This document shows positions 1 through 64,000 of a stretch of 64,000 nucleotides of DNA, in pieces (within the stretch, counting starts at the first letter, position 1; the number at the start of each line of letters is the position of its first letter). This DNA comes from Elusimicrobiaceae bacterium (GTDB lineage: Bacteria; Elusimicrobiota; Elusimicrobia; Elusimicrobiales; Elusimicrobiaceae), in the NCBI GenBank assembly GCA_017961585.1, contig JAGCWX010000020.1:150310-214309 (forward strand), read 5' to 3'. The notes below the pieces were generated by a model. The model was not told where the DNA came from. It saw nothing but the letters and a program-made list of their open reading frames with translations, and did no database searches. Position numbers and translations under genes: made by a program.

Positions 1-1
1 A

Positions 2-1012
2 GTGCAAATGGCCAAGGATTATCCCATTACCCCCAAAGAACACGGCCCCGAATTTTTGATGCACAACCGCCACTTGTGGTTGCGTTCCGCGCGGCAGATG
101 GCTATCTTGCGCGTGCGCGACGAAATCATTTTTGCCATCCGCGATTACTTCCACAAGCACGGGTTTATTTTGTCCGACTCGCCGATTTTAACCCCTGCCG
201 CGTGCGAAGGCACCAGCACCCTTTTTGAAACTGACTACTTCGGCGAGAAAGCATTTTTATCTCAAAGCGGTCAACTCTACGGCGAGGCCTCTGCCATGGC
301 CCTAGGCCGCACGTTTTGTTTCGGGCCGACGTTTCGCGCGGAAAAATCCAAAACCCGCCGCCACCTTACCGAATTTTGGATGGTAGAACCCGAAGTGGCC
401 TATAACGATTTGGATGACAACATGGACCTGGCCGAAGACTTTATTAAATACATCATCGGTCAAGTGCTTAAAAACCGCGCGGCGGACCTCAAAATTTTGG
501 AGCGCGATACTTCTAAATTGCAAGCCACCGTGGAAAAGAAATTCCCGCGTATTGACTACACCGATGCGATTGAAATTTTGCACAAAAAAGGCAACAACAC
601 CCCCTGGGGCGGCGATATCGGCGGCGACGAAGAAACTCTGCTGGGCGAAGATTACGACACGCCCATTATGATTCACCGTTACCCGGCCGCCATCAAGGCC
701 TTCTACATGAAGCGCGACCCGAAGAACCCCAAAGTGGTTTTGGCGGTGGACGTCATCGGCCCCGAAGGCGCCGGCGAAATTATCGGCGGTAGCGAAAGAG
801 AAGCCGACTACGATACCCTCGTAGAACGCATCAAAGAACAAGGCCTGGATCCGCAAAATTACGACTGGTACCTGGATTTGCGCCGCTACGGCAGTGTGCC
901 GCACGCCGGGTTCGGCATGGGCATTGAACGTATGGTACGCTGGGTATGTGGCCTGCAACACGTGCGCGAAACCATCCCCTTCCCGCGTATGATGGACAAA
1001 ATCCGCCCGTAG
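2..1012 (+). CDS. asnS: Asparagine--tRNA ligase, 5' end outside window
   Basis: Class IIb synthetase motifs [17 protein letters not shown] and [15 protein letters not shown]; [10 protein letters not shown] and SQSGQLY are typical of AsnRS. Confidence 0.93.
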
Positions 1013-1026
1013 GTTGCGATCGTTCA

Positions 1027-1066
1027 TTTTTTTCCCCCCGCAAGATTTCTTCCTGCGGGGGTTTTT
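1027..1066 (+). terminator. Intrinsic terminator after asnS
   Basis: Stem cccccgca/tgcggggg flanked by T-tracts. Confidence 0.7.
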
Positions 1067-1072
1067 GTTAAA

Positions 1073-1081
1073 TGCTACAAT
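1073..1081 (+). promoter_or_regulatory. Extended -10 promoter of uppS, likely leaderless
   Basis: TGCTACAAT 6 nt before ATG 1088; no SD. Confidence 0.6.
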
Positions 1082-1087
1082 ATACCT

Positions 1088-1774
1088 ATGTCAAATCCGA
1101 TTCCAACACACGTGGCTATTATTATGGACGGGAACGGCCGCTGGGCTAATCAGCGCCGCTTGCCGCGCTTGGCCGGGCACCGCGAAGGTGCCAACGCCGT
1201 CCAACGCACGATTGAAGCCGCGCAAGCGTTGGGAATCAAATTCTTAACGCTGTATGCTTTTTCAACGGAAAATTGGTCCCGCCCGCAAGACGAAATTGAC
1301 GGGCTGATGGACCTGCTGTGCAAAACATTGGATACGTATACCGACCAAGCGCACAAGAAAAACTACCGCTTGCTGGTAAGCGGTTCGCGCGAAAAGCTGC
1401 CCCCCACCGTCTTAGAAAAAATAGACAAGGCCCTGCAAGCTACTGCCAACCATACGGGACTTACCGTCAATTTGGCATTGAACTACGGGGCCCGGCAGGA
1501 AATTGTCCACGCCGTAAATACGCTTTTGGCGCAAGGGAAAAAAGCAATCTCTATGGACGATATTTCCGCCCACCTTTATCAACCCGCCGTGCCGGACCCG
1601 GAACTCATCATCCGTACGTCGGGCGAGGAACGCCTCTCTAACTTTTTACTTTGGCAAGCTGCCTATAGCGAGTTTTACTTTTCCCCCGTCTTGTGGCCCG
1701 ATTTTAACGCCCAAGAACTTCAAAAAGCACTGGATGCTTACGCCCAGCGTACGCGGAGGTTCGGCGGCGTATGA
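1088..1774 (+). CDS. uppS: Undecaprenyl diphosphate synthase
   Basis: HVAIIMDGNGRWA, YAFSTENWSRP, IRTSGEERLSNFLLWQ. Confidence 0.96.
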   Translation: MSNPIPTHVAIIMDGNGRWANQRRLPRLAGHREGANAVQRTIEAAQALGIKFLTLYAFSTENWSRPQDEIDGLMDLLCKTLDTYTDQAHKKNYRLLVSGSREKLPPTVLEKIDKALQATANHTGLTVNLALNYGARQEIVHAVNTLLAQGKKAISMDDISAHLYQPAVPDPELIIRTSGEERLSNFLLWQAAYSEFYFSPVLWPDFNAQELQKALDAYAQRTRRFGGV

Positions 1775-2487
1775 CCTCGCAACCGCTCAAAACGCGCACA
1801 CAAGAATTGGTGCGGCGCATTACGCAGCTCTCTTCGCCGGCGTTTAAGGCACAAATGCAAAAACGTTTTGGCATCAACACGCAGTTTGCCGTCGGCACCC
1901 CCGTCACCGCTTTACGCCAAATTATCAAAACTCTTCCCCGGCCAGATCAAGAACTGGCCGACGCCCTTTGGGCCACCCAAATTCACGAGGCGCGCATCAT
2001 GGCCTCTATGCTGGCCGATCCCCTTAAAATGACGCGCGCGCAGTTGGACGTTTGGGCGAAAGATTTAAACTCGTGGGATATTTGCGATGCGTGTGCGCTT
2101 AATTTATTTTCGCGTGGGAACTTGCCGCTTAAACTGGCCGAACATTGGATTAAAAAAGAACAAGAATTTGTCCGCCGGGCGGGGTTTGCCACCTTGGCGG
2201 TGCTGGCTATGCCACGCGCAAAAACTTCCGATAAAGATTTGCTGAAAATGTTGCCGCTGATTAAAAATCACGCCGCAGATCCGCGCCCCATGGTACACAA
2301 AGCCGTCAATTGGGCACTGCGCAACATTGGCAAGAAAAACCCGCGCCTTACGCCTTATGCCGTCAAGTGCGCCAACGAGATTTTGGACTTGTACGAAGGC
2401 AACCGCACTGCCGTATGGGTAGCCAAAAATGCCTTGTGGGAACTCAACTCCCCGCAAGTTAAAAAGATGATTGCCGGGCGGAAATAA
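1771..2487 (+). CDS. DNA alkylation repair protein (AlkD-like HEAT-repeat family)
   Basis: LWAT..HEAR, WAKDLNSWDICD, EFVRRAGF, VHKAVNWALRNIGK. Confidence 0.8.
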   Translation: MTSQPLKTRTQELVRRITQLSSPAFKAQMQKRFGINTQFAVGTPVTALRQIIKTLPRPDQELADALWATQIHEARIMASMLADPLKMTRAQLDVWAKDLNSWDICDACALNLFSRGNLPLKLAEHWIKKEQEFVRRAGFATLAVLAMPRAKTSDKDLLKMLPLIKNHAADPRPMVHKAVNWALRNIGKKNPRLTPYAVKCANEILDLYEGNRTAVWVAKNALWELNSPQVKKMIAGRK

Positions 2488-2488
2488 T

Positions 2489-3631
2489 ATGAACTTGCAA
2501 AATTTAGAGCTGCCTACTTCTTCATTTTCCTGCGGGCCCGGGCAAGGGCTAACTAGTGTGCGCACCGCACAGCTTTACCAAACGTTTTTTGAGCGTAGCC
2601 ACCGTGCGGCGGATATGTCCTTTGACGGGCTGTACAAAGAAACTACCGAACATCTACGCACGCTTCTGCGCATTCCGGCAGATTACACCCTGCTCTTTTT
2701 CCCCGGCGGAGCCACCGCCGCGATGGACGCCGTACTGTGGAGTTTGTGCCAAGATAGCGTTAGCGGCGTGGATATCGGCGCGTTTAGCCACCTGTTTTGC
2801 GACGTACTTTCGCACCGATTAGAACCTTCCGTACGTAAAACCTGGGTGCCTGCCGATAAAAATTTTCTGCCCACCGCCTTGCCCGATACCACCGCCAGTT
2901 TGATCCTGCTCACGCCGAACGAAACCTCTACCGGGGTGCAATTGCCCGACGATTATTTACAAGCAATTTGGCAACAACGCGGCAAGGATTCCCTCGTAGT
3001 ATGGGATACCACTTCCTGCGCGGGCGGACGCAATCTGCCGCAAGGAGCGTACGACGTGATGCTTTTGGGGTTGCAAAAATGTTTAGGCGCAGGCGGCGGC
3101 ACGTGTGCAATTGCACTCAGCCCCCGTGCGATGGAGCGCGCCAAACATCCCGTGCGTTCCATTCCCTTTTTCTTGGATTTGCAAAACGCCCTTTTTTATA
3201 CGGACAAATTTCAAACGCTTAATACCCCCTCCACCATTAATATTTGGATGGCCAACGAGGCTTGCAAATGGATGCTGGCCCACGGGGGTTTAGAGACAAT
3301 GGATAAACTGTGCCGCCAGCACGCGGATTATTTAGTGCGTTGGGCCGAACATTCCCCGTATTTCAAACCGCTGATTTCAGACGAAAAATACCGCTCGTTC
3401 ACCACCCTTACGCTGGCAACCACTCACCCGGCCGTAACGGGAGAAAAAATTGCAAAAGCACTGCGGGAAACCGGCCGGCAAAACTTGGCGGATGGCCTTA
3501 AAAAATACCGCACCGTAGCGCAGGACTCTATCCGCGTGGCGTGTTTCCCGTTTGTGGATACGCAGGGCGTGGAACAGTATAAAAAACTAACTGCCTTGCT
3601 AGATGAACTAGCCCGGCAGTTTAGCAAATAA
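2489..3631 (+). CDS. serC: Class V PLP aminotransferase, phosphoserine aminotransferase-like
   Basis: FSCGPGQ N-terminus, GGATAAMD, NETSTGV, WDTTS, PLP lysine in GLQK, TLNTP; start moved to ATG 2489. Confidence 0.7.
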   Translation: MNLQNLELPTSSFSCGPGQGLTSVRTAQLYQTFFERSHRAADMSFDGLYKETTEHLRTLLRIPADYTLLFFPGGATAAMDAVLWSLCQDSVSGVDIGAFSHLFCDVLSHRLEPSVRKTWVPADKNFLPTALPDTTASLILLTPNETSTGVQLPDDYLQAIWQQRGKDSLVVWDTTSCAGGRNLPQGAYDVMLLGLQKCLGAGGGTCAIALSPRAMERAKHPVRSIPFFLDLQNALFYTDKFQTLNTPSTINIWMANEACKWMLAHGGLETMDKLCRQHADYLVRWAEHSPYFKPLISDEKYRSFTTLTLATTHPAVTGEKIAKALRETGRQNLADGLKKYRTVAQDSIRVACFPFVDTQGVEQYKKLTALLDELARQFSK

Positions 3632-3642
3632 ATACGCTCCAA

Positions 3643-4560
3643 TTATACTTCGCGCGGGTCTTTATCAATATACCCAAATTGTTCCAAAAATGTTTTGCTG
3701 TTGCGCCAATCGGGCGATACCACCACGTTTAATTCCACGCGGAATTTTTTGCCTAAAAATTCTTCAATGCGCTTTTGGCTGCGCTCGCGCAGTTTGGCAA
3801 TCATACTGCCGCCCTTGCCGATGAGGATGGGTTTTTGGCTCTCGCGCTCAACGTGAATATTGGCGCGGATAAAATTTTTAGGGCCTAGATTCTCGGCAAA
3901 TTTTTCAATTTCCACGTAGGTGCTGTACGGAATTTCCTGTTGATACAACAAGAAAATTTGCTCCCGGATGAACTCGGCCGCGTAAAAACGTTCCCAGCGG
4001 TCGGTCCATTGGTCGGGCGGGAAATACGCCGGGCTGTTGGGCATTGCATCCACCACCGCTTGTTTGAGCGGTTCAAGCCCCGTTCCCTTGGCGGCACTGA
4101 TTAAAAAAGTCTTTTGGATAGGCAATTGGTCTTTGGCACACGTTTCCAAGGCCTCCAGCACGGTGTGATCCTGCACTAAATCTACCTTGTTAAGGACGAG
4201 GAAAATCGGGCAGAACAACGTTTTTAATTTGGCGATTAGTTTTTCGTTGTCGGCAAAATCGGCCGTAGCGTCCACCATAAAAAGCACCACGTCGGCATCC
4301 TCGCGCACGGCGCGGTCTACACAGTCCGACATGGTTTGCTGTAATTTGTATTTAGGGATCAAAAACCCGGGCGTATCAACATATACCACTTGGTAGTTAT
4401 CCCCTTGCGAAATAGCCAAAATGTTTTGGCGCGTGGTTTGGGGCTTATGCGTAACGGCGGAAAGGAGTCCCCCCGCCAGCTGATTGAGAAGCGTAGACTT
4501 GCCTGCATTGGGCAGCCCGGCCAGTACCGCAAAACCACTCTTAAAATGTTGCTCGCTCAT
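3643..4560 (-). CDS. era: GTPase Era
   Basis: GLPNAGKST, PQTTR, DTPG, NKVD, C-terminal KH region with QEIPYS and GKGG. Confidence 0.96.
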   Translation of the reverse strand: MSEQHFKSGFAVLAGLPNAGKSTLLNQLAGGLLSAVTHKPQTTRQNILAISQGDNYQVVYVDTPGFLIPKYKLQQTMSDCVDRAVREDADVVLFMVDATADFADNEKLIAKLKTLFCPIFLVLNKVDLVQDHTVLEALETCAKDQLPIQKTFLISAAKGTGLEPLKQAVVDAMPNSPAYFPPDQWTDRWERFYAAEFIREQIFLLYQQEIPYSTYVEIEKFAENLGPKNFIRANIHVERESQKPILIGKGGSMIAKLRERSQKRIEEFLGKKFRVELNVVVSPDWRNSKTFLEQFGYIDKDPREV

Positions 4561-4606
4561 AGAATTATTATACTTATTTGCAGACTAAAAGTGTTATACT
4601 ACTTGT

Positions 4607-5224
4607 ATGAAATGGTTTATAGGGCTTTTATTTTGTGCCATGCCGCTGGGAGCTGCTACCCTGGAGGAAGCCGGCCTGGTGAATGTACAAACAGTGGCGG
4701 ATTTACCCGTGTTTGTCAGCTTGCGCTACGCCACCACGGATAACTTTACCGGGAAGAAAATTTACACTTCCGACGCGTGCTATTTGCATAAAGAAGCCGT
4801 TGAAGGGCTCAAAATTGCCACTCAATTGGCGGCCGCACAACCGGAAGCGTTTACATTTTGTTTGTGGGACTGTTACCGCCCGCAGCAAGCGCAAGAAAAA
4901 CTATGGGCTGCGGCCCCGCGCCCCAATTATGTAGCCCCACCGCAAAAAGGTTCGCGCCATAGCCGTGGAATGTCGGTTGATTTAACGCCGTGTGATTTAA
5001 ACGGGAACCCTTTACCGATGCCGACGGATTTTGATAGCTTTACCCCCCGTGCACACATGGACTACAAAAAATTGCCGGCTGATATTCTCAACCGGCGCGA
5101 AACACTTAAAAAAATTATGGAAGAGGCCGGGTTCACTTATACCCGCACGGAGTGGTGGCACTTTGATAAAAGAGGGTGGAAGAAAAAGCCGCTGCTTAAC
5201 CTCTTGCCGCCTAAGTCAAATTAG
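4607..5224 (+). CDS. ddpX: D-Ala-D-Ala dipeptidase (VanX/DdpX, M15D) with signal peptide
   Basis: LRYATTDNFTG, WDCYRP, SRHSRGMSVDLT, EWWHF. Confidence 0.88.
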   Translation: MKWFIGLLFCAMPLGAATLEEAGLVNVQTVADLPVFVSLRYATTDNFTGKKIYTSDACYLHKEAVEGLKIATQLAAAQPEAFTFCLWDCYRPQQAQEKLWAAAPRPNYVAPPQKGSRHSRGMSVDLTPCDLNGNPLPMPTDFDSFTPRAHMDYKKLPADILNRRETLKKIMEEAGFTYTRTEWWHFDKRGWKKKPLLNLLPPKSN

Positions 5225-6867
5225 TTGTTGGGGATCAAATCGCCTACCCGATAATACTCTTCCATTTCTTTTCTTCTTTGATCTTCGGGAAGGTCTTTGC
5301 GTTTTTCTTCTTCTAATTCTATTTGTCTACCGTTCATCCAACGGTTGAGTTCGTTCTCGTACGCTTTTTGCTTGTCTGCCCGCTCTTTGGGCGAAAGAGG
5401 CGTTTGGTACAGCTGGTTCATTTTGGCTTTGTAGTTTTCCAGTTGGTCCTTATATTCTTGATAAACTTCGTCCCCGTAAAACTTACGTACATTTTCCAAA
5501 ATTTCGTTCCCCTTAACTTCTAAATCGGCGGTCCCTTCGTCAATTTCTTTTTGGGTGGCTTTACGAGGGGCACTAATCACCTGGCCGGCTTCTTCCAACT
5601 CGCCCAGTGCTTTTCTTGTCTTATCGTCCTGCTCGCGTTGCCACTTTAAATAATCCACCACGGACCCGCTTTTTGCCGCCAAATCTTTAACGGCAGTGTC
5701 AAACTCTTGCTCATTTTTGGCCAGCTGCGTAAAATATTCTTCCTGCGATAAGTTTTGATTGAGCAAATCGTTATCTTTTTTAAATTTTTCGTCAACCAGG
5801 CGGGCAATTTGCTCTCTATCTTGCGGGTAGAGGTTGCCTAATTCTTCCTTTTGCTGATTGGCCTTTGCCAGGCGGTCCTGCATAAATTTATCGTACTGGC
5901 TTTTTTCTTCCAGCTTGTTCATTTTGTCTTGGTACTTTTTGGTGATTTCTTTGACGCGCTGGGCTTTTGCTTCGGGCGAAGCGGAAGCATCACTCACCGC
6001 CGAGGAAACTTCCCCGGCAAACGAGTCCATCAGCTGGCTGGCTTGTTTCGCCGCCCCCGACCCGAAAGCATTGCCAAAGCCATTTACAATGGACTGCTTT
6101 TGCGAGGCAATAGCATTGACCACCGGGGCAAACTCGCCAGCGGCGGCAGCTTCCTGCGGAGTAAGAGCAGACGTTTCCGAACCCTTGGCGGAATATTTCT
6201 CAATCATTTGTTCTTTTTTGCTCTTAGGCGTTAAGGCACGCATGACAGCCCGCTCAATAGCCGTGGACAAATTGGCCAATTTTTCGTTCATTTGCTCTTG
6301 CTGTTTGCGGTTGGGTTTTAAAAACGAGGGCAACATGCGGGAGGTGCGTTCATCCTGCATCCGGCTTTGGGCATTGCCGTTCCACGCCACGGAAGGCCCT
6401 ATTGTTTGACCGGATGAGCGAGAGGAAGTAGCCCCTTGCGCTCCCGAGGAGGCAGATTTATCTTGCGAATAAAAGTTGGTATCTACAAAACGTTTCCCGT
6501 TTTCGCGTGCAGCCGGACGATTGGCCCCGCGCCGCGCAGATAAATTACCAGGATTTCCCCCACCTGCAGCCGTATTTGTACGGCCCGCGTTTGCGTATGA
6601 AGGACGCCCTTCGGCCGACGTAGCGCGCGGCGATTCTTGCGCAGACGTGCCGGAGTGCGGCAGCAATTCATCCCACTTGGCGGAAATAGGGGCCGCACCT
6701 TCCGACAAAACGGAACCGGCTTGCGCGGAGGAGGTGGCTTGTGAGCCCGACGGACGCGCCGCGGGTTTGGACGGTTCGTAAATCAACACGCGCCACAACG
6801 CCAAGATGATAATCGCGGCGGCGGCTACGCCTAATACAATTTTTAAAGTACTGTTATTCTCTTCCAT
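5221..6867 (-). CDS. Membrane-anchored hypothetical protein with low-complexity linker and coiled coils
   Basis: Long ORF with a single N-terminal TM (IVLGVAAAAIIILALW), S/A/G-rich linker and E/K/Q-rich helical C-terminal half; start MEENN at 6867. Confidence 0.75.
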   Translation of the reverse strand: MEENNSTLKIVLGVAAAAIIILALWRVLIYEPSKPAARPSGSQATSSAQAGSVLSEGAAPISAKWDELLPHSGTSAQESPRATSAEGRPSYANAGRTNTAAGGGNPGNLSARRGANRPAARENGKRFVDTNFYSQDKSASSGAQGATSSRSSGQTIGPSVAWNGNAQSRMQDERTSRMLPSFLKPNRKQQEQMNEKLANLSTAIERAVMRALTPKSKKEQMIEKYSAKGSETSALTPQEAAAAGEFAPVVNAIASQKQSIVNGFGNAFGSGAAKQASQLMDSFAGEVSSAVSDASASPEAKAQRVKEITKKYQDKMNKLEEKSQYDKFMQDRLAKANQQKEELGNLYPQDREQIARLVDEKFKKDNDLLNQNLSQEEYFTQLAKNEQEFDTAVKDLAAKSGSVVDYLKWQREQDDKTRKALGELEEAGQVISAPRKATQKEIDEGTADLEVKGNEILENVRKFYGDEVYQEYKDQLENYKAKMNQLYQTPLSPKERADKQKAYENELNRWMNGRQIELEEEKRKDLPEDQRRKEMEEYYRVGDLIPNN

Positions 6868-6934
6868 TACCAATAGTATAGAAAGGTTTTTAGGAAATTA
6901 CCAGGGCCAAAAGACCTAGACGTGCCTAGGCCTG

Positions 6935-6957
6935 TAAAAACCCCGCCGAAGCGGGGT
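6935..6957 (-). terminator. Intrinsic terminator after aspS
   Basis: ccccgc-cgaa-gcgggg with T-tract on the minus strand. Confidence 0.7.
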
Positions 6958-6962
6958 GGTAA

Positions 6963-8714
6963 TTAGTTCTCTTTAATAAGGGTGATGCCCAGGTCGGTCA
7001 GTTGCTGCTCGTCCACCACGTTGGGGGATGCCGTAAGCGGGCACACGGCTTGCGCTGTTTTGGGAAAGGCAATCACTTCGCGGATGGATTCTTCCCCGGC
7101 CAGCAACGCGGTGATACGGTCCAACCCCAGGCCGATTCCGCCGTGGGGCGGCGCGCCGGCTTCCAATGCGTTTAAGAGCATACCAAAGCGGCGGGCGGCT
7201 TCTTCTTTGGAGTGTTTCATCAACGCCAAAATACGTTCTTGCACGTCGCGGCGGCAGTTGCGCACGGAACCGGAGGCCAACTCGTTACCGTTTAACACAA
7301 GGTCAAACTGGTACGAGCGCACAGAGCCCGGGTCCTTCTCTAAATTGGGCAAATCTTCTTCCACCGGTGCGGTGAAAGGATTGTGCGCGGCATCCCAGCG
7401 GTTCTCTTCGGGGATGTACTCCAAAAGCGGGAAGTTGGTAATCCACGCAAAGGCCCAATCGCAAAGTTTGGGTAAATCTTTCACAAGTTCTTTGCGTAGC
7501 GCGCCCATGAAGTTTTGGCACGTGCGGATGTTGGCATCGCTCCCGATGAACACAGCGTCCCCGTCCTGCGCGCCTACTAAATTTTTCACAGTGGCTAATT
7601 CTTCGGGCGTGAAGAATTTGGCGGAAGGGCCTTCCACCGCGTCGCCTTTTACTTTGAGCCACACCAACCCTTTGGCACCGTTCTTTTTGACTAGCTCGGT
7701 CAGTTTATCCATTTGTCCGCGGGAATAAGCGCCACATTTTTCGCCGCGCACGGCATAAATAGCACCTTTGTTGGCTAGCACGTCGGCAAATACTTTAAAA
7801 CCGGTATGCGCGAAAACTTCGCCGGCGTTTTTAAGTTCTAAGCTGTAGCGCAAGTCCGGCTTGTCGGAACCGTAGCGTTCCATGGCCTCGCTAAAGGGCA
7901 ATTTGATAAACGGCGTTTGAAGTTCCTTGCCGGCGGTTTTGAAAATTTCTTTCATCAGCCCTTCTACCACGGTGTGAATATCGTCAATGGTCACAAAGGA
8001 CATTTCCATATCAATTTGCGTATGCTCGGGCTGGCGGTCGGCACGCAAGTCCTCATCGCGAAAGCACCGCGCCAATTGAAAGTAGCGGTCTATGCCGCTG
8101 GCCATTAAAGTTTGTTTGAACATTTGGGGGCTTTGTGGCAATGCGTAAAACTGGCCGTGGTGCACGCGGGAAGGCACTAGATAGTCGCGCGCGCCTTCGG
8201 GCGTGGAACGCGTTAAAACCGGGGTTTCCACTTCAATAAAGCCCTGCCCGTCCAAATACCGCCGCGCGGCTTGAGCAATGCGGTGGCGCAAATACAAATT
8301 GGCAAACATTTTGGGGTTGCGCAAATCCAAGTAGCGGTATTTTAGGCGGATTTCTTCCGACGCACCGCGCGATTTGTCCACATCAAACGGCAGCTGCACA
8401 CAGGTATTTAATACTTTGAAATCTTCGGCCACTACTTCAATTTCGCCGGTTTTCATATTTTTGTTGACGGCCCCTTCAATGCGGCGTTGCACGGTGCCGG
8501 TTACTTGCACCACGTATTCGTTACGCACGGCAGCCGCTTCGTTAAAAAACGGTTTGTTGGGTTCCACCACCACTTGGCATTCGCCGGCGCGGTCGCGCAG
8601 GTTGATAAACAGCACGCCCCCGTGGTTGCGGTAGGAATTGACCCACCCGCACAGCGTTTGTTTAGTTCCTAAAAATTGTGCGGTAATATCGCCGCAGTAA
8701 TTGGTTCGTTTCAT
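6963..8714 (-). CDS. aspS: Aspartate--tRNA ligase
   Basis: RNHGGVLFINLRD, LPQSPQMFKQ, CFRDEDLRADRQPE, GAPPHGGIGLGLDR. Confidence 0.97.
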   Translation of the reverse strand: MKRTNYCGDITAQFLGTKQTLCGWVNSYRNHGGVLFINLRDRAGECQVVVEPNKPFFNEAAAVRNEYVVQVTGTVQRRIEGAVNKNMKTGEIEVVAEDFKVLNTCVQLPFDVDKSRGASEEIRLKYRYLDLRNPKMFANLYLRHRIAQAARRYLDGQGFIEVETPVLTRSTPEGARDYLVPSRVHHGQFYALPQSPQMFKQTLMASGIDRYFQLARCFRDEDLRADRQPEHTQIDMEMSFVTIDDIHTVVEGLMKEIFKTAGKELQTPFIKLPFSEAMERYGSDKPDLRYSLELKNAGEVFAHTGFKVFADVLANKGAIYAVRGEKCGAYSRGQMDKLTELVKKNGAKGLVWLKVKGDAVEGPSAKFFTPEELATVKNLVGAQDGDAVFIGSDANIRTCQNFMGALRKELVKDLPKLCDWAFAWITNFPLLEYIPEENRWDAAHNPFTAPVEEDLPNLEKDPGSVRSYQFDLVLNGNELASGSVRNCRRDVQERILALMKHSKEEAARRFGMLLNALEAGAPPHGGIGLGLDRITALLAGEESIREVIAFPKTAQAVCPLTASPNVVDEQQLTDLGITLIKEN

Positions 8715-9940
8715 ACGATTTTTTTGACCTCGTTTACAACTTCGGCAAACGGAATTTGTTTTTGTTCGCCGGTGGTTAAATCTTTTAAGGTGGCCACTTG
8801 CTTGGCTAGTTCGTCGCCGCCTAGAATTAAAGCATAGCTGGCGCCACAGCGGTCGGCCTGTTTCATTTGCCCTTTGACGTTTTTGTCAAAGAGCCCCCCC
8901 TCGGTGCGGATGCCCGCACTGCGCAGGGTTTGCATGATGTTAAAGGCAGTTTCGTTGCACGGCTTTTCAAGCGATACCACGCACACGCTTTTGCGTTTTT
9001 GCACGGGCTGTTCGCCCCGGGCTAAAATAACGCGCTCGGCACCCATCGCCCAGCCGATGGCCGGGGTGGCCGGGCCGCCCATATTTTTGACCAGCGTATC
9101 GTAACGCCCGCCGGCCGCAATCGCGTTTTGAGAAGCGTCCCCCGCCTGAAATTCAAACACCGTGCGGGAATAATAATCCAGCCCGCGCACGAGCATCGGG
9201 TCCACCACAAAATCAATTTTGCCCTTGAGCAACTGCTGCACCGTATCAAAATGTTCTTGGCATTCAGGGCAGAGCTGCATCGTCGGCACGCGGCCTGCAA
9301 AACGGGCACCGTCAATTTTACAATCCAACACGCGCAAGGGGTTTTTCTCTAGGCGCGTTTGGCAATTTTCGCACAGTGTGTCTTTTTCTTTGGATAAGAA
9401 ATCAATAAGTGCTTGGCGGTAGAGCGGGCGGCATTTATCGCACCCTAAACTGTTGATTTTAACGGTATAATTTTTAGCACCGAACTTGGCCACAATGTCT
9501 TTAAGCATCAAAATGACTTCAGCATCAGCCGACGGGGCGGAATTACCAATATACTCAGCACCGATTTGTTCAAACTCGCGGTATCTTCCCGCTTGCGGGC
9601 GTTCCGCGCGAAACATATTGCCGATGTAATAAAACTTTTGCACCGGAGCGTTTTGCACAAAATTGTTTTCTAAATACGCGCGCACCACGCCGGGGGTTCC
9701 CTCGGGCCGGATGGCCAGCTGCCGATGCCCGGCATCTTCAAAGGCGTACATCTCTTTTTGGACGATGTCGGTCGTCTCGCCGGTGGATTTAACAAAGAGT
9801 TCTTTGAGCTCCACCGTGGGCAGGCGCAATTCGCCAAAGCCATACGTGGAAAACACGCCGCGGGCGCAGTTTTCCAGCTCTGTAAAGGTATTTGATTGGG
9901 GTTCAAAAATATCGCGGAACCCGCGTACTAGTTTTGCCAT
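8711..9940 (-). CDS. hisS: Histidine--tRNA ligase
   Basis: RPEGT, RAERPQAGRYREFEQ, LVRGLDYY, AGGRYD; start MAKLVRG at 9940. Confidence 0.97.
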   Translation of the reverse strand: MAKLVRGFRDIFEPQSNTFTELENCARGVFSTYGFGELRLPTVELKELFVKSTGETTDIVQKEMYAFEDAGHRQLAIRPEGTPGVVRAYLENNFVQNAPVQKFYYIGNMFRAERPQAGRYREFEQIGAEYIGNSAPSADAEVILMLKDIVAKFGAKNYTVKINSLGCDKCRPLYRQALIDFLSKEKDTLCENCQTRLEKNPLRVLDCKIDGARFAGRVPTMQLCPECQEHFDTVQQLLKGKIDFVVDPMLVRGLDYYSRTVFEFQAGDASQNAIAAGGRYDTLVKNMGGPATPAIGWAMGAERVILARGEQPVQKRKSVCVVSLEKPCNETAFNIMQTLRSAGIRTEGGLFDKNVKGQMKQADRCGASYALILGGDELAKQVATLKDLTTGEQKQIPFAEVVNEVKKIV

Positions 9941-9975
9941 ATAGCTATATTGTAGCATTTATGGACCTAGAGATG

Positions 9976-10005
9976 AAAATCCCCGCGCCTAAGCGCGGGG
10001 ATTTT
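9976..10005. terminator. Perfect inverted repeat, bidirectional terminator
   Basis: aaaatccccgcgc-ctaa-gcgcggggatttt. Confidence 0.8.
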
Positions 10006-10036
10006 AGTTCACAAAGGCCTTTTATTGCTGATATTT

Positions 10037-11251
10037 TTACCACATATCTATCCATTCCAAACATTCTGTCCCGTCATATTCGTAACAGGAACGCGCGCCG
10101 ATTGGATCTCCGTTTTCATCATAAGATGTTTCTACGCCATAGCTATACTGCGTACATGTTTGGCCGTCGTAGCTGGTACATGACTGGTAGACAGTCATGT
10201 TCCTATCGGAATCATAAGAATATTCTTCGCCATATTCATACTCTGTACACGTTTGGCCTTCGTAGTTGGCACACCTGCGCATGGCAGTCATGTTTCCACT
10301 GGGATCATAGAAATGTTCTTCATTATAGTCGTTATACTGCGCGCACACATTCCCGGAGTAAGATTCACAAACACGTAACGAAACGATCCTTCCGCCTTCT
10401 CCGTCTTCCTCTTCGTTGACTTCTAATTTGACATCTTGGTATGACTGGCAATCAACTTCTCCTTCTCCGCCGCAAGCGATGTTATCAGACAAAGATTCTC
10501 CGCCCTGCGGGCCGGCCAAAATTATTGCACAGTTATGGGGCGTCCCGTTGGACACCTGACATTCGTAGCCCGAAGTAAACTGACCGTTTTCATAATGAGA
10601 TTCTGATGCTGTCCAGCTCACACAATCGTCTCCGTCGTATTCCTCACATACCCCTCTGGACACTACGTCCCCGTTGCTATAATAACAGGTTTCTCCGCCA
10701 CCGTCAAAATAATCACAGCGCAACTGTGTCCGTTCGCCACTGTTTTGGGAGGAGCCGCCACCCACAGTGCCGGTGCTATTGCCACTTAACAAATAGAGTA
10801 AATATTCCCCGGCTGTAACAGGGTCCGCCTGGGCACCTTCCGCCACACATAAGGATTTGGCGGCGTTATCGGTAGCGAGGGCTTCACAATAAACATTGTT
10901 GGCAAAGTTTTCGCTGTGGGCCAAATACATCGTGTAGCTGTTGTTTAATTTATCGTGATTAACGCGCACATAATCGTGCCCGTCCGTTTCGCTTAATTCC
11001 ACATCTACCCCTTCCGGGATATCTATAACCAAGCCGGGTAATTCGTCCTCTTCCGCATAGTAGCCGTGTTCTTCAAAATAAAATTCTTGCGCATCTTTGA
11101 CCGCTTTTGCAATCGGTTTTAAAGAAGCGAAGCGGCTTTTCATAACCGCCTTTTGGTATTGTGGCAAGGCCACCGCCGCCAAAACACCGATAATTAACAC
11201 AACTACTAATAATTCAATAAGCGTAAACGCTCTGGCTGTTTTTAAGTGCAT
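10037..11251 (-). CDS. Type IV pilin-like protein with acidic Cys-rich C-terminal repeats
   Basis: [29 protein letters not shown] prepilin N-terminus; SD AAGGAG; C-terminal CxxYxGxxC repeats. Confidence 0.85.
   Translation of the reverse strand: MHLKTARAFTLIELLVVVLIIGVLAAVALPQYQKAVMKSRFASLKPIAKAVKDAQEFYFEEHGYYAEEDELPGLVIDIPEGVDVELSETDGHDYVRVNHDKLNNSYTMYLAHSENFANNVYCEALATDNAAKSLCVAEGAQADPVTAGEYLLYLLSGNSTGTVGGGSSQNSGERTQLRCDYFDGGGETCYYSNGDVVSRGVCEEYDGDDCVSWTASESHYENGQFTSGYECQVSNGTPHNCAIILAGPQGGESLSDNIACGGEGEVDCQSYQDVKLEVNEEEDGEGGRIVSLRVCESYSGNVCAQYNDYNEEHFYDPSGNMTAMRRCANYEGQTCTEYEYGEEYSYDSDRNMTVYQSCTSYDGQTCTQYSYGVETSYDENGDPIGARSCYEYDGTECLEWIDMW
10040..10369 (-). repeat. About 3.5 tandem 31-32 aa repeats (CxxYxGxxC...YDxxG/RN)
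   Basis: CESYSGNVC..YDPSGN / CANYEGQTC..YDSDRN / CTSYDGQTC..YDENGD / CYEYDGTEC. Confidence 0.85.
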
Positions 11252-11378
11252 TTAAAAATTCTCCTTTCTTACTATCTTACGGTTTATTATAGCAAAAAAT
11301 TTGTAAAAACAGGGTTGCTTTCCCGGCGTTTGGGCCGAGTTAAGCCAAGCATCCCCCAAATTTGCTACCATACTTAGT

Positions 11379-12518
11379 ATGAACCGCGACATCTTATCCC
11401 TTGATTTTTATGGTGAAGGCATTACAGCGGCGTTGGCCTCGCTGGACGAGCGAACCGACACGCTACGCATCCGCCATATTGTGCGCCAACCTTGCCGTGC
11501 TTTATCGGGCGCGTTTGTGCGGGATATATCCGGTGCGCGGGATGCCTTAAGCCACGTTCTGACGGAAATGGACCCCTATATGCAGGGGAGTGTGTCGGTA
11601 GTGGTGGGCGTACGCGGAAGTTTTTTATCCTTTCGGCGTGGAACGGGATTTATCAACCCGGCAGCGCGCAACCACATCATCCACGAATCCGACATTGAAG
11701 AAGTGATCCACGCCTCTTTACCCAGTAATTTGTCCGAATCTTTGGAAGTGGTAGATATTTACCCTCAATCTTATACCATTGACGACCAAGCCGGCGTGAT
11801 TGACCCGTGCGGTATGCAGGGATATTGCTTGGAAGCGCAAACCTTTATTTCCCTGGGGGTGGGCAGCCATTTAGCCAATTTGAACCACGTGCTTTCCGCC
11901 TGCGGGTGCGAAGATTATTTGCTTTTGCCGACGGTGCTAGCATTAGGGGAAACCGTTTTGACTCCCACCGAAAAAGCCGCCACCGCACTGCTTGTGGACA
12001 TTGGGGAAAGCGGAACTTCGGCGTTGTTATATCACAAAGATATGCTTTTAGAAGCGTGGGAATTGCCTTGCAGTTTAGAACAAACCGCCGAAGAAGTGGC
12101 CGATTTGCTGCAAAACGATATTGCCACCGCCCGCCAGCTTTTGCGCACGTACGAGCCGGACCCGGTGATGGACGAGCTTTTGGAAGATGCCTGCGCCCCC
12201 ATGGTGCAAGCGTTACATAAAGAGTTGGTTCATTCGCTTAATTACATCCAACATCCCCCCACTCACTTAATTTTGTGCGGACAAGGGGCCAACACGGTTT
12301 TTCTGCGCGTACTAAAAAACAAATTGGCTACCCGCAAGGCCCGGCTGTGCAGCTTTGACCACCTCATTGCCGATTGCGATGCCGATCTGCCCGTTTATAA
12401 CGGTGCGCTAGCACTGTTGGACCACGCCCTCACGCGCGAGCAAAACCAACTGGGTGTTGCCCAAGTAAAGCAAGAAGGAATCCTGGGTAAATTATTTAGC
12501 AAATTTGGGCTGAATTAA
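11379..12518 (+). CDS. FtsA-like paralogue (second, stand-alone, degenerate ATPase motifs)
   Basis: Colinear with ftsA 38167-39414 including the 1C subdomain (SYTIDDQAGVIDPCGMQG vs GYCVDKQRGIQNPEGMEG) and a C-terminal amphipathic helix GILGKLFSKFG. Confidence 0.8.
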   Translation: MNRDILSLDFYGEGITAALASLDERTDTLRIRHIVRQPCRALSGAFVRDISGARDALSHVLTEMDPYMQGSVSVVVGVRGSFLSFRRGTGFINPAARNHIIHESDIEEVIHASLPSNLSESLEVVDIYPQSYTIDDQAGVIDPCGMQGYCLEAQTFISLGVGSHLANLNHVLSACGCEDYLLLPTVLALGETVLTPTEKAATALLVDIGESGTSALLYHKDMLLEAWELPCSLEQTAEEVADLLQNDIATARQLLRTYEPDPVMDELLEDACAPMVQALHKELVHSLNYIQHPPTHLILCGQGANTVFLRVLKNKLATRKARLCSFDHLIADCDADLPVYNGALALLDHALTREQNQLGVAQVKQEGILGKLFSKFGLN

Positions 12519-12536
12519 CCTGTAAAATTGGCACGC

Positions 12537-12566
12537 AAAACCCCCGGCCTTGGCCGGGGGTTTTTT
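12537..12566. terminator. Bidirectional terminator between ftsA-like gene and typA
   Basis: aaaacccccggcc-tt-ggccgggggtttttt. Confidence 0.8.
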
Positions 12567-12586
12567 ATTTTATGAGCAAGAATAAT

Positions 12587-14428
12587 TTATGCTTCTTCTT
12601 CGGCCTCTTCGGCACGTTCCGTGCGTTTACGTACCAAGTGCGACAAAATCTTCTTGCGAAGCCGTAACGATTTAGGCGTAATTTCCACCAATTCATCGGG
12701 CGCGATATATTCCACGGCTTGTTCCAAGCTCATTTGGCGCGGCGGCGTTAAAACGTAAGATTCGTCGCTGGCTTTGCTACGCATATTGCTTAAATGTTTG
12801 GCTTTACAGGGGTTGACCACCAAGTCGTTAGCGCGGGAATTTTGCCCCACAATTTGGCCGGCGTATACTTTCTCGCCGGGGCCTAAGAAAAGCTCGCCAT
12901 TGTTTTCCAAGGCATACAAGGCATAAGGAGTGGTTTCGCCATCTTCTTTGGCGATTAAAACCCCGTTGTGGCGCAAGTCGGCCAGGTCCGCCTTCGGATA
13001 ATATCCCTTAAAACTGTGGTGCATAATACCCGTGCCACGTGTGCTGGTTAAAAGCTCGTTCTTAAAACCAATCAGTGCGCGAGACGGAATTAAATATTCC
13101 AAGCGCAAACGGTCTTCACCTTCGGTAACCATATTTTCAAGCTGCGCTGCGCGGGTGCCCAAAATGGTAAACACAGCCCCTTGATATTCACTCTTGATAT
13201 CCAAAATCAAGGATTCCATCGGCTCCAAAATTTTACCGTTTTCTTCCTTGTAAATTACTTCCGGGGAAGACACTGCTAACTCAAACCCTTCGCGGCGCAT
13301 ATTTTCAATTAAAATAGTTAAGTGCAACTCGCCGCGGCCGTATACCTTAAATTTGCCTTCGCCTTCTAGCTGTTCCACTTTGAGCCCTACGTTGGTTTGG
13401 GCTTCTTTTTCCAAACGATTTTTGAGGTGGCGGCTGGTAACAAATTTACCTTCGCGGCCGGAGAAGGGACTGTCGTTAACGAGGAAATCCATGGACATGG
13501 TCGGTGCATCAATGGTCAGCGGCGGCAACGGTTTTAGGGCATCGGGGCGGCAAATCGTATCGCCCACGTCCACGCCTTCCAACCCGGCAATGGACACAAT
13601 GTCCCCCGCCGTAGCACTTTCCACTTCCACTTTGCCTAGTCCTAAAAAGCGTTCAATTTTAGCGGCCTTGGCTTGCGTGGTGCTACCGTCCGGATGAATG
13701 AGTGCCACCGTTTGGCCTTTGCTGATGTTCCCCGCCAAGATACGGCCAATGCCCACGTGGCCCAAAAAGTTGTTGTAATCCAACATGGTTACTTGCATTT
13801 GCAACGGGGCATCCGGCTCGGCCTGCGGAGCGGGCACGTGCGACAAAATGGTATCCAAAATCGGCGCAATGTCTTTGCCCTGTTCTTCCATTTTTAAACT
13901 GGCCCAACCGGCCCGGCCGGAGGCGTAAATAATCGGGAAATCAAGCTGTTCGTCCGTGGCACCCAATTCCATAAATAGATTGAAAACTTCGTCCACCACT
14001 TCGCTGGGGCGGATATGTTCGCGGTCCATTTTGTTGATGACCACAATCGGCCGCAACCCCAACGCCAACGCTTTACGTAGCACAAAACGCGTTTGCGGCA
14101 TAGGGCCCTCCACGGCGTCCACCATCAAAATAGCCCCGTCCACCATTTTTAAAACACGTTCCACTTCGCTGCCAAAATCGGCGTGGCCGGGAGTATCTAC
14201 AATATTGATTGTGTGCCCTTTGTACCCGATAGAAGTACATTTAGCCAAAATGGTAATGCCGCGTTCGCGCTCCAAGGGGTTAGAGTCTAAAACGGTATCT
14301 TGGGCTTCGTCTTCTTTTACTTTGAACTCTCCGGCAAATTTTAGCAGAGAATCAACCACAGTGGTCTTTCCGTGGTCCACGTGCGCAATAATGGCCACGT
14401 TACGTACATCAGGGCGGGTATTATTCAT
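12587..14428 (-). CDS. typA: Translational GTPase TypA/BipA
   Basis: IAHVDHGKTT, ERGITI, DTPGHADF, GRGELHL, NPCKAKHLSNMRS. Confidence 0.97.
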   Translation of the reverse strand: MNNTRPDVRNVAIIAHVDHGKTTVVDSLLKFAGEFKVKEDEAQDTVLDSNPLERERGITILAKCTSIGYKGHTINIVDTPGHADFGSEVERVLKMVDGAILMVDAVEGPMPQTRFVLRKALALGLRPIVVINKMDREHIRPSEVVDEVFNLFMELGATDEQLDFPIIYASGRAGWASLKMEEQGKDIAPILDTILSHVPAPQAEPDAPLQMQVTMLDYNNFLGHVGIGRILAGNISKGQTVALIHPDGSTTQAKAAKIERFLGLGKVEVESATAGDIVSIAGLEGVDVGDTICRPDALKPLPPLTIDAPTMSMDFLVNDSPFSGREGKFVTSRHLKNRLEKEAQTNVGLKVEQLEGEGKFKVYGRGELHLTILIENMRREGFELAVSSPEVIYKEENGKILEPMESLILDIKSEYQGAVFTILGTRAAQLENMVTEGEDRLRLEYLIPSRALIGFKNELLTSTRGTGIMHHSFKGYYPKADLADLRHNGVLIAKEDGETTPYALYALENNGELFLGPGEKVYAGQIVGQNSRANDLVVNPCKAKHLSNMRSKASDESYVLTPPRQMSLEQAVEYIAPDELVEITPKSLRLRKKILSHLVRKRTERAEEAEEEA

Positions 14429-14531
14429 ATTGTTTTACGGTTTCCTAAAATAAAGATAATATATATTTTACAAAATATTGACGGCCGGTGCTTGCTTCAC
14501 ACCCGCCGTCCGTATTTGTTTATCCGACAAA

Positions 14532-15284
14532 TTATTTCGTTGGCGCATTGGCTTGGCGTTCTTGCACGTCTTCCGCCCAGGCATTGCCCATACTTTTGTT
14601 AAACGAGATAAAATTATCGTTTTGTAAATCCAACACTAACGCATCTTGCGGACGCAATTCATTACCGGCTACACGAATAACCAAAAACCCGGAACCCAGC
14701 GTGCGCGATTGAATGAGGGCGTGCTGTAAGGCCTCGCTCGCTTTTACAGGTTCTTTCACGGAAAGAGCGGCCAATTCTCTTAATTCATTAAATGTACGCA
14801 CAAAATCCCCCTGGAACCGTTCGCCATTGCCGTAGGCCGTTTCCAACAGTACACATAAGTGCTTCCCTTGCGAGTGATATTTATGCTTAAAATTTCTCCA
14901 ATCTACCGGGAAATTGCGGGAATACCCCGCAAACGAGGCCGGCGGCATTGCCTGCGGATGGACTATTTTTTTAGCAAGTTGACGGCCAATAGTAGACCCT
15001 AACAATTTGGTTTTATCCACCACATTTTCAAAACGTAAATGTTGCGCAGTACCTACCACGGAGGACCCTCTTAACGCTTCCCTGCCTACTTGTTTATTGG
15101 GCACAATGCAAGTGCGGCGGGCAATTCTTTTGCGCGAAAGCGGAGTGATTTTGCGCAGTTCATTCATTTGGTGCACTACTTTGGAAGCTTCGGCCCCTCG
15201 TTTGATGGCCCTCACATTAATTTGGGCTTGTGCCGATAGAGAAACCGCCACCAAAAGCGCCGTTAAAAGTACAATTTTTTTCAT
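14532..15284 (-). CDS. Secreted hypothetical protein
   Basis: Signal peptide MKKIVLLTALLVAVSLSAQA; SD upstream. Confidence 0.75.
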   Translation of the reverse strand: MKKIVLLTALLVAVSLSAQAQINVRAIKRGAEASKVVHQMNELRKITPLSRKRIARRTCIVPNKQVGREALRGSSVVGTAQHLRFENVVDKTKLLGSTIGRQLAKKIVHPQAMPPASFAGYSRNFPVDWRNFKHKYHSQGKHLCVLLETAYGNGERFQGDFVRTFNELRELAALSVKEPVKASEALQHALIQSRTLGSGFLVIRVAGNELRPQDALVLDLQNDNFISFNKSMGNAWAEDVQERQANAPTK

Positions 15285-15385
15285 GTTTTCTCCTCTAGTA
15301 AACGATCTTACTTATATTGTACCCAATGGCTTAAAACACTCACAAGGGTCAAAAGGCCTACAACTTGTGTAGGTCTTTTTGCATG

Positions 15386-15420
15386 CAAAATGGGCGGATG
15401 CCTTAACAGCACCCGCCCAA
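15386..15420 (-). terminator. Intrinsic terminator
   Basis: tgggcgggtgc/gcatccgccca stem (G-U on the minus strand) followed by Ts. Confidence 0.6.
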
Positions 15421-15437
15421 AATTTTGGTCAATAAAC

Positions 15438-15701
15438 TTACCGAGTGGACGAATGGGATTCTACTTGGTACGGAGATGTGAATAACGGTTTGCCAATCCC
15501 CTGCAAAAACAATACCCGCTGCCCGGGTTGATACAAAATGTAATAGCCCTTATTCCAAGCAGTCCAAATATTCAGGGCGGTTTCAGTTTCTTTGGCGGTG
15601 CGAATGGCGGCGGATTTGATAATTTCGGATTGGGCTTGAACGGTAACTGGAAGGGAACTACATAGAATACATAGGAAAAACACTTTTTTGGATAGTAACA
15701 T
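15438..15701 (-). CDS. Small secreted hypothetical protein (possibly a truncated gene)
   Basis: Signal-peptide-like N-terminus ending VQAQ; upstream TGCTACAAT and GGAGAG; only 87 aa. Confidence 0.5.
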   Translation of the reverse strand: MLLSKKVFFLCILCSSLPVTVQAQSEIIKSAAIRTAKETETALNIWTAWNKGYYILYQPGQRVLFLQGIGKPLFTSPYQVESHSSTR

Positions 15702-15821
15702 AATCTCTCTCCGGGTACGACTTGAAAGAATATCTCCTTACCCACATTGTAGCAAATTGATTAAAAAATACAAGTGCTTCATACAAGGGTTTTCCCCGTC
15801 AATAAAAATGTTAAAACAAAC

Positions 15822-15855
15822 AAAAATCCCTCAAGGAATTTCCCTTGAGGGATTT
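15822..15855 (-). terminator. Intrinsic terminator after GGGtGRT gene
   Basis: 13-bp stem aaatccctcaagg/ccttgagggattt. Confidence 0.75.
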
Positions 15856-15875
15856 AAAAATACCCGCTAAACTTA

Positions 15876-16871
15876 CTATTTAGCTTCCGCAACTGCCACA
15901 GCTACGGCTACCGTTGCACCTACCATCGGGTTGTTACCCATCCCGATTAAGCCCATCATTTCTACGTGGGCCGGCACGGAGGAAGAACCGGCAAATTGGG
16001 CATCGCTATGCATGCGGCCCATGGTGTCGGTCATCCCATAAGAGGCAGGGCCGGCGGCCATATTGTCCGGGTGCAAGGTGCGGCCTGTACCGCCACCGGA
16101 AGCGACGGAGAAATATTTTTTGCCGTTTTCGGTTGCCCATTTTTTATAGGTACCGGCTACCGGGTGCTGGAAGCGCGTCGGGTTGGTGGAGTTACCGGTG
16201 ATGGAAACGTCCACGCCTTCGTGGCGCATAATGGCTACACCTTCGTTAACGTCGTCGGCACCATAGCATTTTACTTTGGCGCGGTCGCCATTGGAGAAGG
16301 CCTTTTCGCTCACGATATTGAGCTTGCCGGTTTTGTAGTCATAAGCGGTTTCCACAGACGTAAAACCGTTAATGCGGGAAATGATATACGCGGCATCTTT
16401 GCCTAAACCGTTCAAGATTACGCGCAACGGTTCTTTGCGCACTTTGTTGGCGGTGCGGGCAATACCGATAGCCCCTTCGGCCGCGGCAAAACTTTCGTGC
16501 CCGGCCAAAAAGCAGAAGCACTTGGTTTCTTCGCGCAGTAACATCGCGCCCAAGTTCCCGTGCCCTAGACCTACGGCACGTTGATCCGCCACGGAACCGG
16601 GAATGCAGAAACTTTGCAAACCGATACCGATTTTTTCGGCGGCTTCCGCCGCAGTTTTGGCACCGGCTTTAAACGCAATGGCAGCACCTACCGTATAGGC
16701 CCATACAGCGTTTTCAAAAGCAATGGGTTGGATGCCTTTTACAATAGCTTCCACATCTACCCCTTTTTTGGTGCAGATTTCCTTGGCTTCTTCCAAGGAG
16801 GCAATGCCATATTCTTTTAACGTGGCATTGATTTTTTCAATTCTTCTTTCGTATCCTTCAAACGTTACCAT
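15876..16871 (-). CDS. GGGtGRT family protein (uncharacterised)
   Basis: Signature SVASGGGTGRTLHPDNM; start MVTFEGYERR with SD AGGAG. Confidence 0.9.
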   Translation of the reverse strand: MVTFEGYERRIEKINATLKEYGIASLEEAKEICTKKGVDVEAIVKGIQPIAFENAVWAYTVGAAIAFKAGAKTAAEAAEKIGIGLQSFCIPGSVADQRAVGLGHGNLGAMLLREETKCFCFLAGHESFAAAEGAIGIARTANKVRKEPLRVILNGLGKDAAYIISRINGFTSVETAYDYKTGKLNIVSEKAFSNGDRAKVKCYGADDVNEGVAIMRHEGVDVSITGNSTNPTRFQHPVAGTYKKWATENGKKYFSVASGGGTGRTLHPDNMAAGPASYGMTDTMGRMHSDAQFAGSSSVPAHVEMMGLIGMGNNPMVGATVAVAVAVAEAK

Positions 16872-16887
16872 AAAAATTCTCCTTGGG

Positions 16888-17589
16888 TTACTCTTTGCGC
16901 GGGTCAATTACTTTGACAGCTTCGTCAAAGCGGCCGTATTTGCTGACGTTTTTCTCAAACGCGGTTTTCGGATCTTCGCCTTTTTTGATAGCGTCCATCA
17001 TTTTGCCCAAGTTTACAAATTGGTATCCAATGATTTCGTTGTTTTTATCCAAACCGATTTTGAGCACATACCCTTCGGCCATTTCCAAATAGCGCGCGCC
17101 TTTGGCTTCGGTACCATACATGGTGCCGATTTGGCTGCGGTGGCCTTTACCCAAGTCTTCCATGCCGGCGCCGATCGGTAATCCGTCGTCCGAGAAAGCA
17201 CTTTGCGTGCGACCGTACACAATTTGCAAGAACAGCTCACGCATAGCAGTGTTGATTGCGTCGCACACGAGGTCAGAGTTTAAGGCCTCTAAAATGGTTT
17301 TACCGGGCAAAATTTCCGCGGCCATTGCGGCGGAGTGCGTCATGCCGGAGCAGCCCAGGGTTTCCACCAGGGCTTCTTTAATGACACCTTTTTTTACATT
17401 CAAGGTCAGTTTGCACGCACCTTGTTGCGGGGCACACCAGCCCACACCGTGCGTCAAGCCGCTAATATCGGTAATTTGTTTGGCTTTGACCCATTTCCCT
17501 TCTTCGGGGATCGGGGCCGGCTCATGCTTGGCGCCTTTGCAAACGCAGCACATGGCTTGTACTTCGGGGGTACATTTTTCACAGCTCAT
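16888..17589 (-). CDS. NifU/IscU-like Fe-S scaffold-family protein, partner of GGGtGRT
   Basis: GWCAPQQGACKLTLNV, ETLGCSGMTHSAAMA, LVCDAIN. Confidence 0.85.
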   Translation of the reverse strand: MSCEKCTPEVQAMCCVCKGAKHEPAPIPEEGKWVKAKQITDISGLTHGVGWCAPQQGACKLTLNVKKGVIKEALVETLGCSGMTHSAAMAAEILPGKTILEALNSDLVCDAINTAMRELFLQIVYGRTQSAFSDDGLPIGAGMEDLGKGHRSQIGTMYGTEAKGARYLEMAEGYVLKIGLDKNNEIIGYQFVNLGKMMDAIKKGEDPKTAFEKNVSKYGRFDEAVKVIDPRKE

Positions 17590-17662
17590 GAAAAGTCTCC
17601 TATAATAAGATTTATCAGCTATATTTTAGCATTTTTGGGGCTTTTGGGATAGCACGCCTGGA

Positions 17663-18574
17663 TTACTGAGCGATTTGTTGGGCTTTTTTATCGTAGGGGC
17701 GCACGGTTTGCGTTTGCAGATTGGCATACCACACGCCGCACGGGAAATCGGACGTGTTAAGATGCTGCGCATCAATGCCGGTGCGGGCCTTGGCGTGGCA
17801 AGTAACCAAGTAGCTACCGTCGGCCTGCAGCTGCGGCACAAACAAGCGCGAACTTAGCATAAACAGTGCATTTTGCGTGCGATAAGTTTTATTCATTTGA
17901 TAGAAATACGTATCAATTTGTGTGCCCACGCGGTTTTGCACCAGGGCTTTGGCGCGGGCGGCATTGATTTCCGGCGAAAGGGTAACCGTTTTTTTAGTGG
18001 TAGTAGTGACAACTACTGTCGTGTCTTTTTCAACTGGACTAGGACCGGGAGCTTGGGTGGGTACCACCATGGGTTGATAGCGTATTTGGTCGGCCAGTTC
18101 ACGCTCCCGCGCGATTTGCGCCAAACGTTTGGGGTCTTCCACTTCTTTATAAGAAAGTTTTACAAGCCCGTTGTTTTTGATAGCCCCCCGCGGCGAAACA
18201 GCCGCCCGCGTTACATTAACCAAATTAGAATGGGATACTTTAAGTGTAATTTTATCCGGCGAATATTTACGTGCGCGGCCGTACTCTTTAAGTTCCTGCT
18301 CAAAATTTTTATTAAAATCCAATACAATTTCGCTCCCTTCGCTACGCCAGCAACACGCCGTCACGCACGCTTTCTGCAAATCCAGTCGCTGGGCGGCCTC
18401 TTGCGGCCAAAAACGTAGTTTAAATTGCACGCAGGAATCGTATTGTTTCCCGTCAAAATCCACTCGCTTACCCGGGATTTCAATCCACGGTTTGGTGGTG
18501 GCTACGCCTGAATTATTCAACGGGGTATAGCACCCGGCACATAAAATGATTGCGAAGAAAACCACTTTTTTCAT
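17663..18574 (-). CDS. Lipoprotein, hypothetical
   Basis: Lipobox in MKKVVFFAIILCAGC. Confidence 0.75.
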   Translation of the reverse strand: MKKVVFFAIILCAGCYTPLNNSGVATTKPWIEIPGKRVDFDGKQYDSCVQFKLRFWPQEAAQRLDLQKACVTACCWRSEGSEIVLDFNKNFEQELKEYGRARKYSPDKITLKVSHSNLVNVTRAAVSPRGAIKNNGLVKLSYKEVEDPKRLAQIARERELADQIRYQPMVVPTQAPGPSPVEKDTTVVVTTTTKKTVTLSPEINAARAKALVQNRVGTQIDTYFYQMNKTYRTQNALFMLSSRLFVPQLQADGSYLVTCHAKARTGIDAQHLNTSDFPCGVWYANLQTQTVRPYDKKAQQIAQ

Positions 18575-18610
18575 ACACTTTATTATAATAAGTTTTTTTA
18601 GGAGCGTTCC

Positions 18611-19858
18611 ATGGAATTTATTTTATTCTATATTCAAAAGATCCCAAATTTTCCGGTCCACTATCACACGCTAACAGCCCAAGTGATTTCGGCTATTGTG
18701 TTTGTGGCCTTGCTCTATTTATTGGTGCGTGTGTTTATATGGATTTGCAACAATTACCTTTCACGCCTGGTTAAATTTTTTAAAGCGGAAAAATGGTTCA
18801 ATGCTCTTACCGAAAAAGGATTTTTTACCGCACTGGGGATTGTGATTGCCGCTTTGGCCGCGATTGATTTCCACCCGATTTTTATCTCGGAGCAAATCGG
18901 CTGGATTACCACGCTAATGGAAAAAGTGACCGGGCTGTTTGTACTGATTAGCTTTTCTTATTTGGGGTTCACCATTTTAAATACGCTTGATAAGCTCTAC
19001 GGGCGCAATCCGAAAATCCCGATAAAAGGGCTGGTGCAGGTGTTTAAAATCCTATTGTTTCTGGTTACGCTGTTGCTCTTGATTTCGCTGCTGCTTGGGC
19101 GAAAACCTCTCTATATTATTACTGGATTGTCTGCTTTAGCCGCGGTATTCTCGTTGATTTTTAAAGACCCCATTTTGGGCTTTGCCGCCAGCATCCAGCT
19201 GACGATGAATAACCTGATTAAAATTGGCGACTGGATTACCGTGGACTCGGCCGGGGCCGATGGAAACATTTTGGATATTTCATTGACCAGTGTGCGCGTG
19301 CAGAACTTTGACATGACCATTGTCAGCGTGCCCACTTACGACCTGATTTCCAAACCGTTTAAAAACTGGAGCGGCATGTACGAAGCCAAGGCCCGACGTA
19401 TCAAACGCAGCATTTTAATTGATGTAGACACCGTGAAATTTTTGGACGCAGAAATGTTGGCGCGCCTTAAAAAAATTGAACTTTTAAAAGATTATTTAGA
19501 AGGAAAAGAAAAAGAAATTATTGACTATAACGCCCAGCACAACGTACACGAAAATGTGATTAACGGCCGGCATTTAACCAACTTGGGCACCTTCCGCCAC
19601 TACGCGGAAGAGTACCTAAAATCGCGTCCGTTCATCACACAGGCAGACCCCGGGTTTACCTTAATGGTGCGCCAACTGCCGCCCAATGCGCAAGGAATTC
19701 CCCTAGAAGTGTACTGTTTTACCAACACAACGGCGTGGACCCAGTACGAGAATTACCAATCGGACATTTTTGACCATTTATTTGCGGTCCTGCCCGAGTT
19801 TGGCTTATACGCCTACCAACAACCCAGCGGAAGGAATTTAAGCAAATTAATAAAATAA
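18611..19858 (+). CDS. MscS-family mechanosensitive channel (YbdG-like)
   Basis: Several TMs, FKDPILGFAASIQL, GDWI, NWSGM, GRRIKRS-like ARRIKRS, GIPLEVYCF, QSDIFDH. Confidence 0.9.
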   Translation: MEFILFYIQKIPNFPVHYHTLTAQVISAIVFVALLYLLVRVFIWICNNYLSRLVKFFKAEKWFNALTEKGFFTALGIVIAALAAIDFHPIFISEQIGWITTLMEKVTGLFVLISFSYLGFTILNTLDKLYGRNPKIPIKGLVQVFKILLFLVTLLLLISLLLGRKPLYIITGLSALAAVFSLIFKDPILGFAASIQLTMNNLIKIGDWITVDSAGADGNILDISLTSVRVQNFDMTIVSVPTYDLISKPFKNWSGMYEAKARRIKRSILIDVDTVKFLDAEMLARLKKIELLKDYLEGKEKEIIDYNAQHNVHENVINGRHLTNLGTFRHYAEEYLKSRPFITQADPGFTLMVRQLPPNAQGIPLEVYCFTNTTAWTQYENYQSDIFDHLFAVLPEFGLYAYQQPSGRNLSKLIK

Positions 19859-19885
19859 AAATAGGGGCCCCAAAAGGCCCCTTTT
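19858..19885. terminator. Terminator between convergent mscS-like gene and trxB
   Basis: aggggcc-ccaaaa-ggcccct with flanking A/T tracts. Confidence 0.6.
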
Positions 19886-19899
19886 ATAATAAGGCATGA

Positions 19900-20829
19900 T
19901 TACTTTCGGTGTAGGTTGACAAAGGCGGCGGCTTCAATGCCTGCCTTGGCACCGGAACCCGCAGCAATAATTGCCTGGCGGTAATATTTATCGGCGCAAT
20001 CCCCAGCCGCAAAAATGCCTTCAATGGTCGTGTGATTTTTTTCGTCAACTAATACAAGGCCGCGGTCCGACAATGCCACTAAAGAATCTTTCAAAAATGC
20101 AGTTTGCGGATCTGCCCCAATGGCCACAAAAACACCTTGACACTGCAAATCTTGTGTGGCACCGGTTTGCACATTTTTCACGCGCAGGCCGGTTACGGCA
20201 CCGTCGCCCAAAATAGCTTCGGGCACGCTGTTAAGCACAAATTCAATGTTTGGATTTTTTTGCGCTTGCTCAACGGTTACTTGGTCGGCGCGGAAGGCAT
20301 CGCGGCGGTGGACCAAATATACTTTGGGGCAAAATTGTGCCAGGAAAAGCGCGTCTTCAAAAGCTGTGTTCCCCCCACCGATCACACACACTTTTTTGCC
20401 GCGCATGAAAAACCCGTCGCACGTGGCACAGGCCGAAAGACCGTGCCCTTTAAATTGATCTTCGCCAGGCAAGTTGAGCCAGCGCGCTTTGGCCCCGGTG
20501 GCAATAATCACGCTCACAGCGCTGTATTGCTTGCCGCCGGTGGTGGTTAGCGTAAAGGGCGAATGTTCCCCCTCTATCTTGGCAATTTCATCCGTGGAAA
20601 ATTCCACCCCCAAACGTTTGCACTGTTTGTGCATATTGTCCATCAGTTCAAAACCGCCCACGGGGTTTACAAACCCGGCGTAGTTCTCTAGTTCACTGGT
20701 TTGTAAAAGTTGACCGCCCGGCACCGCACCACCACAAATAAGCGGTTTAAGCCCGGCACGCACGGCATAAATAGCCGCACTGCATCCGGCAGGGCCAGCC
20801 CCAATAATAATCAAATCGCGCTCGTTCAT
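19900..20829 (-). CDS. trxB: Thioredoxin-disulfide reductase
   Basis: GAGPAG, PGGQL, CATCDG, GGGNTA, FAAGD. Confidence 0.95.
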   Translation of the reverse strand: MNERDLIIIGAGPAGCSAAIYAVRAGLKPLICGGAVPGGQLLQTSELENYAGFVNPVGGFELMDNMHKQCKRLGVEFSTDEIAKIEGEHSPFTLTTTGGKQYSAVSVIIATGAKARWLNLPGEDQFKGHGLSACATCDGFFMRGKKVCVIGGGNTAFEDALFLAQFCPKVYLVHRRDAFRADQVTVEQAQKNPNIEFVLNSVPEAILGDGAVTGLRVKNVQTGATQDLQCQGVFVAIGADPQTAFLKDSLVALSDRGLVLVDEKNHTTIEGIFAAGDCADKYYRQAIIAAGSGAKAGIEAAAFVNLHRK

Positions 20830-21377
20830 TTGGTAAACTCCTTTTGTAACTGTTGATAAAATTCCACGGGGAAACCCACCACGTTGGTTTTGCTCCCCAC
20901 AATGCGTTCAATAAACGGGTCCTCGTTGTCTTGCACGGCATACGCGCCGGCTTTGTCCATGTGTTTGCCCGCGTAATGGGCCAACTCCGCTTGCGACAAA
21001 CGCCGCGCTTTGCAATGACTTACGTCGTACCCATACACTAATTGGTGGGTATCTTTGCACACCAAACACACCCCGGTATACACGCTTTGCCACGAACCGT
21101 TTAGCTTTTTTAAAATCCGCAAGGCATCGGCTTTGCTTTTGGGTTTGCCGATCACTTCGCCTTTGCAAAACACCAGCGTATCCGCACCGATTACCGTGGC
21201 CGCGGGATATTTGTTGGCCACATCAAACGCTTTTTGAAGGGCCAATTCCACCACCCGCGCGGACGGACGTTTTTTGGTGCTACGCTCGGCGCATTGAGAG
21301 GGAATAATTTCAAATTTTTTTCCCAACTTTTTTAAAATTTCAATACGCCTTGGCGATTTAGAAGCTAAAATCAGCAT
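20826..21377 (-). CDS. maf: Maf-family nucleoside triphosphate pyrophosphatase
   Basis: LILASKSPRR, IGADT, IGKP, DKAGAY, NVVGFP. Confidence 0.93.
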   Translation of the reverse strand: MLILASKSPRRIEILKKLGKKFEIIPSQCAERSTKKRPSARVVELALQKAFDVANKYPAATVIGADTLVFCKGEVIGKPKSKADALRILKKLNGSWQSVYTGVCLVCKDTHQLVYGYDVSHCKARRLSQAELAHYAGKHMDKAGAYAVQDNEDPFIERIVGSKTNVVGFPVEFYQQLQKEFTK

Positions 21378-21378
21378 T

Positions 21379-21597
21379 TTATTTTTTCACAAATTTAACA
21401 AGAATAAGATAGCCAAATATCAGCCCCAACACGCCGCACAACGTAACACTTACGGCCACCGGGTGAATGCCTAGCGTATAGACGCGCGTGAGTGCACCGG
21501 CCAACTGATTAGGCAAAAATCCGGCCAAATACTCCAAGCCCAGGCCCAACACGGCCCCTAATATTAACGTCAAAATCACAAACACAAGTCCGCGCAT
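21379..21597 (-). CDS. Small two-TM membrane protein (DUF4321-like, upstream of maf)
   Basis: 72 aa with two hydrophobic segments; operonic between MFS gene and maf. Confidence 0.6.
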   Translation of the reverse strand: MRGLVFVILTLILGAVLGLGLEYLAGFLPNQLAGALTRVYTLGIHPVAVSVTLCGVLGLIFGYLILVKFVKK

Positions 21598-21620
21598 AAT
21601 TTGCTCCCTAAATAAAACGG

Positions 21621-22871
21621 TCAATTTAAAGTTATTGTATCTTTTTTAATCGGAATCGGGGCATTTTGTTTGCCGTCTTCCTTATCCGTCAAGCTACTAC
21701 GCATACAGAAAAATCCAAGTCCAGCTAAAATAGCGATTGCCCCTACAACCAACCACGGTAGCGCAAGCCCCACGGGGGCCAATGCATCGGACAGGACCCC
21801 CGCCATAAAAAACCCGGCTGCGGAACCAAAATTGTAAAACACCATCAGCATGCCCAAATAGCGCCCGCGTGTTTCGCGGCTGGCAATGTTGGATACTAAT
21901 GTCTGCTCGCCGGGCGAAACAATCAGTTCCCCCACTCCGGCCAAAAATACACCTAGTCCAATGAGCCAAAATGAACCAAAAAATCCAACGGAACCAAACC
22001 CGATTGCATAGAGGGTACATCCAATGAGCATAGCGGTGGAAAGCCGCATTTTTGCCATTAATTTAGTGGCCCAATATTGCAAAAACACCACCACCGCGCC
22101 GTTGATGGTAAAGAACCAACCGATATAGTATTCCGGCATATGCAAATACTGTTTGCAATGGACCGAAAGCCCCACCACCAATTGCGAATTGACTGCCGTA
22201 ATCATGACTACATAAAGGCAAATTTTGGCCAGGCGCATATCTTTTAAAGACAGTAAGGTGGAAACGAAACTGGGTTTGCGTTTGACCGCGGCCAACACGC
22301 GTTTACGGTCGTGCACCAGGCGGGAAACATACAAAATGGTAATGCCATATAAAATAGCCGTCAGGAAAAATGCCATACTGTAGGAATAGCGCACCAAAAA
22401 TCCGCCCACGGCCGGCCCCAACGCCCACCCAATATTGAGCCCAATACGAATAATGCCAAAGGCCTCCACACGGTTGCGCCCGGTAGTGTTATCGGTCACC
22501 CACGCATTGGCGGCCGGGCGAAAAAACGCCCCCAAAAACGTGGTCAAAAAGTAAGTAACCAATACCCAGGCGGCTTGGGCTTGCAGTTCAATACAAAGCC
22601 CCAGGGCAAACATCGCCAAAATTTGGGAAAACAACCCCCACATCATGACGTTTTTGCGCCCAAAGGCGTCGGCCAATTCCCCTGAAATCGCGCTGGACAC
22701 ACAGCGCGACAATCCCGCCAGCGCAATAATCAACCCCGCCACTGCCGGTGTCAAGTGGCGCTGGGTAATTAAGTAAATGGTAAAAAACGGCAAAGAAAGT
22801 CCGTAGCCAAAAAGCAAAATACCATTGGCCACAGAAACCACAATCATACTGTTGCGCGTATAGCGGTGCAT
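21621..22871 (-). CDS. MFS transporter
   Basis: About 12 TMs, motif A GELADAFGRK. Confidence 0.9.
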   Translation of the reverse strand: MHRYTRNSMIVVSVANGILLFGYGLSLPFFTIYLITQRHLTPAVAGLIIALAGLSRCVSSAISGELADAFGRKNVMMWGLFSQILAMFALGLCIELQAQAAWVLVTYFLTTFLGAFFRPAANAWVTDNTTGRNRVEAFGIIRIGLNIGWALGPAVGGFLVRYSYSMAFFLTAILYGITILYVSRLVHDRKRVLAAVKRKPSFVSTLLSLKDMRLAKICLYVVMITAVNSQLVVGLSVHCKQYLHMPEYYIGWFFTINGAVVVFLQYWATKLMAKMRLSTAMLIGCTLYAIGFGSVGFFGSFWLIGLGVFLAGVGELIVSPGEQTLVSNIASRETRGRYLGMLMVFYNFGSAAGFFMAGVLSDALAPVGLALPWLVVGAIAILAGLGFFCMRSSLTDKEDGKQNAPIPIKKDTITLN

Positions 22872-22911
22872 AACTATATTTTAGAAAATTTGAACCCCGC
22901 CTGCACCACTT

Positions 22912-22945
22912 AAAACCGCCCCGAATTTTATCCGGGGCGGTTTTT
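22912..22945. terminator. Terminator downstream of pilin gene
   Basis: aaaaccgccccg/cggggcggtttt. Confidence 0.75.
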
Positions 22946-22946
22946 A

Positions 22947-23444
22947 TTAATCACAAGTGGAACAAGTATAACTTGGGTCTATACTGAGCAATATTTTACA
23001 CATTTGCACACCCTCTTCATCAAACGGCATACAACTCTTGTTAATGCCGCCGTTAGCATCTTTTTCAAAATTGATCCAATGCCCGTTTTTGTAGCTTACA
23101 ACACTACCCCAATATGGAGGGTCTTCCGGCTCAGCATGTATTACATAAGTAAAATCTCCTTTTTTACAACCTCCGCCATAGCCCACACACGTCATTCCAC
23201 TAGACAATTCAATATCCAGCGAAGCGTTTGCATCCAGTCCTATAAAGTCAAGAATTTCTTGGGGATAGCCATGTTCCAATATGTAAGCATCTGTAGCTTG
23301 CATCGCATTTTTTTGAAAAAGTACTACTTCAGCCAGCTTTGCTTTAAGTACCGCTTTCTGATATTGTGGCAACGCTACCGCCGCCAAAATACCGATGATT
23401 AACACTACTACCAACAACTCTATTAACGTGAATCCTGTTTTCAT
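22947..23444 (-). CDS. Type IV pilin-like protein
   Basis: [29 protein letters not shown]; six Cys; SD GGAGG. Confidence 0.9.
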
Positions 23445-23574
23445 AATCAGGCCCTCCTATTCTACTATTCTAATAGTATAATGAGAAAACGACAAAAAAA
23501 CAAGGCCCATTTTGGGCCTATATTTTCCCCTCTTTTTTGTACCAACCTGGTGCGCAATTATCTATAATATAAGT

Positions 23575-25812
23575 ATGTCCAAAAAACATACCGCTACCCC
23601 TAAAATTCCAACCCCGGCCCCGGACGGCTGCGCGGCGTTTATTCGCAAGGCCTTGCCACAAGTAACCGGGTGGCTGATTTTACTGGTTAGCGTATGCTTT
23701 TTTACCGGCACGTACGATTCCGCGCACGTCAAGTTGACCCTGATGCAAATAGGCGTTTGCACGCTGCTGGTGCTGTGGGCCGCCCTTAAAATTACCGAGC
23801 ATAAAAACCCGTTTACCCGCCAAAACTTATTGTTTTTAACTCCGCTGTTTATTTACCTGGGCTGGCAAACCCTTTCATTTCTATGCTTTCCTTATAAACT
23901 GGAAGCCGCCGAAGAATTTTTGCGCCTCTTAATGTACGGTGGGGTCAGCACGCTCATTGCGTGTGAATTTACCGCGCAGGATGTACGTACCCTTACCAAT
24001 TTTATGGTCGCTACGGCGTGGATTTGCTTGGTATATGGGCTATTTCAAATTGCTAATATTTGGCTACCCGGGGCAGATTTACTGCCCTGGCACGGATTTT
24101 TTGGCAACCGCATTTTTTCCACCCATGCCAACCCTAACTTTTTTGGTGCATTTATTGTGTTTTCCTCGGCAATTATCGGCGCGCAATTTGTGCAAACACG
24201 CAAAAAGTCGCTCCTGGTTTTACTGACAATCGGTCTAATTGATTTGGCGTTTACTGAAAGTAAAGGGGCGTGGCTGGCCTACGCCGGGCTGCTTGTCTTT
24301 GCCGCGTTTACGTACACTAATTTTATGGCCAACGTTAGGACCCACTTGTCCAAATTCAACCTGGCCGCGCTGGCGGTTTTGCTGCTGGCCGGGGCGGCGG
24401 CCGGCGTTTACAGTGCCAAACGTTTTCAATCCGTTAGTTTCCGTACCTACACGTGGCTTTCTGCATTTGAAATGGTAAAAGATTCCCCCATCCTTGGTAC
24501 CGGGCCGGGCAGTTTTAAACTGGTTTATCCCGCCTATCGCCGGCCGCAAATTTTCTATATTGAAAATGCCCATAATAATGAAACCCAACACGCCGAAAAT
24601 GAAATTTTAGAACAAGCCGCTACGGGCGGGCTTGTCGGCCTGGCGTTGGGGTTGTGGCTGCTGGTTGCGCTGTTTTGGGGCACCTTTAAAACCTTGCGCG
24701 CCTTCCCGGTGGAGGAAGAACCCCGTCAGTGGGCCCTGCTGGGATACAGCGCCGCGCTGATGGGATTGCTGATTCACTCGGTAGTGGATATCAGTTTGCA
24801 CTTTGCCTCCAGCGGGCTTTTGGCGGCCGTCTTTATCGGCGTGATACTTGCTTTGACGATTCCCGTTGTGCCTTCTCAACCGCCAACGCAAACACAGGCC
24901 AAGTATCCGCGCTTATTGTTTTTGACACGTATTGTGGTGGCCCTGGTTTTGATCCTGGCGGCCGGGTACGCCGTGCGGGAATTTTACTTTGTGTGGCGCA
25001 ATATGGCCGTGCAAACCTGGGGCGAAGGGATGTTGCTTTTCTTTGCCTGGAGTGTACTGCTGGGCTGTATCGGTGCGTTGCTGTATGTGTACGGCAAAGT
25101 GCTCTACAAAACCACCCGCCTCAGCGTGGCGTTGTTACTGCTTTTGTGTGCGGCCAGCAACGTGTTTTTCCTGCGATTATTTACCGCCAACCATTATTAC
25201 AGTTTAGGGGTGGCCCTCGTACAACGGGGATATGCCGATACTTCTTTGGGCGCATTTAACGATGCAATCCGCCGCAATCCCTTCTTGGCGGAATATCGCC
25301 ACTACCGCGCAAACGTGTTTGCCACTACGCTTAATTTAACCAAGCATTTTTCCGCGGAACGCGGCGATACCGACAAAGCTCGCACCGATTTTGACCGCGC
25401 CGTGGACGATTTTCAATATACTCTGCGCCACAACCCCAATCACGCACGGTTACACCAAGATATCGGCCAACTTTATTATTCTTTAGAAATGCGTCAATTG
25501 GCCGCCGCGCAGAATGACCCGTCGCAAATGTTCCTTTATCAGCAATTGGCGCACGAAAATTTTACCCTGGCCCAAAAGGCCCTGCAAAAAGCCCTCGCGC
25601 TGGACCCGGTCAACCCCGATACGTATTTAATTTTGGCCAATATGGCCGTTTTACGCCACGACGTAACTGAGGCCCAACATTGGGTAGATACCTACTATCA
25701 AGGGCCTAAAGGCGTTACAGAAGAAGAATTTTTAAAGCATCACCGGGACAACCCACAAATGCAAAATATGCAAATGCACATAAACCGTTTGCGTGCGACA
25801 TTACAACCCTAA
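23575..25812 (+). CDS. O-antigen ligase / O-oligosaccharyltransferase-family membrane protein with C-terminal TPRs
   Basis: Many TMs; STHANPN, TESKGAW, RTYTW..AFEM..DSPILGTGPGSF, HAENEILE; start MSKKH at 23575. Confidence 0.85.
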   Translation: MSKKHTATPKIPTPAPDGCAAFIRKALPQVTGWLILLVSVCFFTGTYDSAHVKLTLMQIGVCTLLVLWAALKITEHKNPFTRQNLLFLTPLFIYLGWQTLSFLCFPYKLEAAEEFLRLLMYGGVSTLIACEFTAQDVRTLTNFMVATAWICLVYGLFQIANIWLPGADLLPWHGFFGNRIFSTHANPNFFGAFIVFSSAIIGAQFVQTRKKSLLVLLTIGLIDLAFTESKGAWLAYAGLLVFAAFTYTNFMANVRTHLSKFNLAALAVLLLAGAAAGVYSAKRFQSVSFRTYTWLSAFEMVKDSPILGTGPGSFKLVYPAYRRPQIFYIENAHNNETQHAENEILEQAATGGLVGLALGLWLLVALFWGTFKTLRAFPVEEEPRQWALLGYSAALMGLLIHSVVDISLHFASSGLLAAVFIGVILALTIPVVPSQPPTQTQAKYPRLLFLTRIVVALVLILAAGYAVREFYFVWRNMAVQTWGEGMLLFFAWSVLLGCIGALLYVYGKVLYKTTRLSVALLLLLCAASNVFFLRLFTANHYYSLGVALVQRGYADTSLGAFNDAIRRNPFLAEYRHYRANVFATTLNLTKHFSAERGDTDKARTDFDRAVDDFQYTLRHNPNHARLHQDIGQLYYSLEMRQLAAAQNDPSQMFLYQQLAHENFTLAQKALQKALALDPVNPDTYLILANMAVLRHDVTEAQHWVDTYYQGPKGVTEEEFLKHHRDNPQMQNMQMHINRLRATLQP

Positions 25813-25855
25813 ATTTGGTAAAATAGAAGTAACTTAATTTTATAAGGAAACAAAC

Positions 25856-27220
25856 ATGATTATTCTTTTTTTAAACTGCGGAAGTTCTTCCGTCAAATAC
25901 AGTGTCTATGACTGGGACCAGAAAAAAAGTCTCTGCGCCGGTGGCGTAGAACGCATTGGGATTGAAGGTGCTTTCATCACACACGATCGCCCGGGCAAGT
26001 TGTCCGTGGAAATCAAACGCCCGTTGGCCAATCACAAAGATGCTATCAATTTAGTTATTCAAACCATTACCAACAAAGAACACGGCGTCATTGAAGATAT
26101 CAACGTAATTAGTGCCGTGGGGCACCGCATCGTACATGGCGGCAAATTTGCCAAGTCCGTCATTGTGGATGACAGCGTGGTGGACGAATTGCGCAACATC
26201 GCCGATTTGGCCCCCCTTCATAACTACGCCCACATCATGGGGATTGAAGCCGCCCGCGCCTTGCTCCCGAACGTGACCCACGTGTGCGTTATGGATACCG
26301 CTTTCCACCAAACAATGCCGGCTGCGGCCTTTATGTATGCCTTGCCGCGCAAATGGTATACCGACTATCGCATCCGCCGTTACGGGTTCCACGGTTCTTC
26401 CGTGCTGTATACTTCCCGCCGCGCGGCTGTGCTGATGGACAAAGAAGTGGACGAAATCAACACCATTGTGTGCCACATCGGTGCCGGTGCCAGCGTAACC
26501 GCCGTCAAAAACGGCCAGTGCATTGATACCAGCATGGGGTTGACCCCGTTGGAAGGGTTGGTGATGGGTTCCCGCTCGGGAGATATTGATCCCTCCGCTT
26601 GCTTTTACATGATGCAAAAGCTGAATATGAAGCCCGAAGAAATGTATACCATTTTGAACAAAAAAAGCGGTATGTATGCCTTGACCGGGGATCGCTTTTC
26701 CGACCAGCGCGATGTACGCAAAGGAATCAACGAAGGCGATGAACTGTGCAAGCTAGCCGTAGATGTTCAGGCACATCGTATCCGCAAATACATCGGCGCT
26801 TATATGCTGGAACTTGGGCGACTGGATAGCATCGTGTTCACGGCCGGTATCGGCGAACGCGCCCCCGATGTGCGTGCGCGCGTGCTGAAGGGATTGGAGA
26901 ATTTTGGAATCGTTATTGATCCGGAACGCAACGAAGCGGCCAACACCAACAAGGCCGAATGTCGTATCTCGGCGGACAATTCCCGCGTGAAAGTATTTGT
27001 AATTCCTACGGATGAAGAAATTGTAGGCGTGCAGGATATTGTGGCGTTACTGGCCGGAACGTATGACGTATATACTAAGTTTAGATATATCTTCCAAGAG
27101 AAAGATTATCGCAATAAACTGCGCGACGCCGCTTTTATAGAGGATGTAAAGAAACACCCCTCACTCTTAAAAGCTGCCGTAAACCTGCCCGAAGCCCTAA
27201 AGCAGGAAGTGAAAAAATGA
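25856..27220 (+). CDS. ackA: Acetate kinase with C-terminal extension
   Basis: NCGSSS, GHRIVHGG, APLHN, DTAFH, YGFHG, PTDEE. Confidence 0.93.
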   Translation: MIILFLNCGSSSVKYSVYDWDQKKSLCAGGVERIGIEGAFITHDRPGKLSVEIKRPLANHKDAINLVIQTITNKEHGVIEDINVISAVGHRIVHGGKFAKSVIVDDSVVDELRNIADLAPLHNYAHIMGIEAARALLPNVTHVCVMDTAFHQTMPAAAFMYALPRKWYTDYRIRRYGFHGSSVLYTSRRAAVLMDKEVDEINTIVCHIGAGASVTAVKNGQCIDTSMGLTPLEGLVMGSRSGDIDPSACFYMMQKLNMKPEEMYTILNKKSGMYALTGDRFSDQRDVRKGINEGDELCKLAVDVQAHRIRKYIGAYMLELGRLDSIVFTAGIGERAPDVRARVLKGLENFGIVIDPERNEAANTNKAECRISADNSRVKVFVIPTDEEIVGVQDIVALLAGTYDVYTKFRYIFQEKDYRNKLRDAAFIEDVKKHPSLLKAAVNLPEALKQEVKK

Positions 27221-27228
27221 TTTGTGCC

Positions 27229-27261
27229 GCCCGTTTGCCTGAATGCAAACGGGCTTTTTTT
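27229..27261 (+). terminator. Intrinsic terminator after ackA
   Basis: gcccgtttgc/gcaaacgggc followed by T7. Confidence 0.8.
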
Positions 27262-27291
27262 AAAGCTGAAAGATAGAAACAGGAGAAAAAA

Positions 27292-27909
27292 ATGTTATTA
27301 CCCAAAGAAGATAAATTCTTTGATTTGTTTGACCGCCAAGCCGAAAACTTAGTGCGTGCGGCCGAGTTTTACAATAAGTTAGCCGCCCAGGGTGCTTTCA
27401 CCCCTGAAAATGTACGCGAAATGCACGAATTTGAACACTATGGCGACGAAATGACCCATGCCATCATCAACACCCTAAACGAAACCTTCATCACCCCGTT
27501 TGACCGTGAAGATATTTTGGCCTTGGCCAACCGCTTGGATGATATTATTGATAATATCTACTTGCTGACCAACCGCTTTTACCTCTATAAAATTGAAAAA
27601 CCTACGGACTACAGCAAAAAGTTAGCTCAAACAATTGAGCAAACCACCCGCGCGTTGCAAAAGGCCGTAGCCACGTTGCGCAGCAATAAACATATGAAGG
27701 ACACCCTACGCCACTGCGTAGAAATCAACCGTTTGGAAAACGAAGGGGATGTGCTGCGCGACGAAGCAATTTCAGACTTATTTGCCAACGAAAAAGACCC
27801 CATTATGGTTATCAAGCAAAAAGAACTTTACGAAATTGCTGAATTAACAACAGACTTTTGCGAACACGTAGCCAATATGGTGGAATCCATTCTAGTTAAG
27901 AACAACTAA
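27292..27909 (+). CDS. DUF47/PhoU-like phosphate transport regulator
   Basis: EHYGDE, FITPFDREDI, ENEGD, ELTTDFCEHVA; precedes a PiT gene. Confidence 0.9.
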   Translation: MLLPKEDKFFDLFDRQAENLVRAAEFYNKLAAQGAFTPENVREMHEFEHYGDEMTHAIINTLNETFITPFDREDILALANRLDDIIDNIYLLTNRFYLYKIEKPTDYSKKLAQTIEQTTRALQKAVATLRSNKHMKDTLRHCVEINRLENEGDVLRDEAISDLFANEKDPIMVIKQKELYEIAELTTDFCEHVANMVESILVKNN

Positions 27910-27913
27910 GCTT

Positions 27914-28960
27914 ATGATGTGGATTATTTTCTTAATTCTATTAGCGCTGTTTTTTGATTACCTAAACGGTTTTCACGATGCTGCTAACGCGGTTTCCACC
28001 GTTATTTCCACCCGCGTATTATCCCCCAAATTTGCAGTGGCCTGGGCGGCATTTTTCAACTTTGTCGCTTTCCTCATTTTCAAAACAGGCGTAGCCAAAA
28101 CCATTGGGGCCGGGATTGTAGACATTAACGTAGTGGACTCAACGCTTATTTTCGGCGCGCTGATGGGCGCTTGTGGTTGGAACTTAATCACTTGGTGGTT
28201 TGGGTTGCCGTCCAGTTCATCACATGCGTTGATCGGCGGGCTAATTGGGGCCGGGTTGGTAAAGGGTGGCTTTGGCGTGTTGGTCGCCGGGGGTATTTTA
28301 AAGACTGTGGCCTTTATATTCATCTCCCCCCTCTTAGGGTATTTACTCAGCACCTTGATGGGTATACTAACCTTTAATATTGCCAATCACTTCAAACCTT
28401 TTAAGGTAGACCGGTTCTTTCGCAAAGCACAGCTGTTTTCTGCCTCCGCTTATGCGTTGGGATACGGTGGCAACGATGCCCAAAAAACCATGGGTATTAT
28501 CAGCATGCTGCTTCTAGGGGGCATGGCCGGGGCCGAAGTGGCCCCCGTGCGTGATTTCTTTTTAACCCATGCTGAAATGCACGCCATTTCTCAAGGTCAA
28601 TTCGTGGTGCCTCTTTCGGTGGTGATTTTATGCCAAGGGGCTATTGCCTTAGGGACGCTTTCCGGCGGATGGCGTATTGTAAAAACTATGGGCCAAAAAA
28701 TTACACGCCTTCGCCCGGTGGACGGCTTTTGTGCCGAATCCGGTGCGGCGTGTTCCATTTTCTTTGCCTCTATTTTAGGAGTTCCCGTGAGCACCACACA
28801 CACCATTACAGGGGCTATTGTGGGGATTGGCTCGCTGCGGCGTTTGTCCGGCGTACGCTGGGGCACGGCCAAACGCATTGTGTGGGCCTGGTTTATTACC
28901 ATCCCGGCCGCGGGTACAATATCGGCATTCTTCTACCTGATTAAAGTGTGGATTTTTTAA
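27914..28960 (+). CDS. pit: Inorganic phosphate transporter (PiT family)
   Basis: NGFHDAANAVST, GLPSSSSHALIGG, GGNDAQKTMG, PVSTTH. Confidence 0.93.
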   Translation: MMWIIFLILLALFFDYLNGFHDAANAVSTVISTRVLSPKFAVAWAAFFNFVAFLIFKTGVAKTIGAGIVDINVVDSTLIFGALMGACGWNLITWWFGLPSSSSHALIGGLIGAGLVKGGFGVLVAGGILKTVAFIFISPLLGYLLSTLMGILTFNIANHFKPFKVDRFFRKAQLFSASAYALGYGGNDAQKTMGIISMLLLGGMAGAEVAPVRDFFLTHAEMHAISQGQFVVPLSVVILCQGAIALGTLSGGWRIVKTMGQKITRLRPVDGFCAESGAACSIFFASILGVPVSTTHTITGAIVGIGSLRRLSGVRWGTAKRIVWAWFITIPAAGTISAFFYLIKVWIF

Positions 28961-28973
28961 AACCCGCAAACTT

Positions 28974-29008
28974 AAAAAAGCCCTGAATGAAAATTCAGGG
29001 CTTTTTTT
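28974..29008. terminator. Bidirectional terminator between pit and pilin
   Basis: aaaaaagccctgaat/attcagggctttttt. Confidence 0.85.
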
Positions 29009-29009
29009 A

Positions 29010-29513
29010 TTAGTCACAACCATAGCAAGTATAACTTGGATCCATACCGCGCAACATCTTACACATTGATACGCCCTCGTCATCTGCTGCACTACAATAC
29101 TTTAGTATATTGCCATCAGCATTTTTTTCAAACACAATCATATTGTCACCCTTGGAAGCTCTACTATTCCACCAAGCAGGAGGCGGCCCCCCTTCCGAAT
29201 CCACGTGGTAGGTAAAGTCTCCCTTTATACACGAGGTTCCCGAACACTCCATTCCTTCCGTCAATTCAATATCCAGGGAAGCGTTAGCATTTGGACCTAG
29301 GAAGGCAAACTCTTCCCCCTGTTTGGGGGCGCCGTTTTCAAGTATCCATATATCCAGTGCTTGCATTGCGTTTTTTTGGAATAGCATCACCTCAGCCAAT
29401 CTGGCTTTCAGCACGGCCTTCTGATATTGTGGCAACGCTACCGCCGCCAAAATACCGATAATCAGAACTACTACCAACAGTTCTATTAACGTAAACCCTT
29501 TACTGTTTTTCAT
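29010..29513 (-). CDS. Type IV pilin-like protein, paralogue of 22947-23444
   Basis: G/FTLIELL N-terminus; same six Cys and [20 protein letters not shown] motifs. Confidence 0.9.
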   Translation of the reverse strand: MKNSKGFTLIELLVVVLIIGILAAVALPQYQKAVLKARLAEVMLFQKNAMQALDIWILENGAPKQGEEFAFLGPNANASLDIELTEGMECSGTSCIKGDFTYHVDSEGGPPPAWWNSRASKGDNMIVFEKNADGNILKYCSAADDEGVSMCKMLRGMDPSYTCYGCD

Positions 29514-29664
29514 ATAATATCTCCTTTATTTTCTCTATTTTCTTATAGTATACAAGTAAAAAAGATTTTTTCAAGGGTAATTTTTTAAAAAAACTTTGCC
29601 CTTTTTGCCACAATATGATATATAATTAAGTAAGGGGTATCGTTCCCCAATACAAGGAGAGTAT

Positions 29665-30216
29665 ATGAAAAAAATTTTATGCCTGGTTGTTGTAGCCGCG
29701 TTAGGTTTGGCGGCTTGCTCTAAAAACAAAAAAGATTCCGCCACCGTTTATTATGATGCCAACGGCAAAGCTTACACCCTTACCGACGGAACAGATGCCA
29801 AAAAAGTAAGCATTAAAGATGCCAAATACCAAATTTTAGACCAAGAGTTTGATAACCTCTTAGCCGCCGAGAAGGATTATGATTCCATCCCGGATTATGA
29901 ATTGCAGGCCTGCGGGGATTCTTACTTACCGCCGGTGGATGCCGCCGCTGTAAAAGCAGCCAAAGCAAAAGCCAAAGCAAAAGCATCCGGTGCTGCCAAG
30001 AGCGTGGAAGCCACCCGTGCCAAAAAAATTACCAACACGACCAACATTTACTACGTAGACGGCCCGAACCCGGACGTACCGGTTTCGTCCACCACTACTA
30101 CCAAAACTGTGTATACCAACGGGGCGGTCAGCTCGTCTACTACCTCCTCGTCTAACACCAAAACAACGGTCAACCCGGATGGTTCGGTTACCACCACCAC
30201 CGTGCGCCCGTACTAA
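29665..30216 (+). CDS. Lipoprotein with Ala/Lys- and Thr/Ser-rich segments
   Basis: Lipobox LGLAAC; SD AGGAG. Confidence 0.75.
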   Translation: MKKILCLVVVAALGLAACSKNKKDSATVYYDANGKAYTLTDGTDAKKVSIKDAKYQILDQEFDNLLAAEKDYDSIPDYELQACGDSYLPPVDAAAVKAAKAKAKAKASGAAKSVEATRAKKITNTTNIYYVDGPNPDVPVSSTTTTKTVYTNGAVSSSTTSSSNTKTTVNPDGSVTTTTVRPY

Positions 30217-30223
30217 TTATTGC

Positions 30224-31258
30224 ATGTCGCACACGCAACAACAAATTCAAGCAGAAGCCCATAGACTCTATGGGCTTCTTGCCAATGTATCTAAAACTAA
30301 AACCGCCAAATGGACGTTGGAAGATTGCTTAGCCGCCGCGCCTTATACGCTGGCTATCAATCAAGCCAAGCAAGAAAAAAACGCGGTCATCCTTGCCCAT
30401 TCTTATACCACGCCCGACATTGTGTATGGGGTGGCGGACTTTCGGGGCGATTCTTTTCAACTCGCGCAACAAGCCCAAAAATCCAATGCCGATATCATCC
30501 TTTTTGCCGGCGTGTGGTTTATGGCGCAAACTGCCAAAATTATCAATCCGCAAAAGCAGGTCATTATCCCGGCCGGGCACGCCGGATGCACGCTGGCGGA
30601 TTCTATGACCGGGGAAGACGTTCAAAAATTGCGTGCCAAACACCCCGGGGTGGCGGCGTTGTGCTATATTAACAGCTCGGCCGAAGTCAAAGCACAGTGT
30701 GATGTATGTGTAACTTCGGGCAATGTATTTAACATTGCGCAAAAAATGCCGGGGACGGAACTGATTTTTGTTCCCGATATGCTGATGGCGCAAAATATTG
30801 AAATTGAACTCAAAAAACGGGGTACGCCCAAAAAGATTATTGCTTCCGGCGGTTCGTGCTGCGTGCACGACAAATATCGCCCCGAACATGTTGAGCAACT
30901 GCGTGCCCAATATCCGGGCATTGTGGTGCTGGCACATCCGGAATGTGCCCCCGAAGTGTGCGCCCTATGCGATTATGTAGGCAGCACCAAAGGCATGGCG
31001 GATTTTGTAGCCCAATCCTCCCACACGCAATTTGGCCTGCTTACCGAGGGAGGCCTGGTCAACCGCCTGGAGGCCGAGCACCCGGACAAACAATTTGTGT
31101 GGCCGTTTGGCACGTGTAGTTATATGAAGAAAAATACGCTGATCAACACGCTGCAAGCGTTGTTGGATCCGCGGCCGGACCAAGTGGTTCAAGTGGAACC
31201 TGCGCTGGCCCAAGCCGCCCAAAAATCCATCCAAAAAATGTTTGAGTTAGCCCTATGA
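30224..31258 (+). CDS. nadA: Quinolinate synthase
   Basis: ILAHSY, GDS, FMAQTAK, AGCTLA, YINS, CVTS, CCVH, HPEC, C-terminal CSYMK. Confidence 0.92.
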   Translation: MSHTQQQIQAEAHRLYGLLANVSKTKTAKWTLEDCLAAAPYTLAINQAKQEKNAVILAHSYTTPDIVYGVADFRGDSFQLAQQAQKSNADIILFAGVWFMAQTAKIINPQKQVIIPAGHAGCTLADSMTGEDVQKLRAKHPGVAALCYINSSAEVKAQCDVCVTSGNVFNIAQKMPGTELIFVPDMLMAQNIEIELKKRGTPKKIIASGGSCCVHDKYRPEHVEQLRAQYPGIVVLAHPECAPEVCALCDYVGSTKGMADFVAQSSHTQFGLLTEGGLVNRLEAEHPDKQFVWPFGTCSYMKKNTLINTLQALLDPRPDQVVQVEPALAQAAQKSIQKMFELAL

Positions 31259-32088
31259 TACTAGATAAAATTGTTGAACTTGCCTTAGAAGAAGATTTAA
31301 GCTTGGGGGATATCACCTCCGATACGATTTTCACCCCCGAAAATCAAGCCCGCGCCGTCATCCGCGCCAAGGAAGACCTGGTTTTGTGCGGTATGGAAAT
31401 TGCCCGGCAGGTTTTTCACGCGGTGGACCCGCAAATTACGTTTACCCCCCTTCATCACGACGGGGAAGACATCAAAAAAGGCGACGTGGTGCTGGAACTT
31501 ACCGGCAGCACGTTGGCTATTTTAAAGGCAGAACGCACCGCCCTCAACTTTATGCAACGCCTTAGCGGCATTGCCAGCACGTCGCGCGCGTTTGCCCAAA
31601 TCGGCCAAAAATACGGGGTGATGATTGTGGATACCCGCAAAACGCAACCCGGTCTGCGCCGCTTGGATAAATATGCGGTACGCGTCGGCGGATGCCGCAA
31701 TCACCGCATCAGCTTGGCCGATAGCGTGATGATTAAGGACAATCACATTGCCGCGGCCGGATCCATTGCCCAAGCCGTTGCCAAAATCAAAAGCGTCATT
31801 GGCCATACGCCTAAAATTGAAGTAGAAACTACCAACTTGGCCGAAGTGCAAGAAGCCCTGGACGCCGGTGCCGACATTATTATGCTAGACAACATGACCC
31901 CCGCGCAAATTACAAAATGCAAAGAGCTCATCAACGGGCGCGCGATTGTGGAAGTTTCCGGCGGAGTGAACGCTCAAAATTTGGAGGCCTACTGCCAAGC
32001 CAAGCCGGATGTTATTTCCATGGGGGCGCTTACGCACTCAATTATTGCAAAAGATTTAAGCTTAAAAATAGTAGAATATATTAGATAA
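31255..32088 (+). CDS. nadC: Nicotinate-nucleotide diphosphorylase (carboxylating)
   Basis: EDLSLGDITS, ERTALN, DTRKT, HR..L.D.VMIKDNH, LDNM, SGG. Confidence 0.96.
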   Translation: MILDKIVELALEEDLSLGDITSDTIFTPENQARAVIRAKEDLVLCGMEIARQVFHAVDPQITFTPLHHDGEDIKKGDVVLELTGSTLAILKAERTALNFMQRLSGIASTSRAFAQIGQKYGVMIVDTRKTQPGLRRLDKYAVRVGGCRNHRISLADSVMIKDNHIAAAGSIAQAVAKIKSVIGHTPKIEVETTNLAEVQEALDAGADIIMLDNMTPAQITKCKELINGRAIVEVSGGVNAQNLEAYCQAKPDVISMGALTHSIIAKDLSLKIVEYIR

Positions 32089-32109
32089 AATAAATAAGGG
32101 ATGTAAAGC

Positions 32110-33315
32110 ATGGATTATAATGAGTTGTTTTCAAATATTGTTCATCGGTCCAAGGCGTCTGCCATCCGGGAACTGCTAAAGATTATTGCCAATCCGCAAA
32201 TTATTTCCTTCGCCGGAGGGTTGCCCGACCCGAACCTATTCCCCACGACGGAAGTAAAAGATATTTTTGATACCGTTTTAGACAAATCGGCTAAAGAGGC
32301 CTTGCAATACGGCGCTACCGAAGGGCAAAACAGTTTTAAACAAGAGCTGGTGCGTATGCTCAAAGAGACCGAGCGCATCTTCGTCAAACCGGAACAAATT
32401 TTGGTGGTATCTGCCTCGCAGCAAGCGCTGGATATGACCGCCCGTATGTTCATTAACCCGGGCGATAGCATTATTTCGGCCTGCCCCACTTACTTAGGAG
32501 CGTTGCAGGCCTTCCAGGTAGCCGGGGCCGATATTGTGGGCGCCAAGAGCGATTCAAACGGCGTGCTGGCCGAAGATATTGAAGCCAAATTGGAGCTCCT
32601 CAAAAAGCAAGGCAAACCGTGCAAATTTATCTATTTAGTGCCCGATTTTCAAAACCCCACCGGCACCACCATCCCGCAAGAACGTCGCGTGCAGATTTTG
32701 GAACTGGCGCGGAAATATAACACGTTTATTTTGGAAGATTCCCCCTACCGTCAAGTACGCTTTGAAGGGAAATCGCCCAAAACGTTCTACGAACTGGACA
32801 ACGGCCAAGGCAACGTGATTACTATGTTCACGTTTTCCAAGGTATTTGTGCCCGGGTTTCGCTTAGGGTTTATCGTCGGGCCGGAAGATGTCATCCGCAA
32901 ATTTGTTATTTTAAAACAATCCATGGATTTGTGCACCTCGCCCACGTTGCAATTAGCCACGGCCGAATTTTTGCGCCGCGGTTTGTTGCGCAGCCATATT
33001 GAAAAGATGGTGTCCGTCTATCGTCAGAAGCGCGATTTGATGTTGGAAATGCTTGACGAGCACATGCCCGCCGGCGTAAGCTGGACGCGCCCCGAAGGTG
33101 GATTGTTTTTGTGGCTCACGTTGCCGGATCATATGGATGCCACCAAACTGCTTCACAAAGCCATTGAGAACAAAGTGGCCTACGTGGCCGGGGTGGACTT
33201 CTACCCGGACGGCAATGTATTTAACGATATGCGCCTGAACTTTTCGTACTCCTCACCGGAGCAAATCAAAGAAGGGCTCAAACGCCTGGCTCAAACCATT
33301 AAAGATAATCTGTAA
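32110..33315 (+). CDS. PLP-dependent class I/II aminotransferase (LysN/MocR-like, no HTH)
   Basis: SAIRELLK, ISFAGGLP, LQYG.TEG, PDFQNPTG, EDSPY, TFSK..PGFRLG. Confidence 0.9.
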   Translation: MDYNELFSNIVHRSKASAIRELLKIIANPQIISFAGGLPDPNLFPTTEVKDIFDTVLDKSAKEALQYGATEGQNSFKQELVRMLKETERIFVKPEQILVVSASQQALDMTARMFINPGDSIISACPTYLGALQAFQVAGADIVGAKSDSNGVLAEDIEAKLELLKKQGKPCKFIYLVPDFQNPTGTTIPQERRVQILELARKYNTFILEDSPYRQVRFEGKSPKTFYELDNGQGNVITMFTFSKVFVPGFRLGFIVGPEDVIRKFVILKQSMDLCTSPTLQLATAEFLRRGLLRSHIEKMVSVYRQKRDLMLEMLDEHMPAGVSWTRPEGGLFLWLTLPDHMDATKLLHKAIENKVAYVAGVDFYPDGNVFNDMRLNFSYSSPEQIKEGLKRLAQTIKDNL

Positions 33316-33332
33316 CACCCGTAGCTTTCCAC

Positions 33333-33363
33333 AAAACACGCCCCCGTATTTGCGGGGGCGTGT
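33333..33363 (-). terminator. Terminator after rpsA
   Basis: acacgcccccg/cgggggcgtgt with T-tract on the minus strand. Confidence 0.7.
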
Positions 33364-33385
33364 CTACATCCTATCTAACGTAAGT

Positions 33386-34582
33386 TTATTTTTCTTCGGT
33401 TTCGTCCGTGTCTTCTTCGGCGCCAAACGATTCCGAAAGTACTTCGCCCAACGTCGGGCGCGGCGCTTGCTTTAAGTATTGCGCCACTACTTTGCGGTTT
33501 TGGGCTTGGTCGTACTTCTTAACCGAGAGGTTGAGCGTGAACGTTTCCGGGTTGACGCCCATTACCAAAGCGGTAATGGTATCGCCTTCCTTGGCGTTAA
33601 AATCGCGGCCCATTTCAAAGGGGCTGATAAAACCTTTGGTATTGTTCTTACCAATGGTGCATTCCACGCCATATTCTTCGGACACTTTGGTCACTACCGC
33701 TTTAACGGAGCTCTTGTACGGATAGCGGCGTTTGAGCGCATCGGCCGGGCTTAAGAAAAGTTGCTTGAGCCCAAATTCCAAGCGCGGGGTTTCTTTGTCC
33801 AGCTTTAATAATTTGGCTTTAAGGCGTTGACCGCGGCGGAAGTTGGCAATGGCGGTTTCGGGTTCTTTCCAGGCCACGTTTTCCACGTTGACAATGCCTT
33901 CAATCCCGTGGAAGCGCAGATACAGTTTATCGGTATCGGCCTTGGAAACTACCACACGCAATACGTCGCCTTCTTTGATAGCACCCAGCACTTCAGCACG
34001 GCGGACGGTTTCGTCCTCTTCCAATACTTGTTTGCGCGAAACGATGAGTTTTTGTTTTTCTTTGCTAAATTCTACGATGACAGCTTTGATTTTGGCCCCT
34101 ACCGGCAGGTAGTGTTTGTAAGCGGTATGTAATTCGGAAAGGGAAAGTGGCATAAAACCGGTAACGCCAAACACATCCACCATATAACCGCCCTTTACTT
34201 GCTGCACAATGGTCCCTTTTACACGTTCTTTAGCATCGTAGGACTTTTTGCATACATCCCAGCCCAAATATTCCAACGCTTTTTTATGGGATAAAATAGC
34301 CGGCCGTTCATCCCCCCCGCGTTTGACGAGGACTACCGACACTTTGTCCCCCACGCTGGGCAATGTTTTGCCTTCAAATTCGCTCACTGCGATGGCGCCT
34401 TCCTTCTTGGCACCGGTGTCTACCAAGATATAATCTTGGTTGACTTGCACCACAGCTACTTCCACAATTTCACGTTTGTTTAGTTTTTCCAGTAAAGAAT
34501 CTTGCTGCGCAATCAACTGGTCCATCGTCATTTCTTGCTCGTTGGTTTCTTGCGTAGCATTGGTTTCTTCGTTTGTCGTCAT
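33386..34582 (-). CDS. rpsA: 30S ribosomal protein S1 (short form, about four S1 domains)
   Basis: ILVDTGAKKEGAI, KGGYMVD, GFMPLS, LSVK; downstream of cmk-plsC. Confidence 0.85.
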   Translation of the reverse strand: MTTNEETNATQETNEQEMTMDQLIAQQDSLLEKLNKREIVEVAVVQVNQDYILVDTGAKKEGAIAVSEFEGKTLPSVGDKVSVVLVKRGGDERPAILSHKKALEYLGWDVCKKSYDAKERVKGTIVQQVKGGYMVDVFGVTGFMPLSLSELHTAYKHYLPVGAKIKAVIVEFSKEKQKLIVSRKQVLEEDETVRRAEVLGAIKEGDVLRVVVSKADTDKLYLRFHGIEGIVNVENVAWKEPETAIANFRRGQRLKAKLLKLDKETPRLEFGLKQLFLSPADALKRRYPYKSSVKAVVTKVSEEYGVECTIGKNNTKGFISPFEMGRDFNAKEGDTITALVMGVNPETFTLNLSVKKYDQAQNRKVVAQYLKQAPRPTLGEVLSESFGAEEDTDETEEK

Positions 34583-34626
34583 AATTCCTTTGGCGAACGC
34601 CCCTTAGGCGCACGCCGTAACCTCCG

Positions 34627-35220
34627 TTAGATATTTATTGAATTTATTGCATCCATTATTTGATTTGCAAATTGTTTATACTGCATTTTAGGTTCCAAGG
34701 CCGGGTCTTTTTCCAGGTGCATTACCGTGCCGAACTTCACGCGGATTTTGCGCACCCACGGCCAGCCAAACGTCCCTTGTATCCGTACGGGGAGCACCGG
34801 GGCCCCCGTCTTATATACTAAAAATCCAATCCCACTTTTGGGCTTTTGCGGTTGCCCGGTTTTGCTGCGCGTTCCTTCCGGGAACATCACAATGCTTTCC
34901 CCCCGCTCCAGGGCCTCTACTACTTCTTTGAGGGCCCCCATATCGCCAATGGTGCGTTTGCGGTCCACCGGGATGTAATTGCAATGCCGGAAGAACCACC
35001 CCAATACCGGTATGGCAAAAAGCTCCTTTTTCGCCACAAAGCGCGAATCCCGCACCAGCCCGGCAAAAGCACCTATTGCCGGCGGGTCTGCGTTGGATAA
35101 GTGATTCCCAGCGATTAAAAGAGCACCCGTCTTAGGGATATTTTCAAGCCCTTCCACCTTAAAGTTATAAAACACTTTAAAGTAGAACCTCGAAATACAT
35201 TTTACCAAATTAAGAACCAT
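34627..35220 (-). CDS. plsC: 1-acyl-sn-glycerol-3-phosphate acyltransferase
   Basis: NHLSNAD, AKKEL, FPEGTRS. Confidence 0.92.
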   Translation of the reverse strand: MVLNLVKCISRFYFKVFYNFKVEGLENIPKTGALLIAGNHLSNADPPAIGAFAGLVRDSRFVAKKELFAIPVLGWFFRHCNYIPVDRKRTIGDMGALKEVVEALERGESIVMFPEGTRSKTGQPQKPKSGIGFLVYKTGAPVLPVRIQGTFGWPWVRKIRVKFGTVMHLEKDPALEPKMQYKQFANQIMDAINSINI

Positions 35221-35890
35221 AGCGGGAAATTTTCTCCAAGGCGCTCTCTACGACTTGCTCCTGCGTGAGGGTGGAAGTGTCAATAATAATAGCCCCTTGC
35301 GCCGGTTTTAACGGGCTGGCGGCCCGGTGCGAATCGCGATAATCGCGTTCTTCAATCAGCGCCAAAATTTTATCGTAATCCGGGTTGACGCCGGCTTCTT
35401 GCAATTGTTTCACACGGCGTTTGGCACGTTCTTGGGCAGAGGCACTCAAATAAAACTTCACTTCGGCATCGGGGAATACCACGGTGCCAATGTCGCGCCC
35501 TTCCATCACAATGCCGCCGTCCTGGCCGGCTTGGCGCATTTTTTCGGTGAGTACAGCGCGGGCTTCTTTATGCGTGGAAACTTGACTGGCCACGTTGCCT
35601 ACGTCTTCCAGGTGGAGTTTCGGCCCCAGCACTTCGCCGTCCACATGCATTTTTAAAACAGCGTCGGGCTGGCGTACAAACGTAAACTTTAACCGTTGGG
35701 CCAAGGCAAGCACCTGTTCACCGTCTTGCGGCGGAATTTTGGCTTCAAATACTTTGTAAGCCAGGGCGCGATATAACTCCCCCGTGCTTAAAAAGCCGTA
35801 GCCCAATTTTTGGGCAATGGCTTTCCCAACGGTGGATTTCCCCGTCCCGGCAGGGCCGTCAATTGAAATGACCAATCCGTTTTTACGCAT
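35210..35890 (-). CDS. cmk: Cytidylate kinase
   Basis: IDGPAGTGKST, STGELYR, EGRDIGTVVFPDA, RDYRDS. Confidence 0.95.
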   Translation of the reverse strand: MRKNGLVISIDGPAGTGKSTVGKAIAQKLGYGFLSTGELYRALAYKVFEAKIPPQDGEQVLALAQRLKFTFVRQPDAVLKMHVDGEVLGPKLHLEDVGNVASQVSTHKEARAVLTEKMRQAGQDGGIVMEGRDIGTVVFPDAEVKFYLSASAQERAKRRVKQLQEAGVNPDYDKILALIEERDYRDSHRAASPLKPAQGAIIIDTSTLTQEQVVESALEKISRYGS

Positions 35891-36980
35891 TTTCACCTTC
35901 CACCTGCAAGCTGTCGGTTACCCCGCGGATAGCCAACATAATTGCATCCGGGCTGGTAGCGGCCGCTTGCGCCGTTTCCATATCAATAATGCCCTCTTTG
36001 TACAGCTTGGCCAAAGATTGATCAAAGGTGTTCATGCCGTAGAAATCGCCCAATTGCATTTGTTTGACTAAATCGCTGGGGCGGTTTTCCATAATAAGTT
36101 TACGCACTTGCGGCGTGCTGACTAACACTTCCAAAGCCGGGTACATGCCGCCCTTGATGCTGGGCAATAAACGTTGACACACAATCCCGCGAATGAGCTG
36201 CGAGAGTTGCAAACGCACTTGGTCGTGTTGCTGGGCCGGGAAAGCGTCCACCAAACGTTCCAAGGTTTGTACCACGTTTACCGTGTGCATGGTTCCAAGC
36301 ACCAACTGCCCGGTTTCCGCCGCGGCGATAGCGGCTTTCATCACTTCGCCGTCGCGCAATTCGCCGATGAGGATGACGTCCGGATCTTGACGCATCGCCG
36401 CGCGCAACGCGCTGGTATAGGAAGGCGTATCCACCCCTAATTCCAACTGGCTGACTACGCTGCGGTTATCGGGGTGTAAAAATTCAATCGGGTCTTCAAT
36501 GGTTAAAATATGGTTGGCACGGGTTTTATTGATGTGATCAATCATGGCGGCTAACGTTGAAGTTTTACCCGAGCCGGTCATACCGGTTACTAAAATAATC
36601 CCACGGTGCGATTCGGCCATTTTGCGCAAAATGTCGCCGGGCAAGTGGAATTGTTCAAAGGTAGGAATTTGCGGCGGAATGTAACGCACAGCCATACAAA
36701 TACGCCCCATTTGGCGGAACACGTTAAAACGGAAACGTCCATAAGATTTGGCATCCAACGAGAAGTCCACCGTGCTATATTGTTCAAAAATGCGTTTTTC
36801 GCGCTCGCCCATACAAGCATAGGCCATTTTTTTAGCTTCTTCGTTGGTGACAAAGCTATCGTCAATGGGTTTCATTTGCCCATTCAAACGCACATACGCG
36901 TTGGAATTGCCGCGGATATGCAACCCGCTGGCTTTATTATCTACTACCGTTCTAAGTAAACTTTGTAATCCTACCGCCAT
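35883..36980 (-). CDS. pilT: PilT/PilU-family pilus retraction ATPase
   Basis: ASGLHI, GMTGSGKTST, TIEDPIEF, MRQDPDVILIGELRD, AETGQLVLGTMH. Confidence 0.9.
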   Translation of the reverse strand: MAVGLQSLLRTVVDNKASGLHIRGNSNAYVRLNGQMKPIDDSFVTNEEAKKMAYACMGEREKRIFEQYSTVDFSLDAKSYGRFRFNVFRQMGRICMAVRYIPPQIPTFEQFHLPGDILRKMAESHRGIILVTGMTGSGKTSTLAAMIDHINKTRANHILTIEDPIEFLHPDNRSVVSQLELGVDTPSYTSALRAAMRQDPDVILIGELRDGEVMKAAIAAAETGQLVLGTMHTVNVVQTLERLVDAFPAQQHDQVRLQLSQLIRGIVCQRLLPSIKGGMYPALEVLVSTPQVRKLIMENRPSDLVKQMQLGDFYGMNTFDQSLAKLYKEGIIDMETAQAAATSPDAIMLAIRGVTDSLQVEGENA

Positions 36981-37005
36981 AGTTTTTCTCCTTGTTTGAT
37001 CCTCT

Positions 37006-38163
37006 TTACGAGGCCCGTTTTTTACGCCTTATATACGCTGGGATCAACATCGGGTCCCCCAGTGTAGTTTGTTGTTTTGATTCCAACCCTGCAAAAATAT
37101 CTTCCGTCAAAGGTTTGCTGCGCACCGTGTTCTGCGAGACAGATTCCAACGGCCGGCGCACCCCAAAGGGAGTCCCTTTGTCGGCATTAAATCCGGTAGC
37201 GATGACGGTAACTTTAAAATTACCGTTCAAGCCGGGGTCATAAGAATAACCGAACATAATAATGGAATCATTGCTGGCATACTGGCGAATTAAACTCATA
37301 ACTTCGCCTTGCTCCAACAACGTCAAATTTTCTTCCGCCGCAAAGTGAACAATAAAGCCCTTGGCTCCGCGGATGTCTGCATTTTCCAACAAAGGCGAAG
37401 AGATCGCCCGTCTGACAGCCGTTAAATGACGCCCTTGCCCGGATGCTTCGCCCACGCCGATTAAAGACTTTTCGGAGTGGCACATTACTTTGCGTATATC
37501 GTTAAAATCAATGTTTACTTCGCCGGGTTTGGTGATCACTTCACTAATGCCTTGCACGGCTTGTAACAACACTTCATCCACCATTTTAAAAGCATCCCGC
37601 GAAGAGGTACTTGGATCAATATTTGCAAAAAGTTTCTCATTAGGGACAATGATCATGGAATCTACATATTTTTGCATTTCCACGATACCCTCGTCGGCTT
37701 GTTTTTCGCGCACGTATCCTTCAAAATTAAACGGCCGCGTAACCACGCCTACTACCAACAAATCATCCCCATAAATTTCTTTGGCCAATTTGGCTAAATA
37801 AGGGGCCACGCCTGTGCCGGTTCCGCCCCCCATCCCGGCGGTAATAAATAACAAATCGCACTGGCCGATAATCAGTTTTAGTTTCTCTTTGGATTCTTCC
37901 GCCGCTTTGCGTCCGCGTTCCGGGTCTCCCCCAACGCCGAGCCCTTTGGTTAGTTTTTCCCCTACTTGCACCAAATAAGGGGCTTGGTTGCGGCGCAGGT
38001 CTTGCGCGTCGGTATTTACGGCAATAAAATCTACATCTTTTAGACCGCTGCGCACCATGTGGTTGATTGCGTTTCCGCCGCCACCCCCCACGCCAATTAC
38101 TTTGATTTTGGCTTTTTTGGTTTCAAACGACGCAGCCGGCATAAATAAATCTTGTATGTGCAT
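37006..38163 (-). CDS. ftsZ: Cell division protein FtsZ
   Basis: GVGGGGGNA, NTDAQ, GMGGGTGTG, NIDFND, C-terminal IPAYIR. Confidence 0.97.
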   Translation of the reverse strand: MHIQDLFMPAASFETKKAKIKVIGVGGGGGNAINHMVRSGLKDVDFIAVNTDAQDLRRNQAPYLVQVGEKLTKGLGVGGDPERGRKAAEESKEKLKLIIGQCDLLFITAGMGGGTGTGVAPYLAKLAKEIYGDDLLVVGVVTRPFNFEGYVREKQADEGIVEMQKYVDSMIIVPNEKLFANIDPSTSSRDAFKMVDEVLLQAVQGISEVITKPGEVNIDFNDIRKVMCHSEKSLIGVGEASGQGRHLTAVRRAISSPLLENADIRGAKGFIVHFAAEENLTLLEQGEVMSLIRQYASNDSIIMFGYSYDPGLNGNFKVTVIATGFNADKGTPFGVRRPLESVSQNTVRSKPLTEDIFAGLESKQQTTLGDPMLIPAYIRRKKRAS

Positions 38164-38166
38164 AAC

Positions 38167-39414
38167 TTATCCAAAAATTCCTTTAAACATTTTTCCCAGT
38201 TTACCAAACGTAGAGCGATTTTCCCGGTAAGGGGCCCCGTACAGGGCGTCATAGTCCGCACTGTCGGAGGCGTAAATTACCAAAGCTAACGCCGTAGCAT
38301 ATTGCGGAGCTAAAAATTCATCTGTGCACGTTATTAAATCACGTTGAACGGCACCGCGGCGTACTTCTTTAAGTCCTAAAATATCTTGGCACAAAGCCGT
38401 CAACCCCGGCATTACGGAACCGCCCCCGGTAAGCACGCCTACCAGCGGCATATTTTTGGGCTTGTATCCGCCCAAGCTGACTGCATGTTCCACTTGTTCC
38501 AACAATTCTTCCATACGGGGTTGAATGCAATCCAAAATCTCTACATTCTTAATGGTGCGCGTATCGCTACCGTCCAAAAGCGGGACCGAAATGTTTTGCT
38601 CGTTGCGCAAGAAAGCCGGATGAATCACGCCGTACTTTTCTTTGATCTCTTTGGCGGCTTTGCGCGAGGTGCTTAAATAGCTGGATAAATCGCTGGTTAA
38701 AATATCGCACCCGTAGGGGATTTCACACGTAAAGCGCAACATTCCCCCCACGTAAATCCCAACGGAAATTGTTTCTCCGCCAAAGTCAATTAGCATCACG
38801 CCGTTTTCTTTTTCATCTTGCAACAGCACGGCATCCCCCAACGGAATGAGTCCGTAAAACGTGCCTTCAATACGAAAGCCGGGCCGCTGAATTGCTTTGG
38901 CTAAATTGTTAATGTGTGTGGAAGCACCGGTTACAATTTGTACATCTACTTCTAATAAAGATCCTTCCATTCCTTCCGGGTTTTGAATGCCGCGTTGTTT
39001 ATCTACGCAATATCCTTGCGTAAGCACGCTGATAATTTCGTTATCATTTTTAATAGGAACGGCCTTGGCGTTTTCAATAGCCAGGGCCATGTCTTCTTGA
39101 GAAATTTCTTTATCCGGGCGGGAAATGTTGTACGTTCCGTGACTAAAAAAGGAATCAATGTGCGCGCCGCGCATGCCTAAAAATAATTGCCCGATACCTT
39201 GGTTGCATTCCCGTTCCAAACTGCCTAGTAATGCACTCACGGCCGACGATGTTTCCCGAATATCGGTCACCATGCCGCCGCGTACCCCACGGCACGCTAT
39301 ACTGCGCCCGGCCAACACTTGCAAAGTATTTGTATTTTCATCATGGGCAGCAGCCACGGCGGTTAATTTGCCACTACCTACATCCAGCCCTACAATCAAA
39401 TTTGTTTTTGCCAT
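38167..39414 (-). CDS. ftsA: Cell division protein FtsA
   Basis: GLDVGSGK, IDFGGE, LTGGGS; between ftsQ and ftsZ. Confidence 0.93.
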   Translation of the reverse strand: MAKTNLIVGLDVGSGKLTAVAAAHDENTNTLQVLAGRSIACRGVRGGMVTDIRETSSAVSALLGSLERECNQGIGQLFLGMRGAHIDSFFSHGTYNISRPDKEISQEDMALAIENAKAVPIKNDNEIISVLTQGYCVDKQRGIQNPEGMEGSLLEVDVQIVTGASTHINNLAKAIQRPGFRIEGTFYGLIPLGDAVLLQDEKENGVMLIDFGGETISVGIYVGGMLRFTCEIPYGCDILTSDLSSYLSTSRKAAKEIKEKYGVIHPAFLRNEQNISVPLLDGSDTRTIKNVEILDCIQPRMEELLEQVEHAVSLGGYKPKNMPLVGVLTGGGSVMPGLTALCQDILGLKEVRRGAVQRDLITCTDEFLAPQYATALALVIYASDSADYDALYGAPYRENRSTFGKLGKMFKGIFG

Positions 39415-39468
39415 ATAAAAAATCCCCTGCTAAAAATTGTTCTCTCTCTATTATAAAATTTAATGGGG

Positions 39469-40275
39469 CTACTGTGTCAAAAAAACTTTCCCCTGGTCAA
39501 AAAATTTAAAGTCCAACTTTACCGGTGAACTGTATTTTTCCTTGGCTACAGCCAAGATCTGCTCCGCCCGAGCCACCTTCTCTTTGAGGTGTTCGGCCGG
39601 TCCAAAACAAATCACGCTTTGATCCGGCAGGCGCATGATAACGGTATTGTCCGTTACGTCAAACGACAGGGCTTCAAAGGGCAATGTCTTTTTGAGTTTG
39701 AGCATACTTTGCACCAGCTCCACAAAAGAGCCGGGCACTTTTTCCGGCACAGCACCGTTTAGTTCCACGGGCAATGCGCCTTCGGGGGCATCCGGGTCCG
39801 TATAGACGGTGCTGGTGCGGTCCACGTAGCGCACGCTGCCATCGGGCAATACAAATTGGGCTACGGGTTCGCGGTGCTTAACCGAAACGGTCAGCCGCCC
39901 CGAAAGAAACCCGCGCGAAACGGAAATATCCGTAAGCATGGGGTAATCCGCGGCTAATTGATTTTGAAGTTGGCGCCCTTCTTGCGCAGAAAACGATTTG
40001 TCTTGAAATACAGCGGCTTTGGCAAAAATTTCCTCTTCGCGTGGCCCGGTAATGCCATCTACGGAAACGGTTTTTACATGCCAATCGGCAAATTGCGCTT
40101 GCGAGAACACACGCCACGCATATCGCCCGGCCAGCCACAAACCGGAACACGCTACTACAATTAACAATAGGGAAACAAAGAATTTGGGGAAGGAAGATGG
40201 TTTTTTTCGGGTCGTCGGTCGGCGTCTACGTACATAGAGGGTCGAGCTGGGGCGCGAATAACCATACTTTCTCAT
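39469..40275 (-). CDS. ftsQ: Cell division protein FtsQ/DivIB-like
   Basis: Basic N-terminus, single TM, POTRA-like VKTVSVDG...VSVKHREPVA, C-terminal LDFKF; upstream of ftsA. Confidence 0.75.
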   Translation of the reverse strand: MRKYGYSRPSSTLYVRRRRPTTRKKPSSFPKFFVSLLLIVVACSGLWLAGRYAWRVFSQAQFADWHVKTVSVDGITGPREEEIFAKAAVFQDKSFSAQEGRQLQNQLAADYPMLTDISVSRGFLSGRLTVSVKHREPVAQFVLPDGSVRYVDRTSTVYTDPDAPEGALPVELNGAVPEKVPGSFVELVQSMLKLKKTLPFEALSFDVTDNTVIMRLPDQSVICFGPAEHLKEKVARAEQILAVAKEKYSSPVKLDFKFFDQGKVFLTQ

Positions 40276-40296
40276 AGAAGATTCCTAAAAAAGAAA

Positions 40297-40379
40297 TGGG
40301 CGGGAAGGGAGTTGAACCCTTAAGGACTTTCGTCCATACGGTCCTGAGCCGTACGCGTCTGCCATTCCGCCACTCGCCC
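40297..40379 (-). tRNA. tRNA-Leu(CAG)
   Basis: GGGCGAGTGGCGGAATGG...GTACGG-CT-CAG-GA-CCGTAT, long variable arm, GGTTCAACTCC; CCA not encoded. Confidence 0.95.
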
Positions 40380-40491
40380 ATGTATAGATATTTTAATAAA
40401 TCAAGGAGTAAATGTAAAGAATTTTTTACGCAGCAGCCCGCTACTTACATTCCTGCGGCCAAAATTCTCAAAAATTTGCTACTATACTTAT

Positions 40492-41073
40492 ATGAAACAA
40501 GTCTTAAGCTTGCTACTGATCAGCGTGGCATTAGCTGCATATGCGGCCCCCAAAACCAAAGTGTACAAGCCGCACACACAGCGCGGCCCGGCGCAATATT
40601 TAACCACCAACGACTTGGCGGTTACGGACTCTTGCCCCGGCGCGGACATTATCAACCCCTTTACCTGCACCAAGGAACAACCTGCCGGGTTTACGTGCTT
40701 TGACGTGTACCGCGTGCAGGGCGACCCGATGGACAAAGAACGCTACACTTTGTTGAACCAAACTGTTACCACGCAGGAAGCCACCGCCGAGCCCAAGTGC
40801 AATTTCACCGGGGATTTGACGTGTGATAATTTCTTAAAAGACTTGAAATACAATTTGGATTTTTCGTGGTTTATTACCAATTTTCCGTCCTCGTCTTTCC
40901 CGCAATGCGGGGAAACTTACACCTGCACGCGCATTGCTTGTTTCACGCCGCTGGCGGATACGCCTTACGGAGCGCCGCAAGCCAAAAAGCTCTCGTGCGT
41001 GTTTAAAAAGAACCAAATCTATTTCTTGGGCTCGCAAATTACCTGCCAAGACAAATCCGCCCCCGCTAAATAA
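40492..41073 (+). CDS. Secreted Cys-rich hypothetical protein
   Basis: Signal peptide; about 10 Cys. Confidence 0.75.
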   Translation: MKQVLSLLLISVALAAYAAPKTKVYKPHTQRGPAQYLTTNDLAVTDSCPGADIINPFTCTKEQPAGFTCFDVYRVQGDPMDKERYTLLNQTVTTQEATAEPKCNFTGDLTCDNFLKDLKYNLDFSWFITNFPSSSFPQCGETYTCTRIACFTPLADTPYGAPQAKKLSCVFKKNQIYFLGSQITCQDKSAPAK

Positions 41074-41104
41074 AGCCCACACGCTTTTGTTATAATATAG
41101 GTAT

Positions 41105-41854
41105 ATGATATTAGTCCACTTAAAGACGTTGTTTTCGTTCCGGTTTTATCACTTTTTGGCACAGTTAAAGGCCCGCTATGCGGTGGGGTTTGTTTTGTAT
41201 TTATTTGCCATCAGCGTACTTATTTTTTATTTTTTTACCGGGTCGGTGCTTAAAACACATCTGCCGATTTTTCTTAAAAACTTCCCGCAAGTTACCTTTG
41301 AAAAAGGCGTACTGACGAACCCACAACAAGCGGTGGCGGCCCCCATTTCAGGGACGGATTTTCAAATCGTGTTTGATGCCGCGGCCCAAACTCCCCCCTC
41401 GGTGCAGGAGTTAATGACTAACCACACCTTGGCCTGGGTGCACAAAAATCAAATCTATATTCCGTCCGCCAACGGGTTGCAAACGCAAACCATTCCGGCC
41501 AATGTTTCGTTCACTTCCACCCCGCAAACGCTTGAAAAATATCAGGGTACGCTGCAAACTTCGCTGCGCGTAGCTGCATTTGTGAGCTCTTTATTTTTAA
41601 TTGCTTTTATTTTAGTGATGGATTACTGCTTGGCCCTGGCGGTGGTGCTTTGTTTCCATATTTTTCGCCACATCTTTTTACCCAAAACGATGCTCCTTAA
41701 ATATGCTGCTTTTTTGCTCGGCCCGCTGACCACGTTGTGGATTGTGCGGCTGTGGGTAAACATACCGCTTTTTTCCATAGCGCAGTTGATTTTGTGCATC
41801 ATTTACACGCAACAAATTTTTAATTCTATCCCCGGGAGTTCCCATGAAAATTAA
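41105..41854 (+). CDS. Membrane protein (DUF1189-like topology)
   Basis: N-terminal TM, periplasmic FPQVTFEKGVL region, three C-terminal TMs. Confidence 0.65.
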   Translation: MILVHLKTLFSFRFYHFLAQLKARYAVGFVLYLFAISVLIFYFFTGSVLKTHLPIFLKNFPQVTFEKGVLTNPQQAVAAPISGTDFQIVFDAAAQTPPSVQELMTNHTLAWVHKNQIYIPSANGLQTQTIPANVSFTSTPQTLEKYQGTLQTSLRVAAFVSSLFLIAFILVMDYCLALAVVLCFHIFRHIFLPKTMLLKYAAFLLGPLTTLWIVRLWVNIPLFSIAQLILCIIYTQQIFNSIPGSSHEN

Positions 41855-42188
41855 ACTTATCCGCAGCTTTAGTGCCGCACACCGTTTACCCAAATACCAA
41901 GGTCCCTGCCACGATTTGCACGGCCACACGTGGAAAGTAGTTTTTACCATAGAGGGCCCGGTCAAAGCCGATGGCATGGTCTGCGATTTTAAAATCATCA
42001 AACGCCTGCTTGATGAAAATTTGCCCGATCACCAATTTTTAAATGACTGGGTGGAAAACCCCACCGCCGAAAATTTGGCCCAATATCTGTTTGATAAAAT
42101 CGGCCCGGTTTTGGCCGCGCAGCAGTTAACGTTGCGCACCCTTGAATTATGGGAGAGCGACAATGCCGCCGCTATCTTGGAGCGTTAA
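41844..42188 (+). CDS. queD: 6-carboxytetrahydropterin synthase QueD (PTPS-I, Cys type)
   Basis: FSAAHRL, C-x3-HGH (CHDLHGH), VCDF, NPTAEN, LWES. Confidence 0.92.
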   Translation: MKIKLIRSFSAAHRLPKYQGPCHDLHGHTWKVVFTIEGPVKADGMVCDFKIIKRLLDENLPDHQFLNDWVENPTAENLAQYLFDKIGPVLAAQQLTLRTLELWESDNAAAILER

Positions 42189-42756
42189 CGAAATTTTTTA
42201 TTCCATCCAGGGCGAAGGGCGCCACACCGGTATGCCCGCCGTATTTTTGCGTTTGGCCGGATGCACCATGGGGTGCGAATTTTGCGACACCAAATACGCC
42301 TTCGCGCCCGGCACCCAAATGAACGGACTGCAAATTTTGGTGGAGTTGGCCAAATTCCCCTGCAAAACCGTGGTCATTACCGGGGGCGAACCGGCCGAAC
42401 AAGATTTGCCGGGGCTGATTGCCGTGTTAAAATCGGCCGGGCACACCGTGCATATTGAAACCAACGGCGCGCACGATTGCGACGTATCTAAAGCGGATTT
42501 TGTGTGCGTGTCCCCCAAAAAAAACGTGGACGAAAAAATGCTGCAAAAAGCCGATGTGATTAAATTGGTCGTCGGTCAAAAAACCGATTTGAAAGACGTG
42601 GAAAAATACTATAATTACGAAAACGACAAAACCACGCTTTATCTTCAACCCGAAAGTAATTTACAGGAGAACATTGACAAATGCCTACAACTGGTAAAAA
42701 ATCATCCCACCGCACGGCTAAGCGTGCAACTGCACAAACTGCTAAACGTAAAATAA
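42163..42756 (+). CDS. queE: 7-carboxy-7-deazaguanine synthase (radical SAM)
   Basis: EIFYSIQGEG, CTMGCEFCDT, TGGEP, ETNG, SPK, SVQLHK. Confidence 0.93.
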   Translation: MPPLSWSVNEIFYSIQGEGRHTGMPAVFLRLAGCTMGCEFCDTKYAFAPGTQMNGLQILVELAKFPCKTVVITGGEPAEQDLPGLIAVLKSAGHTVHIETNGAHDCDVSKADFVCVSPKKNVDEKMLQKADVIKLVVGQKTDLKDVEKYYNYENDKTTLYLQPESNLQENIDKCLQLVKNHPTARLSVQLHKLLNVK

Positions 42757-43301
42757 CGCAGGAACAAGCTTTAGAGCATCTGCGCGATTTGCTGGCCTAC
42801 ATTGGCGACGATCCCGCGCGCGAAGGCCTGCGTGAAACTCCGCGGCGCATTGTCAAAAGCTGGGATAAACTTTTTGGCGGCTACAAACAAAAACCGCAAG
42901 ACGTTTTGAAAACCTTTGTGGAAGGTTCGTGCGAAGAAATGGTGGTGCTCAAAGATATTGAGTTTTACTCCACGTGCGAGCACCACTTGCAACCCTTCTT
43001 CGGCACCATTAGCATTGGCTACTTGCCCAACGGGCGCGTGCTGGGTATTTCCAAACTGGCGCGCCTGGTGGAAGTATTTGCGCGCCGTCTGCAAATTCAA
43101 GAAAAACTGGTTGCGCAAATTGCCGACAGTTTAATGCAAACCCTCCACCCGCACGGCGTGATGGTGGTCTGCAAAGCCAAACACATGTGCATTAGTTCGC
43201 GCGGCATTGAAAAGCATAACGCCGTGATGGTTACCAGTGCCATCCGCGGTGCGTTTAATAAGTTAGAAGTACGCAGCGAATTTTTAGAAATGATTAAATA
43301 G
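42681..43301 (+). CDS. folE: GTP cyclohydrolase I
   Basis: REGLRETPRR, STCEHHLQPFFG, GISKLAR, QIQE, HMCISSRG; start overlaps queE by 76 nt. Confidence 0.93.
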   Translation: MPTTGKKSSHRTAKRATAQTAKRKITQEQALEHLRDLLAYIGDDPAREGLRETPRRIVKSWDKLFGGYKQKPQDVLKTFVEGSCEEMVVLKDIEFYSTCEHHLQPFFGTISIGYLPNGRVLGISKLARLVEVFARRLQIQEKLVAQIADSLMQTLHPHGVMVVCKAKHMCISSRGIEKHNAVMVTSAIRGAFNKLEVRSEFLEMIK

Positions 43302-43307
43302 AATTTT

Positions 43308-44099
43308 ATGACACAACTCATGGGCATTGTAAATGCCACGCCGGATTCGTTTTACGACGGTAATCCGCAAAACAATTTAACGGCACTTCTCAAAAAATGC
43401 GCGGACTATGTGACCGAGGGCGCCGATATTTTAGATATCGGTGGCGAATCCACGCGCCCCGGTGCCACACCTGTATCTGTGCAGGAAGAACTTGCCCGCG
43501 TGCTGCCGCTGATTAAGGCCGCGCACGAGAAATGGCCCAAAGTCCCCCTCTCATTAGATACCGTAAAAATCCCGGTAGCGGCCGAAGGGTTAGCAAGCGG
43601 CGTTTCTATCATTAACGACGTAAGCGGTACGCCGGACCCGGAAATGTTTAACCTGGTTAAGAAACACAACGCGCAAATTGTCATCACGCACAGCCGCGGC
43701 AACCCACAAACCATGCAATCGCTGACCGATTACAAAGATTTAATCGGCGAAATAAAAGATTTTCTCGCACAAAAAATGGCGCAGGCGCAAGCGTGCGGGC
43801 TCTCCAAAGAGCAACTGATTATTGACGTGGGGTTTGGTTTTGCCAAAACGCGCGAGCAAAATTACCAACTCCTAAAACACTTGGCTGATTTTAAAACGCT
43901 GGGTGTGCGGATGCTGGTGGGGCTCTCGCGCAAAACGTTCTTGGCGCAAAAGCGCGAACTCCCCCCCAAACGTAAAGCGCAAACGTTAGCCGCCCATTTA
44001 GTAGCCCTGCAAAACGGGGCCGATATCTTGCGTGTGCACGACGTGCGCGATACCCGCAAAATTTTAGATTTTTACACCGAACTGGAGGCCGCTAAATGA
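43308..44099 (+). CDS. folP: Dihydropteroate synthase
   Basis: GIVNATPDSFYD, DIGGESTRPG, INDVS, GFGFAK, GLSRK, RVHDV. Confidence 0.95.
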   Translation: MTQLMGIVNATPDSFYDGNPQNNLTALLKKCADYVTEGADILDIGGESTRPGATPVSVQEELARVLPLIKAAHEKWPKVPLSLDTVKIPVAAEGLASGVSIINDVSGTPDPEMFNLVKKHNAQIVITHSRGNPQTMQSLTDYKDLIGEIKDFLAQKMAQAQACGLSKEQLIIDVGFGFAKTREQNYQLLKHLADFKTLGVRMLVGLSRKTFLAQKRELPPKRKAQTLAAHLVALQNGADILRVHDVRDTRKILDFYTELEAAK

Positions 44100-44446
44100 C
44101 ACAAGTTTATTTAACCCAATGCGGCAGTTTTACCGCGTCCCACGGGCACGACGGTACGTTGGCCGAAGAAGCCCACACGCATACGTTTACGTATGAAGTT
44201 ACTTTCCACGGGCCGCTCAACCCCGAAGGATACTTGGTGGATTTTCGCCTCTTGCAAGATTTTCTGCATCATCACATTGACACCCCCCTTAATAACGCCA
44301 ATTTAAACACACTCTTTAAAAACCCCACCACGGAAGCACTGGCCGTGTGGATTTTCCAAACCGTAGAGAAATTATTCCCGCAACTGTGCAGTGTAAAAGT
44401 GGCCGAAGCGCCCGACCGTTGGGTTACTTATAAAGGAGAGAAATAA
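44096..44446 (+). CDS. PTPS/QueD paralogue with Glu-type motif (PTPS-III-like FolB substitute)
   Basis: FTASH, E-x2-H-x-H (EEAHTH), LVDF, NPTTEALA; no catalytic Cys; sits between folP and folK. Confidence 0.75.
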   Translation: MTQVYLTQCGSFTASHGHDGTLAEEAHTHTFTYEVTFHGPLNPEGYLVDFRLLQDFLHHHIDTPLNNANLNTLFKNPTTEALAVWIFQTVEKLFPQLCSVKVAEAPDRWVTYKGEK

Positions 44447-44943
44447 TGGCGCAAGCAGTTTTGGCCCTGGGCAGCAACATGGGCACCCCCAAAGAAAACC
44501 TGGACCGCGCCGTGGCGGCTCTATCTGCCGTGGGCACCGTCAAAGAAGTGGCCCCGTATATTGTGTCCAAGCCGGAGGGATTTTCCGGCCAGGCCGATTT
44601 TGTAAATACCGTCTTAATTTTGGAAACTTCCCTGGCGCCTATTGTGCTGTTAAAGCGCCTCAAAGAGCTGGAAAAAGACCTGGGCCGCACGCCTACGTTC
44701 CCCAACGGGCCGCGCGTGATTGACCTGGATATTTTATTCTATGATAACTTGGTTCTATTTCAAGACGACGACACCTACCCGCTGTTTATCCCCCATCCGC
44801 GCCTGGCACAGCGGGAATTTGTCCTTAAGCCACTCTCGTATATCCTGCCGGATTTTATTCACCCCCAGCTGCGCGAGCCGGTTTATATGCTGTACCGCAA
44901 ACTAATGAAAAAAAAGGGTACACCTACTTGCCATATTTTGTAG
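44446..44943 (+). CDS. folK: 6-hydroxymethyl-7,8-dihydropterin pyrophosphokinase
   Basis: LALGSNMG, FVN, GPRVIDLDIL, IPHP. Confidence 0.95.
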   Translation: MAQAVLALGSNMGTPKENLDRAVAALSAVGTVKEVAPYIVSKPEGFSGQADFVNTVLILETSLAPIVLLKRLKELEKDLGRTPTFPNGPRVIDLDILFYDNLVLFQDDDTYPLFIPHPRLAQREFVLKPLSYILPDFIHPQLREPVYMLYRKLMKKKGTPTCHIL

Positions 44944-44981
44944 AATGTATGTAGAAGTACATTTTAATAAGGAGAGAATGC

Positions 44982-45542
44982 ATGAAAAAAGTAATGATCG
45001 TTTTGGCAGCTGCTTCCTTCTTGGGCGCCTGCCACTGCACCAAATGTGCACACAACGCTTGCAAAGTGCAAGCCAAACCGGCTCCTGCCCCGGTCGTAGT
45101 TGCTAAACCCGCTCCGGCCCCGGCCCCTGTAGCCAAAGTAGAAAATGATGCCGCTGTAGCCACCGTAGCCAACGTTAAAACCAACGCCGCCGGTGCTGCT
45201 GTGTTGTCTTTCAAAGAACCCATCAACTTCGCCTACAACAGCGCTACGATGGATGCCAAATCCACCGCTACCGTAGAAAAAACGGCTGCTATCTTGAAAA
45301 AATATCCCAACGCCAAAATCCGCGTAGCTGGTTATACGGATTCTATGGGTAACCCGGCTTACAATATGGACTTGTCCGAACGCCGCGCCCATGCCGTAGC
45401 CGAAGGCCTCGTGAAAAATGGCGTACCGGCTGCTAACGTGTCCTACATCGGTTATGGGGAAGCCAATCCTGTGGCTACCAACAAAACCGCCGAAGGCCGC
45501 TATCAAAACCGCCGCGTAGAATTAGAAGTAACCAACAAATAA
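44982..45542 (+). CDS. OmpA-family peptidoglycan-binding lipoprotein
   Basis: Lipobox LGAC, PAPA linker, GYTDSMG, NMDLSERRA, NRRVE. Confidence 0.92.
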   Translation: MKKVMIVLAAASFLGACHCTKCAHNACKVQAKPAPAPVVVAKPAPAPAPVAKVENDAAVATVANVKTNAAGAAVLSFKEPINFAYNSATMDAKSTATVEKTAAILKKYPNAKIRVAGYTDSMGNPAYNMDLSERRAHAVAEGLVKNGVPAANVSYIGYGEANPVATNKTAEGRYQNRRVELEVTNK

Positions 45543-45554
45543 ACTGGTTTTACC

Positions 45555-45589
45555 AAAAGCACCCCGCCCTTAAGGCGGGGTGTTTTTTT
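45555..45589 (+). terminator. Intrinsic terminator
   Basis: caccccgcc/ggcggggtg followed by T7. Confidence 0.8.
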
Positions 45590-45652
45590 CGGTGCGCCTT
45601 CCTGTTCAAAACTTGCTATAATAAAGAAAACCCATTATATAAGGAAGAAACT

Positions 45653-46216
45653 ATGCCAGAGATTGCACAACTACTCACCCAAACCAAAACCGACATGGCT
45701 GAACATGTCGCCCGCCTTGAACGCGATTTAGCCACCATCCGCACCGGTCGTGCCAGTGCGGGGCTTTTAGAAAACGTCCGTGTAGATTATTACGGTACCC
45801 CCACCCCCATTAAACAAATGGCGGTCATCAACGTGTTGGACGCCAAAACGTTGGAAATTCAACCTTGGGATATTTCCTCTTTAAACGATATTGACAAAGC
45901 GCTGCAAAAGGCCGACTTGGGTGCCAGCCCGGTCAACAACGGCAAAGTCATCCGCATTACCTTGCCTTCTATGACGGAAGAACGCCGCAAACAGTTAGCC
46001 AAAAGCATTTCCAAAATGAGCGAAGATTTTAAAGTAGCGGTGCGCAATGCCCGGCGTGATGTGATGGAAAAACTCAAAAAAGCGCAAAAAGCGTCCGAAA
46101 TTACCGAGGATGATTTGAAACGCTATGAGGGTGATGTTCAAAAAGCGACGGATACGTTTATCGCGCAAATTGAACAAGTCATCAAACACAAAGAAGACGA
46201 AATCATGAAAATCTAA
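45653..46216 (+). CDS. frr: Ribosome recycling factor
   Basis: IRTGRAS, YYGTPTP, IQPWD, PSMTEERRKQ, VRNARRD. Confidence 0.97.
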   Translation: MPEIAQLLTQTKTDMAEHVARLERDLATIRTGRASAGLLENVRVDYYGTPTPIKQMAVINVLDAKTLEIQPWDISSLNDIDKALQKADLGASPVNNGKVIRITLPSMTEERRKQLAKSISKMSEDFKVAVRNARRDVMEKLKKAQKASEITEDDLKRYEGDVQKATDTFIAQIEQVIKHKEDEIMKI

Positions 46217-46233
46217 GTTGTGTTTCTTCTATG

Positions 46234-46258
46234 AAAACCCCGCGCAAGCGGGGTTTTT
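46234..46258. terminator. Terminator between frr and tRNA-Thr
   Basis: aaaaccccgc-gcaa-gcggggtttt. Confidence 0.8.
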
Positions 46259-46373
46259 ATTTCTAATCCTAAGCAAAAATAAAGCGCAAGGGCTACACTG
46301 GCGGGACGCGCCGAAGGCGGAGGTATGCGACTAAGCGAGAACAAAGTATATCGGAAAAATAGGCATAAAAAAG

Positions 46374-46446
46374 AGCCAAGACGGGGGATCGAACCCCGGA
46401 CCTGCCGCTTACGAAGCGGCTGCTCTACCAGCTGAGCTATCTTGGC
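46374..46446 (-). tRNA. tRNA-Thr(CGT)
   Basis: GCCAAGATAGCTCAGCTGGTAGAGC-AGCCGC-TT-CGT-AA-GCGGC...GGTTCGATCC..TCTTGGCT; 73 nt, CCA not encoded. Confidence 0.96.
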
Positions 46447-46600
46447 AAGAAAATCAAATTCAGTACATATATTTTATCAAACTTTGACCTTTTTTTCAGC
46501 GATTTCTTACCCCGTCAGCCGTATTTTTAAAATTTCCACTGGATTTTTTTTGCTTTTATGCTATACTATTAGTAGTGCTTAGCACACTAAGGAGAACTTT

Positions 46601-47104
46601 ATGAACCAAGGTTTTACACTCATTGAATTATTGGTAGTAGTTGTAATTATCGGCGTACTGTCCGCCATTGCATTGCCGCAGTATCAAACCGCCGTAGAGC
46701 GTTCCCGCGCTACCGAAGCGCTTACGCTTATGAATGCGATTCAAACCTCAGCGGAACGTTATCACGCGCAACATGAAACCTGGCCGACCACCTTCGGGCA
46801 ACTAGATGTAGATGTCCCGCAAAGAGCCAACTGTGCAACTAGTGTTCCTGCCGGGTTTGGCGGCAAAAACTTTTGTTTTGGTTTTACCGGCTCCGATACT
46901 GGTGCTTTTGTTATAACGGCAGATCGCGTCAATAGCGAGGGGACGGCTACCCCCCATGCTTATCAACTGGCGACCTCCGTTAGAGCTGAAAATAACGGAA
47001 CTTATACGGCTACCCGTTCCTGCGAGCCCAAAGCTGGGGATTCCGACGCAACGGATACTTGTAACGCGATTGCCGGCGGAGCGGACAAAATATCCGACTT
47101 CTAA
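46601..47104 (+). CDS. Type IV pilin-like protein
   Basis: [29 protein letters not shown]; SD AAGGAG; C-terminal Cys pair. Confidence 0.9.
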   Translation: MNQGFTLIELLVVVVIIGVLSAIALPQYQTAVERSRATEALTLMNAIQTSAERYHAQHETWPTTFGQLDVDVPQRANCATSVPAGFGGKNFCFGFTGSDTGAFVITADRVNSEGTATPHAYQLATSVRAENNGTYTATRSCEPKAGDSDATDTCNAIAGGADKISDF

Positions 47105-47117
47105 TCTAAATTACCTT

Positions 47118-47148
47118 AACCCCCGGCCTAAAGCCGGGGGTTTTTATT
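47118..47148 (+). terminator. Terminator after pilin, abutting the stop codon of the phage cassette
   Basis: aacccccggc/gccgggggtt followed by Ts. Confidence 0.75.
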
Positions 47149-47346
47149 TTATCGGCACGCGGCTTCCTCTTGACACAAACAGTAATGCATCAGCAAAGCC
47201 CGGGCATTTTGATCATTCACCCCTTCGTCTTGATAATCAAACGGCACCGCGCACACCGTAGCATTACGGACGGCCGATTTGCTGCAACCGCCGGCGCACA
47301 TCAGTGCTAGGCATACGGTCCACACAATCCCTAATTTTTTGAGCAC
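47149..47346 (-). CDS. Putative o-spanin (Rz1-like lipoprotein)
   Basis: 65 aa, lipobox-like CAGGC, last gene of the lysis cassette, overlaps the i-spanin. Confidence 0.65.
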   Translation of the reverse strand: MLKKLGIVWTVCLALMCAGGCSKSAVRNATVCAVPFDYQDEGVNDQNARALLMHYCLCQEEAACR

Positions 47347-47482
47347 GCGCTTGTTCCTCCGCTTGTTTTTTCAGTTCGGCTTTTAGCAGGTTAAGCCGCT
47401 CTGCTTTGCGGCCGTTTTTACTTGCCAGCCATACTAACGCCGCCATGAAAACTGCTAAAAGCAAGCCCATCATTCCGTACAT
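47264..47482 (-). CDS. Putative i-spanin (Rz-like)
   Basis: N-terminal TM followed by coiled coil; start MYGMMG at 47482. Confidence 0.65.
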   Translation of the reverse strand: MYGMMGLLLAVFMAALVWLASKNGRKAERLNLLKAELKKQAEEQARAQKIRDCVDRMPSTDVRRRLQQIGRP

Positions 47483-47484
47483 AC

Positions 47485-47673
47485 TTATTCCTTCCGGCCG
47501 ATAAATGATCCGTCGGCATTGCACAAAGATAAGGCAGACAAAATCTTGATCACCTTGCCCAGCACGTTATCATCTTTTTGCGTGGGAGTTAATTTTACAA
47601 TTAGCGTAGCCAGTGCTACCACAGCCCCCACAATTTGTAATACTTCGTCATAATGTTGTGTAAGAAACGTCAT
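47485..47673 (-). CDS. Putative holin
   Basis: 62 aa, TM plus TPTQKDDNVLGK hinge, directly after the lysozyme gene. Confidence 0.6.
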   Translation of the reverse strand: MTFLTQHYDEVLQIVGAVVALATLIVKLTPTQKDDNVLGKVIKILSALSLCNADGSFIGRKE

Positions 47674-48083
47674 AGATATTCTCCTGTTCTCATCATTTCG
47701 GCCAATTCTCTGGCACGCCGCCCAACCTGCCCGGCCCAGCGGCTATCTAACATCTCGTAAGAGGTGGCGGTATAATCGCCCCGCTTGAGGGCCGCCCACA
47801 TTTTTTTGAAGGCCGCCAATTTGCCAATGCCCATGTTAAAGCACATATCCACCAGCACAAATTGGCGCACTTCGCCCAATTGACACCATCCCTCAAATTG
47901 TTGACGGACCGCCTTTTGTGCGGCGTTTACATCTTGCAACAAGATAAACTGCGCCGCCTCTTTACTGATGCCGTTTTCCAAATTATGCCCGTAACCAATG
48001 GTCCAATGTCCGGCGGGGCATTTATAAGGCATTACGTTAAGCCCTTCGTAACGCTGTGTATATTGCAACCATTTTTCAATCAT
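47670..48083 (-). CDS. Phage lysozyme (GH24-like endolysin)
   Basis: YEGL..PYKCPAGHWTIGYGHN (E..C..T triad), DMCFNMG, SRWAGQVGRRA; start MIEKW at 48083. Confidence 0.88.
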   Translation of the reverse strand: MIEKWLQYTQRYEGLNVMPYKCPAGHWTIGYGHNLENGISKEAAQFILLQDVNAAQKAVRQQFEGWCQLGEVRQFVLVDMCFNMGIGKLAAFKKMWAALKRGDYTATSYEMLDSRWAGQVGRRARELAEMMRTGEYL

Positions 48084-48264
48084 GCACGGCCTCCATTTTG
48101 GCTTCAATTTTTGCCACGCGCTCTTGCAAGTGGTTGTATTTGTCCTGTTTTTCTTCCAGGCGGGCAATATCTTTGCGGATGGCTTTTAATTCCCCCCACA
48201 CCGCGCCGGAAGCAAAAATAACAGCCGCTAATTCCCAAATTAAGTTGATCATTTCGCCGGTCAT
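48076..48264 (-). CDS. Small single-TM coiled-coil protein (holin/XhlA-like)
   Basis: 62 aa, TM then LKAIRKDIARLEEK heptads. Confidence 0.6.
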   Translation of the reverse strand: MTGEMINLIWELAAVIFASGAVWGELKAIRKDIARLEEKQDKYNHLQERVAKIEAKMEAVHD

Positions 48265-48443
48265 ACTTCAACCTCTTTAATAAGCCCATACGCTTGCGCG
48301 GCTTGTTCAATGTTGGGGTACTCATCCCATCCCACGTTTTTACCTTCGGGGGTCCACGCTTCGTGCGCTTCTAAAATATCCCAACGCACGTTTTGCACGT
48401 CTTTATAATTGCCTTCTTCGTTTTGAATTTTCTTGTAAACCAT
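48261..48443 (-). CDS. Small phage protein after the tail fibre (chaperone position)
   Basis: 60 aa; start MVYKKI with SD GAGG; coupled to neighbours. Confidence 0.6.
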   Translation of the reverse strand: MVYKKIQNEEGNYKDVQNVRWDILEAHEAWTPEGKNVGWDEYPNIEQAAQAYGLIKEVEV

Positions 48444-48447
48444 ATTG

Positions 48448-50241
48448 TTACCTCGTAATCGTCCAGCCCTTACCCGTGGCAATAGCCAAATCTTCTGCCG
48501 TCAAATCATTGGCCCCGGTACAACCTGTTACGTTGCACACTTGGGAGTCAGTTACCGTCGGAAAAGAGTTAAACAAGTTGACTAAAGCCCCTTTGTCTAG
48601 CCCCGTGTAAGACACGTTAATTTGCGGGCTTGAGCCACTAAACGGAGCCGAGTTGGAAACTAAAAATCCCTTCAGCCCGTCAATTCTTGCGCTGGAAGCT
48701 CCTCCTATAACGAATTTTGTAAGCCCTGTGGCATCTTGCATATCCAGGAAAGTGTTATCCAAAGAAACATCCCCTGTTAAAAATGCGGCCCCTGTCGTTG
48801 TTGAACTAGTTTCAAGCGGCGGTAATGCTTTGAGCATTGGGCATCTATCAAACGTATTATTGTTGCACGATACCGTAGTATTATCACACGTTATCTTTTG
48901 CAAGGCACTGCATTGACTAAATGAATAAAGTCCACTGCTTGCTTGCATATTTTTAAGCGTTACTCTTTTCAAAGAGCCGCATTGAGAGAACGCTTGATAC
49001 AAACTTACGTTTCCATTTTCGCCGTCAAAAGCAGGCAATTCTACCAGCGAGCTACACGCTATAAAAGAGTTGTAAAGGGAAGATGTAATCACTGCATTTC
49101 CCGAAGCAGTAATCACTTCCAAAGAGGAGGAGTTTCTAAAGCTATCACGCAAATTGAGTGAATAGTTCGTGGTAATATGCGCCCATAACAAACCGTTTCT
49201 ATTGAGGTTGGTTGTGCCTAAACGAGTAAATGTTTGGGTCGTATCGGTAGGAACTAATCGTACAATGTGGGTGCGCAGAGCTGAGGGATAGGTAACATCA
49301 AATCCAGTTGATAAAGCAAGCGTTTGCCAATTGAGTGTGGTGGTAGTACCACTTGCCACAGCAGACACCTGTTTTACACCGTCTACATACACGTCATAAG
49401 TGCCCGAACTCGCAAGCGTAGCGTAAATATCAAACGTGCCATAGGTAGAATAATCAGCACTGTGTCCTACCAAATAATAAACGCTATTTGGCAACGCCCC
49501 GCTGCGGATATCCATCCAATCGGCCGGCTTGACCCACGGGCGGGTTTCGTCCAATTCCTCATCCAATGCAGCAATATCCTCTTTGTTCGTCTGAACTTGT
49601 GCCACTATGCTTGAAGTAATCCCGCTATCTACCGCGGTTTGTTGGGCCGTGGTTAAAGCATTTTGCTTGGCATCCACCGCACTTTGCAAAGCGCTGTCCG
49701 CATTTTGACGGGCCGTTTGCTCCTGCGCAACGGTTTGTTCCAACTGGGTTTTGGTTTGTGCCACGCTATCCAAAGCGTTGGTTAAAGCTGTAGTTTGCGC
49801 GCTGGCAAGTTCTGCTAAAAAAGTAGCCGCATCCGTTCCGGTTTTGCCCGACGATACATCATATTTAATACTACGTTGGGTTTGTTCGGCTATTTCTTGC
49901 ACTTGCAAAGTAAGTTTGTCATATCCGTGCTCTAATTCGGCCGCGTCCAACGTCCCCTGCTGGGTAAGATGGATATCTTGCGTCAACTCACTTTGGCGCA
50001 CAAGCGTGATTTTGTATCCGGATGCCAAGGGATCCAACCCACTGGCCAACGTCGGATAAGTAACCGTATTTTGCAAGGTGTTTACTTCATAGCCGGTGGT
50101 AATTTTTTCTTCCGTACCCTCGGGTGAAGTAACGTATACATACAAGTTAGCGGCAGACAAAATAGGAAAGTCATACTCCCAAGTACGGTTTTCTCCGTCG
50201 GCCTGATAAATTCGTTTACAAATTTGTGAACTGATGGTCAT
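48448..50241 (-). CDS. Tail fibre: T7 gp17-like N-terminal anchor, coiled coil, BspA/TpLRR-type C-terminus
   Basis: YQADGENRTWEYDFPI...ITLVR, LDKLT-like YDKLTLQVQE; repeats F..C..L (FIACSSL, FSQCGSL, FSQCSAL, FDRCPML). Confidence 0.8.
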   Translation of the reverse strand: MTISSQICKRIYQADGENRTWEYDFPILSAANLYVYVTSPEGTEEKITTGYEVNTLQNTVTYPTLASGLDPLASGYKITLVRQSELTQDIHLTQQGTLDAAELEHGYDKLTLQVQEIAEQTQRSIKYDVSSGKTGTDAATFLAELASAQTTALTNALDSVAQTKTQLEQTVAQEQTARQNADSALQSAVDAKQNALTTAQQTAVDSGITSSIVAQVQTNKEDIAALDEELDETRPWVKPADWMDIRSGALPNSVYYLVGHSADYSTYGTFDIYATLASSGTYDVYVDGVKQVSAVASGTTTTLNWQTLALSTGFDVTYPSALRTHIVRLVPTDTTQTFTRLGTTNLNRNGLLWAHITTNYSLNLRDSFRNSSSLEVITASGNAVITSSLYNSFIACSSLVELPAFDGENGNVSLYQAFSQCGSLKRVTLKNMQASSGLYSFSQCSALQKITCDNTTVSCNNNTFDRCPMLKALPPLETSSTTTGAAFLTGDVSLDNTFLDMQDATGLTKFVIGGASSARIDGLKGFLVSNSAPFSGSSPQINVSYTGLDKGALVNLFNSFPTVTDSQVCNVTGCTGANDLTAEDLAIATGKGWTITR

Positions 50242-50253
50242 GTTCTTCTCCTG

Positions 50254-50730
50254 TTATTTAAATAAAGAGGCCAATGCATTGCCCAAGCGGCCCAGGCGGC
50301 CCTTTTTGTTCCCCGCCCGACGATACTGGCGCATGGCTTCCAACAACTGTTGCCACTTGCTGTTATGTTCCTGTTCTTGCGCGGCAGCGGTTGTTTGTAA
50401 AGCCCTTTGTTCTTTGGCGGCTTGCAGTGCGGCTTGTGTTTGAATAGTACGCGCCGCTTCGTCCGCAGAGGCAGACTCAAGGGTCACCCCATGGGCCGCC
50501 CACGCGGCCTGCTGGCGGGCAAGTTCAGCCCGTGCATTTTCATACGCTTGACGGGTCTTCTCCGCCGTCGTACGAAATAAATAAGCGGTTTTTTCTTGTT
50601 GTGCTTGCTGCAAACTTTCCAATTTTTCTTGCGCTTGTTGTTCCCAAGCGCGGTACTGGTTTTTCCGAGCACGCTGTGCCTGACCGGCAGCTGACCACGC
50701 TTTCAAAAAACCCGTTCCGATTTCAATCAT
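50254..50730 (-). CDS. Small internal virion protein-like (Ala/Gln-rich helical)
   Basis: Position after tail tube B; helical A/Q composition; SD GGAG, start MIEIG. Confidence 0.55.
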   Translation of the reverse strand: MIEIGTGFLKAWSAAGQAQRARKNQYRAWEQQAQEKLESLQQAQQEKTAYLFRTTAEKTRQAYENARAELARQQAAWAAHGVTLESASADEAARTIQTQAALQAAKEQRALQTTAAAQEQEHNSKWQQLLEAMRQYRRAGNKKGRLGRLGNALASLFK

Positions 50731-50750
50731 ATAGTTATCTCCTTTTATCA

Positions 50751-53336
50751 TTAAGCGGCTTTTACATCCAAACGAAGCACCGTCAACGGTAGCGGATCGT
50801 GTTGTTCCAACATCACCCCCGACGTAACATCCGTTCGTCCGGCTAAAGGTACGGTTACTTGTCCGGTTTGTAATGAAACCGGCGTATTATACGCTTCCTG
50901 CGTACGTTGTACTAACGGAGTGGATGCCCCCGCGCAAAGGCCTACTTGTCCGCCCCGGCTATTTAAAAGCCATAGTTTCACTTCTACAATGCGGTGCGGA
51001 CGCCCTTGCTGTATCACAGGCAAGGTGCACAGTTGAGCGATGTATCCAAGCCCCACTTGTACTTCTTGAGCCGCAAACGGCAAAGTAATTTGCCCATTAC
51101 TTACGGTTAAATTAGGGACCACATTCCCGTCGGCCACCGCGCAAACGGTTTGTCCGTTTAAATGCGTAAGCCCCGCTACGGCAGTTTGAGCCGTTTGAAA
51201 GGTATGCACAACTGCGGCATCTAAAAATACGCTTTTGTCTGCCTGCGTGGATAGCACGCGTGGAAACATACGTTCCACAAAGTATTGCGTACCACGTTGC
51301 ACCAGTAGCCACACTTCTTCCTGCCCCGGCTGAGGGAGCACACAAATACTGCGCACAAGGCCCTGGGTTTGATGTTGCGTCCAGGCGTAAATGCCTTGTT
51401 CTGGCAGGTACGTTAGCGACAAAAATTTACCGTCCTGGCATGCACACCACAGTAACGAATCTCCCCCCTGCACAAACGCCATTTGCGTGATAGAAGTTTC
51501 TTCAAACAAATGCCGTGCACGCAACGTAAGGTCATCACTTGCGTAAGCCGATGCGGTATCATCGTAATAAAAATCGCGCACCACTTTTCCGCCGGTTTGC
51601 ACGAATAAAATTCGCCCGCCCGCCATCACGGGGGCCACCGCGCTTGCGCCGCGGGAACCTTGTGCTTCCAGCTGGATATGATCCAAGGTAAAAGAGCCAT
51701 TACAAGACAAACTCCACTCTCCCCCCGTCGTAAAAATAAGAAGCCGATTGGCCACACATACCGCTTGAACTGCGTTTAATTGTCCCCCCGATAAACGAAT
51801 GGACAGCGCATCCGTATCCAATAAAGTATCGCGCGCGCGGCCGAAATCCGTCCAATTTCCCGTCTTAGAAAACCACAATGTTTGCGGTTCCTGACGCGTA
51901 GCAGCTAGCCCCAAACGATCTTGGAAACAAAACACACAGGCCGGATATCCCGACGCGGGGCCAAAGGATCCTTCCGCCCATTGCGCACTCCACGCCGAAG
52001 AACCAAAGGCCCGCTCACACGATACCACCAACTGCGTGGCAGATACGTAACTAATTGCTTTGACAATGGCTCGTTGCACAAACGAGTCGGCACTGAGTTC
52101 ATATCCTATTTCCCCGGTAATTTGCCCGGAACGAACACGCACTTTAAACAAATTTTCTGCGTCGTTTAAATTCCCGCTCAAATAGAAATTACTATCTCCG
52201 CTTGCACGCGAAAGGGTTTTCACCGTCTGCCAGGTTTGCCCCAAATCTTTGGAAACTTCCACGCTAACGGTTCCCGTCCACGTTCCGCTGGTGCGCAACG
52301 TCCAATCACTCCCGGACGAAATAGCCGCCGACACGGCTTCATACCCCAAGCTACCGCTTTGATATTGTGCATCCACCGTGTGAATCACACAAAAAAGCGT
52401 ATCTACGTGTTGCGGCACAAAGTAATTGCCATTGCTTTCTAAAATGTATCTGCCTTCTTGGGCAACGGTTTGGGTGCCGTCGTTTTCCCCGCCGCTTAAT
52501 GTTTGTGTGAGTGTGTGAACCGGCGTGGAAGAAAACCCCCGGTGATATTCCAACACAATGGTTTTTCCGTTCCAATTTCCGCCGGTTGCAGCGGGCGAAG
52601 TAATCTGAATAATCCCGCCTAAATTTTGTGCCGTAAACCCTTGGGAACCATACGCCGTATTAAACGCCTGGACCAAAGCAGCCGCGTTAAGCCCAAAATC
52701 TTCGCTGGCGTAAAACCATTCGCCATTGAAGTAGGCCCACACCATACAATCGGTATAATTGACGGGCTGAAAAGAAACGTGCGCAGCTACCCCTTCGCTG
52801 GTAACCGTTGTCGTTTGCGGATAGAGACGCATTTGTTTGGTTTCATCCGTATTTTGCGGCTGAAACGGCCCGCCCTTCAAAGGCACTTGCCCCAACGAAA
52901 ACTGCCCCGGAGCCGTGCATACAAGTTGCATCAAGGGATAATCTGCGTGAGCCAAGTACAACGTGCGGTGATAAGCCGCCGTGCGCAATGTTTCCAGGGC
53001 TTGCGCCGGGTAAGGGGTTTGCAATTCCAACACGTTTCCATTCCCGTCTTGCACGGGGCCGTTATCCGTGTAAAGGCGAAAATATTTTTCCCCGGCTTCT
53101 ATCACGTACATTTCCGTACTGCTAACCACAAACGGAAAAAGCTGCGCACCTTCCCCCGTTGATTTGGCACTTCCCATATACTGCGTACCTGGGCGGTTGG
53201 AAATGCCCCCCTGCGGATGCACCCACATATTTTTGGCCGTTCGTAACCACGTATGATAGGCAGCCGTATCGGTATGGGCTTGAAGGGAAGGGCTAATTTC
53301 CCCGCCGATGAAAGAAGATTGTAACGTTCGCAACAT
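50751..53336 (-). CDS. Tail tubular protein B (nozzle)
   Basis: QSSFIGGEISP, GGISNRPGT, GYPACVFCFQDRL, LTYLPEQGIYAWTQH, VGLGY; start MLRTLQ at 53336. Confidence 0.85.
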   Translation of the reverse strand: MLRTLQSSFIGGEISPSLQAHTDTAAYHTWLRTAKNMWVHPQGGISNRPGTQYMGSAKSTGEGAQLFPFVVSSTEMYVIEAGEKYFRLYTDNGPVQDGNGNVLELQTPYPAQALETLRTAAYHRTLYLAHADYPLMQLVCTAPGQFSLGQVPLKGGPFQPQNTDETKQMRLYPQTTTVTSEGVAAHVSFQPVNYTDCMVWAYFNGEWFYASEDFGLNAAALVQAFNTAYGSQGFTAQNLGGIIQITSPAATGGNWNGKTIVLEYHRGFSSTPVHTLTQTLSGGENDGTQTVAQEGRYILESNGNYFVPQHVDTLFCVIHTVDAQYQSGSLGYEAVSAAISSGSDWTLRTSGTWTGTVSVEVSKDLGQTWQTVKTLSRASGDSNFYLSGNLNDAENLFKVRVRSGQITGEIGYELSADSFVQRAIVKAISYVSATQLVVSCERAFGSSAWSAQWAEGSFGPASGYPACVFCFQDRLGLAATRQEPQTLWFSKTGNWTDFGRARDTLLDTDALSIRLSGGQLNAVQAVCVANRLLIFTTGGEWSLSCNGSFTLDHIQLEAQGSRGASAVAPVMAGGRILFVQTGGKVVRDFYYDDTASAYASDDLTLRARHLFEETSITQMAFVQGGDSLLWCACQDGKFLSLTYLPEQGIYAWTQHQTQGLVRSICVLPQPGQEEVWLLVQRGTQYFVERMFPRVLSTQADKSVFLDAAVVHTFQTAQTAVAGLTHLNGQTVCAVADGNVVPNLTVSNGQITLPFAAQEVQVGLGYIAQLCTLPVIQQGRPHRIVEVKLWLLNSRGGQVGLCAGASTPLVQRTQEAYNTPVSLQTGQVTVPLAGRTDVTSGVMLEQHDPLPLTVLRLDVKAA

Positions 53337-53337
53337 A

Positions 53338-53919
53338 TCAGCGCACCTCGCTAAAAGCGTCTTTTTGCGGCACAAAAGTTACCCGTTCCGACATATTTGC
53401 CCGGCGGGCTTCTTCCAAGTAAAGCGTGTATTTTTGTTGAAGTTGCGCCGCCAGTTCTATGTCCCCGGTTAAAGCCAACGCACAATCCCCCGCCAACGCC
53501 AGCGCAAAGCACTTTACAAAAGCCGGGTCAAACTGGGTTTCATCGGTAATCCGGCGCGTATAACAGGCCACGGCATGGGGCTGAGCGGCACATAATACCC
53601 GTTGATTCAGGGTTGGATCAAAACGTTCCGTGAAAGCCAGGTTTTCCGCTCCAGCCACATAAACGCGGCGGATAAACAACGCATCAGCCGGATATTGGTA
53701 CAAATAGTCACCCCCAGTAGCAACCGGGGTTTGTACGCACACTAAGGGCTTTTCTGCGGTTGCAAAAGCCCAGTTATGGGTACGCAACACCTCATCACGC
53801 ACCGGTTCGTAAAAGAGTTGCAACCAACGCGCGGGCTCATTATTTTGTTGTAATGAGCTGATAGGGGCTTGCCCTAAATAAGCCAAAGCCAAATTACAAA
53901 TAGTTGTTTTTGAGTTCAT
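53338..53919 (-). CDS. Tail tubular protein A (adaptor)
   Basis: ICNLALAYLG, VLRTHNWAFA, YQYPAD, FDPAF..ALALA. Confidence 0.85.
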   Translation of the reverse strand: MNSKTTICNLALAYLGQAPISSLQQNNEPARWLQLFYEPVRDEVLRTHNWAFATAEKPLVCVQTPVATGGDYLYQYPADALFIRRVYVAGAENLAFTERFDPTLNQRVLCAAQPHAVACYTRRITDETQFDPAFVKCFALALAGDCALALTGDIELAAQLQQKYTLYLEEARRANMSERVTFVPQKDAFSEVR

Positions 53920-53920
53920 A

Positions 53921-54190
53921 ATTTTATGTATTATTTTTAAAAATACTTAATTTTTAAATATTTTTTATTTTAATATCATTAAAAATATTTAATATTAAAT
54001 TTATAAATACTTATTTTTTAATAATTTATTTTTTTAATATAAAATAATTTTTAAGTAAATTGATATAAAAAATCGTATTATAAAAAATATATTATTATTT
54101 TAAAAATCTTTATATTTTAATTATTTTTATTTTTATATTTAATTTTAAATGCTGTTTTTGGATTCATTTTTTTAATAAAAAATTTTTCAG
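53921..54190. other. Extremely AT-rich non-coding island
   Basis: 9 G/C in 230 bp (53921-54150, about 96% AT) by manual count. Confidence 0.95.
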
Positions 54191-54430
54191 GCATTTGGAT
54201 AAAGGGAGGGTTAAATCCCTGTTTTTCTACGTCGTATTACCGACGACAAAAAATATCTTTTTTGGGGAAAAAGTGATTTTTACCCCCCTTTTTAGGGGTT
54301 TTACGGGGCGTTATGGGCCCCAAAAACCCTTGTTTTGCGCAAAACCGGCTCTATTTTGCGTTTTTATTCTCCGTTAGAGTTCCCAGTAGCTTGAGTTTGT
54401 TTTAGCAAGGGGCTAAAATCCTTTTTGGGG

Positions 54431-54470
54431 CCGGGTGCCGTGCCCAAACGCGGCACCCGGTTTGTTTTGC
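54431..54470 (+). terminator. Hairpin with T-rich tail on the plus strand, antisense to the cassette
   Basis: ccgggtgccg/cggcacccgg followed by tttgtttt. Confidence 0.55.
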
Positions 54471-54487
54471 GCAAGTTTTTTTGGGAA

Positions 54488-54877
54488 TTACCGCATATCT
54501 ACAATATCTGCCATAAAGCAGCTCATCGCCCCTGCGGTAACGGTGCCGGTTACCGTGTAATAGACACGCAAGTAACGTTTCATCCCGGCCGGAACCGCTA
54601 ACGCAAAGAGATTTTTTTCCGTATCTGCCAGTTGCGTGGCGTTTAACGTTGCGCTAGCCAGGGTAACCACCCCGGAAGAAAAATCAGACTTATCTGACGT
54701 TTGCAAAGCAGCTACTATTTGTGTAGCCCCCGCAAAAGCAGTATCCACATGTCCGATTAACACCAGCCGGCCCGGCACGGCGTTGCCTGCGGCGGTTAAA
54801 TCCACCACGTTCGTGCTGGCTGCGGTGGCACTAATGGTCTGCGCATCCGAAAACATCAAGTTTTGATCTAATAACAT
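54488..54877 (-). CDS. Capsid cement/decoration protein (Bbp16-like)
   Basis: MLLDQNLMFSDAQTISATAASTNVVDL, LQTSD..DFS, RYLRVYY; follows MCP. Confidence 0.8.
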   Translation of the reverse strand: MLLDQNLMFSDAQTISATAASTNVVDLTAAGNAVPGRLVLIGHVDTAFAGATQIVAALQTSDKSDFSSGVVTLASATLNATQLADTEKNLFALAVPAGMKRYLRVYYTVTGTVTAGAMSCFMADIVDMR

Positions 54878-54926
54878 AATTTCTCCTTTTATCTATCGGG
54901 CGAATTAAAATTCCGCCCCAAGCGGC

Positions 54927-55904
54927 CTAGGCCACTACGTCCTCATCGTCGCGGATGGCATCACAAATATGCACCGGGATTTCGTTAAACGTCATCAGCG
55001 GTCTGGACGTAATTTGATCCGGCGTATATTGAATATTGGAACGGTTGGTGGTCAATTTACGAAGTGCCGCTTTGACAGTACGGTTCATATACCACACCGG
55101 TTTGCCTAAAGAAAGACTTTGGATTTTCTCTTCCAAATCACACATTTTGTCAATCAGCGTAGAAGGAACATTGGTTACATCAATGTTGCAAATACGCCCG
55201 GCAAAACGCCAATCTTGCACGGCTAAACCCAATTTCCATTCAAAATATTCTTTGTAGGCAGGGAATTCATTCCCGCTGGCATCTACGTGATTAACCAATC
55301 CGTAATCTACCCGTTGAATGCCGGCTTTGGAGCCCTTGGGAAAAAAGGTAAACACTTTATCCGTATCCCACACAACTAAGTAAATAGACGAGTTTTGCCC
55401 GTTGGTGGAACCGCCGGCGTTTACTACGTTGCGGCTGGACTCGGCACCGGAGAGCGAGTTGTAACGCGCGGCTAATCCGGTAAAGCGTTCCGGCGTAGCA
55501 CCGGAATTTCCGTAAATTAAATTAGACGCCATGGAAGACGACATCCCCGCAATAATCGCGCGGGATTGGCCGCTGCGTACTGCGTCCACATTGCCGCCTT
55601 TTTCGGCCACCAATTTATCCACCACCGAGTAAGCAGAAAGCGTTCCGTAGCTTTCAACTACTACTTTGGTGGTGGCTTTAGCGGGTTCAATGCCTTGATA
55701 AGCGCGGCGCCAAGTTCCTTCGGGGATACCGGTACGTACAGCATATTCATGCCCGGAATCGAGCGAGCTTTCCGCTACAATTGCATCCCCAATAATATCG
55801 TTAGATTCGCTAAGCACTTCGGCAATAGCCAGTTCTTGGCCCGACGGGTCAAACTGCTTGGCATAATCTATTAAGTTGTAATTTTTATCTGCAATAATTG
55901 CCAT
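54927..55904 (-). CDS. Major capsid protein (BPP-1 Bbp17-like)
   Basis: IAEVLSESN, VRTGIP..TWR, IYGN...PERFTGLAARY, GLAVQDWR...RICNIDV, F.EIPV...DAI. Confidence 0.88.
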   Translation of the reverse strand: MAIIADKNYNLIDYAKQFDPSGQELAIAEVLSESNDIIGDAIVAESSLDSGHEYAVRTGIPEGTWRRAYQGIEPAKATTKVVVESYGTLSAYSVVDKLVAEKGGNVDAVRSGQSRAIIAGMSSSMASNLIYGNSGATPERFTGLAARYNSLSGAESSRNVVNAGGSTNGQNSSIYLVVWDTDKVFTFFPKGSKAGIQRVDYGLVNHVDASGNEFPAYKEYFEWKLGLAVQDWRFAGRICNIDVTNVPSTLIDKMCDLEEKIQSLSLGKPVWYMNRTVKAALRKLTTNRSNIQYTPDQITSRPLMTFNEIPVHICDAIRDDEDVVA

Positions 55905-55915
55905 AGATTTTCTCC

Positions 55916-56434
55916 TTAATTTTTTCCGTACAAGGCCTGGGCGAAGGTTTTATCCGTCGTAGCGTTACACACTGCGCCGGGGGTATTGTCTTCGCTTAAG
56001 CGCGTGGCCACCGCGTGAAAGGTACGGACCATCACCGGGTGGTTCCCTAACCCCGTTTCTTCTAACAAGGCACGTAGCTGCGGGCCGCCAAACACATCTG
56101 CCGCACGCACGGCTTTGGAAACTTCCTCCTGCCAACGAGTCCCAAACGCTTGTTGCGTTTGCTGCGCCCATTGTTCCAGCTGTTGTTTTTGCTGAGCGAT
56201 TTTTTCCTGCGCCGCACTTTGCAAGCGGTTTTCTTCTAAAACTAACCACTGCTGCAAAGCCGCGGCGGGCAGTTGAACTTGGGCAGCGGTTTGCTTAAAA
56301 GCCATTACATCCGCCTCAGCCAACAAAGAATTTTCCGGCAGAACAATCTCTGCATACGGGTCTAGGGACGTCTGCGGTGCCGATTCGGGCACAGCGGACG
56401 AAGTTTGTAAATCGGTTTGAGTAGGTTTAGTCAT
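55916..56434 (-). CDS. Capsid scaffolding protein
   Basis: Y.EIVLPE, helical Q/A core, GLGNHPVMVR.F, C-terminal AQALYG. Confidence 0.75.
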   Translation of the reverse strand: MTKPTQTDLQTSSAVPESAPQTSLDPYAEIVLPENSLLAEADVMAFKQTAAQVQLPAAALQQWLVLEENRLQSAAQEKIAQQKQQLEQWAQQTQQAFGTRWQEEVSKAVRAADVFGGPQLRALLEETGLGNHPVMVRTFHAVATRLSEDNTPGAVCNATTDKTFAQALYGKN

Positions 56435-56726
56435 GTTGATTCTCCTGATTGAGTTGATTTTGCAAAGAGGTTACTTCTGCTTGATATTCCCCGCGCATTT
56501 GTTGATACGCACCGGGCAAAGCTTGTTCAATTTCATCCAGCAAAAACAGCCCAATGCTACGTTGCCCGCAATGAAAAGCCGTGGCTAGCGAATCGCCGGG
56601 GATAAAACCGTGGTGACGCACTTGCGCGGCTTGTAAAATTTTCCACAACACGCGGCGGCCTTGTGGGTTTTTTAAAACGGCTTGCATATCATATACCGCA
56701 CGTTTTTTGAGTTTGTTCTCATTCAT
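56427..56726 (-). CDS. Conserved podovirus head protein (Bbp19-like)
   Basis: VL..PQGRRVLW..L, AF..GQRSIGL; start MNENK at 56726. Confidence 0.7.
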   Translation of the reverse strand: MNENKLKKRAVYDMQAVLKNPQGRRVLWKILQAAQVRHHGFIPGDSLATAFHCGQRSIGLFLLDEIEQALPGAYQQMRGEYQAEVTSLQNQLNQENQHD

Positions 56727-56728
56727 AT

Positions 56729-58228
56729 TTAAGCTTCCTCTTTGAGTAAAATCCCATCCACGCCCAAGCTTTCCAGCCCTTCGCGAAATGCTTTTTGATA
56801 ATCCACTTGCCACGCAACGGACGGATCCGCCTGTGTAATTTGCGCGGCCAATTCCAACCCCTGCGCTAACGGCTCTAACGCCGCCGAGCGTTGTGCTTGT
56901 GCAATGGTGGAGGTATAATCCACGTGTAATTCAAGCCCGTTTAAAATTTCCGGCGCGGGTGGCAACATCCCTTGGCGCAGCAAAATAAAATACGTACGTT
57001 CCACCAAAGGGTCCAACAATTCCGTTTTTAAACGCTCAAAGACCGGGCCCAATAAAAGCATTTTTTCTTGGCGCCGCTCGGCCACTTCGGCCGCGGTCAT
57101 GTTGGGTACTTCTTGCGAAGAGAGCATCACAAACACGTCTGCAAAAAAATGAGAGCGAATTGTATCGCGCACTTGTTGCATTGTTTGTTCAAGAGCGGTC
57201 AAATCCGGCTGGACTTGATAGGCCGGTTTTATAGCGGCTTCACTTAAACTGTTACAGCGCGTGATACCGCCGGGAAGTAGGTTTACTTCCCCCTGCACAT
57301 GGGCGGATACCATCACGGGCGGATTGGTATTTTTATCCAACGCCACCAGCTTGGTTTTTTGCATTTTTTGAAGCATTTTTACATCGCCCAGCACCTTCCA
57401 ACCTGGGCCGCGGCCGTAACTTTCCGACGTGTTTTTTGTTTCCCAACGTACGGCAACGACAGGGAATTCGTGATATCCCCCCTCGCGCAACAAGGTTCCG
57501 TCTTCCAAAAAATAAACGGATTTGTAAGCAAAGCAGGTAAAATCCAAGCATTGTTCATCGGCCTGCTCATTGGGCAAAATCAGATGCATCACTTTATGGA
57601 ATGAAGCAGAATTACCTTGTTTAATTTCTTGCAAAATTTGAGGAGAAAAGCGCGCCCCTTCAAAATGTTTTTGTAATTGAGTAGCCGTCATAAAAAATTC
57701 ACGGCCAAACGTATTTACGCGCCCTTTTTCATCAATGTCTAGCACATATTCCCCCGCTGTAAACGGACGGCAAAAAATACCCCCTTGCGGATCTTCTTCC
57801 ACCAAAAAGGCAGCCGTACCAAACACAGCAATTTCTTCATACATGGTTTGTAGCACGCAGTACAAATTGCTTTTGGCAAACGCACTTTCCAACGCTTTTT
57901 TTACTTCTAACAACCAGGCGGAAGCACCGGGTAATTTTTTAAGGCCGCGCGGGCACAAGGTTACATCAAACCAACTGCGCGACGGGCTGGTAAGCCCACT
58001 CATCAGGCCGGCCCCCAGCACCCCTACTGCCAACGAAGCTGAACTATCCAACAAGGTTTTATGATCGATCCGTTTGGCATTGTTCGGGGTTTCGCTTTCA
58101 AAAATCCCGCGGGTAGGGGCCAAATACGTAGCTAATTCTTTCCACGTACGCATCCACGGGATGCGGGTTTGTTTGAGTGCGTCGTACCGTTTTTGATACG
58201 CCGCTGTTTTTTGTGTTTGTATATTCAT
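56729..58228 (-). CDS. Portal (head-to-tail connector)
   Basis: LGAGLMSGLTSPSRSWF, FGTA, YGRGPG, P.MTAAEV.ER.QEK...LGPV.ERL..ELL.PL. Confidence 0.9.
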   Translation of the reverse strand: MNIQTQKTAAYQKRYDALKQTRIPWMRTWKELATYLAPTRGIFESETPNNAKRIDHKTLLDSSASLAVGVLGAGLMSGLTSPSRSWFDVTLCPRGLKKLPGASAWLLEVKKALESAFAKSNLYCVLQTMYEEIAVFGTAAFLVEEDPQGGIFCRPFTAGEYVLDIDEKGRVNTFGREFFMTATQLQKHFEGARFSPQILQEIKQGNSASFHKVMHLILPNEQADEQCLDFTCFAYKSVYFLEDGTLLREGGYHEFPVVAVRWETKNTSESYGRGPGWKVLGDVKMLQKMQKTKLVALDKNTNPPVMVSAHVQGEVNLLPGGITRCNSLSEAAIKPAYQVQPDLTALEQTMQQVRDTIRSHFFADVFVMLSSQEVPNMTAAEVAERRQEKMLLLGPVFERLKTELLDPLVERTYFILLRQGMLPPAPEILNGLELHVDYTSTIAQAQRSAALEPLAQGLELAAQITQADPSVAWQVDYQKAFREGLESLGVDGILLKEEA

Positions 58229-58296
58229 AACTAATCCATTTCCTTATGTACAATTTGACGCAAAATTTACTATCATACAAATACACGGAGGTATGT

Positions 58297-58473
58297 ATGA
58301 GCGGAATTATTTTGATCTTTTTATTTGTAGTATTACTAGCAGTGCCGGGGTTTTATGTGATTACGCGTTGGGTGTTCCCCAAAGGGAGCAAACGCAACGC
58401 CCGGCTTATATCCTACAGCTTGACAGCTTTGTTAGTAACTATTTTGGCAATTGTAATGTTTGCCAACCTGTAA
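58297..58473 (+). CDS. 58-aa two-TM membrane protein on the opposite strand (moron)
   Basis: SD GGAGG, ATG 58297, two hydrophobic helices around KGSKRNAR, own terminator. Confidence 0.65.
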   Translation: MSGIILIFLFVVLLAVPGFYVITRWVFPKGSKRNARLISYSLTALLVTILAIVMFANL

Positions 58474-58494
58474 TACTACTGTTTGATTATATAT

Positions 58495-58529
58495 TGCCTG
58501 CCGATTATCGGCGGGCATTTTGTTTGTTT
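58495..58529 (+). terminator. Terminator of the moron gene
   Basis: tgcctgccga/tcggcgggca followed by ttttgtttgttt. Confidence 0.7.
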
Positions 58530-58592
58530 ACTGCTGCGCGCAAGAGTGCATAAAAGGTAGGAACGCGCTGCTTTTGAAGTTTACATACGTCT

Positions 58593-58621
58593 ATATTAGC
58601 AAATTTTGTAAGTTTTGTCAA
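58593..58621 (-). promoter_or_regulatory. sigma70-type promoter between terL and portal
   Basis: TTGACA (58621-58616), 17 nt, TAATAT (58598-58593), with extended TG. Confidence 0.7.
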
Positions 58622-58653
58622 GTATTTTTTTAGGCCTATTTTGGGCCTTCTTT

Positions 58654-59967
58654 TTACACTACATCATACTCCGTTTGCGCGAACTCAACCCTGGCAGCAC
58701 CTTGCCAAGAAGCCCGAACCGGGGCCGCAAACGTAAGGGCCAACGCATCGGCTAGATCGGGGCTTTTGCCGGTGCGCTCTTTAAGTTTTTCTTTACTTTC
58801 CAACCGCAAGCGGCCGGAGGCATCGTACTCATAACAAACTTGGCATAAATCCGCTTTGAGCGCAGAAACGTCGGGCAAAATGCCCACGGTTTTAATCCAT
58901 TGCGCCATTTCCCCCCACATTTCCGCACGTTTGTTGGCATATTGACTGGGCTTGCCGGCACTGCCGCCAAAAGGCACTTCCACAACGTTGCGGTACCCCA
59001 ATTGACGCAAGCGGTCAATCACTCCGCCGCCACAACCGGCATCCACAAATACGGCGTCCGGACGAAAGCGTTCTATTTCGTGCGCCACGCGCGAGGCCAA
59101 CGTCATATTATCCATCCCCTGAAAAACAAGTGGCACAAACGCTTTCACACCCTGCCGGCAAAAAATGACACTGCGGTCCGTCCCAAAACGGGCCGGGTCC
59201 ACCCCCATAATTTTAGGTGCATAGCGGATATCTTCCAATGCGGTTTCACGCGCGCACGCCGCTGAAACGGCATCAATGGGGATTAAAATATTTTGTGCAC
59301 TGGCCGAAAAATCACACAAATATTCTTGCCGAAAAATAACAGGGGGCGTATCCTGTTTTAAGCGCGCAAGTTCCGCCGGAGCAATCACGTCCGATTCATC
59401 TGCGCGAAAAATTCCTACCCACCACACCGAAGGTTCGGCCTGAGCATTTTTTTGTGCTTGGCAAAAGAGTTCATAAAACGCGTTTTGCCCTTTGGGGGTG
59501 CCCATAAACACCGCCCACCCTCGGCGCGATAGCAACATCGGGCGGATAATTTGCGTAAATACATCGGGCTTAATTTGAGCATATTCATCCAGCACCACTC
59601 CGTCGGCATATGTACCGCGCAACGCGTCGGGATTATCCGCGCCGCACACCCAAATACGCGCCCCGTTTGGCAAAGAAACACACAACTCGGTTTCCAAAAA
59701 ATGCACCCCCGGGATTCCCTGCGCAAAGCGTTTTAAATAATCCCAGGCAATAAGTTTGGCTTGTTTTAAAAACGGTGCCACATAAAAATAGCGGGGCCTT
59801 TCACGGGGATTGTCCAATGCCATACGGATTAAATGATTGACGGCGCAAACCGTTTTACCTAACTGACGGTGCGTGACCAACACATTAAACCGATGCGTCT
59901 GCAAGGCCTGATGAATGATCCGCTGTACCCGACGCGGACAATAGTTAATTTTCACTTTCTTTTTCAT
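58654..59967 (-). CDS. terL: Terminase large subunit
   Basis: Walker A HRQLGKT, DNPDALRG, Walker B VVLDE, MGTPKG.N.FY, nuclease GVDPARFG.D and SPDLADA. Confidence 0.93.
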   Translation of the reverse strand: MKKKVKINYCPRRVQRIIHQALQTHRFNVLVTHRQLGKTVCAVNHLIRMALDNPRERPRYFYVAPFLKQAKLIAWDYLKRFAQGIPGVHFLETELCVSLPNGARIWVCGADNPDALRGTYADGVVLDEYAQIKPDVFTQIIRPMLLSRRGWAVFMGTPKGQNAFYELFCQAQKNAQAEPSVWWVGIFRADESDVIAPAELARLKQDTPPVIFRQEYLCDFSASAQNILIPIDAVSAACARETALEDIRYAPKIMGVDPARFGTDRSVIFCRQGVKAFVPLVFQGMDNMTLASRVAHEIERFRPDAVFVDAGCGGGVIDRLRQLGYRNVVEVPFGGSAGKPSQYANKRAEMWGEMAQWIKTVGILPDVSALKADLCQVCYEYDASGRLRLESKEKLKERTGKSPDLADALALTFAAPVRASWQGAARVEFAQTEYDVV

Positions 59968-60340
59968 CCCAAACCACCTCTACTTTTTCAAGCGGACGGG
60001 CATTTTCTCTCCAGCCGCACAAATTTTTAGCGGTAAACATGGCAAAACTGGCTGCGTAATTTCCGCGCAAACTGTTTTGAATTAAAATATCCGCTTGCCG
60101 ATCACGCGCTTGTTCGCAAGCATACGCAAAGGCCGGATATTTTTCCTCCCACCCGTGCAATTCTTGCCGCGTAACACCGATCTTTTTGGCAAAGGCCGCA
60201 AACGTGGGCAGTTGCGCCGCGGTTTCCAGCAAAGTAATGGAACCGTCCTTTTTTTGTACTTCGGTTACGTGAAAGGCAATTTGGTCAAAAAATTTTAATA
60301 ATTCGTCGCAAAACTCGGCTTGATACTTTATTTTTTTCAT
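59945..60340 (-). CDS. terS: Terminase small subunit
   Basis: KY..EFC, HTH-like FAKKIGVTRQELHGW, AMFTAKNLCGWR; overlaps terL start. Confidence 0.75.
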   Translation of the reverse strand: MKKIKYQAEFCDELLKFFDQIAFHVTEVQKKDGSITLLETAAQLPTFAAFAKKIGVTRQELHGWEEKYPAFAYACEQARDRQADILIQNSLRGNYAASFAMFTAKNLCGWRENARPLEKVEVVWDEKESEN

Positions 60341-60636
60341 TTTTCCTCCAGCAAGGCCAACTCAAAATTAAACTCTTGAACGCCGCCAAGTGCCCCCAGC
60401 GTTTGGGGTAAACACGCCCGCTGCGCGCGGTATAATTGCCATGCTTGCAATGTTTCATCCGGCGGGCAAAAATTATGTTGATTCTCTTCTAAAAACTGAG
60501 CGTTATACACGTGAAGCAGCGTTTGCAACTCCAAATCTTCCGACGCGGATACCAACGCTCCGTTGCAAGCATCCACCGCAGCATGAACCGCAAAAGCCCG
60601 CGCAAAAATTCTGTTTTCCAATTCCAATTTAGACAT
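60337..60636 (-). CDS. Hypothetical protein, first gene of the cassette
   Basis: 99 aa, SD GGGGGAG, ATGA overlap with terS. Confidence 0.65.
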   Translation of the reverse strand: MSKLELENRIFARAFAVHAAVDACNGALVSASEDLELQTLLHVYNAQFLEENQHNFCPPDETLQAWQLYRAQRACLPQTLGALGGVQEFNFELALLEEK

Positions 60637-60645
60637 ACTCCCCCC

Positions 60646-60737
60646 GCACCAAAACGGTGCAACATCACAGCGGTGCTTACCGAAGTAAGCACCGCAAAAG
60701 CATCTATTTGTATGGATGCCCGGCGGTATTTCCGCCG
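60646..60737 (-). promoter_or_regulatory. Array of four RNA hairpins between yfcC-like gene and the cassette
   Basis: cggcgg/ccgccg; gcatc/gatgc followed by TTTT; 11-bp stem with cUUCGg loop on the minus strand; gcacc/ggtgc next to the SD. Confidence 0.65.
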
Positions 60738-60747
60738 AGCCACAAGA

Positions 60748-62136
60748 TTACCAACCCGATAGGTACGGCGGAACGAGCAGTAGCATAGAGAGCACTGCTA
60801 AAATAATTTGTAATTTAATATTCCATTTAGCCCATTTGAGCCAAGGGATCCCGGCCATTCCTAAAGCGGCCATCGTCACCGGCGCCGTGGGAATAATGGC
60901 GTTGGTCCAGCCCTCGCCAAATTGGTAAGCCAAAATGGAAAGCTGCGGGCTGATATGCATCAAATCCGACAACGGGATCATTACCGGCATGGTCAACACC
61001 GCTTGACCGGAACCCGACGCAATAAAGAAGTTTAAAAAGCTATGCGCCCAAAACATTCCTTCCACCGCGGCCAACGGGTGCAGATGACCAATCCCCGAAA
61101 CAATGGTATGCAAAACGGTATCCAAAATTTTTCCGTCGCCGGCTATCACCACAATAGCGCGCGCTAAGGCAAGCATAACCGCCACGCTTACCATGCTGCG
61201 GGCGCCGTCTATAACGGCATCGGTGGTTTGATTTAAACTGAGGCGTCCAATCAGCGCGGACAAAATTCCCACGCCTAAAAACAAGCCGGAAATTTCAAAA
61301 ATAAACCATTCATATTTGGCCACTCCCAGCACCAAAAGCGCCATCCCCAGCGCAAAAATAATGCAAATCAGCACGTGGGTCGTTTTAAAATCGGGCTTTT
61401 GGATAGAAGTCAAATCCAACGTTTCGCGGCGTTTTTGATCGGCTTCGTACGTCAAACTAAGTTGAGGATTTTTACGAACTTTTTCCCCATACCACATGAC
61501 AAATCCAATCACTACCGCCGTACAAATAAACCACACCAGCAGGCGGTAACTCATCCCGGAATATAAGGGCAGTTGGGCAATCCCTTGTGAAATTCCCACG
61601 GTAAACGGATTCATAAAAGCCGAACCGAACCCAACCCACGCCCCTAAAAACGGAATGCTCACTCCAACCACCGTGTCGTACCCCAGCGATAAGGCAAGCG
61701 GAATAAACAGGGGAATAAAAATAAGGGTTTCCTCTTCCATGCCAAACACGCTGCCCCCTAGTGAAAACAACAGCATGCTGACCGGAATAAACCATTTTTT
61801 TAATTTTTCGCGCTTAGAGAACAAATAGCTTGTTCCCATGATGACAGCATTGACCGTTCCGGTGCGCTCCAAAATCGTGAAGATAGCACCGGTAATAAAA
61901 ATGAACACAATGATATCTGCACATTTTGTAAACCCTTGCGCCGGGGCCATCAGCACCGCCATCACCCCTTGCGGGGCCGATTCAACGGTATGATAGGAAC
62001 CCGCCACCGTATAGGTGCGGCCGTCTTTTTCCACGGTATCGTATTGACCCGCGGGTAATAGCCAAGTAAGCCCGGCTACCAAAAGCATAATAGCGAAAAT
62101 AAGTCCGTAAATATTAAGTGAAAAAGTTTTCTGCAT
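60748..62136 (-). CDS. YfcC-family transporter (basic amino acid antiporter / anaerobic C4-dicarboxylate carrier-like)
   Basis: LTWLLPAGQY, GMEEETL, NPFTVGI.Q.IA, FFI.SGSGQA..TMP, AYQFGEG. Confidence 0.9.
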   Translation of the reverse strand: MQKTFSLNIYGLIFAIMLLVAGLTWLLPAGQYDTVEKDGRTYTVAGSYHTVESAPQGVMAVLMAPAQGFTKCADIIVFIFITGAIFTILERTGTVNAVIMGTSYLFSKREKLKKWFIPVSMLLFSLGGSVFGMEEETLIFIPLFIPLALSLGYDTVVGVSIPFLGAWVGFGSAFMNPFTVGISQGIAQLPLYSGMSYRLLVWFICTAVVIGFVMWYGEKVRKNPQLSLTYEADQKRRETLDLTSIQKPDFKTTHVLICIIFALGMALLVLGVAKYEWFIFEISGLFLGVGILSALIGRLSLNQTTDAVIDGARSMVSVAVMLALARAIVVIAGDGKILDTVLHTIVSGIGHLHPLAAVEGMFWAHSFLNFFIASGSGQAVLTMPVMIPLSDLMHISPQLSILAYQFGEGWTNAIIPTAPVTMAALGMAGIPWLKWAKWNIKLQIILAVLSMLLLVPPYLSGW

Positions 62137-62302
62137 ATTTAAATATTATACTAAACCTATCACTTCAATATCATAGAGCTGCGCGGCGCCGCAACAGCAA
62201 CTGCATAGATAGCAAGCAAAGTTTGGATGTCGCCGGAAGCCCTTTTTAAATGCGGGACGGTCTGTTACCTTTTAAACTTTACTAACCATTTTTGCTTTTT
62301 TA

Positions 62303-62311
62303 TGCTATAAT
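62303..62311 (+). promoter_or_regulatory. Extended -10 promoter facing the repressor gene
   Basis: TGCTATAAT. Confidence 0.55.
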
Positions 62312-62317
62312 ATAATA

Positions 62318-62470
62318 AGAGCTAGGCACTTAGGCCAGGTTCTTAACAAGGCGGAGCACTCTGCCGCAGGGCTGCGGCTCTGTTTAGGGGATAAACCTTC
62401 CGCTTTGTAGATATAGCACCGGGTAAAATGATTTACCCATAACACGCAGGGCAAATTCCCCTTTGTGTAT
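62318..62470 (+). ncRNA. Structured leader or sRNA candidate
   Basis: Stems acaaggcgga/tccgctttgt, gccgca/tgcggc, gttta/taaac, gggtaaa/tttaccc; G-U pairs favour the plus strand. Confidence 0.4.
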
Positions 62471-62474
62471 AGTT

Positions 62475-62503
62475 AGTATAGCAAGTTTTGTGCTGTTTGT
62501 CAA
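62475..62503 (-). promoter_or_regulatory. Near-consensus sigma70 promoter divergent from the repressor
   Basis: TTGACA (62503-62498), 17 nt, TATACT (62480-62475), with extended TG. Confidence 0.8.
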
Positions 62504-62552
62504 GTAGTTTAAAGACCTAGAAGGACCTATTTAATATTAGGAGAATAAACAA

Positions 62553-63239
62553 ATGAACAAATTTGAAAAAGCCCTTATGAATTGGAATGACGGCATCCTT
62601 AGAGGTGCGCAAGCTAAGCTAGCAAAAGAATTACGCGTTTCTACCGCAACCGTTGCCTTATGGACCATTGGCAAACGCAATCCCTCCAAGGGGTATGTGG
62701 CGATGATGGCTAAACTGTTTGGAATGAGCGAATTTGAGGTTTTACGCCTGTTTATGCCCGCCACCTATGCCGACGGAACCCCCCGCTCCACCGCTTTTCA
62801 AGAAAGCAATAGCGACGCTTTTTACAATACTGACAAAGAAGCGGAAGTCCTTGCTCCGCAAAGTAACAGTGTAGCCCTGCCCTATTTGGCCAACGTGCCC
62901 GCCGGTTACCCGGATTTTAACGAAGGGGACGTGATTGAATGGTGGACGTTACCCCGACGCTACGCCAAAGGTGCCAAATATTTAGTGCGTTGCTGCGGCG
63001 ATAGCATGAAAGGCAGCGTGGAATATGATGATTTGTGCCTCATCAAGCCGGAAACCGAATTTTTAGACGGCAAAGTAATGTTAGTCAAAGTACAAGACGG
63101 GCATTTAATCAAACGGATCCGCAAAGAAAACGGCAAGATTGTCCTTTATTCCGATAATGATAAAAAGTACAAAGCTTTTTCCCCCAACATGGTGCAACCC
63201 GTCGGGCTGGTGGTACGCAAAATTACGGACGTACAATAA
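62553..63239 (+). CDS. cI/LexA-like repressor (XRE HTH + S24 peptidase)
   Basis: HTH AQAKLAKELRVSTATVALW, Ala-Gly site NVPAG, catalytic GDSM and IKR; SD AGGAG. Confidence 0.9.
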   Translation: MNKFEKALMNWNDGILRGAQAKLAKELRVSTATVALWTIGKRNPSKGYVAMMAKLFGMSEFEVLRLFMPATYADGTPRSTAFQESNSDAFYNTDKEAEVLAPQSNSVALPYLANVPAGYPDFNEGDVIEWWTLPRRYAKGAKYLVRCCGDSMKGSVEYDDLCLIKPETEFLDGKVMLVKVQDGHLIKRIRKENGKIVLYSDNDKKYKAFSPNMVQPVGLVVRKITDVQ

Positions 63240-63255
63240 ATTTTAAAAAAAGCCC

Positions 63256-63283
63256 TTGACATTTTTGAGTTTTCGCTTATACT
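63256..63283 (+). promoter_or_regulatory. sigma70 promoter of the candidate ncRNA
   Basis: TTGACA (63256-63261), 16 nt, TATACT (63278-63283), A-tract UP element. Confidence 0.7.
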
Positions 63284-63289
63284 ATAAGT

Positions 63290-63603
63290 ACGCCAGGGCA
63301 GCAGTAAATGTCTTTTGGCTCTTGGGAGTGACAAAAGAACTGCGCTTTGTGTTGGCCGTGCCCATGGGCGCGGGTAGGATAAAACGCAGGCCAATGGCGC
63401 AAGATGTTTGGGAAGCAGAGGTTAGGTTGAATGACCGTTTCACGAGCCCGGTTCTTTACCCTTGTGAGGGTAAGGGTTCACCCCGGGAGATGGAACCGGC
63501 AATCGGCCCCTACACTAAACATTGTTTCCGCCAAGCTGCCGGGTGTCCACTTATGGAACAGGAAAAATGATCCCCTCGTATGAGAATGCGAGGGGACTTT
63601 TTT
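63290..63603 (+). ncRNA. Candidate ~310-nt structured non-coding RNA of unknown class
   Basis: Own promoter and terminator; several nested helices; no convincing ORF. Confidence 0.55.
63571..63603. terminator. Terminator shared by the ncRNA candidate and hydF
   Basis: tcccctcgta/tgcgagggga followed by tttttt. Confidence 0.75.
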
Positions 63604-63622
63604 GTTCAACTTTGCGTAAAAA

Positions 63623-64000
63623 TCACATTCCTTTTTTACGGAAAATTTCGGTAACGCGCTTAAAAATACCGTTACACCAAGCAATGGTTAAACCGTAGTT
63701 ACTCACCGGCACTTTGGCCTCTTTCAAAATAGCCAAGCGGCGTAAAATTTGCGTGCGCGTTACCATACATCCGCCACACTGAATAGCCAGCTTGTATTTC
63801 CCGAGATTCGCCGGCAACGGGTCCAAATTACTTACCGTTGTAAATTTTAATTTCTTGCCGGTATGTTTTTGCAACCATTGCGGGATTTTTACGCGGCCGA
63901 TATCGTCGCACTTATTAACGCTGTGCGAGCAAGATTCCAGCACTAAAATTTCATCCCCCTCCTGCAGTTTATCAATAGCCGGCGTGCCCTTCAAAAAGGC
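63623..64000 (-). CDS. hydF: [FeFe]-hydrogenase H-cluster maturation GTPase HydF, C-terminal part
   Basis: ILVLESCSH..DDIGRVKIP, CGGCM, VPVSNYG; gene starts outside window. Confidence 0.9.
   Translation of the reverse strand, partial: AFLKGTPAIDKLQEGDEILVLESCSHSVNKCDDIGRVKIPQWLQKHTGKKLKFTTVSNLDPLPANLGKYKLAIQCGGCMVTRTQILRRLAILKEAKVPVSNYGLTIAWCNGIFKRVTEIFRKKGM

Follow-up and report, generated by a model that had tools for sequence, protein, structure and literature searches.

A cluster of 18 co-oriented genes occupies 13.5 kb of the minus strand, at 47149-60636 of the window (the whole stretch of 64,000 nucleotides that was analysed). It was annotated using PHROGs, Pfam and a PDB sequence search, and encodes the terminase subunits (terS and terL), a T7-type portal, a BPP-1-type head, a tail adaptor, a nozzle, a gp14-like protein, an LRR-tipped fibre and a lysis cassette. 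The genes and their flanking features are listed below in the direction of the cluster.

62553..63239, plus: CI-like repressor (S24rep); Pfam HTH_3 and Peptidase_S24
62475..62503, minus: candidate sigma-70-like promoter, TTGACA-17-TATACT with TG; 11/12 consensus matches
60748..62136, minus: DcuC-family anaerobic C4-dicarboxylate carrier, host gene; Pfam PF03606, E = 3e-94
60337..60636, minus: g02, 99 aa, unannotated family, first gene of the cluster and constant partner of S24rep
59945..60340, minus: terS, small terminase subunit, 131 aa; phrog_3064, E = 5e-18
58654..59967, minus: terL, large terminase subunit, 437 aa; phrog_2, E = 9e-55; Terminase_6N
58229..58653, no strand: terL-portal gap, with a promoter-like site at 58621-58593 on the minus strand
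56729..58228, minus: T7-type portal, 499 aa; Pfam Head-tail_con, E = 2e-145; phrog_332
56427..56813, minus: Bbp19-like head protein; Pfam Phage_Bbp19, E = 1e-13; phrog_528
55916..56434, minus: scaffolding protein, 172 aa; phrog_458
54927..55904, minus: major capsid protein of BPP-1 / epsilon15 GP7 type, 325 aa; Pfam GP7, E = 2e-110
54488..54877, minus: Bbp16-like cement (decoration) protein; Pfam Bbp16, E = 1e-19; phrog_427
53920..54487, no strand: non-coding head-tail gap, 568 bp, with a GC-rich hairpin at about 54430-54460 and then an AT tract
53338..53919, minus: tail tubular protein A (tubA) or adaptor, T7 gp11-like; phrog_394, E = 2e-43
50751..53375, minus: tail tubular protein B or nozzle, T7 gp12-like, 874 aa; phrog_376, E = 5e-167
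50254..50751, minus: gp14-like internal virion protein, 165 aa
48448..50241, minus: tail fibre, 597 aa; phrog_1640 and others over residues 1-125, Pfam LRR_5 over residues 416-482
47149..48482, minus: lysis cassette (Phage_lysozyme, phrog_7, phrog_1026), made up of the next five entries
48261-48482 and 48076-48264, minus: two small ORFs, the second weakly holin-like
47670-48167, minus: lysozyme; Phage_lysozyme, E = 3e-17; phrog_7
47485-47673, minus: 62-aa protein
47264-47524, minus: Rz-like i-spanin; phrog_1026
47149-47346, minus: o-spanin lipoprotein
47118..47142, plus: hairpin terminator (10-bp stem, 8 GC pairs, T-run), serving both the cluster and the pilin gene convergent with it
46601..47104, plus: type IV pilin-like gene, host flank; Pfam N_methyl and ComP_DUS
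46373..46446, minus: tRNA-Thr(CGT); Rfam and ARAGORN

Packaging, head, tail and lysis genes

The initial annotation had described 18 ORFs in one orientation from 60636 to 47149, and all its coordinates and gene calls hold. It had also placed the last stop codon against the terminator of a pilin gene and the first ORF 111 bp behind a host-type transporter; both placements are correct, the transporter being the DcuC-family carrier. Its statement that integrase, replication and early genes are missing agrees with the PHROGs and Pfam results for the cluster, which also reveal no large ejection protein there. The related prophage G010:C9, described below, has an integrase, a replication initiator and a giant internal protein; no homologue of any of them was found anywhere in the 1.49-Mb genome. 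GC content and codon usage lie between the 8th and 76th percentile of the genome's genes, and are thus host-like, as had been proposed. The operon is not gapless, being interrupted by 425 bp between terL and portal and by the 568-bp head-tail gap.

TerS has a weak match to Pfam GP3_package (P22 gp3), below cut-off, and a dN/dS of 0.06. It does retain the HTH-like segment that the initial annotation had entered as a caveat, so packaging may be site-directed. In TerL a Walker-A-like LGKT motif is visible in the sequence. TerL is 62-93% identical across the genus, with no internal stops in 40/40 loci, and only 26-29% identical to TerL of the nearest real phages. The terL-portal gap is a cargo hotspot in relatives, where it measures 0.35-7.6 kb.

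The major capsid protein matches PDB entries 3J4U (BPP-1, E = 1e-67), 3J40 and 8CJZ, for each of which seven chains are listed, which we interpret as a T=7 asymmetric unit with its seven subunits. It is 83-99% identical across the genus, with a dN/dS of 0.016-0.03 and a distance slope against RpoB of 0.9, meaning that it evolves about as slowly as RpoB. The scaffold has 172 residues, compared to 263 in its homologue from G010:C9, and the true start of the Bbp19-like protein is probably an internal ATG at about 56729. The head-tail gap is different from that of real phage relatives, in which it is only about 70-100 bp long. Its AT tract of ~260 bp is ~95% A+T and extends to the start codon of tubA. 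In all 39 relatives in which the gap is assembled, a 150-bp stretch shortly before tubA has 3-13% GC. Of 61 metagenome-assembled (MAG) contigs, 23 break off no more than 1.2 kb past g09.

The nozzle matches PDB entry 8CK1 (‘Tail Nozzle’, E = 5e-79) and has a dN/dS of 0.09-0.10, while that of tubA is 0.035-0.04. The gp14-like protein has 34% identity to the phrog_418 protein of G010:C9 and 30% to its orthologue in the relative G021, which matches Pfam T7_gp14 just below cut-off. It is the sole ejection-type protein remaining in the lineage of the window, which carries the most reduced version of the cluster: an internal protein of ~500 aa and a membrane protein gene, kept in other clades, have been lost. 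The fibre combines a T7-type N-terminal adaptor with a C-terminal leucine-rich-repeat domain of BspA type. In most relatives its conservation is limited to the N-terminal 25-40%, the C-termini having been exchanged, and in a distant clade the lysozyme is replaced at the same position by a Peptidase_M15_4 enzyme. Replacement in place of the endolysin type and of the fibre C-termini implies that function was kept throughout.

Flanking genes and a putative regulatory switch

The genome encodes three S24 proteins. One of them, S24rep, lies 1.9 kb upstream of the cluster, divergent from the cluster-side promoter. The serine of a GDSM motif and a downstream lysine are visible in its sequence, and its dN/dS is 0.017. 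The promoter at 62475..62503 is the best match of the region, identified as a candidate from its consensus alone, and faces DcuC, g02 and the terminase genes. The DcuC gene sits between switch and cluster. Many relatives have it at this locus; in others it is missing, and S24rep stands upstream of the cluster without the intervening carrier gene. Orthologues of S24rep occur across the genus and are always divergently paired with a g02 homologue, and the pairing persists where the two are not linked to the structural genes, including at a distance of 75 kb. The distant clade has its S24rep/g02 switch and its structural genes at different loci, and the upstream flank of the structural genes has neither S24rep nor DcuC as neighbors, so that this flank differs between the two deep clades.

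The g02 protein contains a conserved motif, LEN.IF.RA...G.L...LQ.L..VYN.FF..EN, and matches no PHROG and no Pfam family. Its AlphaFold model (pLDDT 78) has no fold match in the PDB, and only nine proteins were found in a search of a database of 5.8 billion. The g02 HMM finds no match in the real phages examined; in the distant clade its matches adjoin S24rep in 5/5 loci with enough flank. An operator common to S24rep/g02 and the structural genes was looked for and not found, and it is adjacency and co-conservation that suggest a link between the two.

At the lysis end, the pilin orthologue abuts the o-spanin gene in all seven relatives checked besides the window. The pilin scores 29.5 bits for ComP_DUS against a cut-off of 27.3, and is one of about 70 pilin-like genes in the genome. 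A tRNA-Thr(CGT) is found on the lysis side in all nine sequences that cover the flank (eight relatives and the window), from 36 bp to 7 kb beyond the lysis end; the shortest distance, in G004, is measured from the o-spanin gene. This tRNA gene is possibly the ancestral integration site.

Distribution, inheritance and selection

The genus was searched using the portal protein as query; all genomes are MAGs. An intact, single-copy ortholog of 53-96% identity is present in 91 of 96 species genomes, and a 92nd has the capsid gene. None of 49 genomes from nine sister genera has an ortholog of the cluster. MAGs of the genus are named ‘Candidatus Avelusimicrobium’ or ‘uncultured Elusimicrobium’. Decay is seen in two species: G064 has a deletion from portal to cement, and G017 retains only a fragment of g02. 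The reading frames of portal, capsid and nozzle are free of internal stops in 91 genomes, 45 loci and 33 loci, respectively.

A tree of terL, portal and major capsid protein was compared with a host tree built from one marker, RpoB. The two have 22 of 35 splits in common, whereas after label shuffling the number averages 0.2 and is at most 3; of the strongly supported splits, 18 are common and two conflict. Pairwise distances correlate with r = 0.94. In three close species pairs, the named head, packaging, tail and fibre genes have dN/dS values of 0.016-0.22, and those of the scaffold and some small ORFs go as high as about 0.3; neighboring host genes have values of 0.02-0.04.

These results answer three tests set out in the initial annotation. 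The same cluster was to be sought at the same locus across Elusimicrobiaceae, and it occurs in 92/96 species of one genus with a conserved flank of pilin and tRNA-Thr(CGT); gene trees were to be congruent with the host, as the shared splits and correlated distances indicate; and dN/dS was to be well below 1, which it is. Patchiness, varying loci, full prophages at the site and relaxed selection, named there as contrary outcomes, were not seen.

Genuine prophages related to the cluster occur in only two of the 96 species, at tRNA-Ser(CGA), with portals 49-51% and capsids 62-71% identical to those of the cluster. One of them, G010:C9, was annotated in detail and has an integrase, a replication initiator and internal proteins of 202, 660 and 2841 aa. 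The related real phages of the genus include this prophage, G105:C2 and IMG/VR L100-L110. In a FastTree phylogeny all 45 cluster sequences form one clade, with modest support for monophyly (0.61), sister to the related genuine phages. Among 2.9 million IMG/VR contigs there is no contig of cluster type, the best portal being 51% identical.

A probable host-owned particle and its possible use

On this comparative evidence, the cluster is what remains of a temperate podovirus of BPP-1/T7-like type, domesticated and now owned by the host. The common ancestor of this gut and rumen genus acquired it once, near tRNA-Thr(CGT); integration, replication and large ejection proteins were lost, and vertical inheritance under purifying selection followed. 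The maintained, domesticated particle system put forward in the initial annotation is thus supported by distribution and locus, congruence with RpoB and dN/dS. Purifying selection means that the genes are used, and does not single out gene transfer as the use. We consider that the cluster, known here from its genes alone, is probably a gene-transfer-agent-like (GTA-like) viriform rather than a prophage.

As such, it might work as follows. The CI-like S24 repressor, probably cleavable by RecA, would keep the divergent promoter shut. Induction in a few cells would lead to expression first of g02 and the terminase genes, then of the head module, from the promoter in the terL-portal gap, and of the tail and lysis genes that follow the AT-rich tract. 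BPP-1-type capsids would assemble on the T7-type portal. Because the element can neither excise nor replicate, TerS and TerL could only fill heads with chromosomal DNA, starting at random or, in the manner of lateral transduction, packaging headfuls from a pac-like site. Holin, endolysin and spanins would lyse the producer, and LRR-tipped fibres would adsorb particles to related cells. With the gp14-like pore protein alone left, DNA would reach the periplasm and then, as with RcGTA, be imported via the recipient's ComEC pathway; the genome does encode ComEC.

The evidence from vertical inheritance and selection would be the same for a host-maintained particle with another purpose: an analogue of PBSX-like killers or phage-tail-like bacteriocins, or a device for programmed lysis, through which public goods, DNA or vesicles are set free and packaged DNA arises incidentally. 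The repressor-controlled layout ending in lysis recalls SOS-inducible PBSX, the rapid diversification of the fibre C-terminus is as expected of strain-specific targeting, and with the large ejection proteins lost, particles may deliver no DNA to the cytoplasm. We nevertheless regard such a purpose as unlikely. The terminase subunits have a dN/dS of 0.06-0.13, which implies that DNA packaging is itself selected; a role in lysis only would need no portal, terminase, nozzle or fibre; and we know of no podovirus-type killer particle.

It is more doubtful still that the cluster is an anti-phage or satellite-like device, whose head, tail and terminase proteins act against the related temperate podoviruses or exploit them, for example by causing their capsids to mis-assemble or by redirecting packaging. 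Those phages do infect the same genus, and head and tail proteins 40-70% identical to theirs, combined with a terminase of a different type, recall satellites with their own packaging specificity. However, the cluster lacks excision, replication and any pac-carrying mobile unit that could profit, interference would require neither its complete lysis cassette nor its fibre, and phages found in two of 96 species are rare compared to a near-universal cluster.

A still-mobile virus, either a helper-dependent or site-specific phage that re-infects the same site in each species or one with its missing modules elsewhere, is very improbable. It would fit the tRNA gene near the lysis end, the retained repressor, and the separate loci of switch and structural genes in the distant clade; against it are co-divergence with the host, the lack of att repeats and integrase, the absence from the whole genome of homologues of phage replication and integration genes, the IMG/VR result, and the difference in upstream flank between the deep clades. 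Finally, a grounded defective prophage in slow decay, with no present function, can be dismissed almost entirely: the missing integrase and replication genes, the reduction in the lineage of the window and the deletions in two species are in its favor, but orthologues are intact in 92 species at RpoB divergences of up to 18%, where neutral decay would have removed the reading frames, the structural and packaging genes are constrained to a degree comparable with host genes, the capsid protein being as slow as RpoB, and tree congruence argues against recent horizontal arrivals.

For the GTA-like viriform that we favor, Dd1 is a precedent for a short-tailed GTA. The T=7 shells of BPP-1 and epsilon15 hold about 40 kb. 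By analogy with these solved homologues, the capsid may be large enough for its own 13.5-kb locus, whereas classical GTAs have a capsid that is too small for theirs, which is part of the formal definition. Among gut bacteria, FpGTA of Faecalibacterium is likewise a podovirus-like GTA-like element (PMC12946183).

Gene content and setting of the cluster

The cluster consists of 18 co-oriented ORFs on the minus strand (47149–60636), which were annotated using PHROGs, Pfam and a PDB sequence search. They are listed here with the features of their host flanks.

Features of the cluster (all on the minus strand) and of its flanks
60337–60636, −, g02, the first cluster gene: 99 aa, no PHROG or Pfam match
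59945–60340, −, terS: phrog_3064, weak P22-gp3-like match, HTH-like segment kept
58654–59967, −, terL: phrog_2, Terminase_6N
56729–58228, −, portal: T7-type, Head-tail_con, E = 2e-145
56427–56813, −, g06: Bbp19-like (Phage_Bbp19)
55916–56434, −, scaffold: phrog_458
54927–55904, −, capsid (MCP): GP7-type, PDB 3J4U (BPP-1), E = 1e-67
54488–54877, −, g09: Bbp16-like cement
53338–53919, −, tubA: tail adaptor, phrog_394
50751–53375, −, tubB: nozzle, phrog_376, PDB 8CK1
50254–50751, −, g12: 165 aa, gp14-like
48448–50241, −, fibre: N-terminus T7-type, C-terminus BspA-type LRR
47149–48482, −, lysis cassette: two small ORFs, Phage_lysozyme, a 62-aa protein, Rz-like i-spanin, lipoprotein o-spanin
47118–47142, terminator shared by the pilin and the cluster
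46601–47104, pilin: host flank of the lysis side
46373–46446, tRNA-Thr(CGT): lysis-side flank, with RRF, OmpA and folate genes beyond
Upstream host flank: DcuC-family carrier 111 bp off; HTH_3 and Peptidase_S24 repressor (62553–63239), here S24rep; HydF

The structural genes form a BPP-1/T7-like podovirus module in canonical order (portal, GP7 capsid, Bbp16, Bbp19, and gp11/gp12-type adaptor and nozzle), and the cluster as a whole carries a complete set of morphogenesis, packaging and lysis genes. PHROG and Pfam identified no integrase, excision or replication genes among the 18 ORFs. The tail genes are podovirus-type by PHROG annotation, with no sheath or tube gene in the cluster.

The initial annotation had described the cluster as 18 co-oriented ORFs with virion and lysis genes only, and as host-like in composition. 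Both descriptions are accurate: the ORF calls and the PHROG/Pfam annotation agree with the first, and in GC content and codon usage the genes of the cluster rank between the 8th and 76th percentiles of the genome's genes. What had been overlooked are two sizeable non-coding gaps, the tRNA-Thr(CGT) and the nearby S24 repressor, which was, however, recorded there as an observation of its own. Structured RNAs had also been flagged at 63256–63603 and 62303–62503; a sensitive Rfam scan of 46000–64000 returned the tRNA-Thr only. We note a strong predicted promoter-like site at 63256–63283 on the plus strand.

The neighboring pilin has a ComP_DUS match and was considered as a functional partner of the cluster. 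This was rejected because there are about 70 type IV pilin-like N-terminal matches in the 1.49-Mb genome, so that a pilin neighbor is expected by chance about every 20 kb, and its position is best taken as marking the flank.

The cluster is vertically inherited and selectively maintained

For a maintained element, the initial annotation had proposed to look for the same cluster at the same locus in relatives, for gene trees congruent with that of the host, and for dN/dS well below 1; comparison across the genus bears out all three. The window genome is a 1.49-Mb MAG, and all the genomes compared are MAGs. Related records go under the names 'Candidatus Avelusimicrobium' or 'uncultured Elusimicrobium' and come from rumen, chicken, horse and human gut. 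A family-wide search found the portal gene in 91 of the 96 species genomes of the genus, intact, in single copy and without an internal stop, at 53–96% identity. The capsid gene was found in a 92nd species, where the portal coincides with a contig break. The cluster portal is absent from all 49 genomes of the nine sister genera, where the only portals are unrelated ones at 25–34% identity. The gene order from terS to the spanins is kept in relatives with enough flank. In all seven relatives checked, the o-spanin gene directly adjoins the orthologous pilin, and tRNA-Thr(CGT) is on the lysis side in all nine sequences spanning this flank (eight relatives and the window), at a distance from the cluster of 36 bp in one genome (G004) and up to 7 kb elsewhere.

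Trees were compared for the 38 species in which RpoB, terL, portal and capsid are all full-length, with RpoB as the one marker for the host tree. The cluster and RpoB trees have 22 of 35 bipartitions in common, where label shuffling gives 0.2 on average and at most 3. Splits with UFBoot ≥ 95 number 22 for RpoB and 23 for the cluster; 18 are common to both trees and two are in conflict. Pairwise distances in the cluster and in RpoB, which diverges by up to 18% within the genus, are correlated with r = 0.94. The rates relative to RpoB are 0.9x for capsid, 1.4x for terL and 2.2x for portal.

Pairwise dN/dS (NG86) in three close species pairs; dS is 0.15–0.7 for most genes
Capsid: 0.016–0.03
Tail adaptor: 0.035–0.04
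g12: 0.035–0.15
Portal: 0.04–0.08
terS: 0.06
terL: 0.06–0.13
Nozzle: 0.09–0.10
Fibre: 0.12–0.22
Scaffold: 0.20–0.30
S24 repressor: 0.017
Host DcuC: 0.02–0.04

The cluster genes therefore have dN/dS values of 0.016–0.30, compared with 0.02–0.04 for the host DcuC. The reading frames of terL (40 loci), capsid (45 loci), nozzle (33 loci) and adaptor (34 loci) are all free of internal stops. The cluster is vertically inherited, selectively maintained and non-autonomous. On the co-phylogeny and dN/dS, we reject both a neutral remnant and a prophage re-integrating at one site.

Four genomes lack both portal and capsid. RpoB places three of these (G078, G022 and G064) apart from one another, each nested at a position of its own in the tree, which indicates that the absences are independent and recent. 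The contig of G078 ends 0.8 kb past RRF and the neighborhood in G022 is different, and for both of these a true loss and MAG incompleteness are indistinguishable. Real deletion scars are found in G064 and in the fourth genome, G017. G064 (G064:C12:1–6000, L251) keeps S24rep, terS and terL, with approximately residue 53 of the portal fused to approximately residue 87 of the cement protein; this deletion takes out all the head genes, and the sister species L089 has an intact cluster. G017 keeps S24rep, DcuC and a g02 fragment.

Three records titled as Spirochaetes (L051), Muribaculaceae (L058) and Duodenibacillus (L078) also carry the cluster. L058 and L078, where RpoB could be placed alongside the cluster, fall inside the Elusimicrobiaceae genus tree, and RpoB of L051 does likewise. 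The titles are probably mislabelled or the contigs mis-binned.

Origin, reduction and regulation of the cluster

Two genuine related prophages occur in the genus, on contigs G010:C9 (G010:C9:13000–52999, L235/L236) and G105:C2 (L237/L238), both adjoining tRNA-Ser(CGA), and the IMG/VR contigs L100–L110 are of the same type. The prophages are 49–51% identical to the cluster in the portal and 62–71% in the capsid, and only 27–29% in terL. These Elusimicrobiaceae podophages (the two prophages and IMG/VR contigs such as IMGVR_UViG_3300028832_000556) have the same gene order as the cluster from terL to nozzle, and the prophages share its host genus. They differ from it in having a different terminase type and no AT tract (described below) or g02, and they are sporadic (2 of 96 species), whereas the cluster is near-universal and vertical. 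G010:C9, which was annotated in detail, contains an integrase, a replication initiator, a methyltransferase and a polynucleotide kinase, and has internal virion proteins of 202, 660 and 2841 aa (the last being phrog_9880) between nozzle and fibre. No homologues of its integrase, replication initiator, 660-aa protein or giant protein were found in the whole window genome. The cluster has none of the attributes of a functional temperate prophage, namely integrase, att sites, replication module and sporadic spread.

A FastTree analysis of portal and capsid from 103 sequences groups all 45 cluster copies in a single clade (node support 0.61), and the sister of this clade is exactly the podophage group (parent node 1.0). 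IMG/VR contains no cluster-type contig, its best portal being 51% identical. Because the cluster copies form one clade that is sister to the phage group, the tree points to domestication having happened once, with a phage lineage as its source that infects the genus to this day.

The window cluster lacks a full internal core/ejection set (gp14, gp15 and gp16 equivalents), having only the 165-aa gp14-like protein, and the giant ejection protein was found in no cluster member. The mid clade and the distant clade, which is the other deep clade of the genus, retain a 175-aa protein, a gp14-like protein (just below the cut-off for Pfam T7_gp14) and a protein of about 440–540 aa. They also retain an opposite-strand gene just downstream of the nozzle, encoding a membrane protein of 235–280 aa with dN/dS of 0.16–0.18; this gene is present in most relatives (e.g. 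G021, 14662–15441; L037, 14097–14828) and absent from the window and L038. The window's clade keeps the gp14-like protein alone and has the most reduced form of the cluster, at 13.5 kb versus about 18 kb.

Other parts have been exchanged. The endolysin is Phage_lysozyme here (47670–48167) and Peptidase_M15_4 at the same position in the distant clade (G021 merged locus, 8849–9268), and in most relatives the fibre is conserved over its N-terminal 25–40% only. The endolysin swap and the exchange of fibre C-termini imply that function has been preserved through replacement of parts. The terL–portal gap (58229–58653) is in an 'empty' state in the window; in relatives it is a cargo hotspot of 0.35–7.6 kb (loci L048, L049, L050, L053, L054, L055, L068, L069, L080, L088, L089 and L099), containing 1–5 tandem co-oriented paralogues of 360–510 aa with weak similarity to the ChaN/Tiki superfamily (PF04187). 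The L089 hotspot also contains a ComP-like pilin.

S24rep has a GDSM serine and a downstream lysine, as read from its sequence, and is not the same as another S24 protein of the genome, which is 213 aa long, possibly LexA, and encoded at a different place. The S24rep gene and the top-scoring predicted promoter of the region (62503–62475, 11 of 12 consensus matches) are divergently oriented, and in many relatives the gene lies upstream of the cluster, with or without DcuC between. S24rep and g02 are a divergent pair throughout the genus. In the distant clade, S24rep and the g02 homologue are still divergently paired in 5 of 5 loci with enough flank, away from the cluster; in G021 the pair (G021:C1:427776–428471, one of the loci L258–L262) is 75 kb from the structural cluster, making two loci. 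Homologues of g02 are absent from the real phages examined, and a search of a large protein database yielded only nine relatives, all unannotated. Its AlphaFold model is confident for residues 1–55 (pLDDT 78 overall), and Foldseek gave no match in the PDB at E < 1. We infer that S24rep and g02 are what survives of the ancestral phage's immunity switch, in which g02 may be an activator acting in trans. A repeat search of the S24rep–DcuC intergenic region found only weak direct and inverted repeats and yielded no operator or host regulator, and S24rep could not be tied to the promoter-like sites within the cluster.

One predicted promoter-like site (58621–58593) is in the terL–portal gap. In the cement–adaptor gap (53920–54487), a stable hairpin precedes an AT-rich tract (about 260 bp, about 95% A+T) that lies directly upstream of tubA. 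This AT tract has 150-bp windows of 3–13% GC in 39 of 39 relatives with an assembled gap (L035–L099), where the genome is about 47% GC. It is absent from the phage relatives, has no match in Rfam, and ends 23 of 61 MAG contigs. The tract might serve as a promoter, bind a silencer or act in unwinding. Curved DNA was also considered and rejected, as the 39 orthologous tracts have no 10–11-bp phasing of A/T runs.

Proposed mechanism and comparison with known systems

The gene content suggests a mechanism in which cleavage of the repressor would lead to induction and BPP-1-type heads would assemble; since nothing can excise or replicate, these would package chromosomal DNA by headful. The producer cell would lyse, and particles would adsorb to recipients via their LRR fibres. 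The DNA would reach only the periplasm, and would then be taken up by ComEC, which is present in the window genome. The intact fibre and nozzle, the gp14-like protein and ComEC are, as genes, compatible with DNA delivery. The HTH-like segment of TerS raises the possibility that packaging starts at a defined site and runs outwards, as in lateral transduction, and site-biased headful packaging is therefore possible. The solved capsid homologues 3J4U, 3J40 and 8CJZ have seven chains each, which we read as T=7, and T=7 shells of the BPP-1/epsilon15 type hold about 40 kb. If the heads are T=7, particles could move pieces of about 40 kb of the 1.5-Mb genome, or roughly 3% per particle. The scaffold, however, is shortened, at 172 aa versus 263 aa in G010:C9, and the heads may differ in size from those of the homologues.

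In terms of the GTA and viriform criteria (Lang et al., 2012; Kogay et al., 2022, PMC9662315), the cluster consists of chromosomal phage-like particle genes without autonomous replication, integration or excision genes, and it evolves in concert with its host (vertical inheritance, conserved locus, purifying selection). On the basis of the T=7 homologues its heads may have room for about 40 kb and so exceed the 13.5-kb locus; the GTA criterion is a capacity below the length of the locus. The candidates for regulatory control are the phage-type CI-like S24 repressor and g02, which are conserved with the element.

Combining these points gives a reading that we regard as possible but, as a whole, rather unlikely to be correct: an independently domesticated GTA family that descends from a BPP-1-type podovirus and has become fixed in an Elusimicrobiota genus, in which the CI-like SOS switch S24rep/g02 would act in trans even at 75 kb and the ~95% AT tract would gate expression of tail and lysis genes. 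The trans-envelope ejection proteins would have been discarded, so that recipients import DNA by their own competence machinery. With no excision and perhaps 40-kb T=7 heads, the particles would transfer long contiguous stretches of the chromosome, with features of both GTAs and lateral transduction.

Few GTAs are known, and almost all of those studied are from Alphaproteobacteria. We found no link of Elusimicrobia to a GTA or conserved prophage in the papers searchable here. The frequency of phage domestication into host-owned particles in gut microbiomes recently became testable (FpGTA, PMC12946183), and the present locus extends the phenomenon to the poorly cultured phylum Elusimicrobiota and to a different, BPP-1-like phage lineage. 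The evolutionary case is unusually clean (near-universal, fixed locus, host co-divergence, strong selection), and the genuine related prophages of the genus serve as an internal control. Intermediate states of domestication are captured, in the stepwise loss of ejection proteins, an immunity switch kept and later unlinked, and two natural knock-outs. Capsid, portal, S24rep/g02 and the AT tract are concrete targets for virome, VLP proteome and capsid-assembly work.

Dd1 of Desulfovibrio desulfuricans is a short-tailed particle reported to contain about 13.6 kb of host DNA. To our knowledge no genes have been assigned to it, and a sequence comparison is not possible. BPP-1, BcepC6B, KL4 and the Caulobacter and Pseudomonas AF-type podoviruses resemble the cluster in their T7-type portal, Bbp19, GP7 capsid, Bbp16, adaptor and nozzle, and the cluster capsid protein is 38–40% identical to those of BPP-1 and its relatives. 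These are, however, autonomous phages of 42–46 kb. They have proteins for replication, lysogeny and ejection that are missing from the cluster, whose length is less than one third of theirs. BPP-1 carries a diversity-generating retroelement; no reverse transcriptase gene is annotated in the cluster.

PBSX and PBSZ of Bacillus are like the cluster in being defective, non-replicating, conserved in a host lineage, repressor-controlled and lysis-ending, and they package host DNA in 13.4-kb fragments (quoted in PMC12946183). PBSX differs in its myovirus-like contractile tail, its killing of sensitive strains, its size of about 28–33 kb and its occurrence in Firmicutes. With its podovirus-type tail genes, the cluster does not fit a contractile-tailed killer with an Xre-type repressor; only repressor control, defectiveness and conservation are common to both. 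GTAs of the RcGTA type (Rhodogtaviriformidae, Alphaproteobacteria) are, like the cluster, virion-only elements of about 15 kb that are vertical and under purifying selection. Their release is lysis-dependent and their DNA probably goes to the periplasm, to be imported by ComEC-type competence proteins, a route that we propose the cluster shares. They are siphovirus-derived with small capsids of about 4 kb, whereas the cluster is podovirus-derived; they are under host regulators (CtrA, GafA, quorum sensing), whereas the cluster keeps a phage-type repressor; and they have extra loci dispersed around the genome.

Among published systems, FpGTA of Faecalibacterium prausnitzii comes closest; it was reported as the first podovirus-like GTA-like element (PMC12946183, Nat Commun 2026). 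Like the cluster, it is a gut-bacterial, chromosomally fixed set of terS, terL, portal, scaffold and capsid genes with short-tailed-phage tail, fibre and lysis genes, without replication or integration genes, and is conserved across a genus. Its host belongs to the Bacillota, as opposed to the diderm Elusimicrobiota; it is split into operons of 10.5 kb and 5.5 kb, where the cluster is one locus of 13.5–18 kb; and its TerS has no DNA-binding domain, where that of the cluster has an HTH-like segment. FpGTA particles, which have experimental support, are about 40 nm (T=3 proposed) with 8.4–8.9 kb of DNA, whereas the cluster is known from its genes alone. By description, the cluster is set apart from FpGTA by a capsid protein of the BPP-1-type T=7 family and by its CI-like switch. 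We class as new here an independent domestication, in a new phylum and from a different phage lineage, in which a CI-like switch is retained, an AT tract is conserved and ejection proteins have been lost stepwise.

Follow-up and report, generated by a model that had tools for sequence, protein, structure and literature searches.

What is encoded at positions 63256 to 63603 of the window, immediately downstream of a cI-like repressor gene? The window is the whole 64,000-nt stretch of Elusimicrobiaceae DNA that was analyzed, and it comes from an assembly of 1.49 Mb in 36 contigs that is 98% complete. A preliminary description, drawn from the letters alone, had proposed a stand-alone, highly structured noncoding RNA that has a strong promoter and an intrinsic terminator and that possibly represents a new RNA class. 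The features on which the following analysis rests are listed in Table 1.

Table 1. Features of the RNA locus and of its upstream partner, in window coordinates
Feature	Position	Strand	Remarks
cI-like repressor gene (HTH_3 + Peptidase_S24), 228 aa; upstream partner	62553..63239	+	Pfam; PHROG "transcriptional repressor," "CI-like repressor"
Sigma-70-type promoter: TTGACA (63256-63261), 16-nt spacer, TATACT (63278-63283)	63256..63283	+	11 of 12 consensus positions
Predicted transcript, ~315 nt	63290..63603	+	5' end inferred from -10 spacing, unmapped; 3' end is the terminator U-run
P1, 5' strand: ACGCC (P1a) and GGCAGC (P1b)	63290..63302	+	pairs with 63535-63546
Hairpin P2: GUCUUUUG...CAAAAGA, inner stem GGCUC/GAGU	63310..63338	+	
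Hairpin P3: CUGCG...CGCAG	63340..63389	+	conserved internal strands GUGUUGGCC and GGGUAGG
Long arm, P4 to P8	63395..63533	+	contains apical domain of models R1 and R2 (63417-63511)
Invariant CACGAGCCCGG	63441..63451	+	5' side of internal loop (CGAG) and helix CCCGG
Apical hairpin UUACCCU-UGUG-AGGGUAA	63452..63480	+	sequence variable, covarying
Invariant CCGGGAGAUGGAACCGG	63483..63499	+	3' side of the same internal loop (AGA) and flanking helices
P1, 3' strand: GCUGCC and GGGUGU	63535..63546	+	ends 7 nt ahead of the AUG
Mini-ORF AUG GAA CAG GAA AAA UGA (MEQEK*)	63553..63570	+	AUG 7 nt past the closing helix; stop abuts the terminator stem (63571)
Intrinsic terminator: 11-bp stem (63571-63596), 4-nt loop, T6 run (63598-63603)	63571..63603	+	

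Transcription unit and search for known RNA families

The promoter and terminator were compared among the homologues of the RNA, which fall into three subgroups described below. The -35/-10 pair was conserved across all subgroup 1 homologues, TATACT was retained in subgroups 2 and 3, and the terminator was kept in all homologues. A GC-rich stretch begins approximately 7 nt past TATACT in the window and closes with the terminator hairpin and T6 run. With both elements kept in every homologue and the downstream gene variable, the stand-alone unit of the preliminary description held up. These comparisons show that a putative RNA of approximately 315 nt, whose expression is inferred, forms an autonomous unit bounded by a strong promoter and an intrinsic terminator of its own.

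The locus was compared by cmscan to all 4,227 families of Rfam 15. At the gathering score, only two tRNAs were detected in the whole window and nothing at the RNA locus, and at an E value of ≤10, positions 63150 to 63700 gave only four chance-level matches (E values of 1.1 to 7.6, 15 to 19 bits), which sit on the terminator or on the opposite strand. No Rfam 15 match near the gathering score was found for 6S RNA, T-box, or known riboswitch and leader families, and the Rfam 15 covariance models of ROOL, GOLLD, OLE, and raiA gave no match. The suggestion of a new RNA class withstood this check, there being no match beyond these chance ones even at an E value of ≤10. The earlier observation that the hallmarks of RNase P RNA, tmRNA, and SRP RNA were missing was likewise confirmed by Rfam, which placed the first two genes at other loci. 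The RNase P RNA of this genome (RF00010) is at G000:C23:22764-23090 (202 bits) and was found in 35 of 41 relatives; the tmRNA (RF00023) is at G000:C36:33544-33887 (133.6 bits) and was found in nearly all relatives. Both identities were rejected for the present RNA, since both genes are elsewhere in the genome and neither family has a match here. ARAGORN missed the tmRNA of this genome, which was recovered by the covariance model.

Folding, covariation, and architecture

The plus strand of positions 63290 to 63605 folds to -135.2 kcal/mol, compared to -105.9 ± 5.0 kcal/mol for dinucleotide shuffles (z score of -5.84, with none of 100 shuffles folding as well), and the z score of the minus strand of the locus was only -2.9. 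The folding signal is real, being strand specific and well beyond chance. RNAalifold, applied to 18 full-length subgroup 1 sequences, predicted 77 pairs. In this alignment, 92.4% of the cells were paired and 47 of the 77 pairs had changes on both sides, compared to 40 to 48% of the cells and 15 to 21 pairs in slid controls, in which the 3' partners were shifted by 1 to 3 columns. For the apical arm, 28 distinct sequences gave 94% paired cells versus 32 to 55% in the controls, with changes on both sides of 27 of the 31 pairs. All of these counts come from related sequences and were not corrected for phylogeny (no R-scape-type test was applied). Taken together, the alignments show a predicted multi-helix RNA body, closed by a helix between its 5' and 3' ends, that is maintained by compensatory evolution, and the strong covariation among the homologues, with kinship left uncorrected, agrees with the high degree of structure that had been proposed.

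The substitutions seen in the homologues compensate for base pairs and not for codons, which bears on whether the locus is instead a protein-coding gene. Two frames are open in the window, one of 104 codons (63256 to 63570) and one of 58 aa (63522 to 63698). Outside the window, the 104-codon frame stays open in just a single, near-identical relative, and the longest frames in the other homologues differ in strand, phase, and position. Protein-coding frames were rejected on these grounds, with no long ORF conserved and with changes that compensate pairs, and a gene of this type is scarcely credible to us. Neither the 104-aa frame nor the 58-aa ORF that the preliminary description had flagged is conserved in the homologues, which excludes the latter as a conserved coding frame.

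The conserved architecture has four parts: a closing helix (P1), two hairpins (P2 and P3), and a long arm. Across the homologues, P1 consists of ACGCY/RGCGU plus a variable helix of 5 to 6 bp, and this second part (P1b) covaries by species, being GGCAGC/GCUGCC here and GAUGG/CCAUC, GACAG/CUGUC, or GGGUG/UACCC elsewhere. In P2, 95.5% of the cells were paired and 5 pairs had changed on both sides; in P3, this was so for 16 of 21 pairs; and in the apical hairpin (helix 4), 98% of the cells were paired and 7 of 8 pairs had changed on both sides. The helices at the base of the long arm are variable in sequence, with complementarity always kept, species by species. The same arm carries an invariant internal loop, CACGAG (63441 to 63446) opposite GAGAUGG (63487 to 63493). 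By their appearance, this loop and the A-rich joints could be sites of binding or tertiary contact, for which there are no binding data.

All of the complementary segments named in the preliminary description were located at their coordinates, and four of its seven proposed pairings are comparatively supported. The pairing of ggcagc (63297) with gctgcc (63535) covaries between species as P1b, the pairings tcttttg/caaaaga and ttaccct/agggtaa are backed by comparative data, and the base of the long arm (tggcg..atgtttgg/ctaaacat..cgcca) is conserved in structure and not in sequence. The three others occur in the window only. In place of gcagt/actgc, ACUG opens the helix CUGCG (63340 to 63344)/CGCAG (63385 to 63389); in place of ttggcc/ggccaa, the conserved partner of UUGGCC is GGGUAGG; and in place of ccggttc/gaaccgg, the conserved pairs are CCCGG (63447 to 63451)/CCGGG (63483 to 63487) and ACCGUUUCA (63434 to 63442)/UGGAACCGG (63491 to 63499). 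Judged from the alignment, these three pairings are local coincidences, and covarying alternatives take their place.

Distribution and genomic neighborhood

BLAST detected relatives of the RNA at approximately 70% identity in sister species, and a conserved-motif scan added further ones, with motif-pattern matches in uncultured gut and rumen Elusimicrobiaceae labeled "Elusimicrobium sp." or "Ca. Avelusimicrobium." The covariance models used were sub-models, none of them full length: R1 and R2 cover the apical arm, R2 having been rebuilt after one iteration from alignment A3, and R3, from alignment A4, covers the 5' domain of subgroups 2 and 3. Among the 227 genomes of the order, R2 matched 69 and R3 matched 67, and their union covered 90 of the approximately 96 genomes of the window's genus (membership of the counted genomes being inferred), with one copy in each except in the MAG G087, which has two copies on two different contigs. 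Neither model had a match in 131 genomes from 24 other genera of the order. Six genomes of the genus had no model match. In G004 the contig stops at the repressor gene, in G076 a further divergent copy of the RNA is visible by eye, in G016 and G080 the repressor homologue is directly followed by the next gene, and G032 and G097 are incomplete MAGs with no repressor match. These searches show that essentially all of one genus of gut and rumen Elusimicrobiaceae carries the predicted RNA, as a single copy in each genome. Its three subgroups differ in length, with approximately 315 to 330 nt in subgroup 1, to which the window's RNA belongs, and approximately 380 to 440 nt in subgroups 2 and 3. Subgroup 2 has its apical arm in common with subgroup 1 and its 5' domain in common with subgroup 3, and thus links the other two.

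This distribution is relevant to another candidate, according to which the RNA would be the lineage's highly divergent Alu-domain-type ("large") SRP RNA. Its closing helix, two hairpins, and one long arm form a large-SRP-like topology, and no SRP RNA (RF00169 or RF01854) was found in the window's own genome or in 61 genomes of the order. However, neither family matched at the RNA locus at an E value of ≤10, and the helix-8-like GGAAGCAG at 63411 is not conserved among the homologues. The protein partners, Ffh and FtsY, are missing as well: among the ORFs of this genome, none carries the motifs (DTAGR or GKTT) of these GTPases, a tblastn search of the genome with E. coli Ffh gave a best E value of 0.001, and PF00448 (the SRP54-type GTPase) exceeded its cutoff in all 14 control genomes but in none of 41 genomes of the order, which represent 11 genera. 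A scarcity of SRP proteins in Elusimicrobia has been reported previously (PMC7987157). Moreover, the RNA is limited to one genus, whereas the loss of SRP spans the whole order. Because Ffh, FtsY, and SRP RNA are missing across the order in the genomes examined, and given the one-genus restriction, a divergent SRP RNA was rejected and appears nearly inconceivable.

The placement of the RNA directly behind a cI-like repressor gene, as the preliminary description had it, was supported both by the Pfam and PHROG identity of the protein and by comparison of loci. Canonical LexA is encoded elsewhere in the genome, at C33. The repressor-RNA adjacency was found at 28 of 30 loci and, for subgroup 3, at 18 of 18 loci, as well as at most of 21 repressor loci from genomes missed by the first models, and it persists although repressor identity drops to 40 to 50% between subgroups. 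Left of the repressor are a divergent TTGACA-17-TATACT promoter and then a gene for a DcuC/YfcC-type transporter, and genes for tail fiber, tail tubular proteins A and B, major head, portal, and TerL proteins occupy the minus strand from 48.4 to 60 kb. This podophage-like cluster of structural genes has the repressor gene at its flank. Repeated GGRCCTA motifs, which are candidate operators, are present on either side of the repressor gene. What follows the RNA is a convergent hydF here, and elsewhere it is a co-oriented hydF with its own promoter or, in subgroup 3, a yggS-like gene with its own promoter.

The closeness of the two genes allows a cis-acting reading, in which the RNA would be the 3' untranslated region (3' UTR) of the repressor mRNA and serve as a retroregulation or stability element, with the internal promoter being secondary. 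The -35 element lies 17 nt past the repressor stop codon (63239), and since this gap contains no terminator, the repressor mRNA also has the RNA sequence as its 3' UTR; the near-invariant linkage to the repressor gene points the same way. Against this, a dedicated near-consensus promoter is conserved in every species, the genome G078 has retained the RNA after losing the repressor, and a body of 300 to 400 nt with invariant loops and a mini-ORF exceeds what protection of a 3' end needs. We consider a purely cis-acting role unlikely.

A search of 50,697 phage records gave no match to the RNA. A pattern search of IMG/VR gave two matches only, both chance ones in coding sequence of 74% GC, and the subgroup 3 pattern gave nothing in IMG/VR. 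A phage origin by similarity was rejected for want of a true match in either collection, and with the RNA found in neither phage genomes nor IMG/VR contigs, a phage origin rests on position alone. We also looked for complementarity to the leftward phage-like operon, measured as identity to the plus strand from 46000 to 62503, and found no identity of at least 11 nt between this region and the RNA. Antisense control of the neighboring operon is disfavored because of this lack of complementarity of at least 11 nt, although short seed pairing is not excluded.

Terminal mini-ORF and proposed mechanism

Every complete homologue, representing approximately 47 distinct 3' ends, carries at its 3' end a mini-ORF made up of an AUG, 4 or 5 further sense codons, and a stop codon. 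In approximately 45 of these sequences the stop is located at -8 to +3 nt relative to the called base of the terminator stem, and mostly at -2 to +3 nt; the stem base was called by script, and for the remaining two, which fall outside this range, the stem call is doubtful. The length variants differ by exactly 3 nt. The peptides are unconserved (MEQEK, MEKAIS, MKKAK, MEESTR, MRMLAN, MKECT, MKEST, and MQKQE). Dual-function small RNAs (sRNAs) call for a translated small ORF with a conserved peptide; here the ORF keeps its place and size, its peptide varies, and its translation is inferred. As for the description of the RNA as noncoding, the long frames are unconserved, but the RNA carries the conserved mini-ORF of 5 to 6 codons, which the preliminary description had missed, and it is probably not purely noncoding. 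In subgroup 3, a canonical Shine-Dalgarno (SD) sequence, GGAAGGA, is found 6 to 8 nt upstream of the AUG, and in subgroup 2 there is a purine-rich stretch upstream of the mini-ORF. The window's own subgroup 1 has a weak SD sequence (AAGG approximately 10 nt upstream of the AUG) or none, and mini-ORF translation may therefore be inefficient there.

In subgroups 2 and 3, codons 3 to 5 of the mini-ORF contain a self-complementary element of 6 to 10 nt (AGUCGACU, AACCGGUU, UGUCGGCA, GUUGGCUAAC, GUGCAC, or CUGCAG), and its self-complementarity is kept by symmetric compensatory changes, with G-U pairs allowed. Each case is only weakly significant, and the pattern points to possible intermolecular pairing at the RNA level. 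The window's own RNA lacks a self-complementary element in its mini-ORF.

The mini-ORF raises the possibility that the transcript functions as an mRNA for the mini-ORF event itself, yielding either a micropeptide or a lambda bar-like peptidyl-tRNA drop-off, and that the body is a regulatory leader (a riboswitch, a thermosensor, or a protein-binding leader) controlling initiation. Such a minigene is favored by the conservation of AUG, ORF length, and stop position in all subgroups, by the strong SD sequence of subgroup 3, and by the closing helix, which abuts the ribosome-binding region. This explanation seems rather improbable to us, however: the peptides listed above are unconserved, no known aptamer of Rfam 15 matches, a leader of 270 to 380 nt for a 5-aa frame has no known precedent, and in subgroups 2 and 3 the codons seem to be constrained by RNA self-complementarity and not by amino acids.

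The position of the stop codon also invites comparison to a leader-peptide transcription attenuator, in which mini-ORF translation would suppress the terminator and drive the downstream gene. Attenuators of the pyrE/pyrBI and msrDL/ermCL types have this geometry, with a stop codon next to an intrinsic terminator, and of the two criteria for such a device, a short ORF that ends at or in a terminator is met here. The other, a conserved downstream gene on the same strand, is not. In the window hydF is convergent, and elsewhere the hydF or yggS-like gene has its own promoter 40 to 150 nt further on. Attenuation is disfavored because no downstream gene is conserved, and we regard it as very unlikely.

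Our preferred reading is that positions 63290 to 63603 of the plus strand are the gene for a structured RNA class not previously described, with approximately 315 nt here and 380 to 440 nt in the sister subgroups, and that this RNA is a phage-module "RNA moron" with ribosomes gating its 3' end. We hold this proposal with about even confidence, since its function is inferred and there are no expression data. The RNA would act like a phage moron, that is, as a promoter-gene-terminator unit kept in the immunity region, and its product would be a folded trans-acting RNA or an RNP scaffold and not a protein. The terminal mini-ORF would be a ribosome-docking device and not a peptide gene. A 30S subunit at the mini-ORF AUG would have to open the closing helix P1, the 3' strand of which ends 5 to 10 nt upstream, and a ribosome at the stop codon would have to melt the terminator stem. 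Translation might thus move the RNA back and forth between two states, one closed and protected and the other open, with the 3' end exposed, and such toggling would couple the activity or lifetime of the RNA to the translation status of the cell. Five to six codons may be about the shortest ORF that allows an initiation complex to form beside an intact hairpin. No trans target or protein partner of the RNA has been identified.

A more elaborate version of this proposal, which is speculative and which we put forward only as a possibility that we doubt, is that a domesticated phage or GTA-like particle system has an immunity switch with two arms, the second of which acts at the RNA level and consists of the ribosome-gated RNA. 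Its body would have a binding partner, such as the repressor, RNA polymerase, or some other factor, and would be active only when closed, and a ribosome loading on the mini-ORF would pull apart P1 together with the terminator hairpin. In this way, the overall translation capacity of the cell would determine how active or how long-lived the RNA is and, through this, whether particles are produced, and the palindrome of subgroups 2 and 3 would add homodimerization that blocks the ribosome.

The RNA can be compared to several described systems. Like ROOL, GOLLD, OLE, and raiA, it is stand-alone and heavily folded, with conserved loops and a function that is unknown. ROOL and GOLLD are often found in prophages (PMC5737381), and several ornate bacterial RNAs form homo-oligomers (PMC12286853), to which the covarying self-complementary element of subgroups 2 and 3 may be compared. 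The RNA is smaller than ROOL and GOLLD (315 to 440 nt versus approximately 580 to 800 nt), and it differs from all four classes in being confined to one genus, nearly always behind one repressor gene, and in having a mini-ORF at its terminator. The resemblance is of kind only: all are large, structured, orphan, and phage linked. The RNA shares with phage morons an autonomous promoter and terminator and a site in an immunity region, beside the repressor of a phage-derived cluster, but its product is a structured RNA and not a protein, it is inherited vertically across the genus, and none of the phage records searched contains it. The P1/P7 C4 and P4 CI RNAs are likewise encoded by RNA genes in phage immunity regions, alongside or instead of a protein repressor, yet they are approximately 77 to 79 nt long, are processed from precursors, and have clear complementarity to their operons, whereas no match of at least 11 nt to the adjacent operon exists here.

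Other systems resemble the RNA in their short ORFs. The lambda bar minigenes are very short phage ORFs for which the act of translation matters and not the peptide, and the present mini-ORF is similar in being very short, in phage-derived DNA, and under a strong promoter; the bar ORFs, in contrast, have 2 codons and no large folded body, and peptidyl-tRNA drop-off has not been shown for the RNA here. The dual-function sRNAs SgrS/SgrT, RNAIII/hld, and Spot 42/SpfP also combine RNA structure and a small ORF in one transcript, but they encode conserved peptides of 15 to 43 aa, whereas here there are 5 to 6 unconserved codons with a stop at the terminator. In the attenuators pyrBI/pyrE, trpL, and ermCL/msrDL, a short ORF also ends at or in the terminator, so that a ribosome can prevent the hairpin; the present locus differs in lacking both a conserved gene downstream and an identified alternative antiterminator, and its body upstream of the ORF is much larger. 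We found no described class with the design seen here, a large closed RNA body and an ORF of 5 to 6 codons with its stop at a terminator hairpin.

New bacterial RNA classes of 300 to 400 nt with such covariation are rare, and past ones proved to be ribozymes, riboswitches, or RNP scaffolds. The present RNA belongs to a phylum that has received little study and in which, unusually, the SRP pathway has been lost, and its design of body plus mini-ORF persists despite changes in most of the primary sequence. The RNA is a tractable model in which to study how the state of a noncoding RNA might come under ribosome control, and its fixed site beside the cI-like repressor of a podophage-derived cluster suggests that control circuits of the phage or GTA type include an RNA component that is new.

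Housekeeping RNAs and the SRP pathway

Searches for components of the signal recognition particle (SRP) pathway gave negative results across the order: SRP RNA was detected in none of 61 genomes (the window's own genome, G000, and 60 relatives), and no SRP54-type GTPase (Ffh or FtsY) scored above the cut-off in any of 41 genomes. In contrast to these components, RNase P RNA and tmRNA were detected normally in G000 and in nearly all of its relatives of the order. ARAGORN, run on the entire G000 genome, returned no tmRNA; the heuristics of this program miss the tmRNA of this lineage, which the Rfam model recovers (see the table). SRP proteins had previously been reported as scarce in Elusimicrobia (PMC7987157), and judged by the present genome sequences, the whole order appears to be without an SRP pathway.

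Gene neighborhood and copies of the module

The genes and other features located in the window and elsewhere in G000 are listed in the table. The podophage-type structural genes are bordered by a tRNA region on one side and by the transporter and repressor genes on the other. The untranslated leader of the transporter gene matched nothing in Rfam at the gathering score.

Features located in the window and elsewhere in G000 (bare coordinates refer to the window)
Feature	Position	Strand	Remarks
Tail fibre, tail tubular B and A, major head, portal, TerL	48448-59967	-	Podophage-type, co-oriented
DcuC/YfcC-type transporter gene	60748-62136	-	
Untranslated leader, ~340 nt	within 62137-62503	-	Between leftward promoter and transporter gene
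GC-rich hairpin	62363-62378		Inside transporter-gene leader
Promoter TG-TTGACA-17-TATACT	62503-62475	-	Leftward
hydF	63623-64000	-	Convergent with the RNA
Smaller unit, ~190 nt	G000, contig C6, about 9130-9350	-	Outside the window
tmRNA	G000, contig C36, 33544-33887		Full-length, 134 bits with Rfam model

In other species of the genus (loci L081 and L086), hydF is instead co-oriented with the RNA and has its own promoter, and this difference in orientation indicates that the DNA beside the RNA gene has undergone a local inversion. Two repressor-RNA modules, each belonging to a different subgroup (loci L100 and L148), occur in one MAG (G087) on contigs of 2.7 kb and 39 kb, reflecting either contamination of the bin or the co-existence of modules of different specificity.

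Candidate operators and the RNA start region

Upstream of the repressor gene, in the interval that separates the two divergent promoters (62515-62545), the motif GGRCCTA is repeated; its form in the window is AGACCTA GAA GGACCTA. Inverted copies (AGACCCTAGGTCT, AGGCCCAGGGCCT) overlap the -35 element of the RNA promoter in several species (loci L080, L085, L087, and L094); in the window (63240-63261) the site is degenerate. These repeats are candidate operators flanking the repressor gene on both sides. Across the predicted start site of the RNA lies an inverted repeat, ATACT-N3-AGTAY, one arm of which is the -10 hexamer (63278-63292 in the window). In all subgroups it is present with its arms kept and its center variable, and most subgroup 3 promoters carry it as a perfect palindrome; it could be an operator or a constraint on the initiation region.

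The mini-ORF and a possibly related unit

The smaller unit on contig C6 has a promoter, TTGAAA-17-TATACTATTAGTA, that matches the style of the window RNA's promoter, and its short ORF (AUGAAAAUGACACGAAUGAGCUAA) abuts a terminator, beyond which comes the same UUUUUCUGCCUAAAA context. It may be a related RNA terminated by a mini-ORF. In subgroups 2 and 3, the longer, divergent homologues (loci L101 to L109 and L115 to L133), codons 3 to 5 of the mini-ORF contain a self-complementary RNA element of 6 to 10 nt, which is not present in the window's own RNA. Symmetric compensatory changes, including G-U pairs, preserve this self-complementarity in both subgroups, which suggests that the element is a homodimerization site.
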